Position numbers and translations under genes: made by a program | Shown here: piece after piece, positions 1 to 64,000 of the stretch | How the letters are laid out: each line of letters starts with the position of its first letter | Numbering within the stretch: the first letter of the stretch is position 1 | From: Negaprion brevirostris | Taxonomy: Eukaryota | Direction: 5' to 3' | Assembly (NCBI GenBank): GCA_030324005.1 | Contig: JARDVH010000059.1 | Coordinates: 38,031,182 to 38,095,181, forward strand | Length of the DNA stretch: 64,000 bases | Notes under the pieces: generated by a model | Databases searched by the model: none | The model's input: only the letters and a program-made list of their open reading frames with translations | What the model was told of the DNA's origin: nothing

Positions 1-172
1 ATTGATTGGCTATGCTAAAAAAATTGCCCCTTAGTGTCCTGAGATGTGTAGGTTAGAGGGATTAGTGGGTAGGACATGGGGGGAGGGGCCTGGGTGGGAT
101 TGTAGTCGGTGCAAACTTGCTGGGCCGAATGGTCTCTTTCTGTACTGTAGGTTTCTATGATCTTCTACGATC
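1..172 (+). mobile_element. 3' part of HE1-type tRNA-derived SINE
   Basis: GATTGGCTATGCTAAA..TTGCCCCTTAGTGTCC body and (TCTATGA)-like tail; same family recurs more than 10 times in the window. Confidence 0.75.
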
Positions 173-2416
173 TATCTGGCTGACATTCTAGTCAATGGAA
201 GAGAAAAAGTGGACATCTTCAGGATTTGGATGTCACCATTCAGAGATTGGAAGACTATGGACGGAATCCGCTAGGAAGTGTGAGTTCTTTCAGTCCTCCA
301 TTGAGTATTTGGGACATGCGATTGGTGCCATGGGCCTTCACAAATCTCCTTTGAAGATCAAGGTTTTCACAAAGGCACCTGTACCTCAGAATATTAACCA
401 GTTGCGTTCATTCCAAGAATTGTTGACTCACGACAGAAGATTTGTTTCAAATTTTGCAACTATTTTAAAACATTTGCATTACACCTTGTGCCAGAACAAG
501 AAGTGGAAGTGGTCAGAACAATGCAATAATGCTTTCACGCAAGCCAAAAAAATGTCTTTCAAATCTGAAGTTCTTGTGCATTTTGATCCTACCCTAACCC
601 TATAGTTAGCCTGTGATGCATCCCCTTTTGGTGTTGGAGTGATGATATTCCACGTCATGCCATTAGATGAAGAAAAACCCATTGCTTTTGCAACTCAAAC
701 CTTAAGGAAGGCTGAAAGTAATGACACACAAATTGAAAGGGAAGCATTAGGGATTATTCTTGGAGTAAAAAAATTCTATCAATTCCTGTATGGAAGAAAG
801 TTAACACTGGTGACGACCCATCGTCCATTAATTGCCATTTTTGGACTATGCACGGGAATTTTGTCACTGGCAGCAAGTAGAAGGCAGAGATGGGCATTGC
901 TATTGTCCAGACATAATTAAACCATCAAGTATCAACAATCAAGTCTACACTGTAATGTGGATGAACTATCAAGATTACCATTGCCAAGTAGTTTGTCAGC
1001 TAGTAGTTCATCAAACTACTCGGTCACTGCCTGTGTGGTGTTTGCACTTTCTCCCTATGTTTGCATGGGTTTCTCTGGGTGGTCCGGTTTCCTCCTGGAT
1101 CCTGATTGAGAAGATGAGTGTTAGACAGGATACACAACAAGTGACAATGGATCTCAATTTGTCTCCTAAGAATTTGAAAGTTTCTTAAATGAGAATGGCA
1201 GTAAACATATTAGGTCAGGCGGCATGGTGATACAGCGGTTAGCACTGCTGCCTCACAGTGCCAGGGACCTGGGTTTGATTCCTGGCTTGGATCTCTAACT
1301 GTTTGGAGTTTGCACATTCTCCTTGTGTCTGTGTGGGTTNNNNNNNNNNNNNNNNNNNNNNNNNNNNNNNNNNNNNNNNNNNNNNNNNNNNNNNNNNNNN
1401 NNNNNNNNNNNNNNNNNNNNNNNNNNNNNNNNNNNNNNNNNNNNNNNNNNNNNNNNNNNNNNNNNNNNNNNNNNNNNNNNNNNNNNNNNNNNNNNNNNNN
1501 NNNNNNNNNNNNNNNNNNNNNNNNNNNNNNNNNNNNNNNNNNNNNNNNNNNNNNNNNNNNNNNNNNNNNNNNNNNNNNNNNNNNNNNNNNNNNNNNNNNN
1601 NNNNNNNNNNNNNNNNNNNNNNNNNNNNNNNNNNNNNNNNNNNNNNNNNNNNNNNNNNNNNNNNNNNNNNNNNNNNNNNNNNNNNNNNNNNNNNNNNNNN
1701 NNNNNNNNNNNNNNNNNNNNNNNNNNNNNNNNNNNNNNNNNNNNNNNNNNNNNNNNNNNNNNNNNNNNNNNNNNNNNNNNNNNNNNNNNNNNNNNNNNNN
1801 NNNNNNNNNNNNNNNNNNNNNNNNNNNNNNNNNNNNNNNNNNNNNNNNNNNNNNNNNNNNNNNNNNNNNNNNNNNNNNNNNNNNNNNNNNNNNNNNNNNN
1901 NNNNNNNNNNNNNNNNNNNNNNNNNNNNNNNNNNNNNNTGGAAAATAATCACCAAGGCATCCACTATCACCTCCGCCATTGAAAGCAGTATCTCACCTGT
2001 AGACCAAACACAGAGTCAGTCTGTAGTTACAGTGTTGATACCAGTCAAATCAGCCACCAATGATGTTTGTGCAAAGGCAGAAATGCCAGAGGTTACAACC
2101 AGTGCAAAGAAGAAGATCCACAGCTTCACCATTAAACATTCTGAGAGTGACAACCTCAAGACCATTGATTTATAGATTATCGTTTATTGATTAGTGTTCA
2201 TGTTGCACTTGTTTGACTTAGTTATGAAGGTTCAGTTTAAAGGAGGAAGAAATGTTATGCATTAATATTGATTCTTGGTAGCTGCACGAAGCACTGTGTA
2301 TTAATATGATTAATATGTTCATGTCTTTGTCAGAAGTGAATGACGGGTCTCTAGCATGGAAAACTGCCAGTGAAGAAGCAGTCATGTAGTAAACACTACC
2401 CTGTAAATAAACTTCA
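173..2416 (+). mobile_element. Degenerate Ty3/Gypsy LTR retrotransposon (RT/RNase H remnants, PPT and probable 3' LTR), interrupted by SINE pieces and a gap
   Basis: Frameshifted motifs YLADILV, KCEFFQSSIEYLGH, ACDASPFGVG, PIAFA, QIEREALGIILGVKKFYQFLYGR, QRWALLL; purine tract AAAGGAGGAAGAAA (2239-2252) directly followed by TGTTATG; AATAAA near 2405. Confidence 0.85.
1217..1339 (+). mobile_element. HE1-type SINE 5' part, runs into gap
   Basis: GGCGGCATGGTG..GGTTAGCACTGCTGCCTCACAG tRNA-like head with B-box-like GGTTTGATTCC. Confidence 0.8.
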
Positions 2417-2429
2417 ATATTTTTAACCC

Positions 2430-3400
2430 TCCGTGCTTCCTAGCATCAATTCTCAATATAAAGTAGCCTTTCATTCTGCCAAACTCCAATGAGTACAGGC
2501 CCAAACTACTCACTCTCTCCTTATAAGAAAATTCCTCCATTCCTGAGATAACCAAGTGAACCTTCTCTGGACTGCCTCCAATGCCTCCTTCGATATGGGG
2601 ACCAAAACCAATCACAGTATTTCAAATGTGGTTTAATTCGTGCTTTGTATGGTTTTAGTGGGCCTTTATTTTTGTCTCATCTTAAATTCCATATCAAGTC
2701 ATCCAGAAAGCTCCAATTTTCGATGCCATTTCTTCCCCTGTACATGAACTAGCTACTCCTTGAAGACCTCCTATTGTTTAGTTACTGTTTTCTCCACCAT
2801 TTTTGATTTCAACCAACCTGAACGAAATTCCTTTCATATGACTAAGGTTAGCTCTCTCCAATTAAGTATTTTTACCCTTGATTGGTGTCATAGCCTTTTC
2901 ATAACTATTGTAAACCTAGACAATATGACCATTGTTCCCTAAATACTCTCACACTAAACCATATTCCACTTGCCCCACTTTATTCCCCAAAACTAGGTCC
3001 AACATTGCTTCCTTTCTCATTGGTCTGGGAACATACTGATTACATTTCAGGAATCTCTCCCCTCTTTGCCCTGTACGCTCATACTAACCTAATCTTTATT
3101 ATGATCATTTAAGAACTGCAATGTCACTATCTAGAAATTATTGCGCCTGTCTCTAATTTGCCTGCATATGTTCCTCTATCTCCTTCCCACTATTTGTTGA
3201 TCTATGGTATAAATTCCAAATTTCATTGATTTCCTATTATTCCTTAATTCTAACAAAGTAGACTCTGCTTTGACCCCTCATCCTTTTTAATACTTGAATA
3301 ATTTCTTAGATCCAAATTGCCAACCTCCTTTTTTCTCATCTTTGCTGAATACCTTGTAGCCTAGGCAAATAGTACTGAAACATTTGAGTTGCCCAAACAC
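2430..3400 (-). mobile_element. Old CR1-type LINE fragments
   Basis: Minus-strand peptide GMEEFSYKERVSSLGLYSLEFGRMKG is typical of the CR1 ORF2 C-terminus; the rest is degraded, boundaries approximate. Confidence 0.6.
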
Positions 3401-4399
3401 CACAGCACCCCTCTCTCCCCAACCACACACACACACGTACACACACAGACTCACACTGGAATGCTGGTATTGTCCAAAGGAAAGGATGAAACCAGTACTG
3501 TTTGGTACCAGCTCTGCTGCAGCCTGATAGATGATAGATAATGGGATTTAATGGGATTGAGAGTTATACGTAGGCCTGGTAGGTAGGGACATGATCGGCG
3601 TAACTTGTGGGCCAAAGGGCCTGTTTGTGCTGTAGTGTTCTATGTTCTATAATCACTTAGGGGGCTCACACCAAATGTTCTGTCCAGATTTGTTCCTTTA
3701 GCCTTCTTCTTTCTTGAGATACCCACAAGGCAGTGGAGCTATTTACCTGTGGCTGGGGGTCTTATTTGTGGGCACCTAGCTTGAATGCCACCAAAAAAAA
3801 CATGGTGTTTATAAGTCTCAGCTATTCCTGGGACGTTACTTGTATCCTCTATAATTAAAGCCAATGCAACATGCTTGTTCAATTCATCTGCCATCTTCTA
3901 CTTTGCATTATTAATTGCCTAGACTCACTTTGTTAATTATTTTATTTTTTAAATATCTGTATAAACTCTTTTCATCTTATTTTATGTTCTTAGCTAGCAT
4001 TTTTTCATTCTCTAATTTTCCCCTCCTTATTGATCCTTTAGTCATTCTTTGCTGGTTTTTATATCCAATCTGCTGATCTGCCACTCATCATTGCATCATT
4101 ATATGCTTTTTCATTAAGTTTGATAGTAACTTTAGAGCTCCAGTGCAAGCTTCCCATGGGCAATTGCCTTTCAGTGGGAACCGTCTGAAAATTGTGGTTT
4201 AAATTGCAAACTTTGGATGATTCCGGACATGTTATATTAATATTTACCCAGAAAAGAAGAATTAAAAACACCTCTAGCTTCCGGTCAACTGTTGTATAGA
4301 CCCATAATGATCCCCACCCCCTCCCAGGGTCTCCCCACAAACTCTTGTATAGTCCTTAAATTAATTTGCCAATTCAATTCAGCTAGCTCTACTTTCATG

Positions 4400-4760
4400 C
4401 CCTCAGAAATGCTCTTATTTCAGGTCCAATCTCCTTAACCTTTACTCATAGGACAATCTTGCTATCCCAGGGATGTCTAGTGAACTTTGTTGTGCTCCCT
4501 GCATGGACAGGATATCCTTCCTTGGATAAGGAGACCAACTACACACAATCCAAGTGTGGTCTCACCAAGGCTGTATACAATTGCAGGAAGACTTCCTTAC
4601 TCCTATACTCAAATGCCCTTGCAACACAGATTACCGTACCATTTGCCTTCCTAATTGCTTTCAGTGAGTTCTGAACAAGAAAGCACAGGTCCCTTTGGAC
4701 ATTAACACTTCCCAATTCCTCCCCATTTAAAAAATACTTGTTTTTCCTATCTGTAATAAT
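4400..4760 (-). mobile_element. CR1-type LINE ORF2 fragment
   Basis: YFLNGEEL..VQRDL..KANG..ARAFEYRSKEVFLQLYTALVRPHLD. Confidence 0.8.
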
Positions 4761-5689
4761 CAATCCGAGGCCAGTCTTTCATCACCAGCACTCTCTACAA
4801 CGTGAATAAAGCACCACTTCTGCAGCTACAGTGCACGTCAAGCCCAGAGTCTTTTGACTGCTGGTCTGAATACAGTCAGCAGGTTTTAAATCCCCTGCTG
4901 CTCCTTCTCTATTGAGCCTCCACTTGCTTAATAGGGGAGTTTGTACTCTATGAGGTCCAAGAGGATATCTCTTGATGGCCATCATAATATCCCTCTCCCA
5001 TCAAGTCCATTTCTTCCCCACATCCCGAGCATGGGAGAGCCTTTGCCACTGCTTGCCATTCAGCCTGGAGTTGATTGGAGGCAGGACTGGACCTGAGGAT
5101 GTGAAACAAATTGGAGGCCTTTGCTTCTGAAGGGAGCACCTTAAATCCATGGACCCTTGTTCGTCCAGAGGTGTTGCTTCAGTTGGGGCATCAGTCTCTC
5201 CCACTTCCATCTCAGAATCCATGTCCTGGAGAGACGGGTGTAGAGTTGACTACTAGTCACAGCTCAACACTAGCAGTAGTTATCCCCATAGCTGGTAACA
5301 GGCTCTGCAGTGGTGATGGTTCCCTATTTTTGAAATGGTCCAGATGCATCTTCACAACTTTTACCTGCACTTGGACCTTTTAAAACATGGGTCCCATTTT
5401 TTTTCCCGTTATGATCCCAAGGAGCCAACTGAGACTGTCCTGAAGTTCCTCTCTTGAAGCCTCTTTGCATCCTTGTCCTAACTAACATTCCGTTTTGTGT
5501 CATCATTAAACTTGGAAACATTACATTTGATCACCACATCCAAATAATTAATATGGATTGTGAATAGCTGGGGCCCAGGCACTGATCCTGAGGTATCCCA
5601 CTGGTCATAGCCTGAGAATGATCTGTTTATGTCTACTCTTTGTTTTCCATCTGTTAGCCCAAACTCAATCCATTCGTTACATACATTAT

Positions 5690-6017
5690 TGAGATATGGG
5701 CATCGTTGGCTGGCCAGCATTTACTGCCCATCCTTAGTTGCCTGAGGGCAGTTGAGAGTCAACCACGTTGCTGTGGCTCTGTAGTCACATGTAGGCCAGA
5801 CCAGGTAAGGACAGCAGATTTCCCTCCCTAAAGGACATTAGGTGGGTTTTTCTGACAATGGTTTCATGGTCATCAGTAGATTCTTAGTTCCAGATATTTT
5901 TTATTGAATTCAAATTCTACCAGCTGCCCTGGCGGGATTCGAACCCGGGTCCCCAGAGCATTAGCTGAGTTTCTGGATTAATAAATAGTGATAGTACCAC
6001 TGGGCCATCACCTCCCC
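5690..6017 (-). mobile_element. tRNA-derived SINE, SacSINE1/DeuSINE-like
   Basis: Reverse strand has a tRNA-like head (GGGTTCGAATCCC B-box) and the core GGCCAGACCAGGTAAGGA..TTCCCTAAAGGACATTAG shared with 10385, 25435 and 60430; family name from recall. Confidence 0.65.
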
Positions 6018-6024
6018 AACCATT

Positions 6025-6582
6025 GAATCGTAGAATTTCTACAGTGTGGAAGGAGGCCATTTGGCGCATTGAGCCTGCACCGACAACAATCTCATCTAGG
6101 CCCTATCTCTGTATTTACTCTGCTAACCCATAATTTAGCATGGCCAAGCCACCTAACCTGCACATCTTTGAATTGTGAGAGGAAACCAGAGCACCCAGAG
6201 GAAAGCCACGCAGACACCGGGAAGAACATGCAACTCCACACAGACAGCCACCCGAGGCCGGAATTGAACTCAGTTCCCTGGTGCTGTGAGGCAGTAGTGC
6301 TAACCACTGTGCCACCGTGTGCCCAGGGAAGTCTGGATTCATTTTAAAAACAACATTCATTTGTGCTGTTGGTGCAGGTACAGGTTATACACATTGATTT
6401 CATAGAAACCCAACAGTGCAGAAAGAGGCCATTTGGCTCATTGAGTTTGCACTTACCGCAATCCCACCCAGTCCCTACCCCCATATCCTTACATATTTAC
6501 CCACTAATCCCACTAACATACACATCTCAGGACACTAAGGGGCAATTTTAGCATGGCCAATCAACCAAACCAGCACAGCTTT
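6025..6582 (-). mobile_element. Two HE1-type SINE copies (about 6025-6320 and 6400-6582)
   Basis: Reverse-complement match to the other HE1 copies (GGAAACCAGAGCACCCAGAGGAAA..GTGCTAACCACTGTGCCACCGTG). Confidence 0.8.
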
Positions 6583-6682
6583 NNNNNNNNNNNNNNNNNN
6601 NNNNNNNNNNNNNNNNNNNNNNNNNNNNNNNNNNNNNNNNNNNNNNNNNNNNNNNNNNNNNNNNNNNNNNNNNNNNNNNNNN

Positions 6683-6850
6683 GTGCCCTCTAGTTCTGCT
6701 ATCCTTTCTAAGTGGGAAGAATCTCCCTACCTCTACCTTATCTAGCCCCTTCATTATCTTGTAAGTCTCCATAAGATCCCCCCTCAGCCTTCTAAACTGT
6801 AACAAGTACAGGCCCAGTCTATTCAAGCTCTCTTCATAAGCTAATTCAAT
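6683..6850 (-). mobile_element. CR1 LINE 3' fragment
   Basis: RLGLYLLQFRRLRGDLMETYKIMKGLDKV..FFPL..SRTRGH. Confidence 0.8.
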
Positions 6851-7689
6851 CTCTCTTCATAAGCTTTCTTCATAAGCTTCATAAACCCATCACCACCCCA
6901 CTATGCTTCCCCAGCTCCCCACCCAACTACGAGACAAAAAGGAATTAAATTAATAAGTGGCCTCAGCCTTGGGCACATATCTTTGCTGGCTGTAAAGGAG
7001 GGAAAAAAATCATTATTTTAGACAGCCTGTTATGTGAAGCTTGCCTCTTTCTGTACCCCACCATTTAACTTCAGTAACCACCATTTAACTTAAAGGGGGC
7101 AAATACAGGCACTGAAAGAAAGTGTGCTGGACCAAATTCAGATTTTTCAGATTTACGTGAGGAAGTTTAATAGAAATTGGATTGGATTTGAATCCAATAC
7201 TCATTCTTCATTTGAAAGGTGCATTTATTGCATTTTTGAAACCCTTTTCCAGATGCTTCCTTCATTATCAGTTCCTAACACCACCAATAATAAATCCTAT
7301 AACGAGAGCGCTACATTGTCTATTCTGTAAAAGTTACCCAGTGCTGGGTTGAAAATAATGACTTAAAAATGTATTGACATGAGCCCCCTCATATCCCTGT
7401 GATGGTGGGAAGTTAAATGTATTGTGAGGCGGTATCAATTAGATTATGAACTGCAAATCGGTTTCATTAAGAGTAAAAGTTAAATGATAACACAAAGTTA
7501 GTGCAACAGATTGTCCTTGATTACAGAATGTATTAATTTCTATTGTTTTTAGGAGTTTAAATGAGTGATTCTGTAACCATTTAACACACAGTTGCTTCTG
7601 TGATGTGGGGTCTTTAAGACCTTTCTCAACAGATGAATTTAAATGGAGAAATAATAATGCAATCTTCTGCTATCAGGAAAAGCTGTTAA

Positions 7690-8290
7690 AGGTATACTTT
7701 AGGTCCAGCCTGCTTGATTTGCACCACATGCATAAATATCCACACCCTCCACCACCAACACTCAGTAACAGCAGTATGTACTATCTACTGCAGAAGATGC
7801 ACTGCAGAATCTCACCAAAGATCCTTAGGCAGCATCTTCAAACCCACACCACTTCCAACTAGAAGGACAAGGCAGCAGATACAGAGAAACATCACCACCT
7901 ACAAGTTCCCCTCCAAGCTATTCACCATCCTGACTTGGAAATATATCACCATTCCTTCGCAGTCACTGGAACAACATCCTGGAATTCTCTCCCTAACGGC
8001 ATTGTGGGTCAACTCATGATGCATGGATTGTCTCAAGAAGGCAGCTCACTACCACCTTCTCAAGGGCAACTAACGTTTTAACATTTATTTATTAGTGTGA
8101 CAAGTAGGTTTACATTAACATTGCAATGAAGTTACTGTGAAAATCCTTCAATCATCACACTCCGGTACTAGTTCGAATACACTGAGGGTAAATTTAGCAT
8201 GGCCTATGCACCTAACCAACACGTCATTCAAACTAGAGATGGGCAATAAATGCTGGCCAACCAGCAACACCCATGTCCCATGAATGAAGA
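7690..8290 (+). mobile_element. 3' end of an old CR1/L2-like non-LTR element with a short SINE-derived insert (about 8083-8230)
   Basis: Similar to 19840-20690 (-) and 31415-32200 (+); ends GGGCAATAAATGCTGGCC..CCCATGAATGAA, a tail shared with the SacSINE-like copies. Confidence 0.55.
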
Positions 8291-8641
8291 AAAAAAAGTG
8301 AGACCTTCCTCAAATACTTTATTCATTCTTGGGTTGAGAAAGAGGGGGACATATTGACCATTTCCAGTTCTCCTGTTACAACTGGGTGGTTGAGTGGCTT
8401 GTTTGGCAACAGAAATAGGAATAGCACCACATTTAGGTCAGAGTACTGCACTCACACCCCCACCCACTTTGCCCTCTCCTCATTTGACCACAACAATTTT
8501 ACTTGCCAATGCAATTGCACTTAACTGTTTACACACTGTGATCAGAAAAGAACAAACAAGGTAGATTTTCTTGAGTTTGAGAGGTTAGCTTTATTATGCA
8601 TAAACCGGTCTAAGTAAAATAATAAAATACCTGCCAACTTT

Positions 8642-8666
8642 CACACACACACACACACACACACAC
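8642..8666. repeat. (CA)n microsatellite
   Basis: About 12 perfect CA units. Confidence 0.95.
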
Positions 8667-9214
8667 TTGAAGTTCAGACATTCAAATGAAGATTACAAGT
8701 TGGGGAGGGATAGGTTGACCAAATTAGAGCCCATTAAAAAGTAAAAGAGTGGGCAGTCTTCAGTTTAGTGAGTGCCTGACTTTGAGTAGAATCCAATCAT
8801 CTGTTTTTTTTCCGATTTAAAGCTATAGATGGCTGAGTTGATTGTTCTTTGGGAGATGGTTGTGCTGAGAAGTCTCAGTGTGCAGTACGATGTTCTTGGA
8901 TGATCACAATCAGCACATAGGGCTTGGACAAGTGGGTTGGAGAAAGAAAAAGGCAGTGGCTACCCCACTTCGGACTTCTTTCTAAACTGCTTGTCCTCAG
9001 TTCTATTGAGAAAATGTATTTAAAAATAGACAAAGGACTGACTTGTCCTTCCTTCTCCAACTGCCAGGAGTTCTGCGTAATCCAAACGTGAATTATTAGC
9101 TCATATCTGGAAGATAATTTAGTCAGCGTTCTGTTTTCCAAGCTTTCAGGTGTAATAGTCCAGCTTATCACAAACAGTTGAATACCTCAAGTGATTGCCG
9201 TAGACGCCTTGTTA

Positions 9215-9540
9215 ATGATCACAGAATCATAGAACAGAATCAGTGCAGAAGGCAGCCGTTCGGCTCATCGAGCCTGCACCAACAACAATCTCACCCAGGC
9301 CCTATCCCTGCAAACCTATGTATTTATACCACTAATCCCCCTGACACTAAGAGGCAACTTAACATGGCTAATCAATCTAACCGACACATTTTGGACTGTA
9401 GGAGGAATCCGGAGCACCCAGAGGAAACCCACACAGACACAGGGAGAACATGCAAACTCCACACAGACAGTGACTCAAGCCAGGAGTTGAACCCAGGTCC
9501 TTTGCATTGTGAGGCAACAGTGCTAACTACTGTGCCACTT
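9215..9540 (-). mobile_element. HE1-type SINE
   Basis: Near full-length reverse copy. Confidence 0.8.
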
Positions 9541-10137
9541 CACGGGAGATTTGAGTCATCACACTTCCTTCAAGTCATTGTCTTGATAGGATTAGCAGAC
9601 AGACTATCCCAATCCAATGATTTGGAATAAGGGAAGTATAATTACACAAGTTGGGTTTAGACGTCTTAGGCTGTGTGTTCAAATCAAAAGTCTGTTTTCA
9701 AAAGTTCAATTCAGATTCCCAGCCAGTAGATTAAAATGATGGGTGGGATTTACTGTGCAACCTGCTGCAAGTATCACAGTGGCGGGAGCTAGCCTACCAT
9801 TAACCAGTAGCAGGGTCTCCTGGTCCCACCATTGTCATTGGGGTTTCCCATTGAATGCAGCCCACGTCACAGTAAAATTCATGGTGGGGGTGTACCATCT
9901 GTGGGACCAGAAAATCCTGCTAGTGTGAACAGTCAGAAGGCTTTAGCTATTATTTGGCATTAAGCACAGCTTCATGACACACCAGAAAGAGGGTAGGATT
10001 CTTTCTCTAAGGGATATTAGTTGGGCTTTTATGACATTCTGACAGCTTCATGGTCATTTTTACTGACATTGGTATTTTTATGCCTCAAAAAATTAAATTC
10101 AAAGAATGAAATTTGCATGGTAGGAATTAAATTAATT

Positions 10138-10264
10138 GGGCGGGATTTTACGGCCTTGCTCATCCCAGAGCTATAAAATCCAGCCTAAGGTCTATGGACC
10201 TTTCCACTGTCTAGTCCTTGCCTGCTCCAATTCCTGTGGCGAATGGGGTGGTAAAACTCCAGCC
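10138..10264. mobile_element. Short MITE-like element with imperfect ~14-bp terminal inverted repeats; related pieces near 9741-9935 and 31733-31830
   Basis: Starts GGGCGGGATTTTAC and ends GTAAAACTCCAGCC. Confidence 0.45.
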
Positions 10265-10384
10265 ATATTCTCTGAATTACTGTGCATCCCAACATTTTAC
10301 TTTTCAATCAAAATCAGTATTCTGCCCTGTCAAACATGAAAAGTTATCTCCTTTAACCTCAAAAATTATTATTTTCTTTTATTC

Positions 10385-10730
10385 AATCATTCGTGGGACA
10401 TGGGTGTTGCTGGTTTGCCAGTATTTATTGCCCATCCCTAGTTGCCCTCGGAAGACAGTTGAGAGTCAACCATGTCGCTGTGCGCCTGTAAACCAAACCA
10501 GGTAAGGATGTCAGATTTCCTTCCCTAAAGGACATTCGTGAACCAGATGGGTTTTTCCAATAACCTACAATGGTTTCATGGTCATCAGTAGATTCTTAAT
10601 TCCAGATTTTTTTATTGAATTCAAATTCCACCATCTGCCATGGTGGGATTTGAACTCAAATCCCCAGAACATTAGCTGAGTTTCTGAATTAATAGACTAG
10701 TGATAATACCACAAGGCCATCATCTCCCCA
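10385..10730 (-). mobile_element. SacSINE1/DeuSINE-like SINE
   Basis: Collinear with the 5690-6017 copy. Confidence 0.65.
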
Positions 10731-11539
10731 TTAGTTTTTATAAGTAACACTGAGTAGAGTGGGCCTTGTCAGATGGCTGCTGAAAAGATGTTTTGCCTTC
10801 ATGGGAAATGTAGAACTAGTTGTTATAGGCTTTTAATTTACACACCTTTCAATTTAATGAGACAAACAAGGACAGTAATTCAATAATTTATTTATTTACT
10901 ACTTCCAGTACAAACTCAAACAGTTGCAACTCATTAACTTTTTACTGAACTTCAACTTTAACTGAACATCAACTTTAGCTATTTAACCCAAAATAGATAC
11001 CACCGAGTTTAGGATAACCTTGGCCAAGAAATATCCTCGATGTAGAATCTATCTTCTTTTTCCTTCTCTGAAGCATCCTTCAGGTTACCAGTCTTCTTGC
11101 AATTCTTTGTGTTTTCAACTTATCACTGGCAAACAAAGGCCCACATGTCTTTTTATCCACAATTCTCCACAGAAGACTCTGTGTTATCTGGCCAGTGATT
11201 TGATCAGATACCCCAATTGCATTGTTCGATTAGGCCAATCAAATACAGCCAGAGTAGTGGCATTGGTCACTCCAGACCTTATCATATTTAGGCCCCTTAA
11301 GTCACTTTGTTTACATTCCAATGCCCAGATAAGGAACACTGGCTCCAAAAGTCTGTAAAGAACTCTTCCCTGTCGACCAAGCTGTTAAATCTGACATCTT
11401 TTGTACTTTGACAAATTCCAGGCCACTGGCCACAAGAAATCCCAGCATAGTGAAAAAACAACTTTAATCAAAAATCAGGTTTGCTTGATTGAGGATATTT
11501 CAGCATATTAAAACTCTGCAGACCAGTCAGCCACATAGT

Positions 11540-11840
11540 GGACACAATTTAGAAATAAGGTTCTTCTATTTAAGATAAGAAGGTATTTCTTCTCTCAGAG
11601 GATTGTTAATCTTTGAAACTCTCTACCCCAGAGACCAGTAGAGGCAGGGCCATTGAACTATATTCAAGGCAATAGACAATTTCTTGATTTTCAAAGGAGA
11701 CAAGTGTTATGGCAGAAGGCAGCCAAATGTTGTTAATACCTCAATGAGATCAGCCATGATTATATGGTACATAACAACATACGATGGAGCAGGATCAGTA
11801 GGCCAAATGGTCAGCTCCTACTCCTACTTTGTATGATCTT
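11540..11840 (+). mobile_element. Degraded CR1 3' end
   Basis: TTCTTCTCTCAGAGGATTGTTAATCTTTGAAACTCTCTACCCCAGAG..GATCAGCCATGAT..GGCCAAATGG..CTCCTACTCCT. Confidence 0.6.
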
Positions 11841-12050
11841 AAGATGGTGGGAGGACCTTAGAATGTGGAATTTCCCCACTGAGCATTTGTTGTCACTACC
11901 CCAAGTTATCACATGTCTCTCAGCATGTAGTGTTGGACCTTGGAGTGTGCCAGTCTACAATACTTGCTTGTCCATAGCTCTTTGAACTGGAAGATCAGCA
12001 CATTTTTGGCAAATCAAAGTGCATCTTTCACTCAGTTTACAGTCTTCCCA

Positions 12051-12192
12051 GTAAGAAGTCTCACAACACCAGGTTAAAGTCCAACAGATTTATTTGGTAG
12101 CAAAAGCCACTAGCTTTCGGAGCACTAAGCTAGTGGCTTTTGTTATGAAATAAACTTGTTGGACTTTAACCTAGTGTTGTGAGACTTCTTAC
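12051..12192. repeat. Long palindrome (66-bp arms, 10-nt loop) of a probable Penelope-associated repeat family
   Basis: GTAAGAAGTCTCACAACACCAGGTTAAAGTCCAACAG.. versus ..TTGTTGGACTTTAACCTAGTGTTGTGAGACTTCTTAC; related copies at 13657, 14441 and 45257. Confidence 0.85.
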
Positions 12193-12224
12193 CAACTCTT
12201 TAAACCAAGATGTCAAACTCAAAC

Positions 12225-12330
12225 CATAGAATCATAGAAATCCTACAGTGCAGAAAGAGGCCATTTGGCCCATCGAGTCTGCACCAACCACAATCCCACC
12301 CAAGCCCTACCCCCATATCCCTACATATTT
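12225..12330 (-). mobile_element. HE1-type SINE 3' end, runs into gap
   Basis: CATAGAATCATAGAAATCCTACAGTGCAGAAAGAGGCCATTTGGCCC. Confidence 0.75.
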
Positions 12331-12859
12331 NNNNNNNNNNNNNNNNNNNNNNNNNNNNNNNNNNNNNNNNNNNNNNNNNNNNNNNNNNNNNNNNNNNNNN
12401 NNNNNNNNNNNNNNNNNAATAATGATTGGAATGCGAGTCTTTACAGGTAATCAAGTCTTAAAGGTACAGACAATGTGAGTGGAGAGAGCGTTAAGTACAG
12501 GTTAAAGAGAAGTGTATTGTCTCCAGACAGGACAATCTTCCAGCCGCAATCCGAGTTTATCTCTGTGTCAGTCCCTGGATCAGTCTGTGGAGAACAGAGT
12601 CCTGCATTTTGGAACTGTTGGTTATGAACGCCGACAAAACATTGCATCCTTTCCATACCTGCTTTGCAAAGGCGATGTACAGGCACAGTGGGTAAGTAGT
12701 TCAAAACCGTAAGGAAGTACCATAAAAGTACGGCAGAATTGCATAATTATTTAAAGGGCAATTCCATTTCATTGGAAAGGCGAATCCTTGGCACATTGTC
12801 GGCTGACGCTTCGTTCTGAACTGTTTTATCTTTGCAGTTTTTTTGTTAATAAGCCAGCT

Positions 12860-12975
12860 GCAGGAGCTGCGCATGCGCACTATGGAGCACTTTCCGGTGC
12901 CTCCGGGAAGGCGGGAAAGATAAAATGAAAGAGCAACATTATTATCCCATCAATCAGCTGGAGTAAGGAAGTGGT
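12860..12975 (+). promoter_or_regulatory. Probable RAD54B core promoter
   Basis: Locally CpG-rich; perfect NRF1 palindrome TGCGCATGCGCA (12868-12879), ETS-like TTTCCGGT (12891), canonical E2F site GGCGGGAAA (12910-12918), AGGAAGTG (12966); 100-200 bp upstream of the ATG. Confidence 0.7.
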
Positions 12976-13066
12976 CGCTCACTAGAGGCGCTCTTTAAGC
13001 ACAGGGTTTACGTTATTTATGGACACATATATGTCTCGTCTGCTACCAAAGTGATAACTGTTTGAA

Positions 13067-13195
13067 ATGAGAAGATCTGCAGCTCCGAGCCAGCTCAGCG
13101 GCAACGCAGCAAAAAAATTCAGGTTTATCCCACCGGGGAAAACTGATCAGCGGCAGCCTGTTTCCGGAAACGCCAGACCCCTGGAGAGAAACCAG
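13067..13195 (+). CDS. RAD54B: RAD54B first coding exon (43 codons, phase-0 donor CAG|GTACAA)
   Basis: MRRSAAPSQLSGNAAKKFRFIPPG matches the recalled vertebrate RAD54B N-terminus (MRRSAAPSQLQGNSFKKPKFIPPG); exon length is close to the human equivalent. Confidence 0.92.
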
Positions 13196-13620
13196 GTACA
13201 AACAAAACACTTGTCAGGGCTACTGGGAACTGGGGTTCTAAACCGACATCGGCGAAGTTTAAGGGATCAATATGAGACAGTTTGCGTATTCATTCATTCA
13301 AGAGAAAATTTATTATTTATTCCTTAAATCCATATTTTGAAACTTTTATAGAAGGAACGCGCTTCCTGTCCAGAAGGATTACTTGTCACATCTTTGATTC
13401 TTGTGCTTCGCTGTATATGCATTTCTGTAAAACTTTATCAACTGACTGAGTAACACCAAAGCAATTTAGGAGTATTTTTAATCTTTCACGGGTTGTGGAC
13501 CTTGCTGGTTAGGCCATTATTAATTGCCCTTGAGAAGGTGGTGACGATTTTGCTGCAGTCCATGTGATATAGGTACAACCTACAATGAGGGCCATAGGAT
13601 GGTTAACATCCTTTCCCAAA

Positions 13621-13752
13621 ATTTGGAGATGCCAGTGTTGGACTGGGATGGGCACAATAAGAAGTTTCACAACGCCAGGTTTATTTGGAATCAGAAGCTT
13701 TCACGAGCAGCGCTGTTGGACTTTAACCTGGTGTTGTGAGACTTCTTATGCT
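13621..13752. mobile_element. Palindromic Penelope-type short insertion
   Basis: ATAAGAAGTTTCACAACGCCAGGT..ACCTGGTGTTGTGAGACTTCTTAT; flanked by TTTCCCAAA direct repeat (13612-13620, 13753-13761). Confidence 0.65.
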
Positions 13753-14340
13753 TTTCCCAAAGGTAAAGGAGTCTAAAACTAGAGGGCATAGGTTTAAGGT
13801 GAGAGGGGGAGAGATACAAAAGGGTCCAGAGGAGCAATTTTTTCACAGAGGGTGGAAAGTGTCTGGAACGAGCTGCCAGAGGCAGTAGTAGAGGCTAGTA
13901 CAATTTTGTCTTTTAAAAAGCATTTAGATAGTTACATGGATAATATGGGTATAGAGGGATATGGGCCAAATGCAGGCAATTGGGATTAGCTTAGGGATTC
14001 AAAAAAAAAAGGCAGCATGGACAAGTTGGGCCAAAGGGCCTGTTTCCATGCTATAAACCTCTGAATCTGCACTGTCCCCACAGGATACTTGCCTTTATCA
14101 ATTGTGGTATAGATTACAAAAGTGAGGAAGTCATGTTGGAGTTGCATAGAACAAAAGACAAGTATCGAAGTTGTACAAGACATTGGCAAGGTCACACTTG
14201 GAATACTGTGTACAGTTCAAGTCATCCTGTTATAGAAAGGATATTATTCAACTAGGAAAAGTGCAGAAAAGATTTACCAGGATGCTACCGGGACTTGATG
14301 GATTGAGTTATAAGGAGAGGCTGGATAGACTGGGACTTTT
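13753..14340 (+). mobile_element. Two CR1 LINE 3' fragments
   Basis: AAAACTAGAGGGCATAGGTTTAAGGTGAGAGG 3' signature; YKTLARSHLEYCVQF..KVQKRFTRMLPGLDGLSYKERLDRLGL. Confidence 0.85.
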
Positions 14341-16822
14341 NNNNNNNNNNNNNNNNNNNNNNNNNNNNNNNNNNNNNNNNNNNNNNNNNNNNNNNNNNNN
14401 NNNNNNNNNNNNNNNNNNNNNNNNNNNNNNNNNNNNNNNNGAAGGGACAGGCTGTCCCAAAAGCTTGCGGCTTTTGCTACAAATAAACCTGTTTGGACTT
14501 TAAACTGGTGTTGTGGGGTTTCTTCCTTGGGAATACCACAGTCAACCATCCTTCTGTCTGAAAACAGAACTATTTACATGAAGTTACTATTTTCTGCCTT
14601 TGAGTCAATCCTTCTTATCCATATTGATCCTCCCAGTCCTTGAACCACAATGTTATGGATGAAATTATCCATTTTGTGGCATGGATTTGCTCATGAATAA
14701 ACAGATGTTCCGGAGGGTGGCGTTGAGTGTTGGTAGCAGCAGTGAGTTGGGTAAGTGGGATGCAAAGAATGTTGGTGGGATTAGCTCCCAGCAGGCACAC
14801 TATGTGTGGGAGGGATTGGAGTTGCTCATCAGAAAGACGCAACAACTGGTTTATCAACAAGCCATTCAGAAAATGCAAGAGAGGCAGAGGGTTAATTTAG
14901 GTTTCTGTAAAGACAAAATAAAAATAATGGGTGGAAGTCTGGAAAAACAGCCAAAATGCACACATGACGAGATATGGGAAGTTTATAATATAACATTTTT
15001 AACGTGTGCGGCAGAAAAATCTTGAAACGTTTCGCAATTAGTGAATTGCTTTTAAAATACAGAGGCTGTTAGTGTTCAGACAAAACCATGGTCATTTTAC
15101 ACACTGACCTCTAAACAGTGGGGTAAAATGATTAAGCTTGTGTTTTTTTTTCCCCTTTAGGATGATATTAGCCAGAAAACAGACTTTCTTCAGTACCATG
15201 TGATTTTTATGTTAACCTCTGTTTGCTAACATTTTCTCCAAAGGTCAGCACCTTTTCAACAATGCAGCATTCCCTCTATACTGCATTAGACAGGCAATTT
15301 AAATCAAATTTGCTCTTCTGGTTTAAGATTCAAACCATAACCTTCTGATTCAAAAGTGAATTTACTTCAGTTTGGTTTATTTGGTAGTACATAAAAATAG
15401 GAGATCCGTTTATAATACTTAAAACAGTAGCATCATTCATGGCTGTTTTGATATCTGGAATTTGGATTTTGTTGTGAATGTTTTTCATGAGTGCCTTACT
15501 TTTTTTAAAACAATATAATTGTGTACATATTATACTGTGATGCATTTTAAATATTTGTAAAATCCAGTTTTGCTGCTTTCCTCCCAAAAATTATTCTTAA
15601 GCATGTTTTTGAAGCTCAGTCAGTATTGTAACATTTCTGCTCATTCACTATTTACATGTCATGGTCTATAATTATTACCAGGATGCAATTATCATGGATT
15701 GTATCTATTGAGATGTCAGCAGATGGCAATATCGTGACGTCTCTAACTCTGAATTCAGTATTCTGACTGGTACCCTTTATAGATTGGGCTTTGAAATTAA
15801 TCTTTCACAATCTGCTCCCAGTATTGGTGAAATTTTACATAATAATCGGATATGTTATTAAACAATTGCCTATCTTGCAGATTCATAAAATATACTAGGG
15901 TATTTGAATTAAAATCATGGACTTTCTTGATAGAGGGGGTCTGACTATTTTCATAAGCTGTTGTGTGGGTTTCATGATTTCAGGCTTTCGAGCTGTTTTT
16001 GTTGCCAAAAGATCTGTCTTTCAACTTGTGTTGCAATTTATTTTTTTAACATGGCTTTGACAAATTCTTAAAAAGTTGCTGTTGATTTGGTGGAAGCTGA
16101 TTACAACAGACTATTTAAACTTATTGAACGGCGTACAACCAAGCATGATAGAGGAAGTGAAGTTCCTTGATTGACATCAGAACTAGCATGGGGAATGCAA
16201 ACAACACTAAAAGCTCCGCAGCAGGATTACTGGGGCCCTGTCAGGGATCAGTATACAGACTGTGGAATACTTGTGCCCTCGTGCACACTGTTTTTTAACA
16301 TCAACAATAATTCTTTGTTCATGGTTTGATATAAATTTTCCTATTTCAAACATAAAAGTCAAGACTAAGTTTTTGTCTTTGAGATTAAAGGTGCAGTTTT
16401 TAGCAGCTGCACTATCTGGCATAAAGATCAGGCTGTGATATGTAGGTTAGTGTGTAACACAGCAAAATGATAGCTTTAGAACACCTGCACCTTTGCACTG
16501 TGATTCTCGTGCTAATGCTTTCAAAACCAGAAAAACAGATCAGATAACAAAACAGTCCAGCATTTGATTGGTCTCAGCATCAGGGGGCTTGCACAGTCTC
16601 ATTTTAGTCTGGAGCCTTAAGTAGGTCAGGCCTAGCTTAGCCAGCCTGCAGATGATCAGCTGCAGATGATCTCTGGATGAAGTCAAGCTGAAAGGAATTT
16701 CAGTGAACCCCTCCTGATAGGCGTAGGCCTAAAAAAGGCTGGCCTAGTTAAGCTTCAGCTTATAGTGTGAGGGAAGGCTTTACAGTCAGTCTGAAGTTTG
16801 TATGATGTGCTCTGCACAAAAT

Positions 16823-17205
16823 ATGCTAGGTAAAAAATCAAATCGATCCTCGAATTTTACCATTTATGAAAAGATTGATCTGTTAAAACTTGTGCGGCCT
16901 CACATCAAGGTCTTGGAGGTTCATAAGAATAATCAAGCCATAATTGTTGAAAAGAATCGTTGCTGGGAAACTATAGCACAGCAGTACAATGCTGTTGGAG
17001 TGGATCGCCCTCCTCGTGGTGCACAGGCTTTGCGAACACTATACAAACGCATTAAAGAAAGTGCCAAACAGGAGATAGCCAGAAGAGAACAACTGCATCC
17101 AGACTATAAAGGAAATGTCTCTGAGCCAACCAGAAGAATTCTAGAAATGATTCCTCACATTTTCCAACCACTTTTGAAGGTGATAGACCCTGACAACTTG
17201 CAAAG
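16823..17205 (+). CDS. FSBP: FSBP coding exon 1, Myb/SANT-like DNA-binding domain; in-frame upstream ATG at 16802; phase-2 donor AG|GTAAGG
   Basis: RSSNFTIYEKIDLLKLVRPH..IVEKNRCWE..YNAVGVDRPPR.AQ.LRTLYKRIKE..SEPTRRILEMIP closely matches recalled human FSBP; nested in RAD54B as in human. Confidence 0.93.
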
Positions 17206-18849
17206 GTAAGGCTATCACATTTTACTGATCATAATAAAATAGTTTTTAAAAATGCTCTTTATCTGAGGTTAGTGTTCAGAGCTCATTATCATTACAGCCA
17301 CTTCATCTATGTTTCTGTATATGAGCACATATGGCTGGAGTTTTGGGCAGGTGGCCAACACAAAAAAATTATTTACATTCTAATTTTGGACGTTGACTTC
17401 AGTTAGTCACATTAGTCTCTAACTGGGGGCAAGTTCTGTGCTCTTCATTGTGAATAATTGGCCACGCTGAACTTTGGGTAACATAGCAGTTCAAAAATCA
17501 GTCAACTGCTAACACTGAGCACTTCCTGAATTGGAGTAAAATAAGATAGCCATTAATTGATCTTCGCACCAAGTGTGGTAAGATGTGGAACTCATTATTA
17601 GGAATTTGGAAGTTAATGGGGTTAACCGTGAAGTTGAGATGAAAACAAAAGTAACAGATAACATGATTAGCAGGCGTGCAGAGGAATATTGAGAGTCAGT
17701 TTTCCCAGTAACAAGATTAGCAGGCATCTAGAGAAATTGAGGTACGAATTGCCGTATCATAGACTCACTGATTTTTGGTCAACAATGTTTCTATAAAACA
17801 ATAACTCCTAACAGCAAGGAATTTGGGAGATTGATAGCTGAATCCACAGGATGGGATATCAAAGCGGCTAAACAGTATGTCTACTGGCATCCTCAGTGGG
17901 AGGCAGGCTAGTTTTTCATCAACAGCCAGACAGGCTAAAATCTTCAGAGAGCCAGTTCCATCTCTGATCGGAGCCATTGAGGCCTGCTCCATCTAACATT
18001 TAGAGCCACGGCAAATTATAGATACTGTTGTCTAAAAGATGCAGTTTCGTACTTTTGCTGAACCAGCAAAAGGCATTTTCCAAGACTTAGTCATCTAAGC
18101 TGTATTGTGTGGTAGCTATAAACTAGATTTGACTTATTGTATTGTGGATGTTGTTTGGGAAAAGTGATGACTTAGTATGTTCAATGAATGTGGGTATATT
18201 TTGAGAATAAGAGGTAATTTCAGATTAAACAGTGTGTTTAAAACTTAAGTGTATTAATGACTGTAATGTAATCTTTCATGTTGTGCATTTTTCTTTTCTT
18301 CTACTTTAATAATTACTCTTTATTAATTGTTTACACAATGACTGGAGTGGTTCCTCCACTGGGTTGTACATTGTTCCACACCATTCAAAACAAATATACT
18401 CCACTAAGAATTCGTGTTGCAGGGTTTTTAGACATTCTCGCAAGTAACATCAGAGCAGTTGTTACTACCACATGGAACGGTTGACGCAGATAGCACAGAT
18501 GTATTTGAAGAAAGGCATGATATATAGTGGGAATAGAATTTAAAGAATAATTCAAGTGGGAAAGTCTGTGGAATATAAATGCTAGTGTAATGAACTTTTC
18601 ATGCATTGATCTTTCCGATATTTAAATGGAAAAATTATGGCAACGCACACTGTGAGACGTCACTAAAGCTGGTAATGAGGAAGAGCTGGGAGGTATCATT
18701 TACAAATGGAACTTAATATACTTATTCCACTGTATAGATGCAAAAGGTCTTTAGTTTAGAAAGGCATCTTGTGTCAATGCAGGTTTAGTGGACCAAAGGA
18801 CCTGTTCCTGTGTCGTACCGTTCTTTGTACTTCAGGAGATGTTACTGAG

Positions 18850-19700
18850 GGGCAACATGTATATGAGAAATGGAAGAGGGGGGTGCCAAAGGAGAATTCT
18901 TGGGAGGTAATGATGCTTGGGCAAAAAAGGAAGACATTGTAGGAGATGCTTTTGCTACAACTGGGTAGAAAACTGTAGTTCCTACTCGGCGTGGAAGAAA
19001 GGTGTTGAAGGAGGATTGCACAATCAACCGTGTCAAAAGCTGCAAGAGATGTCAAGAAGATCGTGAAGGATTGTGTATCACTGTCACATTCACAGGACAT
19101 TGGGGCTTTTTAGAGTTTTGGCTTGATTGAAAATGTTCACATGGAGTTGCTAGAAAGATAGGTACAGGTTACAAGGCATACAAAAACTTTGACGATGGGT
19201 GACAGTTTGTAAAGATAGAGGGGTCAAGGATGGGATGTTTTGGGGAGGGAGTGAGAGCAGTAGATTTATGAGTAAGGGTAAGTGAGGTCAGATGGAAGTT
19301 GAGAAGTGGTCAGTATCTAGTGGGTATGAGTAGAACAGGAGTTGGGTCTGTAGACAAAAATTAAGATACAAGGAGAAATGGAAGAGGAACTGAAGAATGA
19401 CATGCGTTTGGGGCTAGCGTAGGTGGAAACTTTGGGATAAGCATGTCTTAGGCAAAGAAAAGGTTGAAATGAAAATGGAAAACGCTAGAAAAACTTAGCA
19501 CGTCAAGGAGTAATTTTGGTGCAGTACGCAGATCTGATGGATCAGTCCAATCAGTCATCAGAAAAGGAAAGATGGATTTTGGCAGAGACAGCTCAACAAA
19601 TTATATCAGTCATGGTAATAGAGAAGTTCATGAACTTGCTGCATTTATTGGAGTGGAGGGGAAGGGAGTGGAGATTAGAGATGTTTAGTACTAGGGAAAA
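18850..19700 (-). mobile_element. Ancient L2-like LINE remnant
   Basis: LTSLAAFDTVDCAILLQHL resembles the RT motif LDLSAAFDTVDH; extent approximate. Confidence 0.5.
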
Positions 19701-19839
19701 GCTGGGGTTTTCTTTGCATTTCAAAATAACGCTGGACACTCTGATTTTGCTGAAGAAAACAGAGCCCAATGGCGCATGCCAGATCTGGCTATTTTGCTTA
19801 TAAACTCCTTCTTGGATCTGAGCGGGGAGTTTTTTTATT

Positions 19840-20690
19840 AATGTGTTCTTGCAATTTGAGCATAGCTGGCAAAGCCAGCATTTATTGCCCACCTCTAATG
19901 TTCCTGAGCAGGTAGTGGTGAGCTGCTTCTTGAATTGCTGCAGTTCATATGTTGCATGTATACCAGGAAGGGAATTCCGGGATTTTGACCCAGGGATGAT
20001 GAAGGAATGGCAATATTGTTCCAAGTCAAAATGGTTTGTGGTTCGGAGGGCAACTTGCAGATGCTGTAGTCCATATGCCTCTGCTGTTCTTGTTCATCAA
20101 GGTTACAGAGGTCATATATTTGGAAGGTGCTGCTGAAGGAGCTTTGCTGAGTTGCTGCAGTGCACCTTCAATATGATGTGCACTTCTGTCACCTTGTGCT
20201 AGTGGTGGAGGGTAGGAATGTTTAAGGGTTGAAAGGGCTGCTTTCTCCTAGATGTTGAGCTTCTGAATGTTGTTGAAGCTGCACTCATCCAAGCAAGCAG
20301 AGGATATTCCATCACACTCCTGATTTGTGCTTTGTAAATGGCAGAGGGGCTTGGAGGAATTAGTAGGTAAATTAGTTGATGCAGAATTCTCAGTTTCTGA
20401 CCTGTTTCTATAGTCACAATACTTTTATAGCTGGTCCAATTCTGATCAACGATAATCCTTACAATGTTGATGGTGGAGGATTCCGTGGTGGAAATGGCAT
20501 TGAATGTCCAAGTTCGATGGTTATAATCTCTCTTGATGGAGATGATGGTAACTACCTGATACTTGTGTAGTTAAACATTACTTGCTAGTTACCAGCCCGA
20601 GCCTGAAGGTTCAGGTCTTACTTCATGCTGGTATCGATAGCTTCAGTAGCTGAGCAGTTGGAAATAGTACTGAATGTAATCAATATTAGC
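19840..20690 (-). mobile_element. Old CR1/L2-like non-LTR element, 3' region
   Basis: GQKLRIL..SAIYKAQIRSVMEYPLLAWMSAASTT; same family as 7690 and 31415. Confidence 0.6.
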
Positions 20691-21306
20691 ATGGGTCCTG
20701 AGATCTGGCTAATGTGGATTCTGGGTGAGTTAGCCTTGAGGGTGCAAAAGCAAAGGGTGGGGTGGAGGTCAGGGGTTGGCACTGAGTTGCCATAGCAGCT
20801 ATAGAGGGCTGCATGTGTTGGCATGGAGGATGAGGGACCATAGTCAAGGAGCATGGGCTGGTGTGAGGGGCTTGGGGATTGATGGGGTGTGTGAAGTGAC
20901 GTGCATGTGCGTCTCTGTACATGCCACTGTAGCTTGCACAGACGCCAGAGCACTGAGGCAGGCTGCTTGTCGACCCAGGAGTGACACTTCCAAGTGGTGG
21001 ACAGTGGGCAGCGACACTGCAAACTATCCATGATGGTCATTTTACTTCTGGCAAAAAGTCTATTTGGGGCACAATCTTCCATCTAATAATACTTGTACTC
21101 CAAGAGAAGTTGATATTTGATAAGCTGAATAGCCACTATCATTTAGATTGTAAATCATATGGCAGTCATCACACAGCCTTGTCTGACCCTGACCAGAATT
21201 TTGAAAGGCACTGTTTGGTATCTCCCACTGAAGGCAGTTGCAGTCATTTCATCATGAACTGATGCAGGATTATGATGAAACTTCTTTGTGCTTCGAAGAT
21301 TTAAAT

Positions 21307-23386
21307 CAGTGATCTCCAAAGAGCGAATAGTTGATCCTGGAGTCTCAAAAAGCCAATTGTCGTTGGCTGCTGAACCACTACCGAAAATGCACAGGACCCC
21401 AGCTTCATGTGGTGATGAGCGAATCAGCTCACTGTTGAATCATGGGCCAATGCATGAACTAAGCTGAGGAATGGGGAAGTGAATTTCTTTTACAAATGCC
21501 AAAGGCAAGACCTTTTGTATTATTTGTCAACAGAGCATAGCTTTGGGTGAAAGAGATAATTTGGAATGGCATCACAAGACAATACATGCAAAATTTAAAT
21601 TTCCCTTCAAACAGCACCATTCAGACAAGGAAAGTTGGGGAGTTAAAAGGAATGTTGCAAACTCAACAAACACACTTTTCAAAATCTGGTTAAAGACAAG
21701 GCTGGCAAAAATACATCATTTCACATTAGCCATCTACTGGCAAAATGTAGGGCAAAGTTGTCAAGGAGGCAATGATGGGTTGCAGCTGACACCTTGTTCA
21801 AAGACTTTAAAAACAAAGATGAAATTATGACAGCCATCATATTGCCTCTTGGTGTTTTAACAGTAGCCAGAAGGGTGCAAATGTTGCCCAAGGATGTGTC
21901 TCAATAAATACACCAAAACTTATCAGGCTGTGAATGTTTTTCACTGCAGTTTGATGAGTCAATAAATATGGCCGATGCAACCCAGCTCATGGCATTCAAA
22001 GATGCAACAACAAAGGACTTCCTCACTCTTTTGCCACTCAGAGAGGACAAGAGGCAAGGATATCTACTGCGAATTTAGAAGCATGTGACTGAGAAGAACA
22101 TTCCGATCAAGAAATGGGTTTCAATCACTGACAGTCAATGCTGGGTGTGACTGCAGACACCTCCAATAAATGCAGCAAGTTCATAAACTTCTCTATTATC
22201 ATGACTGATTATAATCTGTTGAGCTGTCTTTACCAAAATCCACGTTTTCCTTTTATGACAGTCAATGCTGGGTGTTAATGCAGGCTTTGTTGCACTTTGC
22301 AGAAGTGATCCTAAGTTCCTCTCCTTTGTCAATTATCGTTGTGTTATCCACCAACAAGCGTTAGTGAGCAAGATTATTGACTTTCCAAGATTGTCAACTC
22401 TACAGAGCTCTGTAATGTCATTTATTCAAATTGTTACTTGATTAGCTTGATACCACTATGGTGAGCTAATCCTTCATGCAATGTGAGGTGGTTAGGTCGA
22501 GGAAAAGTCCTGTCGAGATTTTTGCTCACTGAAATTATCACCTTTCTTAAATCAAGAAATGAGGTGTACTGTAAGCTGTCAGGTAATAATACATGGTTCT
22601 AGACTTGGTGTTTCTTACAGACGTAAGTGCAAAATTGAAAGAACTGAACCATGAACTGCAGGGGAGGGATCTAGATTTGTCACATGATCAGTGCAATGAA
22701 TGTGATCAAGTTGAAACTGGGCCTATGGTCCTCCCAGTTAAAGAACAAAATTACTGAGTACTTCTAGAGACAATCCAACAACAGTTCATACAGAAAGGAC
22801 TCCACCCAGTCAAATTCTGTGACCACATCAACAAATTGGAAAAGGAATTCAACAGAAGATTTCAGGAGTTTGACAAGGTGGAACAAATCATTGTTTGTCT
22901 CAAATCCTTTTCTTCAAGTGGACGTAGGAGAATTGACAGCAAAATTTCAGCAAATGTTCAAACAAAGCAGTGGACTTAATGTAGAAATAATCAACGTGTA
23001 AAATGACGTAGAACTGAAAGCTTGGTGCAAGTACAAAGACTTTTGAGGATTTGTCAACACAGAAGTACTCTCTTCTGACATTGTGTGCACTTAAGGTGAA
23101 GATCTACTTTGATTCCACATCTCTAAGGTTGCTTTTTCCAGATGAAAATCATCAAGTCCAAGTATCACACTTGCCTCACAGATGCCCAGCTGATGAATTG
23201 TATGAGACTGATCTCAAATTTTACAGCACTCACAGTGCAAGCACAGGTCTCACATGAAGAATACATAAATGTTATGCTTAAGTACATTTGGGGGGGTTTT
23301 AGTAAAGTCACATTTGTAAGGGTAGGTCTCTTGCTGCATTTTAATTCTAAAAGTGATCTTGTACTTAAAAAGGTTGCAGGCTACTG
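21307..23386 (+). mobile_element. Fossil hAT (Buster/Charlie, GTF2IRD2/SPIN-like) DNA transposon in the FSBP intron
   Basis: Frameshifted motifs FCIICQQSIA..NLEWHHKTIH, FSLQFDES..DATQL, YRCVIHQQAL, VRWLGRGKVLSRF, FLTDV..KLKELNHELQG, MKIIKSKYHTCLTD; ends CAGTGATCTCCAA and revcomp CAGTAGCCTGCAA; flanks ATTTAAAT and ATT(T)TAGAT. Confidence 0.85.
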
Positions 23387-24191
23387 ATTTTAGATGTCCA
23401 CCAACAGAGCCTCTTGATTTACTGAGCCAAATGCTTTGGTCAAGTCAGTGAAAGTAATGAGAAGTTCCTGGTGTTATTCTCAACATTTTCAAACTATGTG
23501 TCTGGCAACAAAGGCCATGTCAAATGTTCCTATGTAAGGTCCAAAGCTGCACTATCTCTGGGATGATTTCCTCAGCCACAGGAAGTAGGTGATTCAGGAG
23601 AACACGTCTTGGGATTTTCCCCACTATGAACGAGAGAAGAAAAACCTCAAGTTTTCACAGTGTGATTTATCTCTCTTCTTGAAGATAGTTGCAATTGTCA
23701 CTTTCCTGAAATCAATGGTGGGAATTTCTTTTTCCTGCCAAATTCAGAGGATAAGTGCATGGAGTCTTGATGTGAGCAAAACCCAACCGGCTTTGATGAT
23801 CTCGGCAGCGATACCTTAGGGGCTGCAGGCTTTGTTGATTTTCATCATGTGAATGGAAGGAAAGGGAAGAAAAATAATATTAAATCATTGAATTTTGATG
23901 GGACTAGCACAGGGCTGGAAAAAGGGAGCTGAACTGCAACTAAATGCAGTAGATTTAAAGGGATAATGTAGAGTAGTAGTAGCAGACTGCACAACTTGAC
24001 ATTTTAGGAAATAGAGGCAGATTGAATAAGGTAAGCAGTTATTAATTCAATATTGCTGATGTTCATTGGCCAGCCTGCATGTTTTATTGTATTTTGGTCA
24101 CTTGGCATTCAAATGTAATTTTTAAAAATGTAATATTTCTTATGGCTTTGAATTTAATGCATCAATGTTATCTGTATAATCTTTCCTTCAG

Positions 24192-24771
24192 GCCTTGTGG
24201 AAGTTCACCTTCTGAACAAGAACAAGATTCCTGCGTGGAACAGCCTGCTAGCTTGTACCCACAGCCTGGAACCTCAGGCTACCAGTCCCATTCCAGTCAT
24301 GATTGGGTAACGCCAGAGTCAGAACCCGAACATGAAGAGAAACCTCCTCCGATATTAACTGTGCTATCACAGCCGAGCGAAAACTTGCAAGAACAGAATA
24401 AAACAGAGACCCAACAGGCCACTAATGGCTCTGTCTCACCCTTTTCATCTTCTGGGGCAAGAGTATCCTTAACACCATCTCCGAGGCCTGCAAGAAGGGA
24501 AGATGTTTTGTTCAGCCACCACCAGCACCACAGCGGTGCCCTGCACCATGTTGGCAGTCATGATAATGGAGAAATGAAATTAATGTCAGCAGAGGAACAT
24601 GAGATAATTATGGAAAATCAAAGAAAGTTTGGACTCTATCTTGACGAAAAAAGAGAGAGCCTGAAACGAAAGCAAGCTTTAGAGGAAGACTTGTTAAGGG
24701 CAAAAATCAGAGTAGAAGAATTAAAGGCAGCAAGACTGCAACAAGGCTTGCCAGCAACCCAGGAAGCCTAA
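24192..24771 (+). CDS. FSBP: FSBP terminal coding exon (Pro/Ser-rich linker plus coiled coil); spliced CDS from 16823 is 320 aa
   Basis: Acceptor CTTTCCTTCAG|G in phase 2, compatible with the 17205 donor (AG|G = Arg); EEHEIIMENQRKFGLYLDEKRESLKRKQALEEDLLRAKIRVEELKAARL matches the recalled FSBP C-terminus. Confidence 0.92.
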
Positions 24772-24792
24772 TATTTGTAAATATTTGTTTCA

Positions 24793-24798
24793 ATTAAA
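24793..24798 (+). terminator. Candidate proximal poly(A) signal (ATTAAA) for FSBP
   Basis: ATTAAA ~20 nt after the stop with GT-rich sequence downstream; motif only. Confidence 0.3.
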
Positions 24799-25434
24799 AT
24801 CAACTAAAAACAGTGTTTATGTGCTGTGGATTAATTCCAAAGATGACGTTAATGCCACAGTCTGCTATTGAACATTAAATTGTCATTGCAGTAGTTTTAA
24901 AATGTTTTGCCAGATTTTGGCTAAACTTAATAATTGTCCAAAAATGATTTCTATTTAAAAATGAAAATGCTTTTGAACTCACACGAGATGAACAACATTG
25001 TTAAAATATGTTTTATTCTAATCTGACCAAACCTCATGAACCTTAAGCCTTATCAAAAGTTAGGTTGCTTGGAAAATGAACTTGAGTAATTAGGTGAGTG
25101 TCGTATGCAATGTGAGTTTTGATCTTAGTTTTCAAGAACTTTAGACTGCAATTCTTGGAATTCTTTTTTTTCTCTAGTTTCATGTAGAATTTGTTTACTT
25201 GAACTTTCATGGAGAATTCGTTTACTTGAACAACTGAGGCAGAATAGTTACAAGTTAATAATGGTATAAATCAAAGCTTCCGAATGGGCAAATTCATAAA
25301 ATTAATCCAGGGCTTGTGAAAATAAGTCAGTGATGGATTTTGCTTATTGAAACTACAACCAATATTTATGGGACCATACTTACATGTTTGTCTCTCCTCC
25401 ATTATCGGAAGGATTTGAGATTTTTTTTAAAAAT

Positions 25435-25782
25435 TATTTCATGAGATGTAGCATCTCTGGCAAGACCAGCATTTGTTACCCATCCTAAATTGTACTTGAA
25501 TGGACAACCCTGTTGCTGTGATTCTAAAATCGCGTGTAGGCCAGACCAGGTAAGGATGGCTGAATTCCTTCCCTGAAAGACATTAGTGAACAAAATGGGT
25601 TTTTACAACAATCGTTGATTGTTTGTTTCATGGTCACCAGTACTAAGACTAGCTTTCAATTCCAGATTTTCAACAGTTGAATTTGAATTCCACCAACTGC
25701 CATGGTGAGACTTGAACCTATGTCCCCAAAGTATTTGTCTGGGCCTTTGGATTATTAATCCAGTTACATTACCACTGTCTCC
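25435..25782 (-). mobile_element. SacSINE1/DeuSINE-like SINE
   Basis: Shared core GTAGGCCAGACCAGGTAAGGATGG..AAGACATTAGTGAAC. Confidence 0.6.
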
Positions 25783-26149
25783 CTTTAGTCCGGTTGATGT
25801 GTTGAGTTTATTTGAGAGTCCAATGTCAAGTCTCAAAAATACAATAAAATGTATTTTGGCTCAATACACTTTGCTTTTGTCAATAATTGTTTATTTTCAG
25901 ACTCTGTACCCTTGCCTTTCACTTCACCACTCTTAACTTCAAAAACTGCTTTGTCTGCTGTGAACTGTCTATTTGCTGTCCTATGTCCAAGCTTGTCTTT
26001 TTATTAGGTGTTTCCTTCAATTTTTTTTTAAGCAGCTTTTCCGAACCTCAAGAGAAGATGTGCTGTTTGCCAGGGCTTTCTGCCAAAGTTAGTTGACTGA
26101 TCAGATGACCCTAGTCTCCTCTTGTTGCACAGCATGTTTCCAACTATTT

Positions 26150-27060
26150 ACATACCTGTGATTCCTCCCCAAAGCACTGAGACTATCCTCAACAGAGTTA
26201 CCCATGCTGTCCTCTGACTGTGGTGCATTTTTGGATTCTCACACTCCTTGACCTCTTTGCAGTGATTAACATGATTGATGTGGCTCTATTGCTTCTCTAT
26301 TGTGGTTTATTTCATGGCACTTTTGTAACAATCTTCCTAATACTGCTATGTATCCTAGCACAATCAGTGCATCTTTGTAATTACTTTTCATCTTCCCTCC
26401 TTTTACAGTCATAACTGGTGTATGTTAAAGTTCCATCCTTGCTCCTCTTTGCTTATCTATATTATTTTTTAATCAGTATTTTTAACTCCTTGACATCGCC
26501 AATGGCTAAAGACAAAGCTGGCAAAAAGACGTCTTTTAAGAACATAAGAAATAGGAGCAGGAGTAGGCCATCCAGCCCTTCGAGCCTGCCCCGCCATTCA
26601 ATAAGATNNNNNNNNNNNNNNNNNNNNNNNNNNNNNNNNNNNNNNNNNNNNNNNNNNNNNNNNNNNNNNNNNNNNNNNNNNNNNNNNNNNNNNNNNNNNN
26701 NNNNNNNGATAGGCGAGGGGATTAAGGGTTATGGGGAGAGGGCAGGAATGTGGAACTGAGCCACGACAGATCAGCCATGATCTTTTGAATGGCGGGGCAG
26801 GCTTGAAGGGCTAGATGGCCTACTCCTGCTCCTATTTCTTATGTTCTTATATTTCAGTATCTGATTCTCTATCCAGCCAGTAGCTACATCAGATTCAGCC
26901 CAATGTTTTGATATTTGATTTGAGCTGACCCCATAAATGCCACATCTTTGTTATCATATGATTACTTAGTCCTCGCTCTATAACATAACATAATATGCTT
27001 CTATCCCAACCTCATCTTTGGTAAAACTTGCTTATCCACCTCAGTCACACCAAACTCCAT
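26150..27060 (+). mobile_element. Ancient L2-like remnant interrupted by two young, oppositely oriented CR1 3' ends either side of a gap (26538-26607, 26708-26850)
   Basis: ILTLLDLFAVINMID resembles the L2 RT motif; (ATAAGAAC)-type CR1 tails nearly identical to 27829-27895 and 50755-50914. Confidence 0.5.
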
Positions 27061-27604
27061 TACACTGGAGCTCTGTGTGATCGCCTCTACAGGTTTTCCC
27101 ATGCAAACATATGGATAAGAGAAGACAGGCTGGCACACTGAACCTGTTCTGTCTAGCACCATTTAATTAATATTATCTTTATCTTTTCCAAACATTTGCA
27201 TGTCTTGCAATCTTCTAGGAGGGGCAAACAATGTAACCCAGTTTAGGGAAAATATTCAGGGTAAAAGGAACTCATCAAAACATGCTTGACAGAACTACAT
27301 TGCTGAATTGTAAAGTTATATTTTCAAGTTTAAAGAACATGAACATTAGAGCAGAATTAGGCTACTCAACACTTTGAGCCTGCTCTGTCATTCAACATGG
27401 TCATGGCTACCTCCACTTCCAAAGTTTTTGCTGTCAGTGTCTTGAGCTCCTCTGACATTTCTGGGTATGAATCTCTAGGTAATTAAAAAAAATAAATTAT
27501 TTAAAGTTTCAATTATGCCATAATTTCATCCTCACTTTTATTTGTAAACATTTGGACTGAAGGCTAAGGTGTCTGCTAGATTTGATAGCCTGAATCTTTG
27601 GTGT

Positions 27605-29217
27605 TAATTTGATTTGATTTTGTTATTGTCGCATGTATTAGTATACAGAGAAAGTTGATAAAGAAGGGTAGGAGAAACTACGAAGCTGGGCTAGCGCTTA
27701 ATATAAAAAAGGATAGCAAGAGTTTTTANNNNNNNNNNNNNNNNNNNNNNNNNNNNNNNNNNNNNNNNNNNNNNNNNNNNNNNNNNNNNNNNNNNNNNNN
27801 NNNNNNNNNNNNNNNNNNNNNNNNNNNNGAATGGCGGGGCAGGCTCGAAGGGCTAGATGGCCTACTCCTGCTCCTATTTCTTATGTTCTTATGTTCTTCT
27901 GTATCTATTGTTTTTTGAATGCTATACTGTTCATAGAGAATGAAAGGATAGAGTGCAGAGTATAGTATTACAGTCTTCTCTAGGGTGTAGAGAAAAATCA
28001 ACTTGATATGAGGTAACTCCATTCAAACGTTTGATGGCAGCATCAAAGAAAGGTTTTGAGTTGGTTGGTATTTTGTATCTTATTCCTGATGGAAAAAGGC
28101 GGAAGAAAGTACGTCCGGGTGTGTGAGGTCCTTGGTTACGCTGGCTCCTTCTCTGAGGCAGCGGGTAGTGTAGGCAGAGCCAATGGATGGGAGGCTGGTT
28201 TGTGTGTTGGACTGGGCTTCATTCATGACCCTTTATAGTTTCTTGCGGTCTTGGGCAGAGCAAGAGCCATATCAAGCTGTGAAACAACCAGAAGTAATTC
28301 TTTCTAGATGCATCTGTAAAAGTTAGTGAGAGTCGTAGCGGACATGCCACGTTTCCTTAACCTCCTGAGAAAGTAGCAGCGTTGGTGGGCTTTTTTAACT
28401 ATACCATCGGTGTGAAGGGATCAGGACAAATTGTTGGTGACCTGCAGACCTAGAAACTTGAACCTTTCCACCATTTCAATTTTGTGCCTGTTCATGTAGA
28501 CAGGGGCATGTCCTGCACTACGCTTCCTGAAGTCGCTGAGTATCTCCTTCATTTTGTTGAAATTGAAGGGGAGATTATTGTCGTTGCACCAATTCACCAG
28601 ATTCTCCACCTGTTTTTGCTGTGCTCTATCTCATCATTGTTCAAGATCTGACCCCCTATGGTGGTGTCATCAGCAAACTTGAAAATTGAGTTGGAGGGAA
28701 ATTTGGCCATACAATTGTAGGTGTATGAGGAGTCTAGTAAGGAACCGACGACACAGCCTTGTCGGGCACCGGCGTTGAGGATGATCGTGGAGGAGGTGTT
28801 GGTGCCTATCCTTACTACTTACGGTCTGTGGGTTAGGAAGTCTAAGTGCAGTCGCAGAGAAGGGAATCAAACCCAGGCCACGGAGTTTGGAGATGAGTTT
28901 TGTTGGAATAATGGTGTTTGAAGGCTGAGCTGTAGTCAATAAATGGAAGTGTGACGACGGTGTTCTTGTTATCCAGATGTCCCCAGGTTGAGTCCAGAGC
29001 CAGGGAGATGGTGTCTGCTGTGGATCTGTTGTGGCAGTAGGTGAAGTATAGTGGATCCAGGCAATCTGGGAGGCTGGAATGATTCAAGCGCTTCATAATG
29101 ATGGATGTCAGAGCCACCAGACAATAATCATTAAGGCACGCTGCCAGGCTTTTCTTTGGCATAGGGATGATGGTCATCTTCTTGAATCAGAGAGGGATAT
29201 TAGATTGGTGGAAAGAG
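27605..29217 (-). mobile_element. Rex1/Babar-type LINE (RT to 3' end) with a young CR1 inserted at about 27655-27895
   Basis: IIPMPKK..CLNDY..VALTSIIMK..LDPL.F.Y..NRSTAD.ISLAL..HLDNKNT..FIDYSSAF; TIIPTKLISKL; WCNDNNL..N.NK.KE..DFRK; (TTTGA)n tail near 27608. Confidence 0.85.
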
Positions 29218-29317
29218 NNNNNNNNNNNNNNNNNNNNNNNNNNNNNNNNNNNNNNNNNNNNNNNNNNNNNNNNNNNNNNNNNNNNNNNNNNNNNNNNNNN
29301 NNNNNNNNNNNNNNNNN

Positions 29318-29495
29318 GCTTGGGCATGCTAAGTTGCCTCTTAATGTCAAAAGATGTGTAGGTTAGGTGGATGAGCAGTGGTAAATGCATGGGGAGATAG
29401 GGCGAGTGGGTGGACCTAGTTGAAATGTTTGTTCAGAGAGTCGGTGTGGATTTGAAGGGCCAAATGGCCTTCTGCATTGTAGGGATTCCATACGG
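29318..29495 (+). mobile_element. HE1-type SINE 3' half
   Basis: GGGCATGCTAAGTTGCC..GGGCCAAATGGCCTTCTGCATTGTAGGGATTC. Confidence 0.7.
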
Positions 29496-29919
29496 AACTG
29501 TCCTTGAGTTGAAAAGAGTGGATGATGGGCATTGCTGCTGATGCAGGTCGATTCCAGGAGTTGACTTGGCAAACAACGGATTCTTCAATTCAGATATTCT
29601 TTGGTTCGGTAGAAAGAGATTTCAGTTTTTTCCAGCTGCGACTTTTCTGTTGGCTGATAGACTTTCACAATCAGAGAGAGAGAATTTTGGATATTCCTGC
29701 AATAGGTGGCTATTTTTGTAGGGACCCTGCCTCAGTTACTGTATCTTCTTCAATGTGGGAAGGTTTATCTACTTTTCTCACAGCACACACAGACAGGCAT
29801 TGGGCAGCTCTCTCGGCTAGCTTTTAACCCCCTTTTTGTGTATTCAAACTGGATTCTAGACAATTATACCCAGAGTCTTTGGGTGGAATAGCTACTACGT
29901 TCCTTTGTCTTTACCAGAT

Positions 29920-31410
29920 CTGGTAAATCAGTTTTTAGACTCTTTCAGAATTGTCTTGTCTGGAGCCACAAGAAAGGGTTTGACAAATTTTGTTCAAATT
30001 TTTGGAGGATGTTAGAAATAGGACTGATAAAGGGGGTCAGTGGATGTAGTTTACTTGGATTTACAGAAGGCATTTGATAACATTCCCTATGGGAGTTTGG
30101 TTCATAAATGCTGGCATGGATTAAGGATTGTTTAGCAGGCATAATGCAAATAGTAGGAAGTAACAGGTCATTCTCGCACTGGCAGGCTGTGATCGGTATT
30201 GTACGTCAACTTGGGCCCCAGCTGTTTACAATATTTATCAATGATTTGGATGTGGGGACTAAATGTAATATTTCCAAATTTGTGGATGACACAAATCTAA
30301 GTGGGAATGTGAGTTGTGAGGAAGATTTGGGCAGACTTGGGCAAGAAAATGCAAATGAATGTAATGTGGAAAACTGGGAGATTATCCACTTTGGGAAGCA
30401 CAGAGATGCAGATTATTTTTTAAATGATGACAGATTAGAAAGTGTACATGTACAAAGCAATCTGGGTATCCTCATCATTACGTCAGTGAAAGCTAATGTG
30501 CAGATGCAGCAGGCAGTTAGGAAGACTCATGGCGTGTTAGCCTTTAGTGCAAGAGGATTTGAGCGCAGAAGGAGCGAAATCCTGCTTCAGTTGTAATGAA
30601 CCTTGGTTAGACTGCACTTGGAATGGTGTAGAGTTTTGATCCTCTCACTTTAGGCAGGATATTATTGTTATAGAGGGAGTGCAACAAAGATTCATTCGAC
30701 TTATTTCCACCATGGCGGGCCTGTCCTATGAAGAAAGATTAGGGCAACTGGCCTGTGTTTTCTAGAATTTTGAAGAATGAGTGGTGATCTGAGTGGAACC
30801 TACAAAGTATTCCAGAGATAGACAGGGTAGATGGAGGTAAGATGTTTCCTCTAGTTGGGGAGTTTAGAACGAGAGAACACAATTTGAAAATAAGGAGGTC
30901 ACTTAGGGCTGAGAAGGGAGAAACTCCTTTTACTTAATTTACTTAAATTAAGGGGTGGTAATTATAGGACGGATGTCAGAGGTATGCTCTTTATTCAGAG
31001 GGCAGTGAGGGTGTGGAATGCCCTGCCTGCAGCAGTTGTGGACTTGCCAACTTTAAGGGCATTCAAATGGTCAGTGGGTAGGCATATGGATAACATTGGA
31101 ATAGTTTAGGTTAGAGGGTCATTAGGTTGGTACCACTGGTCAGCGCAACATCGAGGCCGAAGGGCCTGTACTGCGCTGTAATGTTCTATGTACTTAGAAG
31201 GTTGTGAATCTGAGGAATTCTCTATCCCAAAGGACTGTGGAAGCTCTGTCATTGGTATTTAGAAATTTGTCAATCTCTGCTTTAAACATACCCCATAAAG
31301 GGCTATGTGGACAGTTTGGGTAAAAAGCACTGGAGTGATGATCAGCCATGACCATAATTAATGGCAGAGCATGCTCGATGGGCTGAATGGCCTATTGTCC
31401 TCTGTTTCTA
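29920..31410 (+). mobile_element. CR1 LINE (RT to 3' end) with a nested CR1 tail at about 30950-31190
   Basis: LAWIKDCL..LGPQLFTIFINDLDVGTKCNISKFVDDTNL..IIHFG..YFLN. Confidence 0.85.
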
Positions 31411-31414
31411 TGAT

Positions 31415-32200
31415 TGTTGGAGGTGATCATCTCAATTCAAAAACATTGCTGCAGGAGTTCCTCAAGTCAGTGTCCTACAGCCAACGATTTTTAGCTGCTT
31501 TATCAACAACCTCACTGTGCTGCACCCTTCAAAACCCCATCCTAAGATCAGTAATGGGAATGCTTACCAGTAAGATTTTGGTTCCATTTGTAACTCCTCA
31601 GATAATGAAGCAATCTATGTCTACCTGCAGTGAGACCTGGAAGATACTCAACTGGTCTGTGTGGCAAGTAACGTTTGTGTTGCACAAGACCATATCCAAC
31701 AAGAGAGTTTACCATCTCCCCTTGACTTACAATGGGCAGAATTTTATGGCTACATCATAGCTGGAACTGCAGCAAACCATTCAAAACTCCATGGTTTTCG
31801 GCAGGACTGTAAAATCCCACTGACGTTAAATTCCGTGTGATGACATTTGTAGCACTGACATCCCCAAAATCACCATCCTGGGGATTACCATTGACCAGAA
31901 GCTTAACTAGATCAGACACAAATGCAATCAATAAGATTCATTTAATCTTGTTGAGGCTTCTTTGACAGCAGCTCCCAGGAATTCTATCACCCAGGAGCAC
32001 GATGGCAACAGGTGCTTGGGAACTTGCAGGTTCCCTTTCAAGTTGCACAACTTCCTGACTTGGAAATGCACAATTTCTTGATTGTTGGTGAGTCAAAATC
32101 CTAGAACTCCCTCCCAAATGGTATTGTGAGAGCATCTTTACCACACAAATTAGGAATGGGCAATAAATATTGGCCCTCTCGGTGTATACATATTTCATGT
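31415..32200 (+). mobile_element. Old CR1/L2-like non-LTR element with a MITE-like insert
   Basis: GCAGGAGTTCCTCAAG.CAGTGTCCTA (GVPQGSVL-like); CATCCTGGGGATTACCATTGACCAGAAGCTTAACT; GGGCAATAAAT tail. Confidence 0.55.
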
Positions 32201-33141
32201 CAGAATTTAAAATATATTTAAAATAAATAGTTCATTCACATTCGAAGTACCTAAGTAACTCACTTGATTTTTTAAAATATATTAAAATATTAAGGCAGGA
32301 ATGCGGTCAGGGATATTGAAAGGATGATTTGTTAAGAGGCTTTTAGCTGATGCTGTATTTGTCTCCTTCTATGCATTTACATTAGTTGTTTTTCTTCTGT
32401 GGTCAGCCTCTTGCAATGAAACGTTTTGGAATAAGGCTGTTAAGTGAAAATAAAATACCAATTAATTTTGAGAAAGCTTTCTGCAATTTTTGATTCCTTC
32501 ACAAAAGTGCGGACTGTTTCTTTCAACTCATATTTCTGAAAGGTGCCTGTAGTATCTTGTGTTAAACTACAATTCTATAGCCTGCAAAATTTGTTAAGAC
32601 TTTCTTGAAAGGAGAAAGAAAAGCATAAACTTCAGAAACTCTGTGACCTTATTCAACCTCTACTGAATGCTTGCAAAAGACAGACAAAAAGACAAAGAAC
32701 ACAAGGCTGCCTCTTTTTCAAGAACCATTCATTCTCCTGTGGGGACAAAGCTCAGAATATAACTCCCAAGAAGAGCTTGGCATTGGGATCAGATTTCAGA
32801 TTATCTCCCTGCATAGCAGCCACTGATGCAGCACCAAACAAGGAACACAGATGTGAATCAAAGACTGAGGAGACTTCCATTTTTGACTGGCCTTTTAACA
32901 TTGGAGATGGAGCAGGACAGCCATTCTTTGGTACTGGAAGCCACAGATACACAGGCAGTCATGCAGTCCGAGACCTAACAGCAAATTTGTTCGCTTTGCT
33001 TAAAACAATATAAATTTCCCTGCTCAAACAAATTTATTCCTTCAAAGCTGATAAAGGAGAGGTTAAATCAATTGCTGTGTGCTAATCTAGATAATCTCTC
33101 ATTTCAAAATCCAAACTTCAGTCCTCCAGGCAAAAGCCTGA

Positions 33142-34580
33142 AGATCAGTTAGGTCAGGAATCACGACTCTTGGGATTTTGTCATTGAGCTCTCATGACGG
33201 AGGTCAATGGACGATCCAAGGCAAGATTTTTTTTAAAATAAGTGATCTTTGTTCAGAATTCTGCTATGCCGTTCTTTAGCTGGATGCATGTTGTTTTGGG
33301 AAGATAATTTAATCTATGTATTTTTCTTTATCTGAAATGTTGCTTGTCACTCTCTTGTCCTAGCAAGTTCTCTGTCTTTCCTTGTTAACCTACCCAACTA
33401 CGATACAAATGCCAGTTACATGGTAAACCAACAAATAGGTAAACATAGCTGTTAAATGTTCCCTTAATCACAACTCTTCTGCCAAATCAGTAACATTGTA
33501 TCAGTGGCTATCGACTGGGAAAGCTCCACAAGTGTGAAATATATTGTTCCAGAATGTGATAATTGAATGTGTTTTGATCAAACAAATTCAGATCCAAGCT
33601 CCTTTTATTTGTTTTATCTTTTTTTTCCTCATGGCGCCTCTTAGGTTCTTAGTTCCTGTAGTTCCTCCTTCCTATCATACCCCTTCTCTCCCCTATCAGG
33701 TATGCTGCTACATTAATTCCTACTGCAACCCGTCAGTGTTCCTCTGTTCCTACTCTCTAGCCAAAATCATTGTAGTTTTTAACTAAGGAGGAGAAAGATT
33801 AGTAACTATTTGGGCTGGAAAGATGTGTGGCTGGCAGCGAGGTTCAGGTTAGGTATATAATCATAGAACCCTACAGTGCAGAAAGAGGCCCTTCGGCCCA
33901 TTGTGTCTGCACCGGACACAATCCCACCCAGGCCCTACCCCGTATCCCTACATATTATACCCACTAATCCCCTCTAACCTACGCATCCCTGGATACTAAG
34001 GGGCAATTTCTTAGCATGGCCAATCAACCTAACGCGCACATCTTTGGACTGTGGGAGGAAACCAGAGCACCTGGAGGAAACCCACGCAGACACGAGGAGA
34101 ATGTGCAAACTCNNNNNNNNNNNNNNNNNNNNNNNNNNNNNNNNNNNNNNNNNNNNNNNNNNNNNNNNNNNNNNNNNNNNNNNNNNNNNNNNNNNNNNNN
34201 NNNNNNNNNNNNAGACAGTGACCCGAGCCGGGAATCGAACCCAGGACCCTGGAGCTGTGAAGCAGCAGTGCTAACCACTGTGCTACCATGCCGCCCCAAT
34301 AATCAATGTTGTAGATTGGTAGTATTTTTCTCTGAGATCAGTTAGGTCAGGAATCACGACTCTTGGGATTTTGTCATTGAACTATCATGAAGGAGGTCAA
34401 TGGATGATCCAAGGCAAGGTTTTTTTCTAAAAAAAGTGATCTTTGTTCAGAATTATGCTATGCCGTTCTTTAGCTGGATGCATGTTGTTTTGCGAAGATA
34501 ATTTAATCTATGTATTTTTCTTTATCTGAAATGTTGCTTGTCATTCTCTTGTCCTAGCAAGTTCTCTGTCTTTCCTTGTT
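33142..34580. repeat. ~245-bp direct repeat pair (33142-33386 and 34335-34580)
   Basis: AGATCAGTTAGGTCAGGAATCACGACTCTTGGG..CTCTGTCTTTCCTTGTT occurs twice with about 10 differences. Confidence 0.9.
33860..34296 (-). mobile_element. Young HE1-type SINE spanning a gap
   Basis: Well-preserved reverse copy with A/B-box head; closely similar to 61140-61615. Confidence 0.85.
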
Positions 34581-35327
34581 GCCCTTTTCTCCTCCTTCTA
34601 AACTTTCACACCCAAATTCTAATGCTTATTGCTTTGATTGAATAGCCTTGTTTGTCTCTAATTCATTTGCGTCTTCTGGTGCGTGGCTTCCTGTGTGCAT
34701 TATTCTGTCTTGTGTTTTTATTTGTGTCATGTTTATTTTATAAGCTTTTTATGCTAATTAGGCATTGTTAACACTGTAATGAGCATATCCAATTTCAGAA
34801 TATCACAGTGCAAACTTCTAAACTTTGTAGTACGGGATGCAATAGGGATTGTTCCAACCTGTTGCTGAAATAGGAGAGGGGAACTAATTAAATCACAGGA
34901 TGAGAGGATCATAAGAATTTTGCTGATCTCTCAATTGGAATAAGATTCCAATCAATCATGAACTCTTGCTCATTATAAACACTGAAATAAGCTTGCCTGT
35001 GTTCATATTGACACAGTATTGTAGTCTGGCCAGATTCTTTTCAAAACCATTGTCGGAGCGTTGTCTGGGGCTAGGTCTACAATACTTCAAAATTTCCCAT
35101 CTGTCAGTTGAAAGTAGTCATGTCTTCCAAAACCCAAAAGAAGTAGATTGCTTCAGCATTTTCCATTTCCAGTTTATTCTTGCCAAGCACTGATTTGTCT
35201 TCCTTCTGCGGAAATGAAAGTTATTTTGTTTGGTTAGTACAGTTACTCAAGTGACTGGGCTATGTGACTGTAAACAGGAAAGAGGAGTTCCTGCTGACAA
35301 CAGGAGGAGGAGCACTGTTTCTAAGAT

Positions 35328-37366
35328 TAGAACCATAGAAAATTACAGCTCAAAAACCAGCCTTTTGGCCCATCTTGTCTGTGCTGAACCACTTTTTGCC
35401 TAGCCCCACTGACCTGTACTTGGACCATATCCCTCCACACCCCTCTCATCCATGAACCCGTCCAAGTTTTTCTTAAATGTTAAAAGTGACCCGGCATTTA
35501 CCACTTTATCCGGCAGCTCATTCCACACTCCCACCACTCTCTGCGTGAAGAAGCCCCCCCTAATATTCCCTTTAAACTTTTCTCCTTTCACCCTGAACCC
35601 ACATGCTCTGGTTTTTTTCTCCCCTCGTCTCAATGGAGAAAGCCTGCTTGCATTCATTCTATCGATAACCGTCAAAATCTTGTACAGCTCTAACAAATCT
35701 CCCCTCATTCTTCTCCGCTCCAGGGAATAAAGTCCTCACCTCTTCAATCGCTCTCAAGTCCCGGCAACACCCTCGTGATCCTTCTCTGCAATCTTTCAAC
35801 CTCATTTACATCCTTCCTGTAACTTGGTGACCAAAACTGTGCACAATATTCGAAATTCGGATTTATAAAAGGCTTATATAACCTTTCCATAACACTCCAA
35901 CTTTTAGAATCGATACTCCAATTTATAAAGGCCAATGTACCAAAGCACCTGTGATGTCACTTTCAGGGAATTTTGTCCCTGTATTCCCAGATCCCTCTGT
36001 CCAACTGCACTCTTCAGTGTCCGACCATTTACCCTGTACGTTCTACTTTGGTTTGTCCTCCCAAATTGCAATACCTCACATTTGTCTGTGTTAAATTCCA
36101 TTTGCCATTTTTCAGCCCACTTTTCAGCCTATTTTTCGAGTTGTAAATCACCCCAGTAAATCTTTTCTGCACTCTGTCGAGTTAATAACATCATTTCTAT
36201 AATAGGGCGACCAGAACTGGACACAGTATTCCAATTGTGACCTGACAAAAGACTTGTACAACTTCAACAAGACATCTCAACTCCTGTGTTCAATATTCCG
36301 ACCAATGAACCCAGGTATGCCGAAAGCCTTCTTCACCACTCTGTCCACCTGTGACTCCACTTTCAAAGAGCTATGTACCCCTAAATCTCTTTGTTCTGTC
36401 ACTCTCCCCAGTGCCCTCCCATTAACTGAGTAAGTCCTGCCCTGGTTCGATGGATTAAAATGCATCACCTCACATTGATCTGAATTAAACTCCATCTGCC
36501 ATTCGTCAGCCCACTGGCCCAAATGATCAAGGTTCCGTTGCAAACCGAGATAACGTTCTTCACTGTCCACAATGCCACCAATCTTGGTGTCATCTGAAAC
36601 TTACGAACCATGCATACTAAATGATCATCCAAATCATTAATATAAATGACAAATAACAGTGGGATCAGCACCGATCCCAGAGGCACATCACTGGTCACAG
36701 GCCTTCAGTATGAAAAACAACTCTCTCCAACCACCATTTATCTTCTGTCATCAAGTCAATTTTGTATCCATTTGGCGAGCTCACCCTGGATTGAACTTTA
36801 TGCAACAACCTACCATGTGTTGCCCTGTCAAAGGCTTAGCTAAAGTCCATGTAGATAACATCAACTGCACTGCCCTCATCTACCTTCTTGGTTACCCCTT
36901 CAAAAAGCTCAATCAAATTTGTGGGATATGTTTTTCCACTCACAAAGCCATGCTCACAGTCCCTAATCCGTTCTTGTGTCTCTAAATAACTATAGATCCT
37001 GTCTCTAAAAATACCTTCCAACAACTTATTCACTCTGGATGTGAGGCTCACCTTCCTGTAGTCCCCAGGCTTTTCCCTGCAGTCCTCCTTGAACAAATGC
37101 ACATTTGCCACCCTTCAACCTTCAGGCACCTTCCCTGTGACTGTCAGTATTCAAATATCTCTGCTAGCGGACACACAATTTCCTCCCTCGCCTCCCACAG
37201 TGTCCGCGGATACACTTCATCAGATCCCAGAGACTCATCGACTTTGATGCATTTTAAGACTTAAACGCCTTGTTCTCAGTTATACGAACACTCCTCAAGA
37301 CATCACTATTTATTTCCCCAAGTTCCCAAACATTCATGATTTTCTCAGATGTGAATATTGATGAGA
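35328..37366 (-). mobile_element. Two adjacent CR1 LINE fragments (about 35328-36130 and 36140-37366)
   Basis: MRGDLLELYKIL..FFTQRVVGVWNELP; VPLGSVLIPLLFVIYINDLD; PGDYRKVSLTS..EHGFVSGK..TNLIELFEGVTKKVDEGSAVDVIYMDFS. Confidence 0.9.
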
Positions 37367-37607
37367 ANNNNNNNNNNNNNNNNNNNNNNNNNNNNNNNNN
37401 NNNNNNNNNNNNNNNNNNNNNNNNNNNNNNNNNNNNNNNNNNNNNNNNNNNNNNNNNNNNNNNNNNNTATGCATTTAATTGGTAAATGAAATAATGTCGT
37501 AGATGTCCTATCTTTCAGCCAATTTCTTTCTTAGTTCCAAGATTTATCCTGAATTCCGACAGCTTTGTGTTTCACTAAGTAGCCATTCTGACAGAACTTT
37601 ATGAACT

Positions 37608-37682
37608 GCTGTTTGAAAGTCTGAGTAGCTGATATTTGTTACAGTAGCTGTTTGAAAGTCTAAGTAGCTGATATTTGTTACA
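37608..37682. repeat. Tandem duplication, 36-bp unit x2 (period 39)
   Basis: GCTGTTTGAAAGTCT(G/A)AGTAGCTGATATTTGTTACA twice, one mismatch. Confidence 0.9.
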
Positions 37683-39089
37683 TTTTTACGTTTAAGGCTA
37701 GCTGATTTATTGCGTGCTGAGTCAGCACCCAATCTGGTAAACAGTGCATTCCCTCCATCAAAGTAAACAATAGCAAGAACCAGGAATTGAGCAGGGAACC
37801 TTGAGAGTATACATCAGATTACTCGAATGCACCATTGTGTGATTCTCCTCATCATTCATAAACATGTTGAATATACACTGCATTACTTCTGTTAATTGTA
37901 GTAAGAAATTCCAATAATCTAATAAAGAGAATAATACATTTATCATAAATATTTCCTTCTTGGGAGTACTGCGTGCACTGTGCTTAGCACACATCATTGC
38001 AGCTGATGGTACATGCAGGTATCCGGATATAAAAACAGAAAATCTCAGCAGATCTGACAGCATCTATGGAGAAAGGATAGAGCCAATGTTTTGAGTCTGG
38101 ATGACCCTTTGTCAGGTATCTGAGTTGCCTTTCTTTTGGTCACAGTTTTGCAAATTGAGTTATGAAGTCAGCAGTTGCAGCCTAGCTGATATTGAATTGG
38201 CCATATTGACATTTTAGCCAATCTAGGTTGCAACTTTTAGCATTGTTCTTCAACATAGTTTAGGTCCTACAGATGGGATTTACCATCAACTGTATCACTG
38301 ATTTGTCCACCATTTGTGGCTGAAGAAGCTGCACTGGGGGAGAAGTTTGTTTTGACTCCAGTTGAGCTATTCATCATGTGATCCATTGCATCCTTCACTT
38401 GAGCTGTTATTACACACACAACTACTCTTGGACAAATTAAAGTCCTTGTCTAAGATAACAAAGATATTCTAGGCAAGTTCTGGCCACAAGGGTGTTTCAG
38501 ATTAACATCCTTTTCTGTGTCACATTCACTGTGATTGTGTGTAGAAAAGGGGACATCTTGCCTAAGTCCAAGTTCACTGCACATCCAAACATCTCTTATT
38601 GTAGGATTTGTAGAAGAATTTCCTTCCTTATTTCACTTCTGATTAAGTTATTAATTAGTTCAAGACACATTTGTTTAGCCATTGTTTTCTGATTCTGGGG
38701 CTGTAAGTATCTTTTGTGCATTAACATTTGAGCCTTTAAAGATATTGAGTTTTTTTTTTCCTCTGACTGAACTCTTATTGAATAATATCCTACAAATCAA
38801 TTTGCTTGGGCGCTGAGTTATTTATTTTTGAAGTCAGCTTTTTAAAAAAATTATATAGTTGGTTTCTCTGCATTTCCAAATCCAGATCATGTTGAATCTG
38901 CTTTTCTATGATTGCTATTCCTAAAGTACTGTGATTAGGAAAATGGAGTAAACCATACAGGTGGAGATGATAACGTATTGGGAAGGGACTCCGGTTTTGA
39001 AGCCCACATGATGATGGAGGGACAGAACAATGCTGGAGCCAAGATTTTCAAATTTTTATTTTATTTCCAGTCAAAATTTAAGGGAAATA

Positions 39090-39625
39090 AATTAGCATTG
39101 CTGCCTCATGGTGCCAAGGACCTGGGTTCAATTCCAGCCTTGGGTGACTTGGTGTATGGATTTTGTATGTTCTCCCTGTGTCTATGTGGGCTTCCTCTGG
39201 TTTCCTCCCACAGTCCAAAGATGTACAGACTAGGTGAACTGGCCATGCTAAATTGTGCCTTAGACCAGGGATATGTAGGTTAGGTGGGTTAGCTTCAGTA
39301 AATGCGTGGAGTTCCAGGGAAAAGCAGAGGGGAGGGCCTGGGTGAAATGTTCTTTTGGAGAGTTGGTGCAGATCTAATGGTTGGATGGCTTTTTTCTGCA
39401 TTGTAGGGATTCTGCAGTTCTATGTTGACCTTGGTGACTTTTAACCATAAAATCACTACAATGCAGAAGGAGGCCATTTGGCCTTTCAAGTCTGTACTGA
39501 CACGCCGACTGAGCATCTTCTCCACCCCCATCCTATCTCTGCAACCCCACATATTTACCCTGCTAATCCCCCTAACCTACACATCTTGGGATGTTAAGGG
39601 ACAATTTAGCAAGGCTAATCCACCT
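39090..39625. mobile_element. Tail-to-tail HE1-type SINE pair (+ 39090-39420; - 39448-39625)
   Basis: TTAGCATTGCTGCCTCATGGTGCCAAGGACCTGGGTTCAATTCC head on +; reverse 3' half follows after ~25 nt. Confidence 0.75.
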
Positions 39626-42600
39626 TCAAAACATTGCTGCCAATATCCTACCTTGCACGAGTTGCTCTCCCATCATAGCTATCCTTGTTGGTTGTGAACC
39701 TTGGTCCTTCAATGTCTAAAATTTAAAATTCATATCCATGTTTAAATTTCAACATGGTTTTCCTCCATCTTCCTTCTGCCTTTCAAGTTCTGGTCCCTCA
39801 AAAACTCCATTCTGCTACTCTGGTTTCTTGTGCACTGCCATTCCTTTGCCCCACCATTAGGAGCTGCACCTTAATTTGTCAAGAGTCGTCCCTCAGGAAT
39901 TGTCTACCTAAACATCTCTGTACCTCCCTCAGCTCCTTTAAAATCAACCTTNNNNNNNNNNNNNNNNNNNNNNNNNNNNNNNNNNNNNNNNNNNNNNNNN
40001 NNNNNNNNNNNNNNNNNNNNNNNNNNNNNNNNNNNGCTGATATTTTATTGTTGCAATATTAATTGGGTGCAGGGTGACATAGTCCTCCAAAGGATTCTGA
40101 AATAGAGTGGAAGGCCCTCAGAACAGCCTTTTGTGTAAATAAATGAGACTATGATCAGCTGATTGCAACAGAGCCCTTTGTCTACGTGGCCTATTTACCT
40201 TCTTTAATCCTGGATTTATATTACGTCACTGCCACCCGTGGGCTGTCTCTATGCTACTGGCCGTGCTGTAATCTAACAGGTGCCATTAGTGCCTATGGTA
40301 ACATGGCAACTCATCACAGGAGGTCCCTTTTATCGCTTATGCTGCCAGCACAAATTATAACCAGTCATGGGTCGTCAACTATTTTATTTTCATTGCTGAC
40401 CTGGGCAGTGTGTCCTCTAACATCAGATTTATGATCAGAAAACTGAAAGGTCAACTGCAACATTTAAATGGCAATGAATGTACGGGTTGTCTTTGTGTTT
40501 CGCTACTGCTGCGAAGTCCATACTGTAGGCGGTATGAACTGGCTGGATTGCAGACCATCAGGGGCTGAACCATGTGGAAAGGAGAGTTTGAGATTCTGTT
40601 TTCGTCACTTTAAGGGAAAATCCTCGCCCCTTTTTTCATGTTAAAACAGAAATTAATTTCTCCATTTCAAACATTCTTGTGCTGATCAAGCAATACATAT
40701 ATATAAAAATTAACCTAGCAGCAAACGTAAACTTTAAATACTTATGGACCCATCTTTACGGAAAATACGCTGAATTAAGAGTGTTAAGTGTAAAATAGAT
40801 TTTATTTGCTTTCTTCCTTACCATTTGTCTTGCCGTGGGTAATTATCATGCATGTAAGAATATTTTATTGACTCTGAATTTCACATGTTGGCAGTAAAAT
40901 GAAAAGGTTTAAAGGTTAGTAAATCAGATCCCTTTGCGTGCTGCATTCCGTAACGATAATGTTGCAGTTAAAGTATGTTCTTGTGGAATTTCTCACTAAT
41001 TAACTGACAAGCATGGCAGTATGAAGTGGTGATCCTTTCTTTGTAGCACTCAATGGTTTTCTGCAGGGAATTATCCTGGCTGGATTTCTGAAGGGCATGT
41101 GTGCAGAATAGCAATGACATGCTTTGTAAATACAGTAGCACTGTGTAGATGGTGTATATCGCCGAGATGCAAATTCATTATCCTGCCGTTTAAAGCATTC
41201 AATGTTTGTGCCTGTACTAAATAAAGGAAAGAAATTGATTTACAGAGCCCGGTGTGCAAATTTTATGCATGTCTCTTTGGTTGTACGTAATAAGAATGTG
41301 GATTCCTTTGATCATTATTTCCATTGTTTGAGGCATACAGGTGAAGTTGTGTGACTATTACTGTATTTGAGTTCTGTTTATTACTGTTAAAGGTTGGTGC
41401 ATGATGTCACTTGAGAGTTTTATGCTCGGGCAGTGCTATTCTGCTGCTGCCATACAAATGCTGCAGTCTTCGGGAGCCAGCGCATACTTTTTCAAGGTTT
41501 TTTTCATGTTTTTAAACAGTGTTTTTCCAACTTGATAACGTGTCTTCCTTGCTTTTTTTTATCCCCCTTTCATGTTCGAGGCTTGCCTCCAATTACAACC
41601 GTACCATCAGAGCCACTGTCGTTGCATAAATGGCACGGTTGATGCCAGAGAAAATCACACCCTGCCTCTGAAAGCGAAATACCAATGGCTGTAAAGAGAT
41701 AAATATTATTCATTGGTAGTGGACCGATGTTAGCCCGGATAGGCTGAGAGTTCATTCTGCCTCTTCCGCTGCTAATAACAATAATCAGTAGCCTAAATGA
41801 TGATGCTGAATATGATTTTGTAGCAACTATGTTTGTCTAATTCTGATGTTTCTGAATCTGCTCCGCATATAAGCAGGGTAATTTCTGAAGCTACAGCTAG
41901 CTCACNNNNNNNNNNNNNNNNNNNNNNNNNNNNNNNNNNNNNNNNNNGTACAAGGCGAAGCAGTCATATCTGGTTACTGCACGTAAACAAAAAACAAAAG
42001 TGATATGGGCTTCCCTGTTCGTCCCATTGATAAATGCACTGGTTAGTGTGGTGCTGAGCTGGTAAATGCTGAGTTTAATTTTCTATGCTCGGCTGACAAA
42101 ATTCAACCAAAATTCGGCGTTGAAATGACTTTAACATCCATGAGTTGAGTGGGGTGAAATTTGTCTCGATTGTGATTGCAGCGACCACTGCTGGGAAGTG
42201 TGTGCATGGGGTGAAAACACAATTAGGCTCAACTACATTTGCCCTAAGTCTCATGTGAAGAGCACATGGGCAAGGTGCTTTAAGACAGTGGTACGTGTGT
42301 AAACATATCTGAGCTTGATTCAATACCTTCAGGAAAGCAATGGATCATAATTAGTGGGGAAGGAGTTGCAGTTCTCTAAACTTAAATTTCTCTTCTGAAT
42401 ATTCGGTTGTAAAATTTTCTGTTGTGAACCTAGTACAGCTTTAAAGATCTTCTTTTATACAATTTTCCTTGTGAACTTTAAACTCCAGTTTCATGTTTTG
42501 TAGTGTACTAATGATAGTGTAGGAATCTCTTCTCCCCCCCCCTCCCCCATGCACAGCCTGGTTCCTGTCTCTGTGGTTGGTAGGAACCAGGGGTGAAGAA

Positions 42601-43222
42601 CAGAGGTCAGTGCCATTTGTATAGAAAACACGTGATCGCAGGGTTTGATGTGCAAGAGAGAAGTGACAAAACTCTTTAAAATTGATCTTGTTTTGCAACA
42701 TGTTTGGTAGTAGCCAAGAGTTAACAATGAGTTTTAAAAGTAGGAAAGGGATACTGCAGTTTAAGTGTATAGATTATTTCAGCATATAAACTTTCAAAAT
42801 TTGTTCTGTAGCTACACACATTTCAGAGCAGCTAAGTTTATAGGAAATAAGTTTATACTTAGTTGCAGATGTTTAGAATAATGGCCATTGACAGCTTGCC
42901 ATTATACACTTAACAGCTTCAATGGATTAGCTGGGCGTTTCTTACACAGTCATTGAGGGATTAGTCTGACCTTCCTTGACCCCTGGTTTAGCATTATGCA
43001 AGACTCAGGGTTTTATACTACACAATAGAGACATTCAGCACCTCATTACTCTGAATATTCAAGCTGAATGGGCCCTTTTGCACATCATTACCTAAGAAAG
43101 CAGGTTTTGGGTGTGTTTCTGAAGTGGGGGCTGGCCTTTGGAGGTAGTCTGATTTAAAAGAGCAAGTCAGGGCTCTAGATTATTCAGTGTAAAGTTTAGT
43201 TGCTGAACAGTTCAGTTACACC

Positions 43223-43911
43223 ATGGAATCCACAAGAAAAAAACAGAAGGAACTTACCTTATCTGAGAAGATTCAAGTTCTCGAATTGCTTCAGAGGCAA
43301 AAGATCTCCCAGATGGAACTGGCAAAGCGTTTTGGTGTTACACAGCCTGTCATCTCCAGGCTAATCAAGAACAAGGAAAAAGTCTTGATGGAGTGGCACA
43401 ATAACAGCAATCCAGATCGTAAACGTAAAAGGGAAGGAAGGGATAGTGATGTGGATACAGCCCTCTTACAGTGGTTCCAGATTGCCAGAGCACAACATGT
43501 ACTTGTCTCAGATGAAGTCTTGGCTGCAAAGGCCAAAGGCCTGGCGGATGCTATGCAGATCAGGAATTTTGTTCCAACTGTTGGCTGGATCAACAGGTGG
43601 AAGGCTCGGCACGGTGCCTTTTTGCAACAAGTACATGGGGAAACTGATGGCAGAGGTCAGTCATTGGGCAGTACATCACAAGAGGTTGTGCCACCAGAAG
43701 GAATGACTGAAGAGGAATTTCATCAGTATGTGGAGCAAGCTGCTATTAAGGTATGTGTTTGGGACATGACTGATCAGGAACCAGGAAACACCATAAAAGC
43801 AATTACAAAGTCAGAAGCTATTGACGTTGAGGAAGAGAAAATGATGCCGGCCTTTAAGATGGCAAGAGGAAGTAACGGCCAACTAACACCTTCATCGAAC
43901 CAGTATAACAT
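43223..43911 (+). CDS. Exon 1 of a predicted chimeric gene: pogo/Tigger (CENP-B/TIGD-type) HTH_psq-like plus Tc5-type HTH domains, no DDE domain
   Basis: Intact 230-codon ORF with strong Kozak ACCATGG; LTLSEKIQVLELL..SQMELAKRFGVTQPVISRLIKNKEK, RKRKR, VDTALLQWF..R, LAAKAKGLA, F.PTVGWINRWKARHG; donor AT|GTAAGT (phase 2). Confidence 0.85.
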
Positions 43912-45250
43912 GTAAGTTTACCACTTTTCAATTTTTATTGACTACTTTTTAAATAATTTACTAGAAATTTAAGGAAAAGGTTATTCTGACTCTGCTAAAT
44001 TCTAGTTTTTTTTGTTCTCCTTGGTTAAACAGTTCACCATCTCTCTTCTGTACTGCTGATATTTATGTTTAAAGATGCTGTGTAGCAGCTTGGCTCAATT
44101 GGTTGCTGTAAGAACATTGTAGATTCAAGGACTATTTTAGATTTGAACATCTTAACCTGAATTGACACTCAATGCAGTACCCTCACTGTATTGCATGGTT
44201 GAAGATGCCATCTTCTGAACAAGCCAGTACATCAAGGCGTGTGTGTCTTCTCAAATAGATATTAGAGATCTAATGGCATTATTGTAAGAGTCTGGAAACT
44301 CTCCGCGGGGGGGGGGGGGGGGGGGGCGGGNNNNNNNNNNNNNNNNNNNNNNNNNNNNNNNNNNNNNNNNNNNNNNNNNNNNNNNNNNNNNNNNNNNNNN
44401 NNNNNNNNNNNNNNNNNNNNNNNNNNNNNNNNNNNNNNNNNNNNNNNNNNNNNNNNNNNNNNNNNNNNNNNNNNNNNNNNNNNNNNNNNNNNNNNNNNNN
44501 NNNNNNNNNNNNNNNNNNNNNNNNNNNNNNNNNNNNNNNNNNNNNNNNNNNNNNNNNNNNNNNNNNNNNNNNNNNNNNNNNNNNNNNNNNNNNNNNNNNN
44601 NNNNNNNNNNNNNNNNNNNNNNNNNNNNNNNNNNNNNNNNNNNNNNNNNNNNNNNNNNNNNNNNNNNNNNNNNNNNNNNNNNNNNNNNNNNNNNNNNNNN
44701 NNNNNNNNNNNNNNNNNNNNNNNNNNNNNNNNNNNNNNNNNNNNNNNNNNNNNNNNNNNNNNNNNNNNNNNNNNNNNNNNNNNNNNNNNNNNNNNNNNNN
44801 NNNNNNNNTGCCTGGAGTACTGGTCCCCAGTGTGCTGCCAGATACAGACATCCTGCCTCCTAAACTGGCCCTCCTCTGCCTCTGAGGACTTGAAGGTTGA
44901 CTGGAAAATTCCTGTCTGCCTGCTGCATGCAGATGAGTACTCCTGCTGGACCTTTATCCCTACTCTGCAAAAATGGCCCAGAGGTGGGATGTAATTGGGG
45001 AACTGGCCAGTGGGGCTATTTTTAACTCCAGCCTTCCTCCGATTCCTCTGAGCCTTCCTCAGCTCTGGCAGAAGGTGAAAATCCAATCCCAATAGTTGAA
45101 CCCTGAATTGTTCTTTCTCTTGGTTCAAGGGCACTAATGCCAGTTATAATATCACATGCATAAGAAATGCTACAAGCATGAGTTAAATTGACTAATTCTG
45201 ATAAGAAGAATGTTGGCCAAGCTACTAGGTGAACTCCATTACATCAAGTA

Positions 45251-45402
45251 CATTAACAAGCCTCACAACACCAGATTAAACAGGTTTATTTGGTAGCACA
45301 AGCTTTTGGAGCACTGCCCCTTCATTAGGTGAATACCAAATAAACTTGGACTTTAACCTGATGTTGTAAGAGTACTGCGCCTACCCCAGTCCATATCATG
45401 GC
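45251..45402. mobile_element. Palindromic Penelope-type short insertion with 12-bp target-site duplication
   Basis: CTCACAACACCAGATTAAA..TTTAACCTGATGTTGTAAG; TTACATCAAGTA at 45239-45250 and 45403-45414. Confidence 0.7.
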
Positions 45403-46878
45403 TTACATCAAGTAGTGCAACACCCAAGGAAACAAGGCCTCAGTACCCCACTTAAAGGATGGCACTGAACAACAATGGATTACAACATTTACAACTCTCT
45501 CGTTGCTGCATTGGACTGTTAGCAAGTGTCGTGCACTTAAGTCAGGAAGACAAATGAACACAATCGTCTACATCAGAGACAAGAGTGTGTTCTGTACTTT
45601 CCTGTTCTAAAATTTGGCCTCAATTATTTCTCATTCCCATCTCTCCTGAAGATGTAATAGTGTTGCTCAGGACTCTTTCCATGGGTGTCAGTCACCCTTG
45701 GTTATGTTTCCCAAGTGAGCCTTAACTGCAAATATTTGTTGGCTTCTTGACCACTGTTACAATCTCCATAGAAACAGATAACTTTTAAAGAGAAGTTTGA
45801 ACTTCCAGTTGATTTGAAGTCAAGGTTTCACAATTTAAAAAATACTTTTTACCAAATGCTTTTGTAAACAATTCATTCTTCAAATTCCAGAAAAGAGATT
45901 CCCCATTTTTAACTTTTAGCATAACTAACGATCTCATTCTATGGCTATGCAGTATCCCCAGACTGGTCTAAAATTATTCTCAGCTCTTGATGACTGGGTT
46001 GCTTCCTTTTTACTTTCCCAAACAAGTAATTTCCAATCACAGAACTGACTTTAACTGTGAAGGTTGCGCTGGAGATTCTTTCATNNNNNNNNNNAAATCC
46101 TTACAAATTCAATCTCTTCAATCTGAAGCACATGTTTCCACCTGCATTCAGCATGGTGAACCTTAGAGTCAGCATTTTTTCTGTATCATGTGCAGGACTC
46201 ACTGCTGACATGTGATATTCATGGATTTGTTGAGAAGCCTGTAGCCTGATCTCAAAAATGGCTTCCTCTGTCCTCTTCCCCATTGGTAACATGAAACATA
46301 ACTTTGTATGTAGATAGAAATGCTAATTAGCTATCTTTTAATCAACTTTTTTTCATCTTACAAATAAATGAATGGTTAGTTTACAGCACAACTGCTTACA
46401 TCCAATATCTTTTGGGACTTTGGGAGATTCAGAGTCTACTCATGCTACACTCCGACTACTGCCATTGTCTCTAAGCAGAAATATCTTGTACCACCTCCTC
46501 AGTAAAACCATCCTAGCTATACTTTATAAACTTCAGAATGGTAACACCACAAAGTCGAATCCAATTTGCTCATGCATAGACTTGCACTTCTAACAGAGGT
46601 CATCATTTGATGATCAGGAGTGTGAGTCCCTGTGCTTATTTTCCCTCCAGTCATTGAAGTTAGTTGTAGACCTTAGCTAAATGAATTCAGCCAAAATTGG
46701 GGAATTGAACCTCCCTGTACTGTATGACTCCGTTAATTGCTGCTAAAATGTTATTGTCATCAGGAAAACCATTTTGTCCACCAATAATCAAAAACATATG
46801 TATTTTTGGAACACAATTTATTTGCAATAAATTATTGAGAAATTGTGGAACTAATATATTTATTCAACTTTTATACAG

Positions 46879-47434
46879 ACCACATGGAAGAAATTCTGCT
46901 TCAAGAAAGGATATTTGCATGGAAATGCCTAGCAGTTCTTATTCACAGCCTGGAACTTCAGGCTACCAGTCCTATTCATTCCCCAGGTGGGTAAGCCCAG
47001 AGGTAGGACGAAAGCGAAGTGAAGGAAAGTCTCTGTTAACTGCTCAGCCACAGCTGAGGAACAGCTTTGAGGGACTGGACAAGGCAGAGACTCATCTTCT
47101 TACAGATGTGTCTTTTTCTCCACCTTGTGCTAGATTACCCTCCACATCATCCCCTAGACCTCTTACAAGGGATGACCTTTTATTTCTGCAGCAGCACCAG
47201 GCAAGCATCCCACGCTATGGGACCAGGAATGAGAATGACATGCCAGCAACATCCTCAGAGGAACAAGAGCTTATCCTGGAAAACCAAAGAAAATTTGGAT
47301 TGTATCTTGATGAGAAAAGGGAAAGCCTTAAAAGATTACATGCGCTGGAGGAAGAACTGCTCAGGGCAAAAATCGAAGTTGAACAGTTAAAAGCATTACG
47401 ACTACGAGAATTGTCAGTGCTTAAGGACCCCTAA
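46879..47434 (+). CDS. Exon 2 of the predicted chimeric gene: duplicated FSBP-like terminal exon; spliced product 414 aa
   Basis: Acceptor CTTTTATACAG|A in phase 2 at the position homologous to the FSBP acceptor; shares QPGTSGYQS, SPRP..R.D.LF and ENQRKFGLYLDEKRESLKR..ALEE.LLRAKI.VE.LKA.RL with 24192-24771; no stops or frameshifts. Confidence 0.87.
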
Positions 47435-48642
47435 ATGTAGAATTTTCGATGTTTGCCAACTCAGCTCAGTTTTTGATCTGTACTGTGATTTTTTCACAGC
47501 ATGAAATGAGCACTGTTGACACAAGAAATGAATTTCTGTGGGATTCTCCCATTTTAACTGTGATGAAAGAACCATGGATACCTCCCAAGAAAGCTGACCA
47601 CCATTTGTAGATGGATGTATGATGGCAACATTTAACTTAAGACTAGGAACTGGTCTCTGGTGATTGTTCAGTGGATAAATACAGCATGGTATATAAGATT
47701 GGGTCAAACAGATTGAATATTTGGTTTGATCTTGACATTGAGTTAATTGATGTAAATTTGGAAAGCAATGGGGCCAATTGGCCTTGGGCTAAGAAGAGGA
47801 AAAATTGACTACCGTCCCCTTTCATGATCACCATTATGGTTACTCTGCTAGAAACTATTTCAGTGAACATTAAATGCCTAATATTCTAAATGTTCCATTC
47901 TAACTCTTAGAAACAAAGTGCAGAACTGTGATAAAATATGGTTCATTGGCTGGTGTCTAGAAAATGACACCATTCTATGATATTTGTGATAACGCTATCT
48001 AATTTTTTGATGCAATTAGTCCCACTGCCTGCTTTGTCAGTCCAATCCATACATTCATAATCATCTTGTGTAAAGTAGCAATTTGTCCAATTTGAATAAC
48101 ATCTGCCACTTGTCAGCCCCGACTTTCTAAACTGACTACGTGAGGAGGATTTTTGATCTTTCTGTTGTTTGAAGTTCGTTCCAGTTTGCCATCAAATTGT
48201 TTTTGTTAACCCAGTAGTTAACCCTATAATTTAAACAAAATAATGTCTGTGTTTAGGTTGCACTGGAAGGAATTTTACAGGGATGTGTTTAAACATTGGA
48301 TAACAAAAGAAACTTAACTGCCACCCAAGTACAAGAACAGCTCAGCAATTATATTTTTATGGTTGAATAGCCTGCTGTAAGTCATTATTCTAGTCTCATA
48401 ATGTGAAGAATGACAAAATGGCCACAAGCTTCCTTTNNNNNNNNNNNNNNNNNNNNNNNNNNNNNNNNNNNNNNNNNNNNNNNNNNNNNNNNNNNNNNNN
48501 NNNNNNNNNNNNNNNNNNNNNNNNNNNNNNNNNNNNNNNNNNNNNNNNNNNNNNNNNNNNNNNNNNNNNNNNNNNNNNNNNNNNNNNNNNNNNNNNNNNN
48601 NNNNNNNNNNNNNNNNNNNNNNNNNNNNNNNNNNNNNNNNNN

Positions 48643-50914
48643 CAGCCTAGTGAACCTCCTCTGCACTCCCTCCAAGGTCAAAATATCCTTGCGCAAGTGC
48701 GGCGACCAAAACTGCACACCGTACTCCAGCTGCGGCCTCATAATGTGATACGAAATAGCAAAGGAAAGAAGTCACTGGAACAATTTATATCCTCCTCCTC
48801 TAACAGAAGCTGCGTAATAAGACAGAGTATACATCATAAAATAATCTGGGCTTGCAAGGAAGATATTTCAAAAATTGTGGGACTTTAATCTTCACATTGA
48901 TTGGTCAAATCAAATTGGCCATGATAGCTTGGAGGGTGAGTTCATAAATTGTATTTGGGATTGTTCCTTAGAACAAGACATTTTGGAACTTACCAGGGGC
49001 TATTCTAGTTTGGACCTGGAATTGTGTGAAGCAGGATTAATTAAGAGCCTCATAGTAAAGGATCCTCTGTGCAAGAGTGATCATAACAATATGGGATTTC
49101 TCATTCAACTTGAGAGTCAGAAATTTGGCTCCATAACTTGTGTCTTAAGTATTACTAAAGGCAATTATACAGATAAGGAGATAGAGTTAGCTAGAATGGA
49201 CTGGGTAACTAGATTAAAAGGGCAAATGATAGAGAAGCAGTGCAGATATTTATGTAGATATTTCATAGCTCACAACAAAGATATATTCCATTCAAGAAGA
49301 GAGAATTTTTGGAAGGATGCACCATTCATGGCTAAGTAACTTAAGGGCAGTATCAAACTCGTAGAGCAGATGATTGGGAAAAATTTAGAAACCAGCAAAG
49401 GATGATGAAGAAGATTAGAAGAGGGAGAATTGAAGTCAGAGAGAAAACTAACGAGAAGTATAAAAACATACAAACATAGGAAATAGGATGGCTATAGATA
49501 GGTTGAGTGAGTGGTCAAAAATCTGGCAGATGGAGTACAATGTGGGGAAATATGAAATTGTTAACTTTGGCAGGAGGAATAAAAAGGCAGAATATTACTT
49601 AGGAAATGGCTGCAGAATTCCAAAGTGCAGAGGAAGCTGGTATCCTTGACGATGAGTCATAAAAAGTTAATATACAGGTACCACAAATCATTAAGACTGC
49701 TAATGGAATACTATCCTTTATTATGAGAGGAATTAAACCTAAAGATAAATCTGTTATGCTTCAGTTACACAGGGCATTGATAAGACCACATCTTGAATAT
49801 TATTCAGAGAAAGTTTACCAGATTGATACCTTGAATAAACAGGTTATCATATGAGGGAAAATTGGACAGATTGTTTCAGGTTCATTTCCACTGGAGCTTA
49901 GGAATTGAGAGGGTGACTGAAGCATACAAGCAACCTCTAATGTGACACTTTATAAGAACGTTTGCTGTGACGGGATGATAAATTAGTATAGGTAGATGAC
50001 TTGCTAACTAACAGGAAACAGAGGTTCTAAATAAATGGGTCTTTTTCATTGGGAACTTATAACTAGTGGAATACCGCAGGGATCAGTGCTCAATTTTTCA
50101 GGATCTTGTTAATGATTTGATTGTAGTCAAATTTGCTAATGATATGAAAATGGATAGGAAAGCAAATTATGAGGATTATAGAGAGTCTGCATAGAGATAT
50201 AGATAGGTTAAGTGAATGGGCAAAAACTTAGCAGATAGAATATAATATGGGCAAATGTGAGCTTGTTCACTTTGGCAGGAAGAATAGAAAGGCAGTGTAT
50301 TATTTAAATGGAAAGAGATTGCAAAATGCTGCAGTACAGAGGGACCTTAGTGTCCTTTAGTCAAATCAAAAAGTCAGCATGTAGGTACAGGAAGAAATTG
50401 AGAAGGCAGATGGAATTTTGGCCATAGGGTGGAATGGAGTTTTAATGTCAGGAAGTCTTGTTACAACTGTACATCGGTGGGATGATCACACCTGGAACTA
50501 CCTTTTTTGGTCATATTTGGATCAGAGGCAGTTCAGAAAAAGTTAACTAGACCAATTCCTGGGATGAAGGGCTTGTATTGTGTGATAAAAGGTTGGGCAT
50601 ATACTCATTGGAGTTTAGAAGAAGGAGGCGATCTTACTGAAAGATATCGGTTTCTGAGGGGACCTGACAGGTTAGATGCTATGAGGACATTTTCCCTCAA
50701 GGTGTAATATAGAACTTGGGGCACAGATTTTTTTTTAAAAAATCTCCCATTTAAGATGAACATAAGAACATAAGAAATAGGAGCAGGGGTAGGCCATCTA
50801 GCCCTTCGAGCCTGCCATTGCCATTCAATAAGATCATGAAGTGGATCAGTTCCACTTTCCCGTTTTCTCCCCATAACCCTTAATTCCCTTGTCTATCAAA
50901 AACCTATCTACCCG
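48643..50914. mobile_element. Cluster of CR1 LINE fragments (- 48643-48745; + about 48770-50760; - young tail 50755-50914)
   Basis: [32 protein letters not shown]; DFNLHIDW..LEQ.ILE.TRG..LDL..SDHN endonuclease motifs; GGAATACCGCAGGGATCAGTGCT. Confidence 0.8.
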
Positions 50915-52229
50915 NNNNNNNNNNNNNNNNNNNNNNNNNNNNNNNNNNNNNNNNNNNNNNNNNNNNNNNNNNNNNNNNNNNNNNNNNNNNNNNNNNNNNN
51001 NNNNNNNNNNNNNNNNNNNNNNNNNNNNNNNNNNNNNNNNNNNNNNNNNNNNNNNNNNNNNNNNNNNNNNNNNNNNNNNNNNNNNNNNNNNNNNNNNNNN
51101 NNNNNNNNNNNNNNNNNNNNNNNNNNNNNNNNNNNNNNNNNNNNNNNNNNNNNNNNNNNNNNNNNNNNNNNNNNNNNNNNNNNNNNNNNNNNNNNNNNNN
51201 NNNNNNNNNNNNNNNNNNNNNNNNNNNNNNNNNNNNNNNNNNNNNNNNNNNNNNNNNNNNNNNNNNNNNNNNNNNNNNNNNNNNNNNNNNNNNNNNNNNN
51301 NNNNNNNNNNNNNNNNNNNNNNNNNNNNNNNNNNNNNNNNNNNNNNNNNNNNNNNNNNNNNNNNNNNNNNNNNNNNNNNNNNNNNNNNNNNNNNNNNNNN
51401 NNNNNNNNNNNNNNNNNNNNNNNNNNNNNNNNNNNNNNNNNNNNNNNNNNNNNNNNNNNNNNNNNNNNNNNNNNNNNNNNNNNNNNNNNNNNNNNNNNNN
51501 NNNNNNNNNNNNNNNNNNNNNNNNNNNNNNNNNNNNNNNNNNNNNNNNNNNNNNNNNNNNNNNNNNNNNNNNNNNNNNNCCGGCTTTATTGTCTTGTACT
51601 GGAGAATAAAGTCTATTGCTTGGAGGATTACAACTCAGACTCTCTGTTTCGAACGACTGGGATTAATTGTCGTCCTGGGGACCCACAACAATCCCAATAC
51701 ATGTAAGATAAAAGAGCCAGTTTGAAGACAGAGCTTGCAAAGAACTGATCAATTTTAAGCTTTAGAGGAATTCATTTAAATTTCCAAGAAACGCTGCATT
51801 AATTGGACCCACAAAAATAAGAAACTCAAGGGAGAGGCACTACTATTTATAAGAGTTAGCCTAGTTTTTAGAGTGACAAGCTTTACATTTTTTCCAATTG
51901 AATTAGGTGGAAGAATTTCCATTAATTATATAACTTTTTTATAACTTACTTATTCATCTGTTGTAGAACAAATTCTTTTGATCCTTTTCAATTTAAGATG
52001 CAGTCTGATTTAATGCACTTGCATGTTGAAAGGCCAGAGTTAGTTGTTAGGAAGTTGTAAGCTTGGTCATTAAAAACAAACCTGTTTTGTTATCAGAAGT
52101 ACATTATTGAAAGCATACCAAGCTCTCAATACAGGGCTAGCTTCTCGCATGTGTAAGAATTCGGGATTAATCTGTGAGATGCAAGACCTTAAATAATCTG
52201 AGCAAAAAGCTTAAGAGCCAAAAATGTGA

Positions 52230-52815
52230 GTGGCATGATGGCACACAGACCAGCACTGCTGCCAGGGACCCGGGTCCCATTTTGGCCCTGAGTGACTGTG
52301 TGGAGTTTGCATATTCTCCTCATGTCTGCATGAGTTTCCTCCATGTGCTCCAGTTTTCTCCCATAGTTCAAAAATGTGCAGATTAGATGGATTCCACGTA
52401 CCAACAGATTCAAGAGCAGCTGCTTCTTCCCTGCTGTCATCAGGCTTTTTATTGGTCCTATCATATATTAAGCTGATCTTTCTTTCCCCATACATGTACC
52501 TGCAACATTATATCCTGCACCTGTCCTTTCTTTCTCCCCTATGTACTGTATGAATGGTATGTTTTGACTGTATAGTGCTCAAAAAACACTACATTTCACT
52601 GTATCCCAATACATGTGACAATAAATCAAATCAAAGATTTGTCAAGCTAAATTGCTGTTTAGCAATTTACAAAGACATGTAGTTTAAGTGAATGCTTAGC
52701 CATGGTAAATGCATGGGGTTATAGGGATAGGGTGGAGAAGTGTGCCTGGCTGGAATGTTTTTTGGAGAGTCAGTGCAGACTCGAATGATCTCTTTCTGCA
52801 TTGCAGGAATTCTAT
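52230..52815 (+). mobile_element. HE1-type SINE split by a Rex1-type 3' end (about 52390-52635)
   Basis: SINE halves flank ACCAACAGATTCAAGAGCAGCTGCTTCTTCCCTGCTGTCATCAG..CACTGTATCCCAATACATGTGACAATAAATCAAATCAAA. Confidence 0.7.
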
Positions 52816-55514
52816 GGAGTAGTTTCTTCATTAGATCACCCCATTGATTGTAAAGATGTATCAATGTAATACTGTTGTCCAATAGAAATCAGTCACGAGC
52901 CACAAATGTGGCAATGGCAGCATTGCTGTAGCTCCATGCACTAACTTTACTTGAAAAAAATGCATTCCGCACAATACGGATAAATGTAATTCACTAGTAT
53001 TTTTACCTAGCAGTCATTATCACCATTTACTGCACAACTTTCTAGTCTTTCACACTCACCAAGATTTGAAATTCTAGTATGAATTTATCAGACTTAGCAC
53101 ATCTTAGTGCAAACTGGGCCAGACTTTTGTCCAGCAGTTGTGAGCAGTATTTGGATCCATCAGAGTGTTTAATTGAGAATGTTGCCTTTAAAATGAGAAG
53201 CACCAGACCTGTTCTTTCTCTTCCTCCAGATCACATGCCTGTTGGAGTTACTTGAAGTCATATGCCAATGAAATGTCTATTTCTCTTTTTTAACCTCATA
53301 AAATTATCATTAGCAACCCTGGATTTCCAATTAGATATGAGTACCTAGTGGCTACTATACTGGACAACATTGCTATACTTAAAATACATCTTCCCATCAT
53401 TAATGTAACTGGCTCAAAGTTATATTTTTATCAATAAATCTTTACATGGAGGTGAGAAGCTTTCAGATCCTTAATTCTGGACAGATTGATCCAATATAAG
53501 AGAACTTAGTTCATTACTTTAAAATTCTCAATTATTTGTGAACCAGGCTCAGCACACATGATAGTTTAATGTTTATTTATTAGTGTTGCAAGTAGGCTTA
53601 TATTAACACTGCAATAAAGTTACTGTGAAAATCCCCTAGTCGCCTCATTCTGACACCTCTTTGGGTACACTGAGGGCGAATTTCTCAATTTTAAAATGCT
53701 ATATTTCTATATTGTACAGTAGCTATGAGTAACACATTTTTGCTTTTATGTTAAGATGTACACACAATACTGTATTTTTTGAGAGTCCTTTTCTTTATAA
53801 ACATGGTAACCTCTGACCTATTTGCTGTCTGAACTTCTGTATCATCCGCTTGTTTACATTTTTTTCTTATCTCGGTGATATTCAGGTCATTAGTAGGTCA
53901 CCTGCATAAATCAAGTTACTGCAATGTTTATTGATGCAGGTTAGTTTAGTTTATGATGTAAATAGTTAACTTGGAGACTGCTAATAAGACACTAGCCTTC
54001 ATTTAAAGAGACTCGAGTTTGTCTGCAGGTTTCTTGGTGTCTAATGTCAAAAACAGAAGCAAAGTGCCCAATAATTTTAAACATTTAGCAAAAAATTTGT
54101 AAACTATAGGTTCTTTACCGAGAAACTGGTAAATCCTGTCCATGTGCAGAAACGTTTTGTTCCCTTTGAGTAAGGTTTTGCTAATCGCTACAGCTTGAAA
54201 GCCATGGAACTTCACAGACTGGCTTTGTCACCAAGGCATTAAGCTACATAGCAATTTGAGCCACATTTTTCACCGCCCCATGAAAGACTGCATTTTCCAC
54301 ACTCACTTTGTTTTTAGTAGCTTGTCTGTGGACGGGAACAGCAAAGGGGAACTTGAAATTAAGTTGAACTTCTGTGACCTCCTGCTTGTGTATGGGTAAA
54401 TCCTTAATGTTTTCAGTACTTTTAGAGCTGCACACACTGAGGTACCATAAAGGGATTTGAATTAATCTCAGCAGTGGCAGATTGGAATAGGATAACTTTA
54501 CCAACTTTAATTATAGAACCTTACTAACATTCAGATCAAGCATTGGTACTAAAGAATTCTGATTTATTGTGCTTCTGCATAAATGAGGAAGTAACAACTT
54601 ATGGTTGTTGATTAACTCCATATACTTCTCCAAATTGTACAGGGGCTGGAAAGAGTTATTTCTGGGTAAGAAATGCTGCATTCTATAATAAAATCTATTA
54701 CTCAGATGTATGTTTTTGACGTTCAGTGAATCATTTGGATAAGTACAGGTGTTTTAAGATTTGAAGTACAATTTCAGCAGGCAATGTGTGTCGACTGCCA
54801 TTCACAATGAAATATTTTTGGAGGAGGGGCAGGGATGTTTGATCGGCTTCAGTTGGTTGTCAGGGGAAGGTTTGCCAAGTCTGAAGAAACGTGTTGTTGA
54901 AAGATGCTTTCTCAAGGTGTGACAACTGGATTTGATCTGCATGCTTGATGGTCACTCAACTGCTTAAAAATTCCTTGAATGAAGCAGCCTTAAATTGGGA
55001 GAGCAAATGAAAATTTGATAAAGTGAAAAATAACCCATCAAAGTGCTTTTATTATCACATCATCAATTTGTGTTTTTATTTTTTAAATTATATTTTAAAT
55101 GAGAAGGTGATTAAAACAGCATGGCAACAGTCCCAAATGTTCTCCAGCTGAATGATTTGTTTACATGTGTTTCTGTTGTTTAACATCTAATTGCTTAGAT
55201 AAAATTAATTAGATATAGTTTCTAACTTATAGGTTACTGGATACAAATCTTATTCTTTTCAACACGGATTTTGTTTTATGTTTCTTGTTGGGTCACACTG
55301 ATTGTTAGGGACCAGATCAAAAACCCCAAGGTATATTGTGAAATTAGACTAGGCCACAACTATTTTTGTGATATTTGGCATTAGTGAGAGAATAAGGTGT
55401 TTCATTCTAGATGTGATTTTATTGACACACTAGGAAGCTTTTATCAAAACAAACTTTATTTTTAACAATATAGTTTATATATAACAAATTAATTAACTTA
55501 TATGTGTAGGAGAG

Positions 55515-55855
55515 GCGCTGTAGCAAGGTGGTTAGCACTGCTGCCTCACAGCACCAGGATCCTGGGTACAGTTCCAGCCTTGTTGTGGCAGAATGCATTT
55601 CGCTTATTGCGGAGGGGTGGAATGGAACCAGCGATTTCACCTGCCTTCGTCTTGTAACCTGTTCTGCCTTGCAAACCTTGCCATAGACAGCTGGAATCCG
55701 GGCAGCTAGCCTGGCATTCTAACTTGGCCCGGTACAGTCTTTTGGTATCTTTTGGATCTCCATAGGTCATAATCTGGCTTTCTTGTATAGGTCAGGGTTG
55801 CCTGACTTGAAGGCCTCAGACCTGGACTTCAGTAGGCAGTGGATATCCCTGTTTA
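55515..55855. mobile_element. SINE head (+, 55515-55582) followed by a Rex1-type LINE fragment (-)
   Basis: GGTGGTTAGCACTGCTGCCTCACAGC; minus-strand KDTKRLYRAKLE..DS..LWQGLQ..TGYK. Confidence 0.6.
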
Positions 55856-56987
55856 TTCTGAGACACTTGAACTTTTGGTACATCCTATGGATGCTTCGCT
55901 AGCAGAGTAATTACATAATATGCTTCCTAGCAAGCTAACCTGATTAATGAAGAAAAATGATTCCTAGACACTGTTTGAGAAAGTTGATTAAGTTCTTTCC
56001 ATTTTGCCCTACAGCAAAAACCATGCATTGGTATCTCGGTGTGTGCCGCAAATTATTTTTGGATTTTGTTCTGCACCCATTAATTTATGGTTCAACATTA
56101 AGAAGGGCACAGATACGTTATGAATGAAGTCACCACTAAAATGTTATTAATTTTAGGCAATATGCACTTTTGTGGGATATTTCAGAGATTGTAAATGGTT
56201 GAATTGCTATCCAGGGTGGAACTTGCTTCTATCTGCAATGTGTTGTTTGAGAATGTTTCCATTTTGACGAAGGTAGGAAAATACCGGAAATATATGTTCA
56301 AAATGTATTAATCCAATCGTTAGAGGACCCTTTGACAAGTGAATGAATAATCATAAATTCCCCCATCTAATTTTCAAAATGTTACCTCCATTTTTCCCTT
56401 CGCAGATACTATCTGACCTGCTGAGTTTTTCCAACATTTTCTAATTTCGTTTCAGATTCCTGTCATCTGCAGTATTTTGCTTTTTCTCATAATATGAATG
56501 TGCTCCATGTAAAGAGTGTTAAGAATTATTTATTTAGCTTTTGCATTGAGCCAAACAATAGCCTTGTCAGTGGCTAGATGAAGTTCTTTAAGCCCACCTT
56601 CAAGTTTAGTTAACAGACATTTGCTACGTGACAAACTGTGTCACTGATTGAACTGCACCACATCTGCAGCCTGCATGATCTTGGCGATCCCACTAATGTT
56701 GGGTGGCAGCGCTCAGGTCTTGGCCAGTCTGGAAATGGTTTAAAATGGCCCAGTATCACCATGGAAGGTAAAAGCCAGGTAGCCAAGAAGTGGGGCGTAT
56801 GATACATGAGTGGATTCTGGTTACTGTTAACTCCTGCCTGTTCTCCTGTTGTGTATTTATGTTTATTCCCAATTGGAACAAGGTCACTTCAAGAGTCTGA
56901 TCACACAATGTATTGATGATGCCATTACGGGGTCTGCTTCCTAATCAACATCTCATGGTGCCTAGACGTAGTAACACTGGCAAATTT

Positions 56988-57326
56988 GCAGATGAGGAGG
57001 GTTGCAACAGACACCTCCAGACACTGAAAGATGCCCTCATAAGAACAGGATATGGTGCTCGACTCATCAATCGACAGTTCCAACGCGCCACAGCGAAAAA
57101 CTGCACTGACATCTTCAGAAGACAAACATAGGACACAGCGGACAGAGTACCCTGGAGTACTACCCTGGAGCAGAGAAGCTACGACATCTTCTCCGGAGCC
57201 TTTGACATGTCATTAAAGATTAACATCTCGCCAAGGCCATCCTCACACTCCCACTTTTTGCCTTCAAACAACCGCACAACCTCAAACAGACCATTGTCCA
57301 CAGCAAACTACCCAGCCTTCAGGAGA
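56988..57326 (+). mobile_element. Penelope-like retroelement fragment (RT thumb/linker region)
   Basis: DEEGCNRHLQTLKDALIRTGYGARLINRQFQRA..RRQT..DRVP..YYPGAEKLRHLLRSL. Confidence 0.75.
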
Positions 57327-60300
57327 NNNNNNNNNNNNNNNNNNNNNNNNNNNNNNNNNNNNNNNNNNNNNNNNNNNNNNNNNNNNNNNNNNNNNNNNNN
57401 NNNNNNNNNNNNNNNNNNNNNNNNNNATTTTGACAGTGTTCCATATCAATAATGTGCAGCATTTGTATGCCTGTTTTTATTAGTTCCAGCTGATTTCTGA
57501 GAAGTTTTATTCTTGCGTTACAGTGCAAAATGCAGTCAATAATTTTTCTTTATTCCCATACATTCTATCAATGTTTCCCCCTTTTCTCCTATTGGTTGAT
57601 TCCACAGTTATGGTTCCACAGACACGAGGCACCTCTGATATCTTACTACTTCTCCTTCCCAAGTGCCCGAGTGTTACATAAGCTTTTTATTTTGGAAGCC
57701 CAATTCAGTCTTCACTTGGCATCCACGCATTTGATTGGATGCAAGATTGATATTACATCTACTATCAGGAGCAATTATTTCCTTCAGTAAATGGTGTTGA
57801 TGCCAATAATAATCTTTCTAAAGCTAGTTTGGCAATGGTTAGGGATTGAACCTAAAACCTTGTCAGTTAGCTTGTTTTTCTTAACTAGGTGAACATTAAG
57901 GAGCAGTCACAATTGTGTAGGTGAAATTATCACAATCCAAATTGGAACAGGACTCTCGCTGTGATCTATTTTATTATTTGTTTTATTGTAGACAGTTACT
58001 CTAAGTAACACTTTAATAGTGTTCTTTAAATTTAAAGGACCTGGATTACTGATGTTTCATAAATTTCTGTATAGTGTTGTCCTGAGTCACAGATACCAAG
58101 GTCATCTCTGGTTTGATATCCTGTATTTATTGAGATGATTTATGTCAGGCAGCACGACTGTGTGGCTGCTATATTGGCCTCAATATTGAGAAAGCGAAAT
58201 TTAGTTGGATTCCAAATTCCTAGAGCTATCGAGTGACCCTTGCCAAAGAGATCAATAACAGACTTGACGAGAGCATCCTAAGCTGAGTTTCTGCTTCCAA
58301 ATGCTGTCCTGTCAATTGAGATTGCCTACTTCCGCCTCTATAGCATTGTCCATTTGCCCAAGCCTCGGCTCACCTGCTGCTGAAACTTTCATCTATACCT
58401 TTGTTATCTATAGATTTGGCCAATCCTGTCCTGGCCTGTCTACCTCTCATGCCCCTTCATGAAGTTGAGCTTATCTAAAATCCCTTTTCTCATATCCTGA
58501 CTTTTAACTCTGTTTCTCTCTCCACAGATGCTGCCAGGTGTGCTGAGTATTTCCAGTATTTTCTGTTTACATTTCTGTATTTTACTCCCAATCTTGATAT
58601 ATTGTATCTATAAAAGGACCTCTTCACTCGGCTAGTTAAAGGTGCTTTTAGCATCTAGAGAACCCAAGAACACTAACAAAAAGACACAGCTACTTCTACA
58701 GCAGTGGATAGAAAACCTGTATTCTTGTACTTTATTACTGAGTTACAATATTGAGAAAGACACATCAGGTCGAATTCTCCCTTGTGCCTCCTCCATGGAG
58801 GAGGGGGCTTGCTAATGGCTGTTGCTGGGATCTTCTAGTCCCACCGAAGTCGATGGCAATTTACATTCCTCGCCCATGCTGTCTTCAGGGAACCCACAAC
58901 AGAAGACAGTGGGAAGGGCGGGAGAACTGTCTTCTTTCTGCTAGTACCAGCAGAATATAAAAGCTGATGATTTTGTATCTTGACTTCAAAGGAAAGTCTC
59001 ACTAATTTCACTTAACCATTGAGAGTAACGTGACAAAAAGGTCTTTCCCCATCCCCCAAGCTTATGTCCGTCAAACTTGATAAATTGACTGTGATTGAGT
59101 CACTGGAGCGTGGCTTTCCTTACACTTCTCAGAAGTTTTCCCACACAAAAGGGGAAATGTGACACCTTTATTCCATTAGGTGCTATCTCAATGGTTTCAA
59201 TTTTCCCAATTGTTCTTAAGACAGCATAAGGGGACATTTGCTCACCATGCAAGCTTGATGCTGGAGTAGGGAGCAACAAAGCCATCCTGTGGAACAATGG
59301 TTACCCTGATGAGATCATTTGCTTGCTGTATATTGCACAAATCTGCCTGCTGCAATTAAATTTAGATCAGCCTGATTACCTAGGAATTTACAGGATTTGA
59401 ACTTGCTGATACTAANNNNNNNNNNGGCAGTTTTCAAGGTAAAAGTGTATTTCAGCATTTTACAGGGCTATAAGATTCAATGATATTCTTTAGGCAATTC
59501 ACAAGATGCTTTTCTTACAGTCCCCAAAGTTCCTCTGCACCTAATGTATCTTTTTTAAAATTACAATATTTAATATGATCAACATTTTGCAAATTGATAT
59601 GCAGTTGGATTACATGAGTTATCTGTGCTTTTCTAATTCTGGTCTCTTGTACTTTTCCAATTACAATTGCTCCACTATTAGTGGCCATCCTTTTAGTGGC
59701 CCCAATCTCTGTAATTCCGCCTCTGTACCTGTGCACATTTCTGCCTCATTTACTTCCTTTAAGATACTCCTTAAAATCTACCACCTCGACAAAGCTTTTG
59801 GTCATCTGACCCAGTATCTCCTTATGTTGCTTGGTGCCGTACTCTGTTTTATAATACTCGTGTGAAACTCCTTGAGACATTTCATTACATTAAAGAGGCT
59901 GTATAAATATAGGTTGTTGTTGTTGAAAAATAGGGTGACCAAAAAGCTTTTAGTTATAAAAGGGACTCTTAAATTTAGGATTTTTTTATTTTGAGTAAAT
60001 GCAGGTTTAGGGGGGAGATGATTGAGATTTTTTAAATGATAGATTTGTTCTGACTTGGATGGGTTTTTTGAGATAGAAATGGCTGGAAGATGGGAGGTCT
60101 TGCAGGTGAAATCCATAGGCAATGCTTAAGGTTAAATTTGCCCGTTGGAATTTAACTGCCAAACCCCTAGTGAGTAGGATGACTCTACCACAAAGTTTGC
60201 TTAACTGCCATGAAGAGAATTTCTAAGTGGTTTGCCTTAGCACGTAGAATTTTTTCCTCTTTTTTACCCCTTCTAAGAGATTGCTTAGTTTTACTATAGC

Positions 60301-60429
60301 TTAGGTCAGATAGATTGTATGTATCTTATATTTTCTGGCCCTTTCTGTACGTTCAAAGGTATTATCCACATATCTTGTGGAAAATGGATTTATCTTAACA
60401 CATGAATGGCTTCCTGCAGACATCTCTCT

Positions 60430-60665
60430 GGTGAGACAGTGGTGTAATGTTGTTATGAGACTAGTATTCCAGACACCCAGGGTAATGTCTGGAGACTCAG
60501 GTTCAAATTCCATAATGGCAGATGGTGAAATTTGAACTGAATAAAAATTTGGATTTAAGTGACCACTGCCAATTGTCCTAAAAACGCATCTGGTTTTCTA
60601 ATACCCTTTTAGGGAAGGAAATCCGCCCTCGTTGCCTGGTCTGGCTTGCATGTGACTCCAGCAGC
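60430..60665 (+). mobile_element. SacSINE1/DeuSINE-like SINE
   Basis: GGTTCAAATTCC B-box, ATGGCAGATGGTGAAATTTGAA..TTTAGGGAAGGAAATC..CCTGGTCTGGC. Confidence 0.6.
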
Positions 60666-61139
60666 GACTCTTATATACCCCCTCTGTAAAGTAGAGCAAT
60701 TTGAATACTCCCTGATATGTCAATCTGTGTAAATTACCAAGCAGAAACAGCCAGCCCTGGTCATCAGTCTACTTTTCCCAGTCCCCTCGCTTTTTTTTCC
60801 TATCGATGCACAACCTTCCTTTTCCCTTCCCTCTTGCCTCTCCACCTCTTTCCCCCATAACATCACACAGCATTCTCCTCCATCGTTCCATGCTTAACAC
60901 TCTTTTCATTATCTCTCCTTTTTGGTCTCTGTCATGCATTTCTTGCTCTCTTTCCTACTTGTGTACTAGGGAATCACATTTTCAAAAATTTGGGGATTGA
61001 GACACTTGCCAGGTGATGTTAGGTTCACTGCTGATGAGTGATCCGACAAAGAACTGGATCTCTAAGAGCGCTGGTGTGCCTCGAGAATCTGAGTTAAATT
61101 CTGATTGTACAAAGAATTCAATGCATGCGCATAGATCAT

Positions 61140-61615
61140 ATAACATAGAACCCTACAGTGCAGAAAGAGGCCCTTTGGCCCGTCGAGTCTGCGCCGAACA
61201 CAATCCCACCCAGGCCCTACCCCTGTATCCCTACATATTATACCCACTAATCCCTCTAACCTCCGCTACCCTGGACACTAAGGGGCAATTTCTTAGCATG
61301 GCCNNNNNNNNNNNNNNNNNNNNNNNNNNNNNNNNNNNNNNNNNNNNNNNNNNNNNNNNNNNNNNNNNNNNNNNNNNNNNNNNNNNNNNNNNNNNNNNNN
61401 NNNCCTCCGCTACCCTGGACACTAAGGGGCAATTTCTTAGCATGGCCAATCAACCTAACCCGCACATCTTTGGACTGAGAGGAAACCAGAGTACCTGGAG
61501 GAAACCCATGCAGACTCGAGGAGAATGTGCAAACTCCACACAGACAGTGACCTGAGCCGAGAATCGAACCCAGAACCCTGGAGCTGTGAAGCAACAGTGC
61601 TAACCACTGTGCCAT
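61140..61615 (-). mobile_element. Young HE1-type SINE; overlapping sequence repeated on both sides of the gap
   Basis: CTCCGCTACCCTGGACACTAAGGGGCAATTTCTTAGCATGGCC occurs immediately before and after the Ns. Confidence 0.85.
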
Positions 61616-63175
61616 ACATGGGGAAAGAGGTGGGGAGGCACGAGAGGCAATGAAAAAGCAAAGTTGTACAGTGATAGAAAAAAAAGTAAGGGGTCTGGGC
61701 AAAGTAGACTGTTGACCAGGACTGGCTGTTTCTGATTGCTAATTTACACAAGTTGGCGTATCAGAGTATTCACATTCGAAGGGTGACATGTAGTTGGAGA
61801 TATGATAGTTAAAAGACAAAGTATTTGAGAGGCGCTATTTTAAAAAAAAAGCAAGTATGTATGCAACAAACAAAAAAGCGAAAGAGATTTGTTGAGTGGG
61901 AGACTAGCAGCAAAGTAAAAGATTTTTTGATTGTGAAGAACACTGCATAACAATTAGTTTGCAAAAGAGAATAATGCTCTTTAATAATATAAAGTTGTTT
62001 TGCTCCTGGTTCCATCTCCTAGTCAGATTCATGAGGTATTAGAGGACACCAAATTTTCCAGCCCAGCAAATATGTTGGCTCAATTAAATGCAGGATTTTA
62101 GTTTGCTATTTCCACTGACTTTCGTTGTACAAAGGATTCAATGCAATTACAGTATCTCAAATCTCAATTCTAGAGGCAGATAATGTTATATACAATGCAC
62201 ATGTATGGATCTTCCATATAACGTATAGTGAAAAGTTGATGTTGCAGATTACAGGTATTTCAGCTTTCACTGAGGTAAATCTGAGAGAAATCAGACGTGA
62301 TAAGTGCACAATCATAATTTTCACAAAAAGGTATTTTGTTAGATTTTTATTAATCACATAGGCAGGACTAATTCTAGATTAGGTTATCATTAAGGGGATG
62401 AGTTACTTTGCTGTTTTCACTTTACTATGTCCAGGCCCTCTTTTCATATTTTCTTTTACAGTTGTCTTCTCCCCTCTCCTCAAAGCACCAATTCTTCCTG
62501 GAGTACAGCTTTCCATTACCACCTCCAAACAACTATTCCTAATTTGTGGACTGTGATGGAGAATATTGGCCAGTTATTCAACAGGAAAAGGGAGGTGAAG
62601 TCCCTGTAACTGAATTTGATCCTGTCCTCTCCCAAAGTCCATACACCTTCACGTTTCATAGTAAGTTAATTGATAATGAATAAGATGGAAAATTGACTGG
62701 ATTTTTTCCTTCCCTGGTCAAGACAATTTGGAACAGAAGAACGTGAGGGAAAGTTTTTTCTTTGGTTCATATAATGCTGTACATTTTCCAATTTCTTTAA
62801 AATTTGCTTTCACATCTTTTAGGACCGCTGACATCATGCATCATTCCCTGGATGATGGGATGGGAAAGCAATTCATTCTGCTGTTACTTCCACTGTGAGT
62901 GGGTGTGCAGCAGATGTAGGGCTAGTTGTTAGGGTTGAGGTCTGCCTGGATACTGCTCTCAATTTTCCCTTTGCACAACAACATTGAGACCTTGGTTGTG
63001 AATAGTTTTGGGTCAGAACTTGTATTTGATATGTGCACGATGCTCCCTGAAAGGACAGAAGTTCGCAGTCAGTGATTATTATGTGCTCCAGGGCCTGAGG
63101 TGACATTTCTGATTTGAATGCATTTGCTCATCTCAAATACAGTCTGTCATCTAGCTACATTATGCTTCCTTGCAG

Positions 63176-63445
63176 GTGCCTTTTCTCTGCAGCAGCTGCA
63201 GCCATCCCGACAATTTGTAGCACCAAAACAAATTCACAAGCCACTGCCGCTAGTATCTCGGCAGCAGATAAGTCCAGAACATCACAAAGACCAAAACGTA
63301 GCCGATTCTATCACTAAGTACTACAACGTCTTGTGGTGTAAAGCATCAAAGAAGAAACACAAGAAATGGGAGGGGGATGCAATCTTGATTGTCAGAAAGA
63401 CATCTGTGATTCTCAAGGATGTAGAGGGCAAAGATATTGGAAAAG
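63176..63445 (+). CDS. RAD54B: RAD54B internal coding exon (N-terminal region); alternative acceptor gives a start at 63193
   Basis: DSITKYYNVLWCKASKKKHKKWEGDAILIVRKTSVILKDVEGKDIGKG matches recalled RAD54B (DSLVKYFSVVWCKPSKKKHKKWEGDAVLIVKGKSFILKNLEGKDIGRG); acceptor CTTCCTTGCAG|G, donor AAG|GTAAGC phase 1. Confidence 0.9.
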
Positions 63446-63639
63446 GTAAGCACAGTTATATTATTGTTAAAGTTTATTTTTCACTTTTTTAATTCAGTAT
63501 TTTTAATTTCACTGTTTAATTCAGGATGTCATACTGATAAACTCTTCCAAAAAAAAATCATATTTCCCCAAATTAGAAAACTGTAAAAATCCAGTTAAAT
63601 AACACCACAATAAAGAATATTGCAAATGATAAAATGGTT

Positions 63640-64000
63640 AGGGTGACCTATGAGATACTTTATTGGCCAAGGCACAAGAGTGTGAGAACAAGTGGTTATA
63701 CGAGCAATGTATAAAATTGTTCGATAGACTGCACCTGAAGTACTGCGTACAGTTCCAGTTAATTTATCACACCAGAAATGAGATTTATGGAGGAAATTTA
63801 TGAAGATGCTGCCTGGAATGGCAGATTTTAGCTATGAATACAAATTGGGTAGTCTGGCATTGTTTTCTTTGAACCATAGAAGGCTGAGGAGAGTGTTAAT
63901 TGCACTATATAAATTTATGAAGTGATAGAGTGAATAGGAAGCATCTATTTCTGTTCGCAGAAAGATCAATAACCAGGCAGCATAGATTAGAGATGATTAG
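63640..64000 (+). mobile_element. Degraded CR1 LINE fragment
   Basis: AGACTGCACCTGAAGTACTGCGTACAGTTC..ATGCTGCCTGGAATGG..AGAAGGCTGAGGAGAG. Confidence 0.7.

Follow-up and report, generated by a model that had tools for sequence, protein, structure and literature searches.

FSBP, the fibrinogen silencer-binding protein, is described as a homologue of Apontic, and in mammalian cells it regulates the expression of Shh, cyclin E, E2f1, and Rb (PMC5622130, PMC7394757). For domesticated transposase genes, Gao et al. place the recruitment of TIGD3 in lobe-finned vertebrates, all 12 of the genes that they list retain the DDE domain, and the chondrichthyan rows viewed in their supplement 5 stand in the sheets for JRK, POGZ, TIGD5, and TIGD7 (PMC7386202). 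Human domains of the CENP-B/Tigger type bind long motifs in DNA (PMC11601247). Surveys of how transposase capture gives rise to new transcription factors have covered tetrapods; gene B, described here from a lemon shark (Negaprion brevirostris), is an instance that cartilaginous fishes have conserved. The window, that is, the whole stretch of 64,000 nucleotides that was analyzed, carries gene B beside its relative, gene A. The reading that we favor, with moderate confidence, is that gene B is an intact chimera of sharks and rays, in which a duplicate of the last exon of FSBP follows a pogo-type exon in frame, and that it probably encodes a transcription factor taking the FSBP helix to TIGD3-type sites.

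FSBP within the RAD54B locus

Judged by its sequence, gene A (16823 to 24771, 320 aa) is the shark FSBP orthologue: it has the Myb_DNA-bind_5 head and the conserved terminal helix, is orthologous to named FSBP, and shares 95 to 98% identity with named shark FSBP proteins. Its first coding exon (16823 to 17205, + strand) encodes the Myb/SANT-like DNA-binding domain (PF13873, Myb_DNA-bind_5, E = 6.6e-19), has one match in the genome, and starts at the ATG at 16823, with another in-frame ATG upstream at 16805. A phase-2 GT-AG intron follows (17206 to 24191, + strand; donor AAG/GTAAGG at 17206, acceptor at 24191), and the junction agrees with named FSBP proteins. The last exon (24192 to 24771, + strand; stop codon at 24769 to 24771) encodes a disordered linker and the terminal helix, predicted by AlphaFold at residues 260 to 318 of a gene A orthologue. 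A 52-residue core of this tail (24592 to 24747, + strand) is identical at 48 to 52 of 52 positions among 8 elasmobranch FSBPs and at 32 to 38 of 52 in 5 bony vertebrates. A fold search with FSBP gave no match with an E value below 0.001, the weak ones being Zeste, Sap1, and GT-1. The preliminary description had linked the head of gene A to Harbinger transposons, a link that finds no support here: FSBP is missing from the main text of the paper defining the Harbinger-derived MSANTD genes and is described elsewhere as an Apontic homologue. That description had also presented the locus as a module of two unnamed members; there are indeed two genes, but gene A is already known as FSBP, and only gene B is new.

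Both genes lie on the + strand, the strand of RAD54B, between two mapped RAD54B exons. One is the first coding exon (13067 to 13195, + strand; 43 codons, phase-0 donor), with 70% identity to the N terminus of ray RAD54B, and the other is the next mapped coding exon (63176 to 63445, + strand), with 60% identity to ray RAD54B aa 769 to 863 and an acceptor at either 63176 (phase 1) or 63193 (phase 0). The phases of the mapped exons, 0 and 1, call either for an unmapped exon between the two or for use of the phase-0 acceptor at 63193; alignment and splice-site enumeration gave no convincing match to a further RAD54B exon between 13195 and 63176. Thus, the shared interval of ~50 kb on the RAD54B strand stands as first described, but the exon phases do not bear out a single 50-kb intron. 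The arrangement recurs in other species, with both genes on a single 47-kb contig in Heterodontus and a sawfish gene model in which the start of RAD54B is followed by the FSBP tail, then gene B, then the rest of RAD54B. The noncoding flanks of the two genes resemble each other only at the level of shuffled sequence (17, 8, and 34 of 100 shuffles).

The same sawfish model fuses RAD54B and gene B, together with the FSBP tail, into one protein of 1,614 aa, and "RAD54 homolog B" is the name given in the Atlas to a cluster of FSBP-like proteins, as would be expected if the gene B exons were alternative exons or read-through of RAD54B, or an annotation artifact. This explanation is very improbable, as gene B begins at a conserved start of its own and ends at an in-frame stop, a stand-alone product is annotated in 10 other species, and skate contigs end the gene B protein at the same place.

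A pogo-type exon on an FSBP-type last exon

Gene B (43223 to 47434, + strand) has two coding exons and encodes 414 aa. Coding exon 1 (43223 to 43911, + strand) is pogo derived: it contains CENP-B_N (aa 5 to 56, E = 9.6e-9) and HTH_Tnp_Tc5 (aa 75 to 131, E = 4.4e-12) but no DDE domain, and this head matches CENP-B (1HLV) both by sequence (E = 2.7e-10) and by fold (E = 1.1e-4). The DDE_1 domain was detected in both TIGD3 proteins scanned and in neither of the two gene B orthologues scanned. Neither gene B nor its orthologues matched a Myb family in Pfam, and no Myb remnant was seen nearby. The intron is GT-AG and phase 2 (43912 to 46878, + strand; donor CAT/GTAAGT at 43912, acceptor at 46878); a shorter exon 1 ending at a donor at 43751 was rejected, since it would be in phase 0 and break the frame. 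The last exon (46879 to 47434, + strand; stop codon at 47432 to 47434) is a duplicate of the FSBP last exon with 49% identity to gene A exon 2, and it contains the conserved 52-residue tail core, a predicted long helix (47258 to 47413, + strand; 48 to 52 of 52 residues identical in 9 orthologues). Limits, splice sites, and Pfam heads therefore agree with the layout first proposed for both genes, a DNA-binding exon, a phase-2 intron, and a last exon, with a Myb head in one, a pogo-derived head in the other, and homologous tails. The two introns have to share phase 2 because the acceptor was duplicated, so the common phase does not count separately in favor of a module.

Full-length gene B orthologues are present in 11 named elasmobranchs (6 sharks and 5 rays and skates), with conservation strongest in the head and terminal helix. 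Compared with the gene B protein of the window, skate keeps 118 of 131 head, 48 of 52 tail, and 80 of 126 linker residues, and the electric ray keeps 122 of 131, 49 of 52, and 84 of 126, respectively. Five Logan skate proteins, from contigs of 1.3 to 1.8 kb, cross the gene B exon junction, two others stop or start at it, and the orthologue proteins likewise span it. In two runs from relatives, guessed to be RNA, no contig spanned the intron of either gene, with repeats swamping the tables; the short contigs fell on parts of exon 2 of FSBP and of exon 1 of gene B and on the region past the gene B stop to 48214. All Atlas matches for gene B were under 0.9.

The pogo derivation of the second head, as originally proposed, is upheld by its two domains and by 49 to 53% identity to TIGD3, the helix-turn-helix stretches of the first domain being nearly the same in both; the head would probably bind TIGD3-type DNA sites. 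The genome also carries a full-length but decayed pogo copy with 63.6% identity to gene B over 368 nt, and a DNA search with this copy returned only itself and gene B, which sets a lower bound on copies; no multicopy donor family was found in the genome beyond this single related copy. Searches for terminal inverted repeats around gene B exon 1 and around the decayed copy gave only low-complexity matches or single matches of 15 of 18 or 20 positions. With neither a convincing inverted repeat around exon 1 nor a multicopy donor family, gene B does not qualify as a mobile pogo element, and the suggested tie to pogo terminal repeats finds no support.

The missing donor family would fit an alternative origin, in which the head was taken from a TIGD3-like gene that the host had domesticated before, rather than from a mobile element, making gene B a rearranged co-orthologue of TIGD3. 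Gene B is the genome's best match to TIGD3 (E = 1.1e-32), and its match to the mammalian protein spans 128 aa at 53% identity, as this origin would predict. We nevertheless regard it as improbable, given the placement of TIGD3 recruitment in lobe-finned vertebrates and the genes to which the viewed chondrichthyan rows belong (PMC7386202). The genome also contains several other pogoR-like heads, and the head tree leaves them in one fork with gene B and TIGD3, without resolution.

Later in exon 1, a conserved acidic/helical motif (43673 to 43777, + strand; aa 151 to 185; 29 to 32 of 35 residues identical in 9 orthologues) is likely the piece of transposase that follows the DDE domain, to go by its alignments. 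It aligns weakly to TIGD3 aa 359 to 435 and to the decayed shark copy, with a profile probability of 2% (E = 0.023); 8 of 12 TIGD3-type proteins, which are not independent of one another, beat nearly all shuffles and 4 did not, and at the DNA level 17 of 300 shuffles reached the score.

How might such a gene have been assembled? Under the favored chimeric origin, the FSBP last exon or the whole gene would have been duplicated in tandem within RAD54B, later than the divergence from bony vertebrates but before sharks and rays parted. The age of the fusion is only loosely bracketed, as the sequences compared included no holocephalan. The new first coding exon would have come from a TIGD3-like pogoR transposase, which lost its catalytic core through an internal deletion and gained a phase-2 donor.

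The terminal helix shared by both genes

Across the last exons, the two genes share 49% identity overall (profile E = 1.3e-35). In the tail core, 40 of 52 residues are identical (77%), including one run of 19, and identity in the linkers falls to about 40%. The FSBP-type tail has exactly two matches in the genome, and no Pfam family hit either last exon below an E value of 0.9. Among 1.84 billion representatives, 20 protein clusters carry an FSBP tail: 1 with a pogo head, 7 with a Myb head, and 12 with no Pfam family. In a tree without an outgroup, whose long branches meet at the root, the gene B last exon groups with elasmobranch FSBP against bony-vertebrate FSBP (100/100). The likeness of the tails appears to be kept by selection, since 18 of the 40 shared codons differ silently between the genes, which also rules out recent gene conversion. 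Strong constraint on the tail in each gene, with 48 to 52 of 52 core residues persisting among elasmobranch orthologues, agrees with the preliminary description, but "near-invariant" overstates the likeness between the genes themselves.

Each tail is predicted to be a single helix of about 56 to 59 residues, spanning residues 356 to 411 in a gene B orthologue, with pLDDT of 80 to 93 over most of it. Such a long helix is what the proposed coiled coil would need, but its heptads are imperfect: lysine occupies core a positions in the best register, one in gene B and two in gene A, and conserved hydrophobic residues also lie outside the a and d positions. A two-chain zipper is therefore not the only form that the helix could take. 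We take it to be a putative protein interaction surface, through which the proteins may self-associate, bind a common cofactor, or do both; wherever they are coexpressed, this would couple them.

In a stronger coupling, the tails would join the two proteins in a heterodimer, obligate or preferred, with Myb and pogo heads in one complex, or gene B would titrate FSBP off its sites. The run of 19 identical residues despite silent codon differences and the two long helices fit such pairing, and in the best register, itself a crude assignment, gene B has a core leucine where gene A has lysine and a flanking glutamate where gene A has arginine, which would ease it. An identical surface, however, is equally expected from binding a third protein or from self-pairing, and the same glutamate is present in some FSBPs of bony vertebrates, where gene B is absent, leaving the heterodimer or titration a possibility that we would not favor. 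An equally tentative extension is a complex specific to sharks and rays, with FSBP and its paralogue paired by the helix, either linking Myb-type and TIGD3-type sites or switching FSBP off, and both driven within the RAD54B unit.

At the other extreme, gene B may be independent of FSBP, its tail merely replacing the C-terminal helical part of the transposase and gene B acting as a homodimer on its own sites. TIGD3 has about 40 more residues past the retained motif that gene B lacks, an end that is presumably a dimerization part, by analogy with CENP-B, and the residues specific to the gene B tail are fixed in 9 orthologues. Independent tails, however, would be free to drift, yet 40 of 52 residues are shared when the linkers are at about 40%, and we consider such independence rather unlikely. 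If the chimeric transcription factor that we favor is correct, gene B should have a TIGD3-like motif, and the two tails should have partners in common.

Comparison with described fusions

In gene B, a transposase-derived domain stands in frame with host-derived sequence on separate exons, and we classify it from this architecture as a host-transposase fusion by head replacement; no published description of it was found in the literature searched. It amounts to a natural domain-swap experiment, which marks the FSBP terminal helix, an uncharacterized segment outside any Pfam family, as a functional unit that is portable, a reading that would bear on human FSBP too.

Among the known systems, FSBP shares its last exon and helix with gene B, which lacks the Myb domain. 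The Harbinger-derived genes MSANTD1 to MSANTD4 and NAIF1 have a Myb/SANT-like trihelix head as in gene A. TIGD3 and the pogoR-derived TIGD4, TIGD6, and CENP-B have the same tandem of CENP-B_N plus HTH_Tnp_Tc5 as gene B, but TIGD3 and the pogoR-derived genes keep the DDE domain, whereas gene B has none and ends in a host exon. KRABINER, SETMAR, and POGK are similar in that the transposase DNA-binding domain and the host domain are on separate exons, the fusion is conserved, and the parent gene persists. Unlike in these three, the transposase part of gene B is the first coding exon, uses a splice donor, and swaps the DNA-binding domain on a duplicated host exon. The layout is thus reversed: the DNA-binding exon of a host factor has been exchanged for that of a transposon, with the parent gene still adjoining.

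Two genes in the RAD54B interval

The window carries RAD54B's 5' portion (+ strand): coding exon 1 at 13067-13195 and, further along, another exon at 63176-63445. Two genes of two coding exons each, A and B, sit between these mapped exons. The two RAD54B exons disagree in phase, which calls for either an exon not yet mapped or an alternative acceptor at 63193; the expected intermediate exon was sought in 13196-63175 without success and may lie inside an N gap there. Both genes do share one RAD54B interval, as the preliminary description held, though that interval need not be a single intron. Upstream of the RAD54B start, positions 12860-12920 are CpG rich and likely represent its promoter, with the palindrome GCGCATGCGC and CCGG-type motifs, which we take to resemble NRF1 and ETS sites. 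The window also contains a local duplication of ~250 nt (33142-33391 and 34335-34585, 92 to 96% identity) and, judged by eye, broken reverse transcriptase/RNase H-like frames of LTR retroelement type at 192-917.

By sequence, gene A (16823-17205 and 24192-24771; 320 amino acids; GT-AG intron in phase 2) is FSBP: it has a Myb_DNA-bind_5 head in Pfam, its exon 1 is 95 to 98% identical to named shark FSBP, it is present once in the genome, and its orthologues range from lungfish to tuatara. The lungfish Protopterus annectens has two divergent FSBP paralogues (proteins P0036 and P0043), both with a Myb head. The Harbinger link proposed for this Myb/SANT-like head comes down to resemblance of domain class, because FSBP does not occur in the main text of the paper defining Harbinger-derived MSANTD genes (PMC9392472).

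Gene B (43223-43911 and 46879-47434; 414 amino acids; GT-AG intron, also phase 2) has a CENP-B_N plus HTH_Tnp_Tc5 head, and its last exon is 49% identical to that of gene A, bearing out the claim of two unlike DNA-binding heads on homologous tails. Tail matches occur in only two places in the genome, these two genes. A profile built on both last exons retrieved 20 clusters from 1.84 billion representatives, including a shark FSBP and gene B; a Pfam scan of the other 18 found Myb in 6 and no family in 12. No holocephalan or bony-vertebrate protein with the gene B architecture was seen in word-limited protein searches, which is weak evidence of absence.

Conservation of gene B in elasmobranchs

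Gene B is both real and conserved. Its products are recorded in sharks (Chiloscyllium plagiosum, Chiloscyllium punctatum, Scyliorhinus canicula, Scyliorhinus torazame, Stegostoma, and Heterodontus) and in rays and skates (Amblyraja, Leucoraja, Narcine, Hemitrygon as a shortened model, and Pristis within a merged RAD54B model), under the names "uncharacterized," "FSBP-like," or "TIGD6-like." The merged 1,614-amino-acid "RAD54B" model of Pristis pectinata (XP_051878587.1) joins RAD54B, FSBP's last exon, and gene B in the same order as in the window and is likely an automated annotation error. At the residue level, conservation tracks the domains, with 118/131 head, 30/35 motif (aa 151-185), 80/126 linker, and 48/52 tail residues identical between gene B and its skate counterpart. 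Of seven unnamed Logan proteins in the skate cluster, five span the gene B junction, on contigs of 1.3 to 1.8 kb, and the remaining two stop or start at the intron; we infer that the junction-crossing contigs are spliced transcripts. An annotated Heterodontus isoform (P0054) exits the last exon early and has no tail, and GT and AG sites are present at the corresponding place in the window (~46985-46995). Such a tail-less form, if real, could be a competitor.

Origin of gene B

Last-exon trees, which have no outgroup and in which long branches meet, group elasmobranch A and B together against bony-vertebrate FSBP (100/100) and gene B as a clade of sharks and rays (100/100), suggesting that the last exon was likely duplicated after the bony-vertebrate split and before the shark-ray split. 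The latter dates to ~270 to 300 million years ago.

The pogo origin of the second head is upheld: its nearest named relatives are mammalian TIGD3 proteins (49 to 53% identical), derived from the pogoR transposase group (PMC7386202), and the top match of TIGD3 in this genome is gene B. A full-length but decayed transposase of the pogoR/TIGD3-like kind, carrying stops and frameshifts (L037:4614-6040, contig C157), is 63.6% identical to gene B over 368 nt, and gene B is the sole DNA relative found for it in the genome. The head tree does not resolve branching among gene B, TIGD3, and four other shark copies. A Pfam scan of orthologues found no catalytic (DDE) domain in gene B. The conserved aa 151-185 align with the post-DDE part of TIGD3 (aa 359-435; DDE end, 361) and with that of the decayed shark copy, each weakly (profile probability 2%, 0/60 column shuffles; DNA, 17/300), which suggests that the catalytic core of the captured transposase may have been removed by internal deletion. 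Repeat and genome DNA searches found neither TIRs nor a multicopy donor family for gene B, leaving the proposed TIR-derived target sites without support.

Other pogo-type copies are present. L004:1495-2439 (contig C163) is a second intact gene of pogoR type, having CENP-B_N together with HTH_Tnp_Tc5 but no DDE (315 codons from ATG; 43% identical to the gene B head), possibly another domesticated DNA-binding-only gene. A short head of pogoR type, split by an assembly gap (L008/L041, contig C154), is ~50% identical to the second domain of gene B, and L009 (contig C59, 1.7 Mb from the window) is a near-complete JRK-like pogo transposase frame with stops or shifts.

The shared tail and comparison with known systems

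AlphaFold predicts a single long helix preceded by a disordered linker in orthologues of both gene B (aa 356-411) and FSBP (aa 260-318), of which low overall pTM (0.24 and 0.37, respectively) makes the local structure alone usable. The tail cores of A and B are identical at 40/52 residues, and among the codons for these 40 residues 18 carry silent differences, indicating that selection kept both tails near one sequence. A homologous, long predicted helix is common to both proteins. It need not be the coiled coil first proposed: even the best heptad register has irregularities, namely lysines at core positions and conserved hydrophobic residues outside the a/d stripe. This pattern would be compatible with self-association, with a surface that a third protein uses, or with both.

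The gene B head matches the CENP-B structure 1HLV, and human relatives of this head give long DNA motifs (PMC11601247). By analogy, gene B is most likely a transcription factor that would bind TIGD3-type sites through two helix-turn-helix units, like CENP-B, and deliver FSBP's interaction helix to them. Cross-talk with FSBP would require the helix either to pair or to compete for a partner, and we consider a direct A-B heterodimer less likely than not.

In the searchable papers, which were non-subscription articles and bioRxiv main texts, no description of gene B was found. Searching 10.1101/2024.11.11.622123 by term returned nothing relevant, and such chondrichthyan entries as were seen in the supplement of Gao et al. 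(PMC7386202) concern JRK, POGZ, TIGD5, and TIGD7. Lacking a DDE domain, gene B falls outside the TIGD3 family. It fits the class of host-transposase fusions surveyed in tetrapods, which mostly arise by acceptor capture of a downstream transposase (10.1101/2020.05.07.082677). Unlike those fusions, gene B has the transposase part first, in place of the host DNA-binding exon, and is a real variant of this class, conserved in elasmobranchs and apparently not described before.

What the first reader, a model, noticed from the sequence alone, without database searches (positions are those of the whole stretch)
43223..47434. Candidate new chimeric transcription factor: Tigger/CENP-B DNA-binding exon fused to a duplicated FSBP coiled-coil exon, nested in RAD54B
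Seen: an intact 689-nt exon with Kozak ACCATGG encoding two pogo/Tigger-type HTH domains and a basic RKRKR motif, ending at AT|GTAAGT (phase 2). About 3 kb downstream is an intact 556-nt exon paralogous to FSBP exon 2, with a phase-2 acceptor at the homologous position. The join (AT|A = Ile) gives a 1245-nt CDS, 414 aa. Established: FSBP normally pairs this C-terminus with a Myb/SANT-like domain, and TIGD/JRK/CENP-B proteins normally keep a DDE-like domain in a single coding exon. Inference: FSBP duplicated in tandem and its DNA-binding exon was replaced by a captured transposase domain. I know of no described gene with this architecture, but could not search for one.
Basis: partly seen in the sequence, partly recalled or inferred. 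Interest (0 to 1): 0.92.

Follow-up and report, generated by a model that had tools for sequence, protein, structure and literature searches.

The report
Shark TIGD3-like/FSBP-tail fusion gene
This is a real two-exon gene of sharks and rays that joins a transposase-derived DNA-binding head, stripped of its cutting domain, to a copy of the FSBP tail; gene-prediction pipelines have already modelled it, but we found no study of it.

Summary
[quoted passage not shown] Exon 2 (46879-47434) is a 46%-identical paralogue of the FSBP C-terminal exon that lies at 24192-24771. Both N gaps sit inside the intron.

The splice is real. Assembled contigs from two related organisms skip exactly the 2967-nt intron, and a third runs from exon 1 into a diverged exon-2 start. 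Unique intron sequence is not covered in these runs.

The gene is not new to databases. NCBI models of 377-414 aa exist in six sharks and two rays, named "uncharacterized protein", "FSBP-like" or "TIGD6-like". My literature searches found no paper on it.

The head is not a fresh Tigger capture. Its sister group is the chondrichthyan TIGD3-like gene, and about 229 residues covering the whole DDE_1 domain are cleanly missing in frame. The tail groups with elasmobranch FSBP.

The DNA-binding head and a confidently predicted 57-residue C-terminal helix are the most conserved parts. The likely function is a sequence-specific DNA-binding factor that uses an FSBP-type helix to pair or recruit partners.

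It is a new member of a known kind, the host-transposase fusion genes. Nesting inside RAD54B was not verified.

The parts
43220..43226 (+). Start context ACCATGG. An in-frame TAA lies 11 codons upstream, at 43190-43192.
   Evidence: The orthologues begin with the same residues.
43223..43911 (+). Coding exon 1: 689 nt, residues 1-229 plus two bases of codon 230.
   Evidence: It is 94-95% identical to residues 1-229 of the Scyliorhinus models and 81-82% to the ray models.
43235..43390 (+). CENP-B_N helix-turn-helix, residues 5-56.
   Evidence: Pfam E 9.6e-9. PDB 1HLV, the CENP-B DNA-binding domain, matches residues 7-130 at E 1.1e-10.
43418..43432 (+). Basic RKRKR motif (residues 66-70) between the two HTH domains. 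A nuclear-localisation role is inferred, not tested.
   Evidence: The motif is kept in P0013 and in the TIGD3-like proteins.
43445..43615 (+). HTH_Tnp_Tc5 helix-turn-helix, residues 75-131.
   Evidence: Pfam E 4.4e-12.
43666..43679 (+). Deletion scar. Window residues 148/149 correspond to residues 145/375 of the sawshark TIGD3-like protein P0015, so the whole DDE_1 domain (P0015 188-361) is missing in frame.
43679..43867 (+). Segment homologous to the C-terminal region of chondrichthyan TIGD3-like proteins (P0015 residues 379-445).
   Evidence: tblastn E 2e-5 to 4e-6 with P0015, P0185 and P0187. blastp E 5e-7. Alignment.
43912..46878 (+). Intron, GT..AG, phase 2. It holds N gaps at 44331-44808 and 46085-46094 and repeats at about 45279-45334 and 46211-46283. 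The donor GTAAGT overlaps an in-frame TAA (43913-43915).
   Evidence: The joint skips 2967 nt in X2 and X6.
46879..47434 (+). Coding exon 2: 556 nt, residues 230-414 plus the TAA stop. It is a paralogue of FSBP exon 2.
47255..47431 (+). Conserved C-terminal helix, the last 59 residues. It is 41/59 identical to the window's FSBP and 88-98% identical among the fusion orthologues.
   Evidence: The AlphaFold2 model of orthologue P0013 has a helix at 356-412 with pLDDT 92-97.
16802..17205 (+). FSBP proper, coding exon 1 (Myb_DNA-bind_5). This is the upstream tandem neighbour.
   Evidence: Pfam E 6.8e-19. Donor.
24192..24771 (+). FSBP proper, coding exon 2. This is the parental-type copy of the fusion's tail.

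Best explanation
This is a functional two-exon nuclear gene of elasmobranchs. It lies in tandem about 18.5 kb downstream of FSBP on the same strand.

Exon 1 derives from a copy of the chondrichthyan TIGD3-like (pogo-type) gene. It keeps the bipartite CENP-B-type DNA-binding head, a basic motif and part of the C-terminal region. The entire DDE_1 nuclease core has been lost through a clean in-frame deletion.

A phase-2 donor at the end of exon 1 splices to a duplicated FSBP exon 2, using the same phase-2 acceptor position as FSBP. The tail supplies a long disordered region and a roughly 57-residue amphipathic helix.

Shown: the exon structure, the splice in relatives, the orthologues in sharks and rays, the origin of both halves, and the pattern of conservation.

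Inferred: the protein binds specific DNA through the two HTH domains, as CENP-B does. It cannot cut DNA. It uses the FSBP-type helix to self-associate, to pair with FSBP, or to recruit whatever FSBP recruits. On this reading it is a transcription or chromatin factor with a swapped DNA-binding head.
For: Splice. In one search, 4 runs were laid. Contigs in 2 of them (X2 record 8, 1335 nt; X6 record 23, 1347 nt) skip 2967 nt, exactly the predicted intron. A third run (X1) ends at 43910 and continues with letters that read in frame as a diverged exon-2 start. The fourth (X5) has only 199 nt inside exon 1. Unique intron bins have zero depth in these runs, which serves as an internal silent-stretch control.

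Orthologues. NCBI models of 414 aa exist in Chiloscyllium plagiosum, C. punctatum, Scyliorhinus canicula, S. torazame and Stegostoma tigrinum. Heterodontus francisci has a 384-aa model, Amblyraja radiata 413 aa and Hemitrygon akajei 377 aa. Window exon 1 aligns to their residues 1-229/230 and exon 2 to residues 231-414.

Constraint. Identity to the orthologues is 88-100% in the DNA-binding domain and 88-98% in the C-terminal helix. It is 72-86% in the linker and 64-88% in the disordered part. All 7 listed nucleotide differences inside the DNA-binding domain are synonymous.

Origin of the head. In the 1.84-billion-protein search, the best single-stretch hits after the orthologue that I looked up are named TIGD3 or TIGD3-like. 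The fusion clade has 100/100 support and is sister to four chondrichthyan TIGD3-like proteins at 97/97. The DDE deletion is mapped. H. francisci has both the full-length TIGD3-like gene (P0185, on another contig) and the fusion.

Origin of the tail. The fusion tails form a clade (100/99) that groups with elasmobranch FSBP (100/100) and apart from bony-vertebrate FSBP.

Fold. PDB 1HLV matches at E 1.1e-10 by sequence and is the top Foldseek hit at E 3.6e-5, probability 1.00. In the AlphaFold2 model of P0013 the HTH domains have pLDDT 85-91, residues 137-353 are mostly disordered (pLDDT largely below 50), and helix 356-412 has pLDDT 92-97.
Against: The runs are only guessed to be RNA, and none comes from the window's own species. 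Expression in this animal is therefore inferred.

Only 40 of 156 differences were listed. Outside the DNA-binding domain about half of the listed ones change the residue: 8 of 10 in the rest of exon 1 and 12 of 22 in exon 2. None of the listed differences falls in the C-terminal helix.

DNA binding, nuclear localisation and dimerisation are untested. The tail matches no Pfam family, and I found no paper on what the FSBP tail does. The structure model is low-confidence overall (mean pLDDT 57.8, pTM 0.24, 20-row alignment).

The link between the chondrichthyan TIGD3-like genes and tetrapod TIGD3 is unresolved in my tree, which shows an open fork there. Sisterhood to all four TIGD3-like rows could be distorted by the long fusion stem (0.66 changes per column).
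Confidence: 0.8

Rival explanations
1. The protein works mainly as a partner or antagonist of FSBP rather than as an autonomous transcription factor. The shared C-terminal helix would let it heterodimerise with FSBP, or compete for FSBP's partners. That would retarget or titrate FSBP activity.
For: The helix is the part most alike between the two tandem paralogues. It is 41/59 identical, against 49/124 for the rest of the exon. It is as conserved as the DNA-binding domain among orthologues. The two genes lie within 47 kb of each other on one contig in the window. In Heterodontus both proteins report the same longest-contig length of 47,149 bp, which I take to be one scaffold.
Against: There are no interaction data, and a monomer model cannot show pairing. 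The strong constraint on the DNA-binding domain says DNA binding itself matters, so this rival partly overlaps the main reading.
Confidence: 0.25
2. The spliced transcript is real but is a tolerated by-product with no selected protein function.
For: No functional data exist. The databases call it uncharacterised. The middle of the protein evolves fairly freely.
Against: Intact frames of 377-414 aa are kept in six sharks and two rays. The DNA-binding domain is 136/136 identical to S. canicula and 120/136 identical to a skate. All 7 listed changes in the DNA-binding domain are synonymous.
Confidence: 0.04
3. These are two unrelated relics, a decayed Tigger copy and an FSBP pseudo-exon, that only look joinable.
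For: None beyond the prior that such ORFs can occur in introns. No RNA from the window's own species was seen.
Against: Contigs of three related organisms join the two parts at the predicted place. Eight annotated orthologues are colinear across the junction. Both frames are intact.
Confidence: 0.01

Closest known systems
Chondrichthyan TIGD3-like genes (P0015 Pristiophorus, P0185 Heterodontus, P0186 Heptranchias, P0187 Callorhinchus) and vertebrate TIGD3
   Same: [quoted passage not shown] Identity is 54-57% over the head. They are the sister clade in the tree.
   Different: The TIGD3-like proteins are 485-498 aa and carry DDE_1. Here the DDE core is deleted, the last roughly 45 residues are replaced, and the frame continues by splicing into an FSBP-type exon.
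FSBP (fibrinogen silencer-binding protein)
   Same: The C-terminal exon is homologous along its whole length. The intron position and phase are the same, the genes are tandem neighbours, and the terminal helix is nearly the same.
   Different: FSBP's head is a Myb_DNA-bind_5 domain. The fusion has no Myb domain and carries a pogo-type head instead.
Host-transposase fusion genes (Cosby et al. preprint 10.1101/2020.05.07.082677; passages read)
   Same: A transposase-derived DNA-binding domain is joined by splicing to host-derived sequence. The catalytic part is lost and the gene is conserved as a host gene.
   Different: That survey covered tetrapod RefSeq only, and it needed a recognised host domain. 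This gene is elasmobranch, its host part has no Pfam family, the transposase-derived part is N-terminal and supplies the start codon, and its nearest relative is an already conserved host gene rather than a recent transposon.
CENP-B DNA-binding domain (PDB 1HLV)
   Same: The fold is the same bipartite HTH, by sequence (E 1.1e-10) and by structure search (top hit).
   Different: Identity is only 27%. The fusion has no CENP-B dimerisation domain, and nothing indicates that it binds the CENP-B box.

Membership tests
pogo/Tigger-derived TIGD genes | N-terminal CENP-B_N plus HTH_Tnp_Tc5 DNA-binding domains | tested here: met
   Pfam scores are above the gathering cut-offs. The same domains are found in orthologues P0013 and P0171.
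pogo/Tigger-derived TIGD genes | DDE_1 transposase-core domain | tested here: not met
   There is no DDE_1 in the exon-1 product, P0013 or P0171. tblastn with four TIGD3 or TIGD3-like proteins finds no DDE remnant anywhere in the window.
pogo/Tigger-derived TIGD genes | Whole protein encoded in one coding exon (recalled as typical, not checked here) | tested here: not met
   There are two coding exons joined across a 2967-nt intron.
FSBP | N-terminal Myb_DNA-bind_5 (Myb/SANT-like) domain | tested here: not met
   The domain is absent from the fusion. It is present in the window's FSBP exon 1.
FSBP | FSBP-type C-terminal exon with the conserved terminal helix | tested here: met
   Identity is 46% over 216 columns. 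The alignment is colinear. The tail groups with elasmobranch FSBP at 100/100.
Host-transposase fusion genes | Transposase-derived domain fused in frame to host sequence by splicing | tested here: met
   Joint in contigs of X2 and X6, and a loose end in X1. Annotated orthologues are colinear across the junction.
Host-transposase fusion genes | Evolves under purifying selection as a host gene | tested here: inconclusive
   Intact orthologues exist in sharks and rays, with the two end domains most conserved. All 7 listed changes in the DNA-binding domain are synonymous. No formal dN/dS was possible.
Gene nested in RAD54B | RAD54B exons on both sides, on the same strand | tested here: inconclusive
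   The only signals are weak ZGRF1-like_N matches on the ORF at 63118-63492: Pfam E 0.016, below the cut-off, and an Atlas score of 0.85. No upstream RAD54B exon was looked for with a RAD54B protein, because none was in hand.

The most novel reading that the evidence does not exclude
FSBP and this gene may form a tandem pair of 'same tail, different head' factors. Their nearly identical C-terminal helices would let them heterodimerise. In elasmobranchs a Myb/SANT head and a CENP-B-type head would then be brought together on DNA, or would compete for one effector. On this reading the fusion arose by second-hand domestication: a copy of an already host-kept TIGD3-like gene lost its DDE core and was exon-shuffled onto FSBP more than a shark-ray divergence ago.
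Probability: 0.25. Interest if true: 0.7.

Novelty: new member of a known kind. Interest (0 to 1): 0.5.

Why it matters
It adds an old, well-conserved host-transposase fusion from cartilaginous fishes. The systematic survey whose text I read did not cover that lineage.

Both parents can still be read from the gene. The head comes from the chondrichthyan TIGD3-like lineage with a clean deletion of the nuclease core. The tail comes from the neighbouring FSBP.

It gives a natural head-swap experiment for asking what the unstudied FSBP tail does. It also shows that automatic names ("uncharacterized", "FSBP-like", "TIGD6-like") hide one and the same gene family.

Tried and rejected
**Second Myb exon.** tblastn of the window's FSBP exon 1 against the whole window found only itself. 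About 1.1 kb of N lies between the two genes.

**DDE remnant.** I looked in the intron and elsewhere in the window and found none.

**Tail families.** Pfam gave nothing for the tail. A PDB sequence search gave only a chance-level MarR-like hit at E 0.013.

**RAD54B nesting.** Pfam on the ORF at 63118-63492 gave nothing at E 0.01 and a sub-threshold ZGRF1-like_N match at E 0.016. The Atlas score was 0.85, which is only a lead. This point is left unverified.

**Other carriers of the architecture.** Of the 150 listed representatives that match exon 1, 1 of 150 (P0013) also matches exon 2. A further 3436 hits with E up to 0.001 were not listed or examined. No chimaera or bony-vertebrate orthologue appeared. 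Because that search is word-based, absence there is not shown.

**A possible match of the exon-1 end to the TIGD3-like C-terminus.** The resemblance is a few residues present in only some species (print-out), so I rejected it as chance.

**Literature.** Searches found no paper on this fusion. For Cosby et al. (preprint) and Gao et al. (PMC7386202) I read only the passages returned by 'find'. Their supplementary tables, which list the fusion genes and taxa, were not seen and could bear on the 'not in print' claim.

**Joined model.** The joined 414-aa model of the window was never built, searched or folded. The exons were handled separately throughout.
Full report
**What is in the sequence**

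The window carries an open frame at 43223-43915 (230 aa) that starts in ACCATGG. An in-frame TAA lies 11 codons upstream. The frame ends at AT|GTAAGT, and the donor itself contains the in-frame stop TAA.

Pfam places CENP-B_N at residues 5-56 (E 9.6e-9) and HTH_Tnp_Tc5 at residues 75-131 (E 4.4e-12). Both score above their gathering cut-offs. RKRKR sits between them.

After the acceptor tatacAG|A at 46878/46879 the frame stays open to TAA at 47432-47434. The counts 689 + 556 = 1245 nt and 414 aa are correct.

Exon 2 has no Pfam family. It matches the window's own FSBP exon 2 (24192-24771) at 46% identity over 216 columns, E 1.5e-46. FSBP proper has a Myb_DNA-bind_5 first exon at 16802-17205. 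Its intron is also phase 2 and sits at the homologous residue.

**The assembly gaps**

Both flagged gaps (44331-44808 and 46085-46094) lie inside the intron 43912-46878, so no codon depends on them. Annotated orthologues pass from residue 229/230 to residue 231 with nothing in between. Contigs of relatives bridge the two exons. The gaps therefore hide no coding exon, and only the intron's true length is uncertain.

**Is it spliced?**

The look-up of sequencing runs listed no run on record as RNA. It listed small runs guessed to be RNA from related organisms that hold 7-18% of the sampled words.

I laid four of these on 43100-47600 at 80% likeness.
- X2 (record 8, 1335 nt) and X6 (record 23, 1347 nt) each have one contig that covers exon 1, skips 2967 nt and continues in exon 2.
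- The tool placed the joint at 43907/46875 with three ambiguous letters. The GT-AG placement needs a fourth.
- That fits relatives carrying a different last exon-1 base. X1 shows C there, and the NCBI models have Thr or Ile at the junction codon.
- X1's contig ends at 43910. Its loose letters read in frame as a diverged exon-2 start.
- X5 gave only 199 nt inside exon 1, so it says nothing either way.
- Unique intron bins have zero depth in these runs, and only two repeats inside the intron are covered. The intron thus serves as the silent control.

I take these contigs for spliced mRNA. That remains an inference, because the library type is a guess and none of the runs is from the window's species.

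**Is it known?**

It is known as a gene model but not as a described gene.
- The exhaustive search of 1.84 billion representatives with exon 1 gave one outstanding hit, P0013. It is 414 aa, 91% identical, with E 2.9e-134.
- Its 90% cluster holds NCBI "uncharacterized protein" models from Chiloscyllium plagiosum, C. punctatum, Scyliorhinus canicula and S. torazame (all 414 aa). It also holds Heterodontus francisci (384 aa).
- A second Heterodontus isoform is named "TIGD6-like".
- A search with P0013 added Stegostoma tigrinum (414 aa, named "FSBP-like"), the skate Amblyraja radiata (413 aa, 78%) and the stingray Hemitrygon akajei (377 aa, 71%).
- Window exon 1 aligns to residues 1-229/230 and exon 2 to residues 231-414 of these proteins. 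Identity is 94-95% and 90-91% with Scyliorhinus, and 81-82% and 72-73% with the rays.

The window is therefore from a shark. Among annotated species it is closest to the catsharks.

My paper searches found nothing on this gene. The passages I read of the host-transposase-fusion survey say it covered tetrapod RefSeq only. The pogo domestication paper returned no match for sharks, Chondrichthyes or FSBP. I could not see the supplements of either paper.

**Where the head comes from**

After the orthologue cluster, the single-stretch hits I looked up (P0015, P0025, P0027, P0028, P0031) are named TIGD3 or TIGD3-like, and P0034 carries no name.

In a quick tree of 146 head sequences, the fusion clade (support 99) sits with the sawshark TIGD3-like protein (support 96). 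Both lie inside a 15-row group made only of fusion rows, TIGD3-named rows and the unnamed P0034.

Full-length chondrichthyan TIGD3-like proteins exist in Pristiophorus, Heterodontus, Heptranchias and the chimaera Callorhinchus. They are 485-498 aa and carry DDE_1. Heterodontus has both this gene, on another contig, and the fusion. The fusion is therefore a paralogue and not a relocated TIGD3-like gene.

A careful tree of 24 rows over 215 columns gives the fusion clade 100/100 and the four TIGD3-like rows 99/99. The two together have 97/97. The fusion stem is long (0.66), so its exact branching relative to the chimaera split is not safe. The tie to tetrapod TIGD3 is an open fork.

An alignment that allows long internal gaps shows two blocks. 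Window residues 1-148 match P0015 1-145, and residues 149-230 match P0015 from residue 375 onwards. The DNA-level hits abut each other at 43235-43675 and 43679-43867.

The missing block, P0015 146-374, contains all of DDE_1 (188-361). No DDE remnant is found elsewhere in the window.

So exon 1 is a TIGD3-like coding sequence with the nuclease core cleanly removed. It is not simply the first part of a Tigger element.

**Where the tail comes from**

The tail aligns colinearly with FSBP exon 2 from sharks, rays, teleosts and tetrapods. In a 21-row tree the eight fusion tails form a clade (100/99). That clade groups with the seven elasmobranch FSBP tails (100/100) and apart from six bony-vertebrate FSBP tails.

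The duplication is thus on the cartilaginous-fish side and older than the shark-ray split, because both lineages have both genes.

Several points stay unresolved:
- whether a whole FSBP copy was duplicated, or only its second exon;
- whether the TIGD3-like copy first served as an alternative first exon of FSBP;
- whether chimaeras have the fusion, since no chimaera FSBP or fusion was in my sets.

**Constraint**

Against five full-length orthologues, identity is 88-100% in the head (residues 1-136) and 88-98% in the last 59 residues. It is 72-86% in the linker and 64-88% in the rest of exon 2.

Of the 40 differences listed (116 more were not shown), 39 lie in the coding sequence.
- All 7 inside the DNA-binding head are synonymous.
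- In the rest of exon 1, 2 are synonymous and 8 are not.
- In exon 2, 10 are synonymous and 12 are not.
- None of the listed ones falls in the terminal helix.

This fits selection on the two ends with a freer middle. It is not a formal dN/dS test.

**How it probably works**

The head matches the CENP-B DNA-binding domain crystallised on DNA (1HLV). The sequence match is E 1.1e-10. It is also the top Foldseek hit, at E 3.6e-5 with probability 1.00.

The AlphaFold2 model of orthologue P0013 has these features (20-row alignment, mean pLDDT 57.8, pTM 0.24):
- two helical HTH modules at 13-62 and 73-135, with pLDDT 85-91;
- a largely disordered stretch at 137-353;
- one long helix at 356-412, with pLDDT 92-97.

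That helix is 41/59 identical to the window's FSBP helix, against 49/124 for the rest of the exon.

I therefore read the protein as a sequence-specific DNA binder that cannot cut DNA. Its FSBP-type helix would mediate self-association, pairing with FSBP, or recruitment of FSBP's partners. Binding, nuclear import through the basic motif, and pairing are all inferences.

If the intron is retained, the frame stops one codon after exon 1. That would give a head-only protein. I have no evidence for such a product beyond an old ab initio model (P0168).

**Comparison and verdict**

The gene works like a host-transposase fusion and meets that definition: a spliced in-frame join that is conserved as a host gene. 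It fails membership of the TIGD family proper, because it has no DDE_1 and is not single-exon. It also fails membership of FSBP proper, because it has no Myb domain.

The claim of an unannotated architecture is not, and the "captured transposase" story is refined to reuse of the TIGD3-like lineage with a DDE deletion.

Nesting in RAD54B rests only on sub-threshold signals at 63118-63492.

I rate it a new member of a known kind, of moderate interest. The joined model of the window itself was not searched or folded. The natural orthologue P0013 stood in for it.

Noticed in passing
window 46985-46990: There is an internal in-frame AG|G acceptor at 46986/46987, within the sequence ccccAG|GTGGGTAAG. 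It coincides with the point where the Hemitrygon model P0172 starts its exon-2 match (exon-2 residue 37). It is also the point where Heterodontus isoform P0010 leaves the exon. It is probably an alternative splice site that removes the first 36 tail residues.
   Followed up: partly
window 43912-43915: The donor GTAAGT contains an in-frame TAA. An unspliced transcript would therefore encode a 230-aa head-only protein. An old ab initio Scyliorhinus torazame model (P0168, 232 aa) looks like that.
   Followed up: no
window 45279-45334 and 46211-46283: Two short intron stretches are covered by many contigs at high summed depth in the laid runs (up to about 2700 in X5 at the first stretch). They are abundant transcribed repeats, not part of the gene.
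   Followed up: no
window 63118-63492 (+): An ORF shows weak ZGRF1-like_N signals: Pfam E 0.016, below the cut-off, and an Atlas score of 0.85.
   Followed up: partly
window 44306-44330: A long G run directly abuts the 478-N gap. It is a likely cause of the assembly break.
   Followed up: no
window 195-605, 14171-14503, 28842-29177 (-), 30108-30596, 48385-48741 (-), 48875-49339: These ORFs look by eye like fragments of retrotransposon reverse transcriptase or endonuclease. They were not tested against any library.
   Followed up: no
proteins P0193, P0195, P0196, P0203, P0214, P0216, P0217: Squamate 'TIGD3-like' proteins of 640-700 aa carry a C2H2 zinc-finger Pfam hit (PF00096) as well as DDE_1. 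They may be other fusions built on the same transposase lineage.
   Followed up: no
protein P0001 (Heterodontus 'FSBP-like', 255 aa): This model lacks the Myb domain and has an unrelated N-terminus. The cause is probably that its 47-kb scaffold lacks FSBP exon 1. The scaffold is the same length as the one reported for the fusion gene, so the two are probably within 47 kb of each other there too.
   Followed up: partly

Follow-up and report, generated by a model that had tools for sequence, protein, structure and literature searches.

A pogo transposase head on a copied FSBP exon: a probable swap of DNA-binding domains in a gene of sharks and rays

A two-exon fusion gene next to FSBP inside RAD54B

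FSBP, the fibrinogen silencer-binding protein, is the vertebrate homolog of Drosophila Apontic. We examined a 64,000-nt stretch of the Negaprion brevirostris genome (hereafter the window) in which FSBP and a second gene are both nested in RAD54B, between its exons at 13067-13195 and 63176-63445 (Table 1). Joined in frame, the two exons of the second gene (43223-43911 and 46879-47434) give 414 codons; the first carries two helix-turn-helix domains of pogo transposase type and the second is a duplicate of the last exon of FSBP. We refer to this gene as the fusion gene and to the last exons of FSBP and of the fusion gene as tails A and B. The donors of FSBP exon 1 and fusion exon 1 and the acceptors of both tail exons are all in phase 2. 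Pfam located the Myb/SANT domain (PF13873) in 16766-17206 and not in 43193-43912, and found no domain in either tail exon. Comparison of the two genes, as DNA and in translation, revealed no similarity beyond the last exons and common repeats, nor any vestige of a second Myb exon. The window also holds putative decayed retroelement pieces (a reverse-transcriptase-like frame at 192-602, LINE sequence at 30108-30593 and 28845-29186), and many short, apparently SINE-like repeats fill the introns.

Table 1. Features of the nested locus (positions in the window)
Feature	Positions	Strand	Support
RAD54B (host gene), first coding exon; bounds the nested genes upstream	13067..13195	+	70% to sawfish RAD54B
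FSBP (parent) exon 1, Myb/SANT (PF13873), phase-2 donor AG|GTAAGG	16805..17205	+	domain E 8e-19
FSBP (parent) exon 2 (last exon), holding the other core, 24613-24669	24192..24771	+	sequence comparison
Fusion exon 1, ATG to phase-2 donor AT|GTAAGT; pogo/TIGD3-like head, DDE region deleted	43223..43911	+	domains; RNA-guessed contigs leaving the genome here
CENP-B_N helix-turn-helix (PF04218)	43235..43390	+	E 1.1e-8, above cut-off
HTH_Tnp_Tc5 helix-turn-helix (PF03221)	43445..43615	+	E 5e-12, above cut-off
Post-DDE segment of pogo transposase, matching P0064 residues 379-445	43679..43867	+	tblastn E 2e-5; second search E 3e-7
Fusion intron, 2967 nt, GT...AG	43912..46878	+	X2 and X6 contigs
Fusion exon 2, copy of FSBP's last exon, from the phase-2 acceptor up to the stop	46879..47434	+	sequence comparison
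Long C-terminal helix, 40/51 identical to FSBP	47258..47410	+	model helix 356-411, pLDDT mostly 77-92
19-codon silent-only core	47279..47335	+	translation comparison
RAD54B later exon; bounds the nested genes downstream	63176..63445	+	60% to sawfish RAD54B

The splice joint was seen in contigs from sequencing runs of relatives whose RNA label was guessed, which bear on the joint itself and not on strand, start or level. The 43911-46879 joint was present in six of the seven RNA-guessed runs examined (four coded organisms, six studies): X2 and X6 contigs omit exactly 2967 nt, and those of X1, X4, X10 and X16 leave the genome at 43910 and continue in the letters of exon 2. The remaining run, X5, covers part of exon 1 without the joint. 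The DNA-type run X19, possibly the window's own source, reads through the fusion donor unspliced and matches exon 1 and its flanks without a difference. Contigs start without loose ends at 42753, 43187, 43197, 43203, 43230 and 43232, and neither an upstream exon nor a link to the first exon of RAD54B was seen at their 5′ ends.

Other transcript forms were noted as well. One X1 contig (depth 5.5) uses a second donor inside exon 1, AAG|GTATGT at 43750/43751; joined to 46879, it shifts the frame and meets a stop after 17 codons, so that the product would be head-only and 193 aa long. The isoforms annotated for Heterodontus, S. torazame and Hemitrygon likewise depend on different splice sites, near 46985. 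In addition, the 470 nt preceding the ATG (42753-43222) look highly conserved by subtraction, since X4, which bears the organism code of X2, differs at 38 places within the coding part and X2 at 47 over the whole of 42753-43907; this region might be a conserved promoter or 5′-UTR.

Conservation of the gene and comparison of its tail with that of FSBP

Protein cluster look-ups retrieved orthologs, mostly named "uncharacterized", from six sharks (Chiloscyllium plagiosum, Chiloscyllium punctatum, Stegostoma, Scyliorhinus canicula, Scyliorhinus torazame and Heterodontus) and four rays (Amblyraja, Leucoraja, Narcine and Hemitrygon). In C. plagiosum, Stegostoma, S. canicula, Amblyraja and Leucoraja, the accession of the fusion protein adjoins that of FSBP, on a record of equal length. 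When longer proteins were searched with just the tail, six matches came back, four of them 377-414-aa proteins with PF04218 and PF03221, and a sawfish RAD54B model (P0024) carries an FSBP tail, the head and a second tail in the order of the window. This public model (1614 aa) merges RAD54B, the FSBP tail and the entire fusion gene, wrongly or unusually; in one ray at least, the fusion gene has thrown off the annotation of RAD54B. In ten further elasmobranchs (Heptranchias, Pristiophorus, Carcharodon, Cetorhinus, Mustelus, Rhincodon, Rhinoraja, Hypanus and two Mobula) FSBP was found and the fusion was not retrieved by word-based, insensitive searches over patchy annotation of nested genes; annotation gaps or lineage losses are both possible.

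Across the orthologs, identical residues amount to 54-57 of 57 in CENP-B_N (nine full-length orthologs) and 47-58 of 58 in HTH_Tnp_Tc5 (all 11 records, of which the Heterodontus one begins late and the sawfish one is embedded in P0024). The post-DDE motif keeps 25-26 of 27 residues and the tail helix 48-51 of 51, while the linkers drift. At the nucleotide level, among the differences in 40 of 62 listed rows, silent and non-silent changes in the head numbered 19:1 for X10 and 20:0 for X4, and the rest of exon 1 had 6 silent to 11 non-silent. Head and tail are alike under purifying selection, the tail also by the dN/dS given below. The fusion is a real, old and strongly conserved elasmobranch gene, so far retrieved just from sharks and rays.

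The initial annotation had singled out a core of 19 residues, identical between 24613-24669 and 47279-47335, in which nine codons differ by silent changes only. Re-translation recovered exactly those nine codons, which hold 10 nucleotide differences. With changes placed at random over sites, an all-silent core has P ~1e-7, for a stretch chosen post hoc; an identical run of at least 19 residues within a 51-residue helix of 40/51 identity arose in ~8% of simulations. Silent changes among same-residue codons of this exon pair occur in 9 of 19 inside the core and 29 of 72 outside it. Thus, the silent rate of the core is ordinary for these exons and the 19-codon run is nothing special beyond the conserved helix: the inference of a live copy drawn from it stands, its specialness does not. 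The robust signal of selection is exon-wide. Between the two tail copies, dN/dS (Nei-Gojobori) was 0.38 over the whole exon (bootstrap 0.23-0.58), 0.14 in the C-terminal helix (0.06-0.34) and 0.55 in the linker (0.32-0.88), all below 1, in agreement with the purifying selection proposed from the core.

A genome search with the tail returned exactly two places, the exons at 24192-24771 and 46879-47434 (all five candidates scored). Since these copies share just 66% of their DNA over 524 nt, they are not haplotigs, and a pseudo-exon does not fit the intact orthologs in 10 named elasmobranchs and the spliced contigs; on both points the initial annotation was right. In a tree of 32 tails, from which Hemitrygon, sawfish, partial and near-duplicate records were left out, fusion tails formed one clade (support 100/100) with sharks and rays inside, elasmobranch FSBP tails another (87/90) and bony-vertebrate FSBP a third (99/98). 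Each tail copy therefore has its own clade across species, and tree and orthologs agree with the old duplication previously suggested. Because the fusion-tail clade holds both sharks and rays, the duplication predates their split, which lies ~270-300 million years back. The fusion helix is identical to that of bony-vertebrate FSBP at 35-37 of 51 residues, compared with 40 of 51 for FSBP of the same genome, and at individual helix sites the three groupings that are possible are favoured 2, 4 and 3 times. Elasmobranch tails group together (99/98) under midpoint rooting only, the tree holding no outgroup, holocephalan or jawless-fish sequence; shared linker motifs and this rooting suggest that the duplication followed the split from bony fishes. 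The gene is thus live, as the initial annotation held, yet not the plain FSBP paralog it had in mind, since just the last exon is derived from FSBP and the first comes from a pogo transposase.

Origin of the head and predicted role of the protein

Among the best 150 matches listed, from 1.84 billion representatives searched, a single cluster matched the protein over its whole length. The closest head belonged to P0064, a 489-aa "TIGD3-like" sawshark protein (54% identity over 147 residues), whose residues 379-445 also match the segment directly after the fusion head. Its residues 149-378, the DDE region, have no counterpart in the fusion, and we found no DDE remnant in the window. Because the head and the post-DDE segment of P0064 both match, exon 1 is a pogo transposase with approximately residues 149-378 deleted in frame. 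Head trees placed the fusion with P0064 (SH-aLRT 93 with 63 rows; 92/91 with 27 rows); a clade of the fusion with lungfish and mammalian TIGD3 was not rejected (AU p 0.127), the best tree pairing the fusion with P0064.

The counterpart of P0064 in this genome (L009/L011, G000:C157:33192639-33194044) is ~70% identical and carries many stops and frameshifts, and the fusion has outlived the full-length TIGD3-like gene here. Broken in this genome and intact in the sawshark, L009/L011 represents a lineage-specific gene loss. Read from the motifs of the catalytic triad, the third position is N in both P0064 and its broken counterpart, which hints that the donor of the head may already have been a domesticated gene rather than a mobile element. 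We looked for terminal inverted repeats in the ~3 kb that flank exon 1 to either side and found none above chance (best inverted match E 1.8); the fusion locus thus shows neither the terminal inverted repeats nor the catalytic domain of an active pogo transposon.

Two other pogo-related loci deserve mention. L002 (G000:C163:60529579-60530500) is another intact gene, whose head is of CENP-B type and in which no DDE domain is obvious; its 375-aa open frame is 77% identical to a sawshark protein, near a whale shark model and sister to a coelacanth TIGD4-like protein; perhaps it represents another DDE-less pogo domestication in sharks. L007 (G000:C59:36324815-36328216), on the contig of the window and ~1.7 Mb away, is a JRK-like pogo copy spread across two frames, and resembles a whale shark jerky-like protein named in the PMC7386202 supplements.

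The predicted model of the fusion protein (mean pLDDT 54) is made up of two bundles of helices and a short helix (163-180), followed by a linker that is long and disordered and then by a helix of 56 residues (356-411). Its top fold match was 1hlv (E 1.1e-4), and a profile of nine orthologs searched against solved structures hit just CENP-B(1-129), bound to DNA (E 4.5e-9). An Atlas search gave one unnamed match at 0.76 for the tail and, for the whole protein, only CENP-B-type leads below 0.9. The C-terminal helix is likely to form a coiled coil, with a modest heptad register (hydrophobic a/d positions at best 9/16 in the fusion and 6/17 in FSBP). Folded together, the helices of fusion and FSBP reached an ipSAE of 0.42 compared with 0.00 for the best of three controls (contact agreement at least 87%, partner pLDDT at least 76), in runs made without alignments and with controls not stated to be coiled coils; the score is rated weak. 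Of the reference pairs, 51 of the 78 solved and 2 of the 108 mismatched ones pass the mark set for this score, and values at or below 0.60 account for 5 of the 78 solved pairs and all 4 passing mismatches. The complex score nudges towards a heterodimer of the two proteins through their helices, and does not establish it.

Probable swap of DNA-binding domains, its alternatives and known systems

We consider it probable that the gene is a host-transposase fusion that swapped the DNA-binding domain of FSBP, and likely a transcription factor aimed at other DNA sites. Its exon structure, the splice joint in relatives, its domains, the loss of DDE, its orthologs and the purifying selection on it are established by the above results. 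With the intact FSBP parent next door, the event would amount to a swap of DNA-binding domains. In such a scenario, the last exon of FSBP would have been duplicated in tandem before the shark-ray split; an upstream TIGD3-like pogo copy would have been shortened in frame by ~230 catalytic residues and have brought a phase-2 donor fitting the phase-2 acceptor of the duplicated exon; and selection would then have kept both helix-turn-helix domains and the C-terminal helix. The likeliest product would be a transcription factor combining a new DNA address with the effector or pairing end of FSBP. A more speculative extension, which we regard as possible though doubtful, is that the fusion would heterodimerise with FSBP and either redirect this Apontic/FSBP factor, which regulates hedgehog and cyclin E, to sites of CENP-B type or titrate it, an elasmobranch-specific rewiring by a transposon DNA-binding domain swap that would also have outlived the gene that donated the head.

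Alternatively, the catalytically empty head could serve genome defence by binding the ends of parent pogo elements and silencing or blocking them, instead of acting on host genes. Transposase heads without DDE can bind element ends, as KRAB-transposase fusions repress cognate TIRs (10.1101/2020.05.07.082677), and decayed pogo relics are numerous in this genome (77 matches). However, the locus most like a parent is a single broken copy with N at the third catalytic position, which looks long dead, and the head has hardly changed between sharks and rays, unlike what an arms race would produce. We thus regard defence as unlikely, bearing in mind that it and host-gene regulation are not mutually exclusive. 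Less probable still is that 46879-47434 serves as an alternative last exon of FSBP (17205 spliced to 46879), the pogo exon being secondary. Such a splice would stay in frame, given that the two donors and the two acceptors all lie in phase 2; yet among 259 proteins tail B came with a pogo head in 17 and tail A with a Myb head in 41, no crossed combination occurred, and each joint seen at 46879 comes from 43911, although a minor isoform of this type is conceivable. Finally, an assembly artefact, a pseudo-exon or similarity kept by gene conversion, conceivable in a window with 3081 N from a fragmented assembly, has a negligible probability: it is refuted by the orthologs and splice joints, the tail copies being too diverged in DNA, X19 matching without a difference, silent sites of the core being near saturation (pS 0.79, no sign of recent conversion), each copy keeping its own clade, and substitutions in one copy not being mirrored in the other in Scyliorhinus, Narcine and Leucoraja.

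The fusion gene is predicted in databases and apparently undescribed. No description was found in the literature, also by locus identifiers (0 matches), bioRxiv supplements and subscription journals lying outside the scope of the search. Term searches in passages of PMC9392472, PMC7394757, PMC10027918 and PMC11788884 did not return it; PMC9392472, considered for a Harbinger origin of FSBP, gave no match to FSBP. The supplements of PMC7386202 gave no match to "fibrinogen", Amblyraja, Chiloscyllium or Scyliorhinus, and the first few of their 13 mentions of Rhincodon and Callorhinchus concern Tigger, JRK and POGZ.

When compared with known systems, the fusion resembles FSBP in its last exon (~50% identical), phase-2 acceptor, C-terminal helix and position inside RAD54B. 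Unlike FSBP, it has CENP-B_N together with HTH_Tnp_Tc5 in place of Myb/SANT, from which a different DNA specificity would be expected; with no Myb domain, it is not a member of the FSBP family. With TIGD3 and P0064, pogoR-derived domesticated genes, it shares the CENP-B_N/HTH_Tnp_Tc5 head (53-57% identical) and the post-DDE motif, and differs in that its DDE region is deleted and it ends in a host exon. The origin of TIGD3 is placed in lobe-finned fish (PMC7386202), a range beyond which the full-length shark TIGD3-like proteins P0064 and P0209 widen the group. As in domesticated pogo genes, the fusion is a single fixed locus kept by selection across species. DDE is kept in all the domesticated pogo genes studied by Gao et al. 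(PMC7386202); the fusion has the head and has lost DDE_1, and is thus not a standard domesticated pogo gene. Like CENP-B, it has a two-HTH head and a C-terminal part gained after domestication, in CENP-B a dimerisation domain (PMC7386202), although its head is just 26% identical, it has no DDE region and another tail, and we saw no evidence of a centromere role.

The closest parallel is provided by host-transposase fusions such as KRABINER, KTIGD1/3, POGK, POGZ and SETMAR, in which the DNA-binding domain of a transposase is joined by splicing to a regulatory part from the host and retained under selection (10.1101/2020.05.07.082677). The fusion gene likewise has an in-frame spliced joint, seen in the RNA-guessed contigs of relatives, and orthologs under selection in multiple species. 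That survey covered tetrapods, with no match to "shark" or "fsbp", and the present case extends transposase capture to cartilaginous fishes. Unlike in the surveyed fusions, the transposase part is here the first exon and the host part the duplicated last exon of a transcription factor. This layout is unusual: the transposase head comes first, its catalytic region is deleted and the host tail is copied from a neighbouring transcription factor. Parent and fusion, with a common effector end and different DNA-binding domains, constitute a natural experiment on the retargeting of a regulator.
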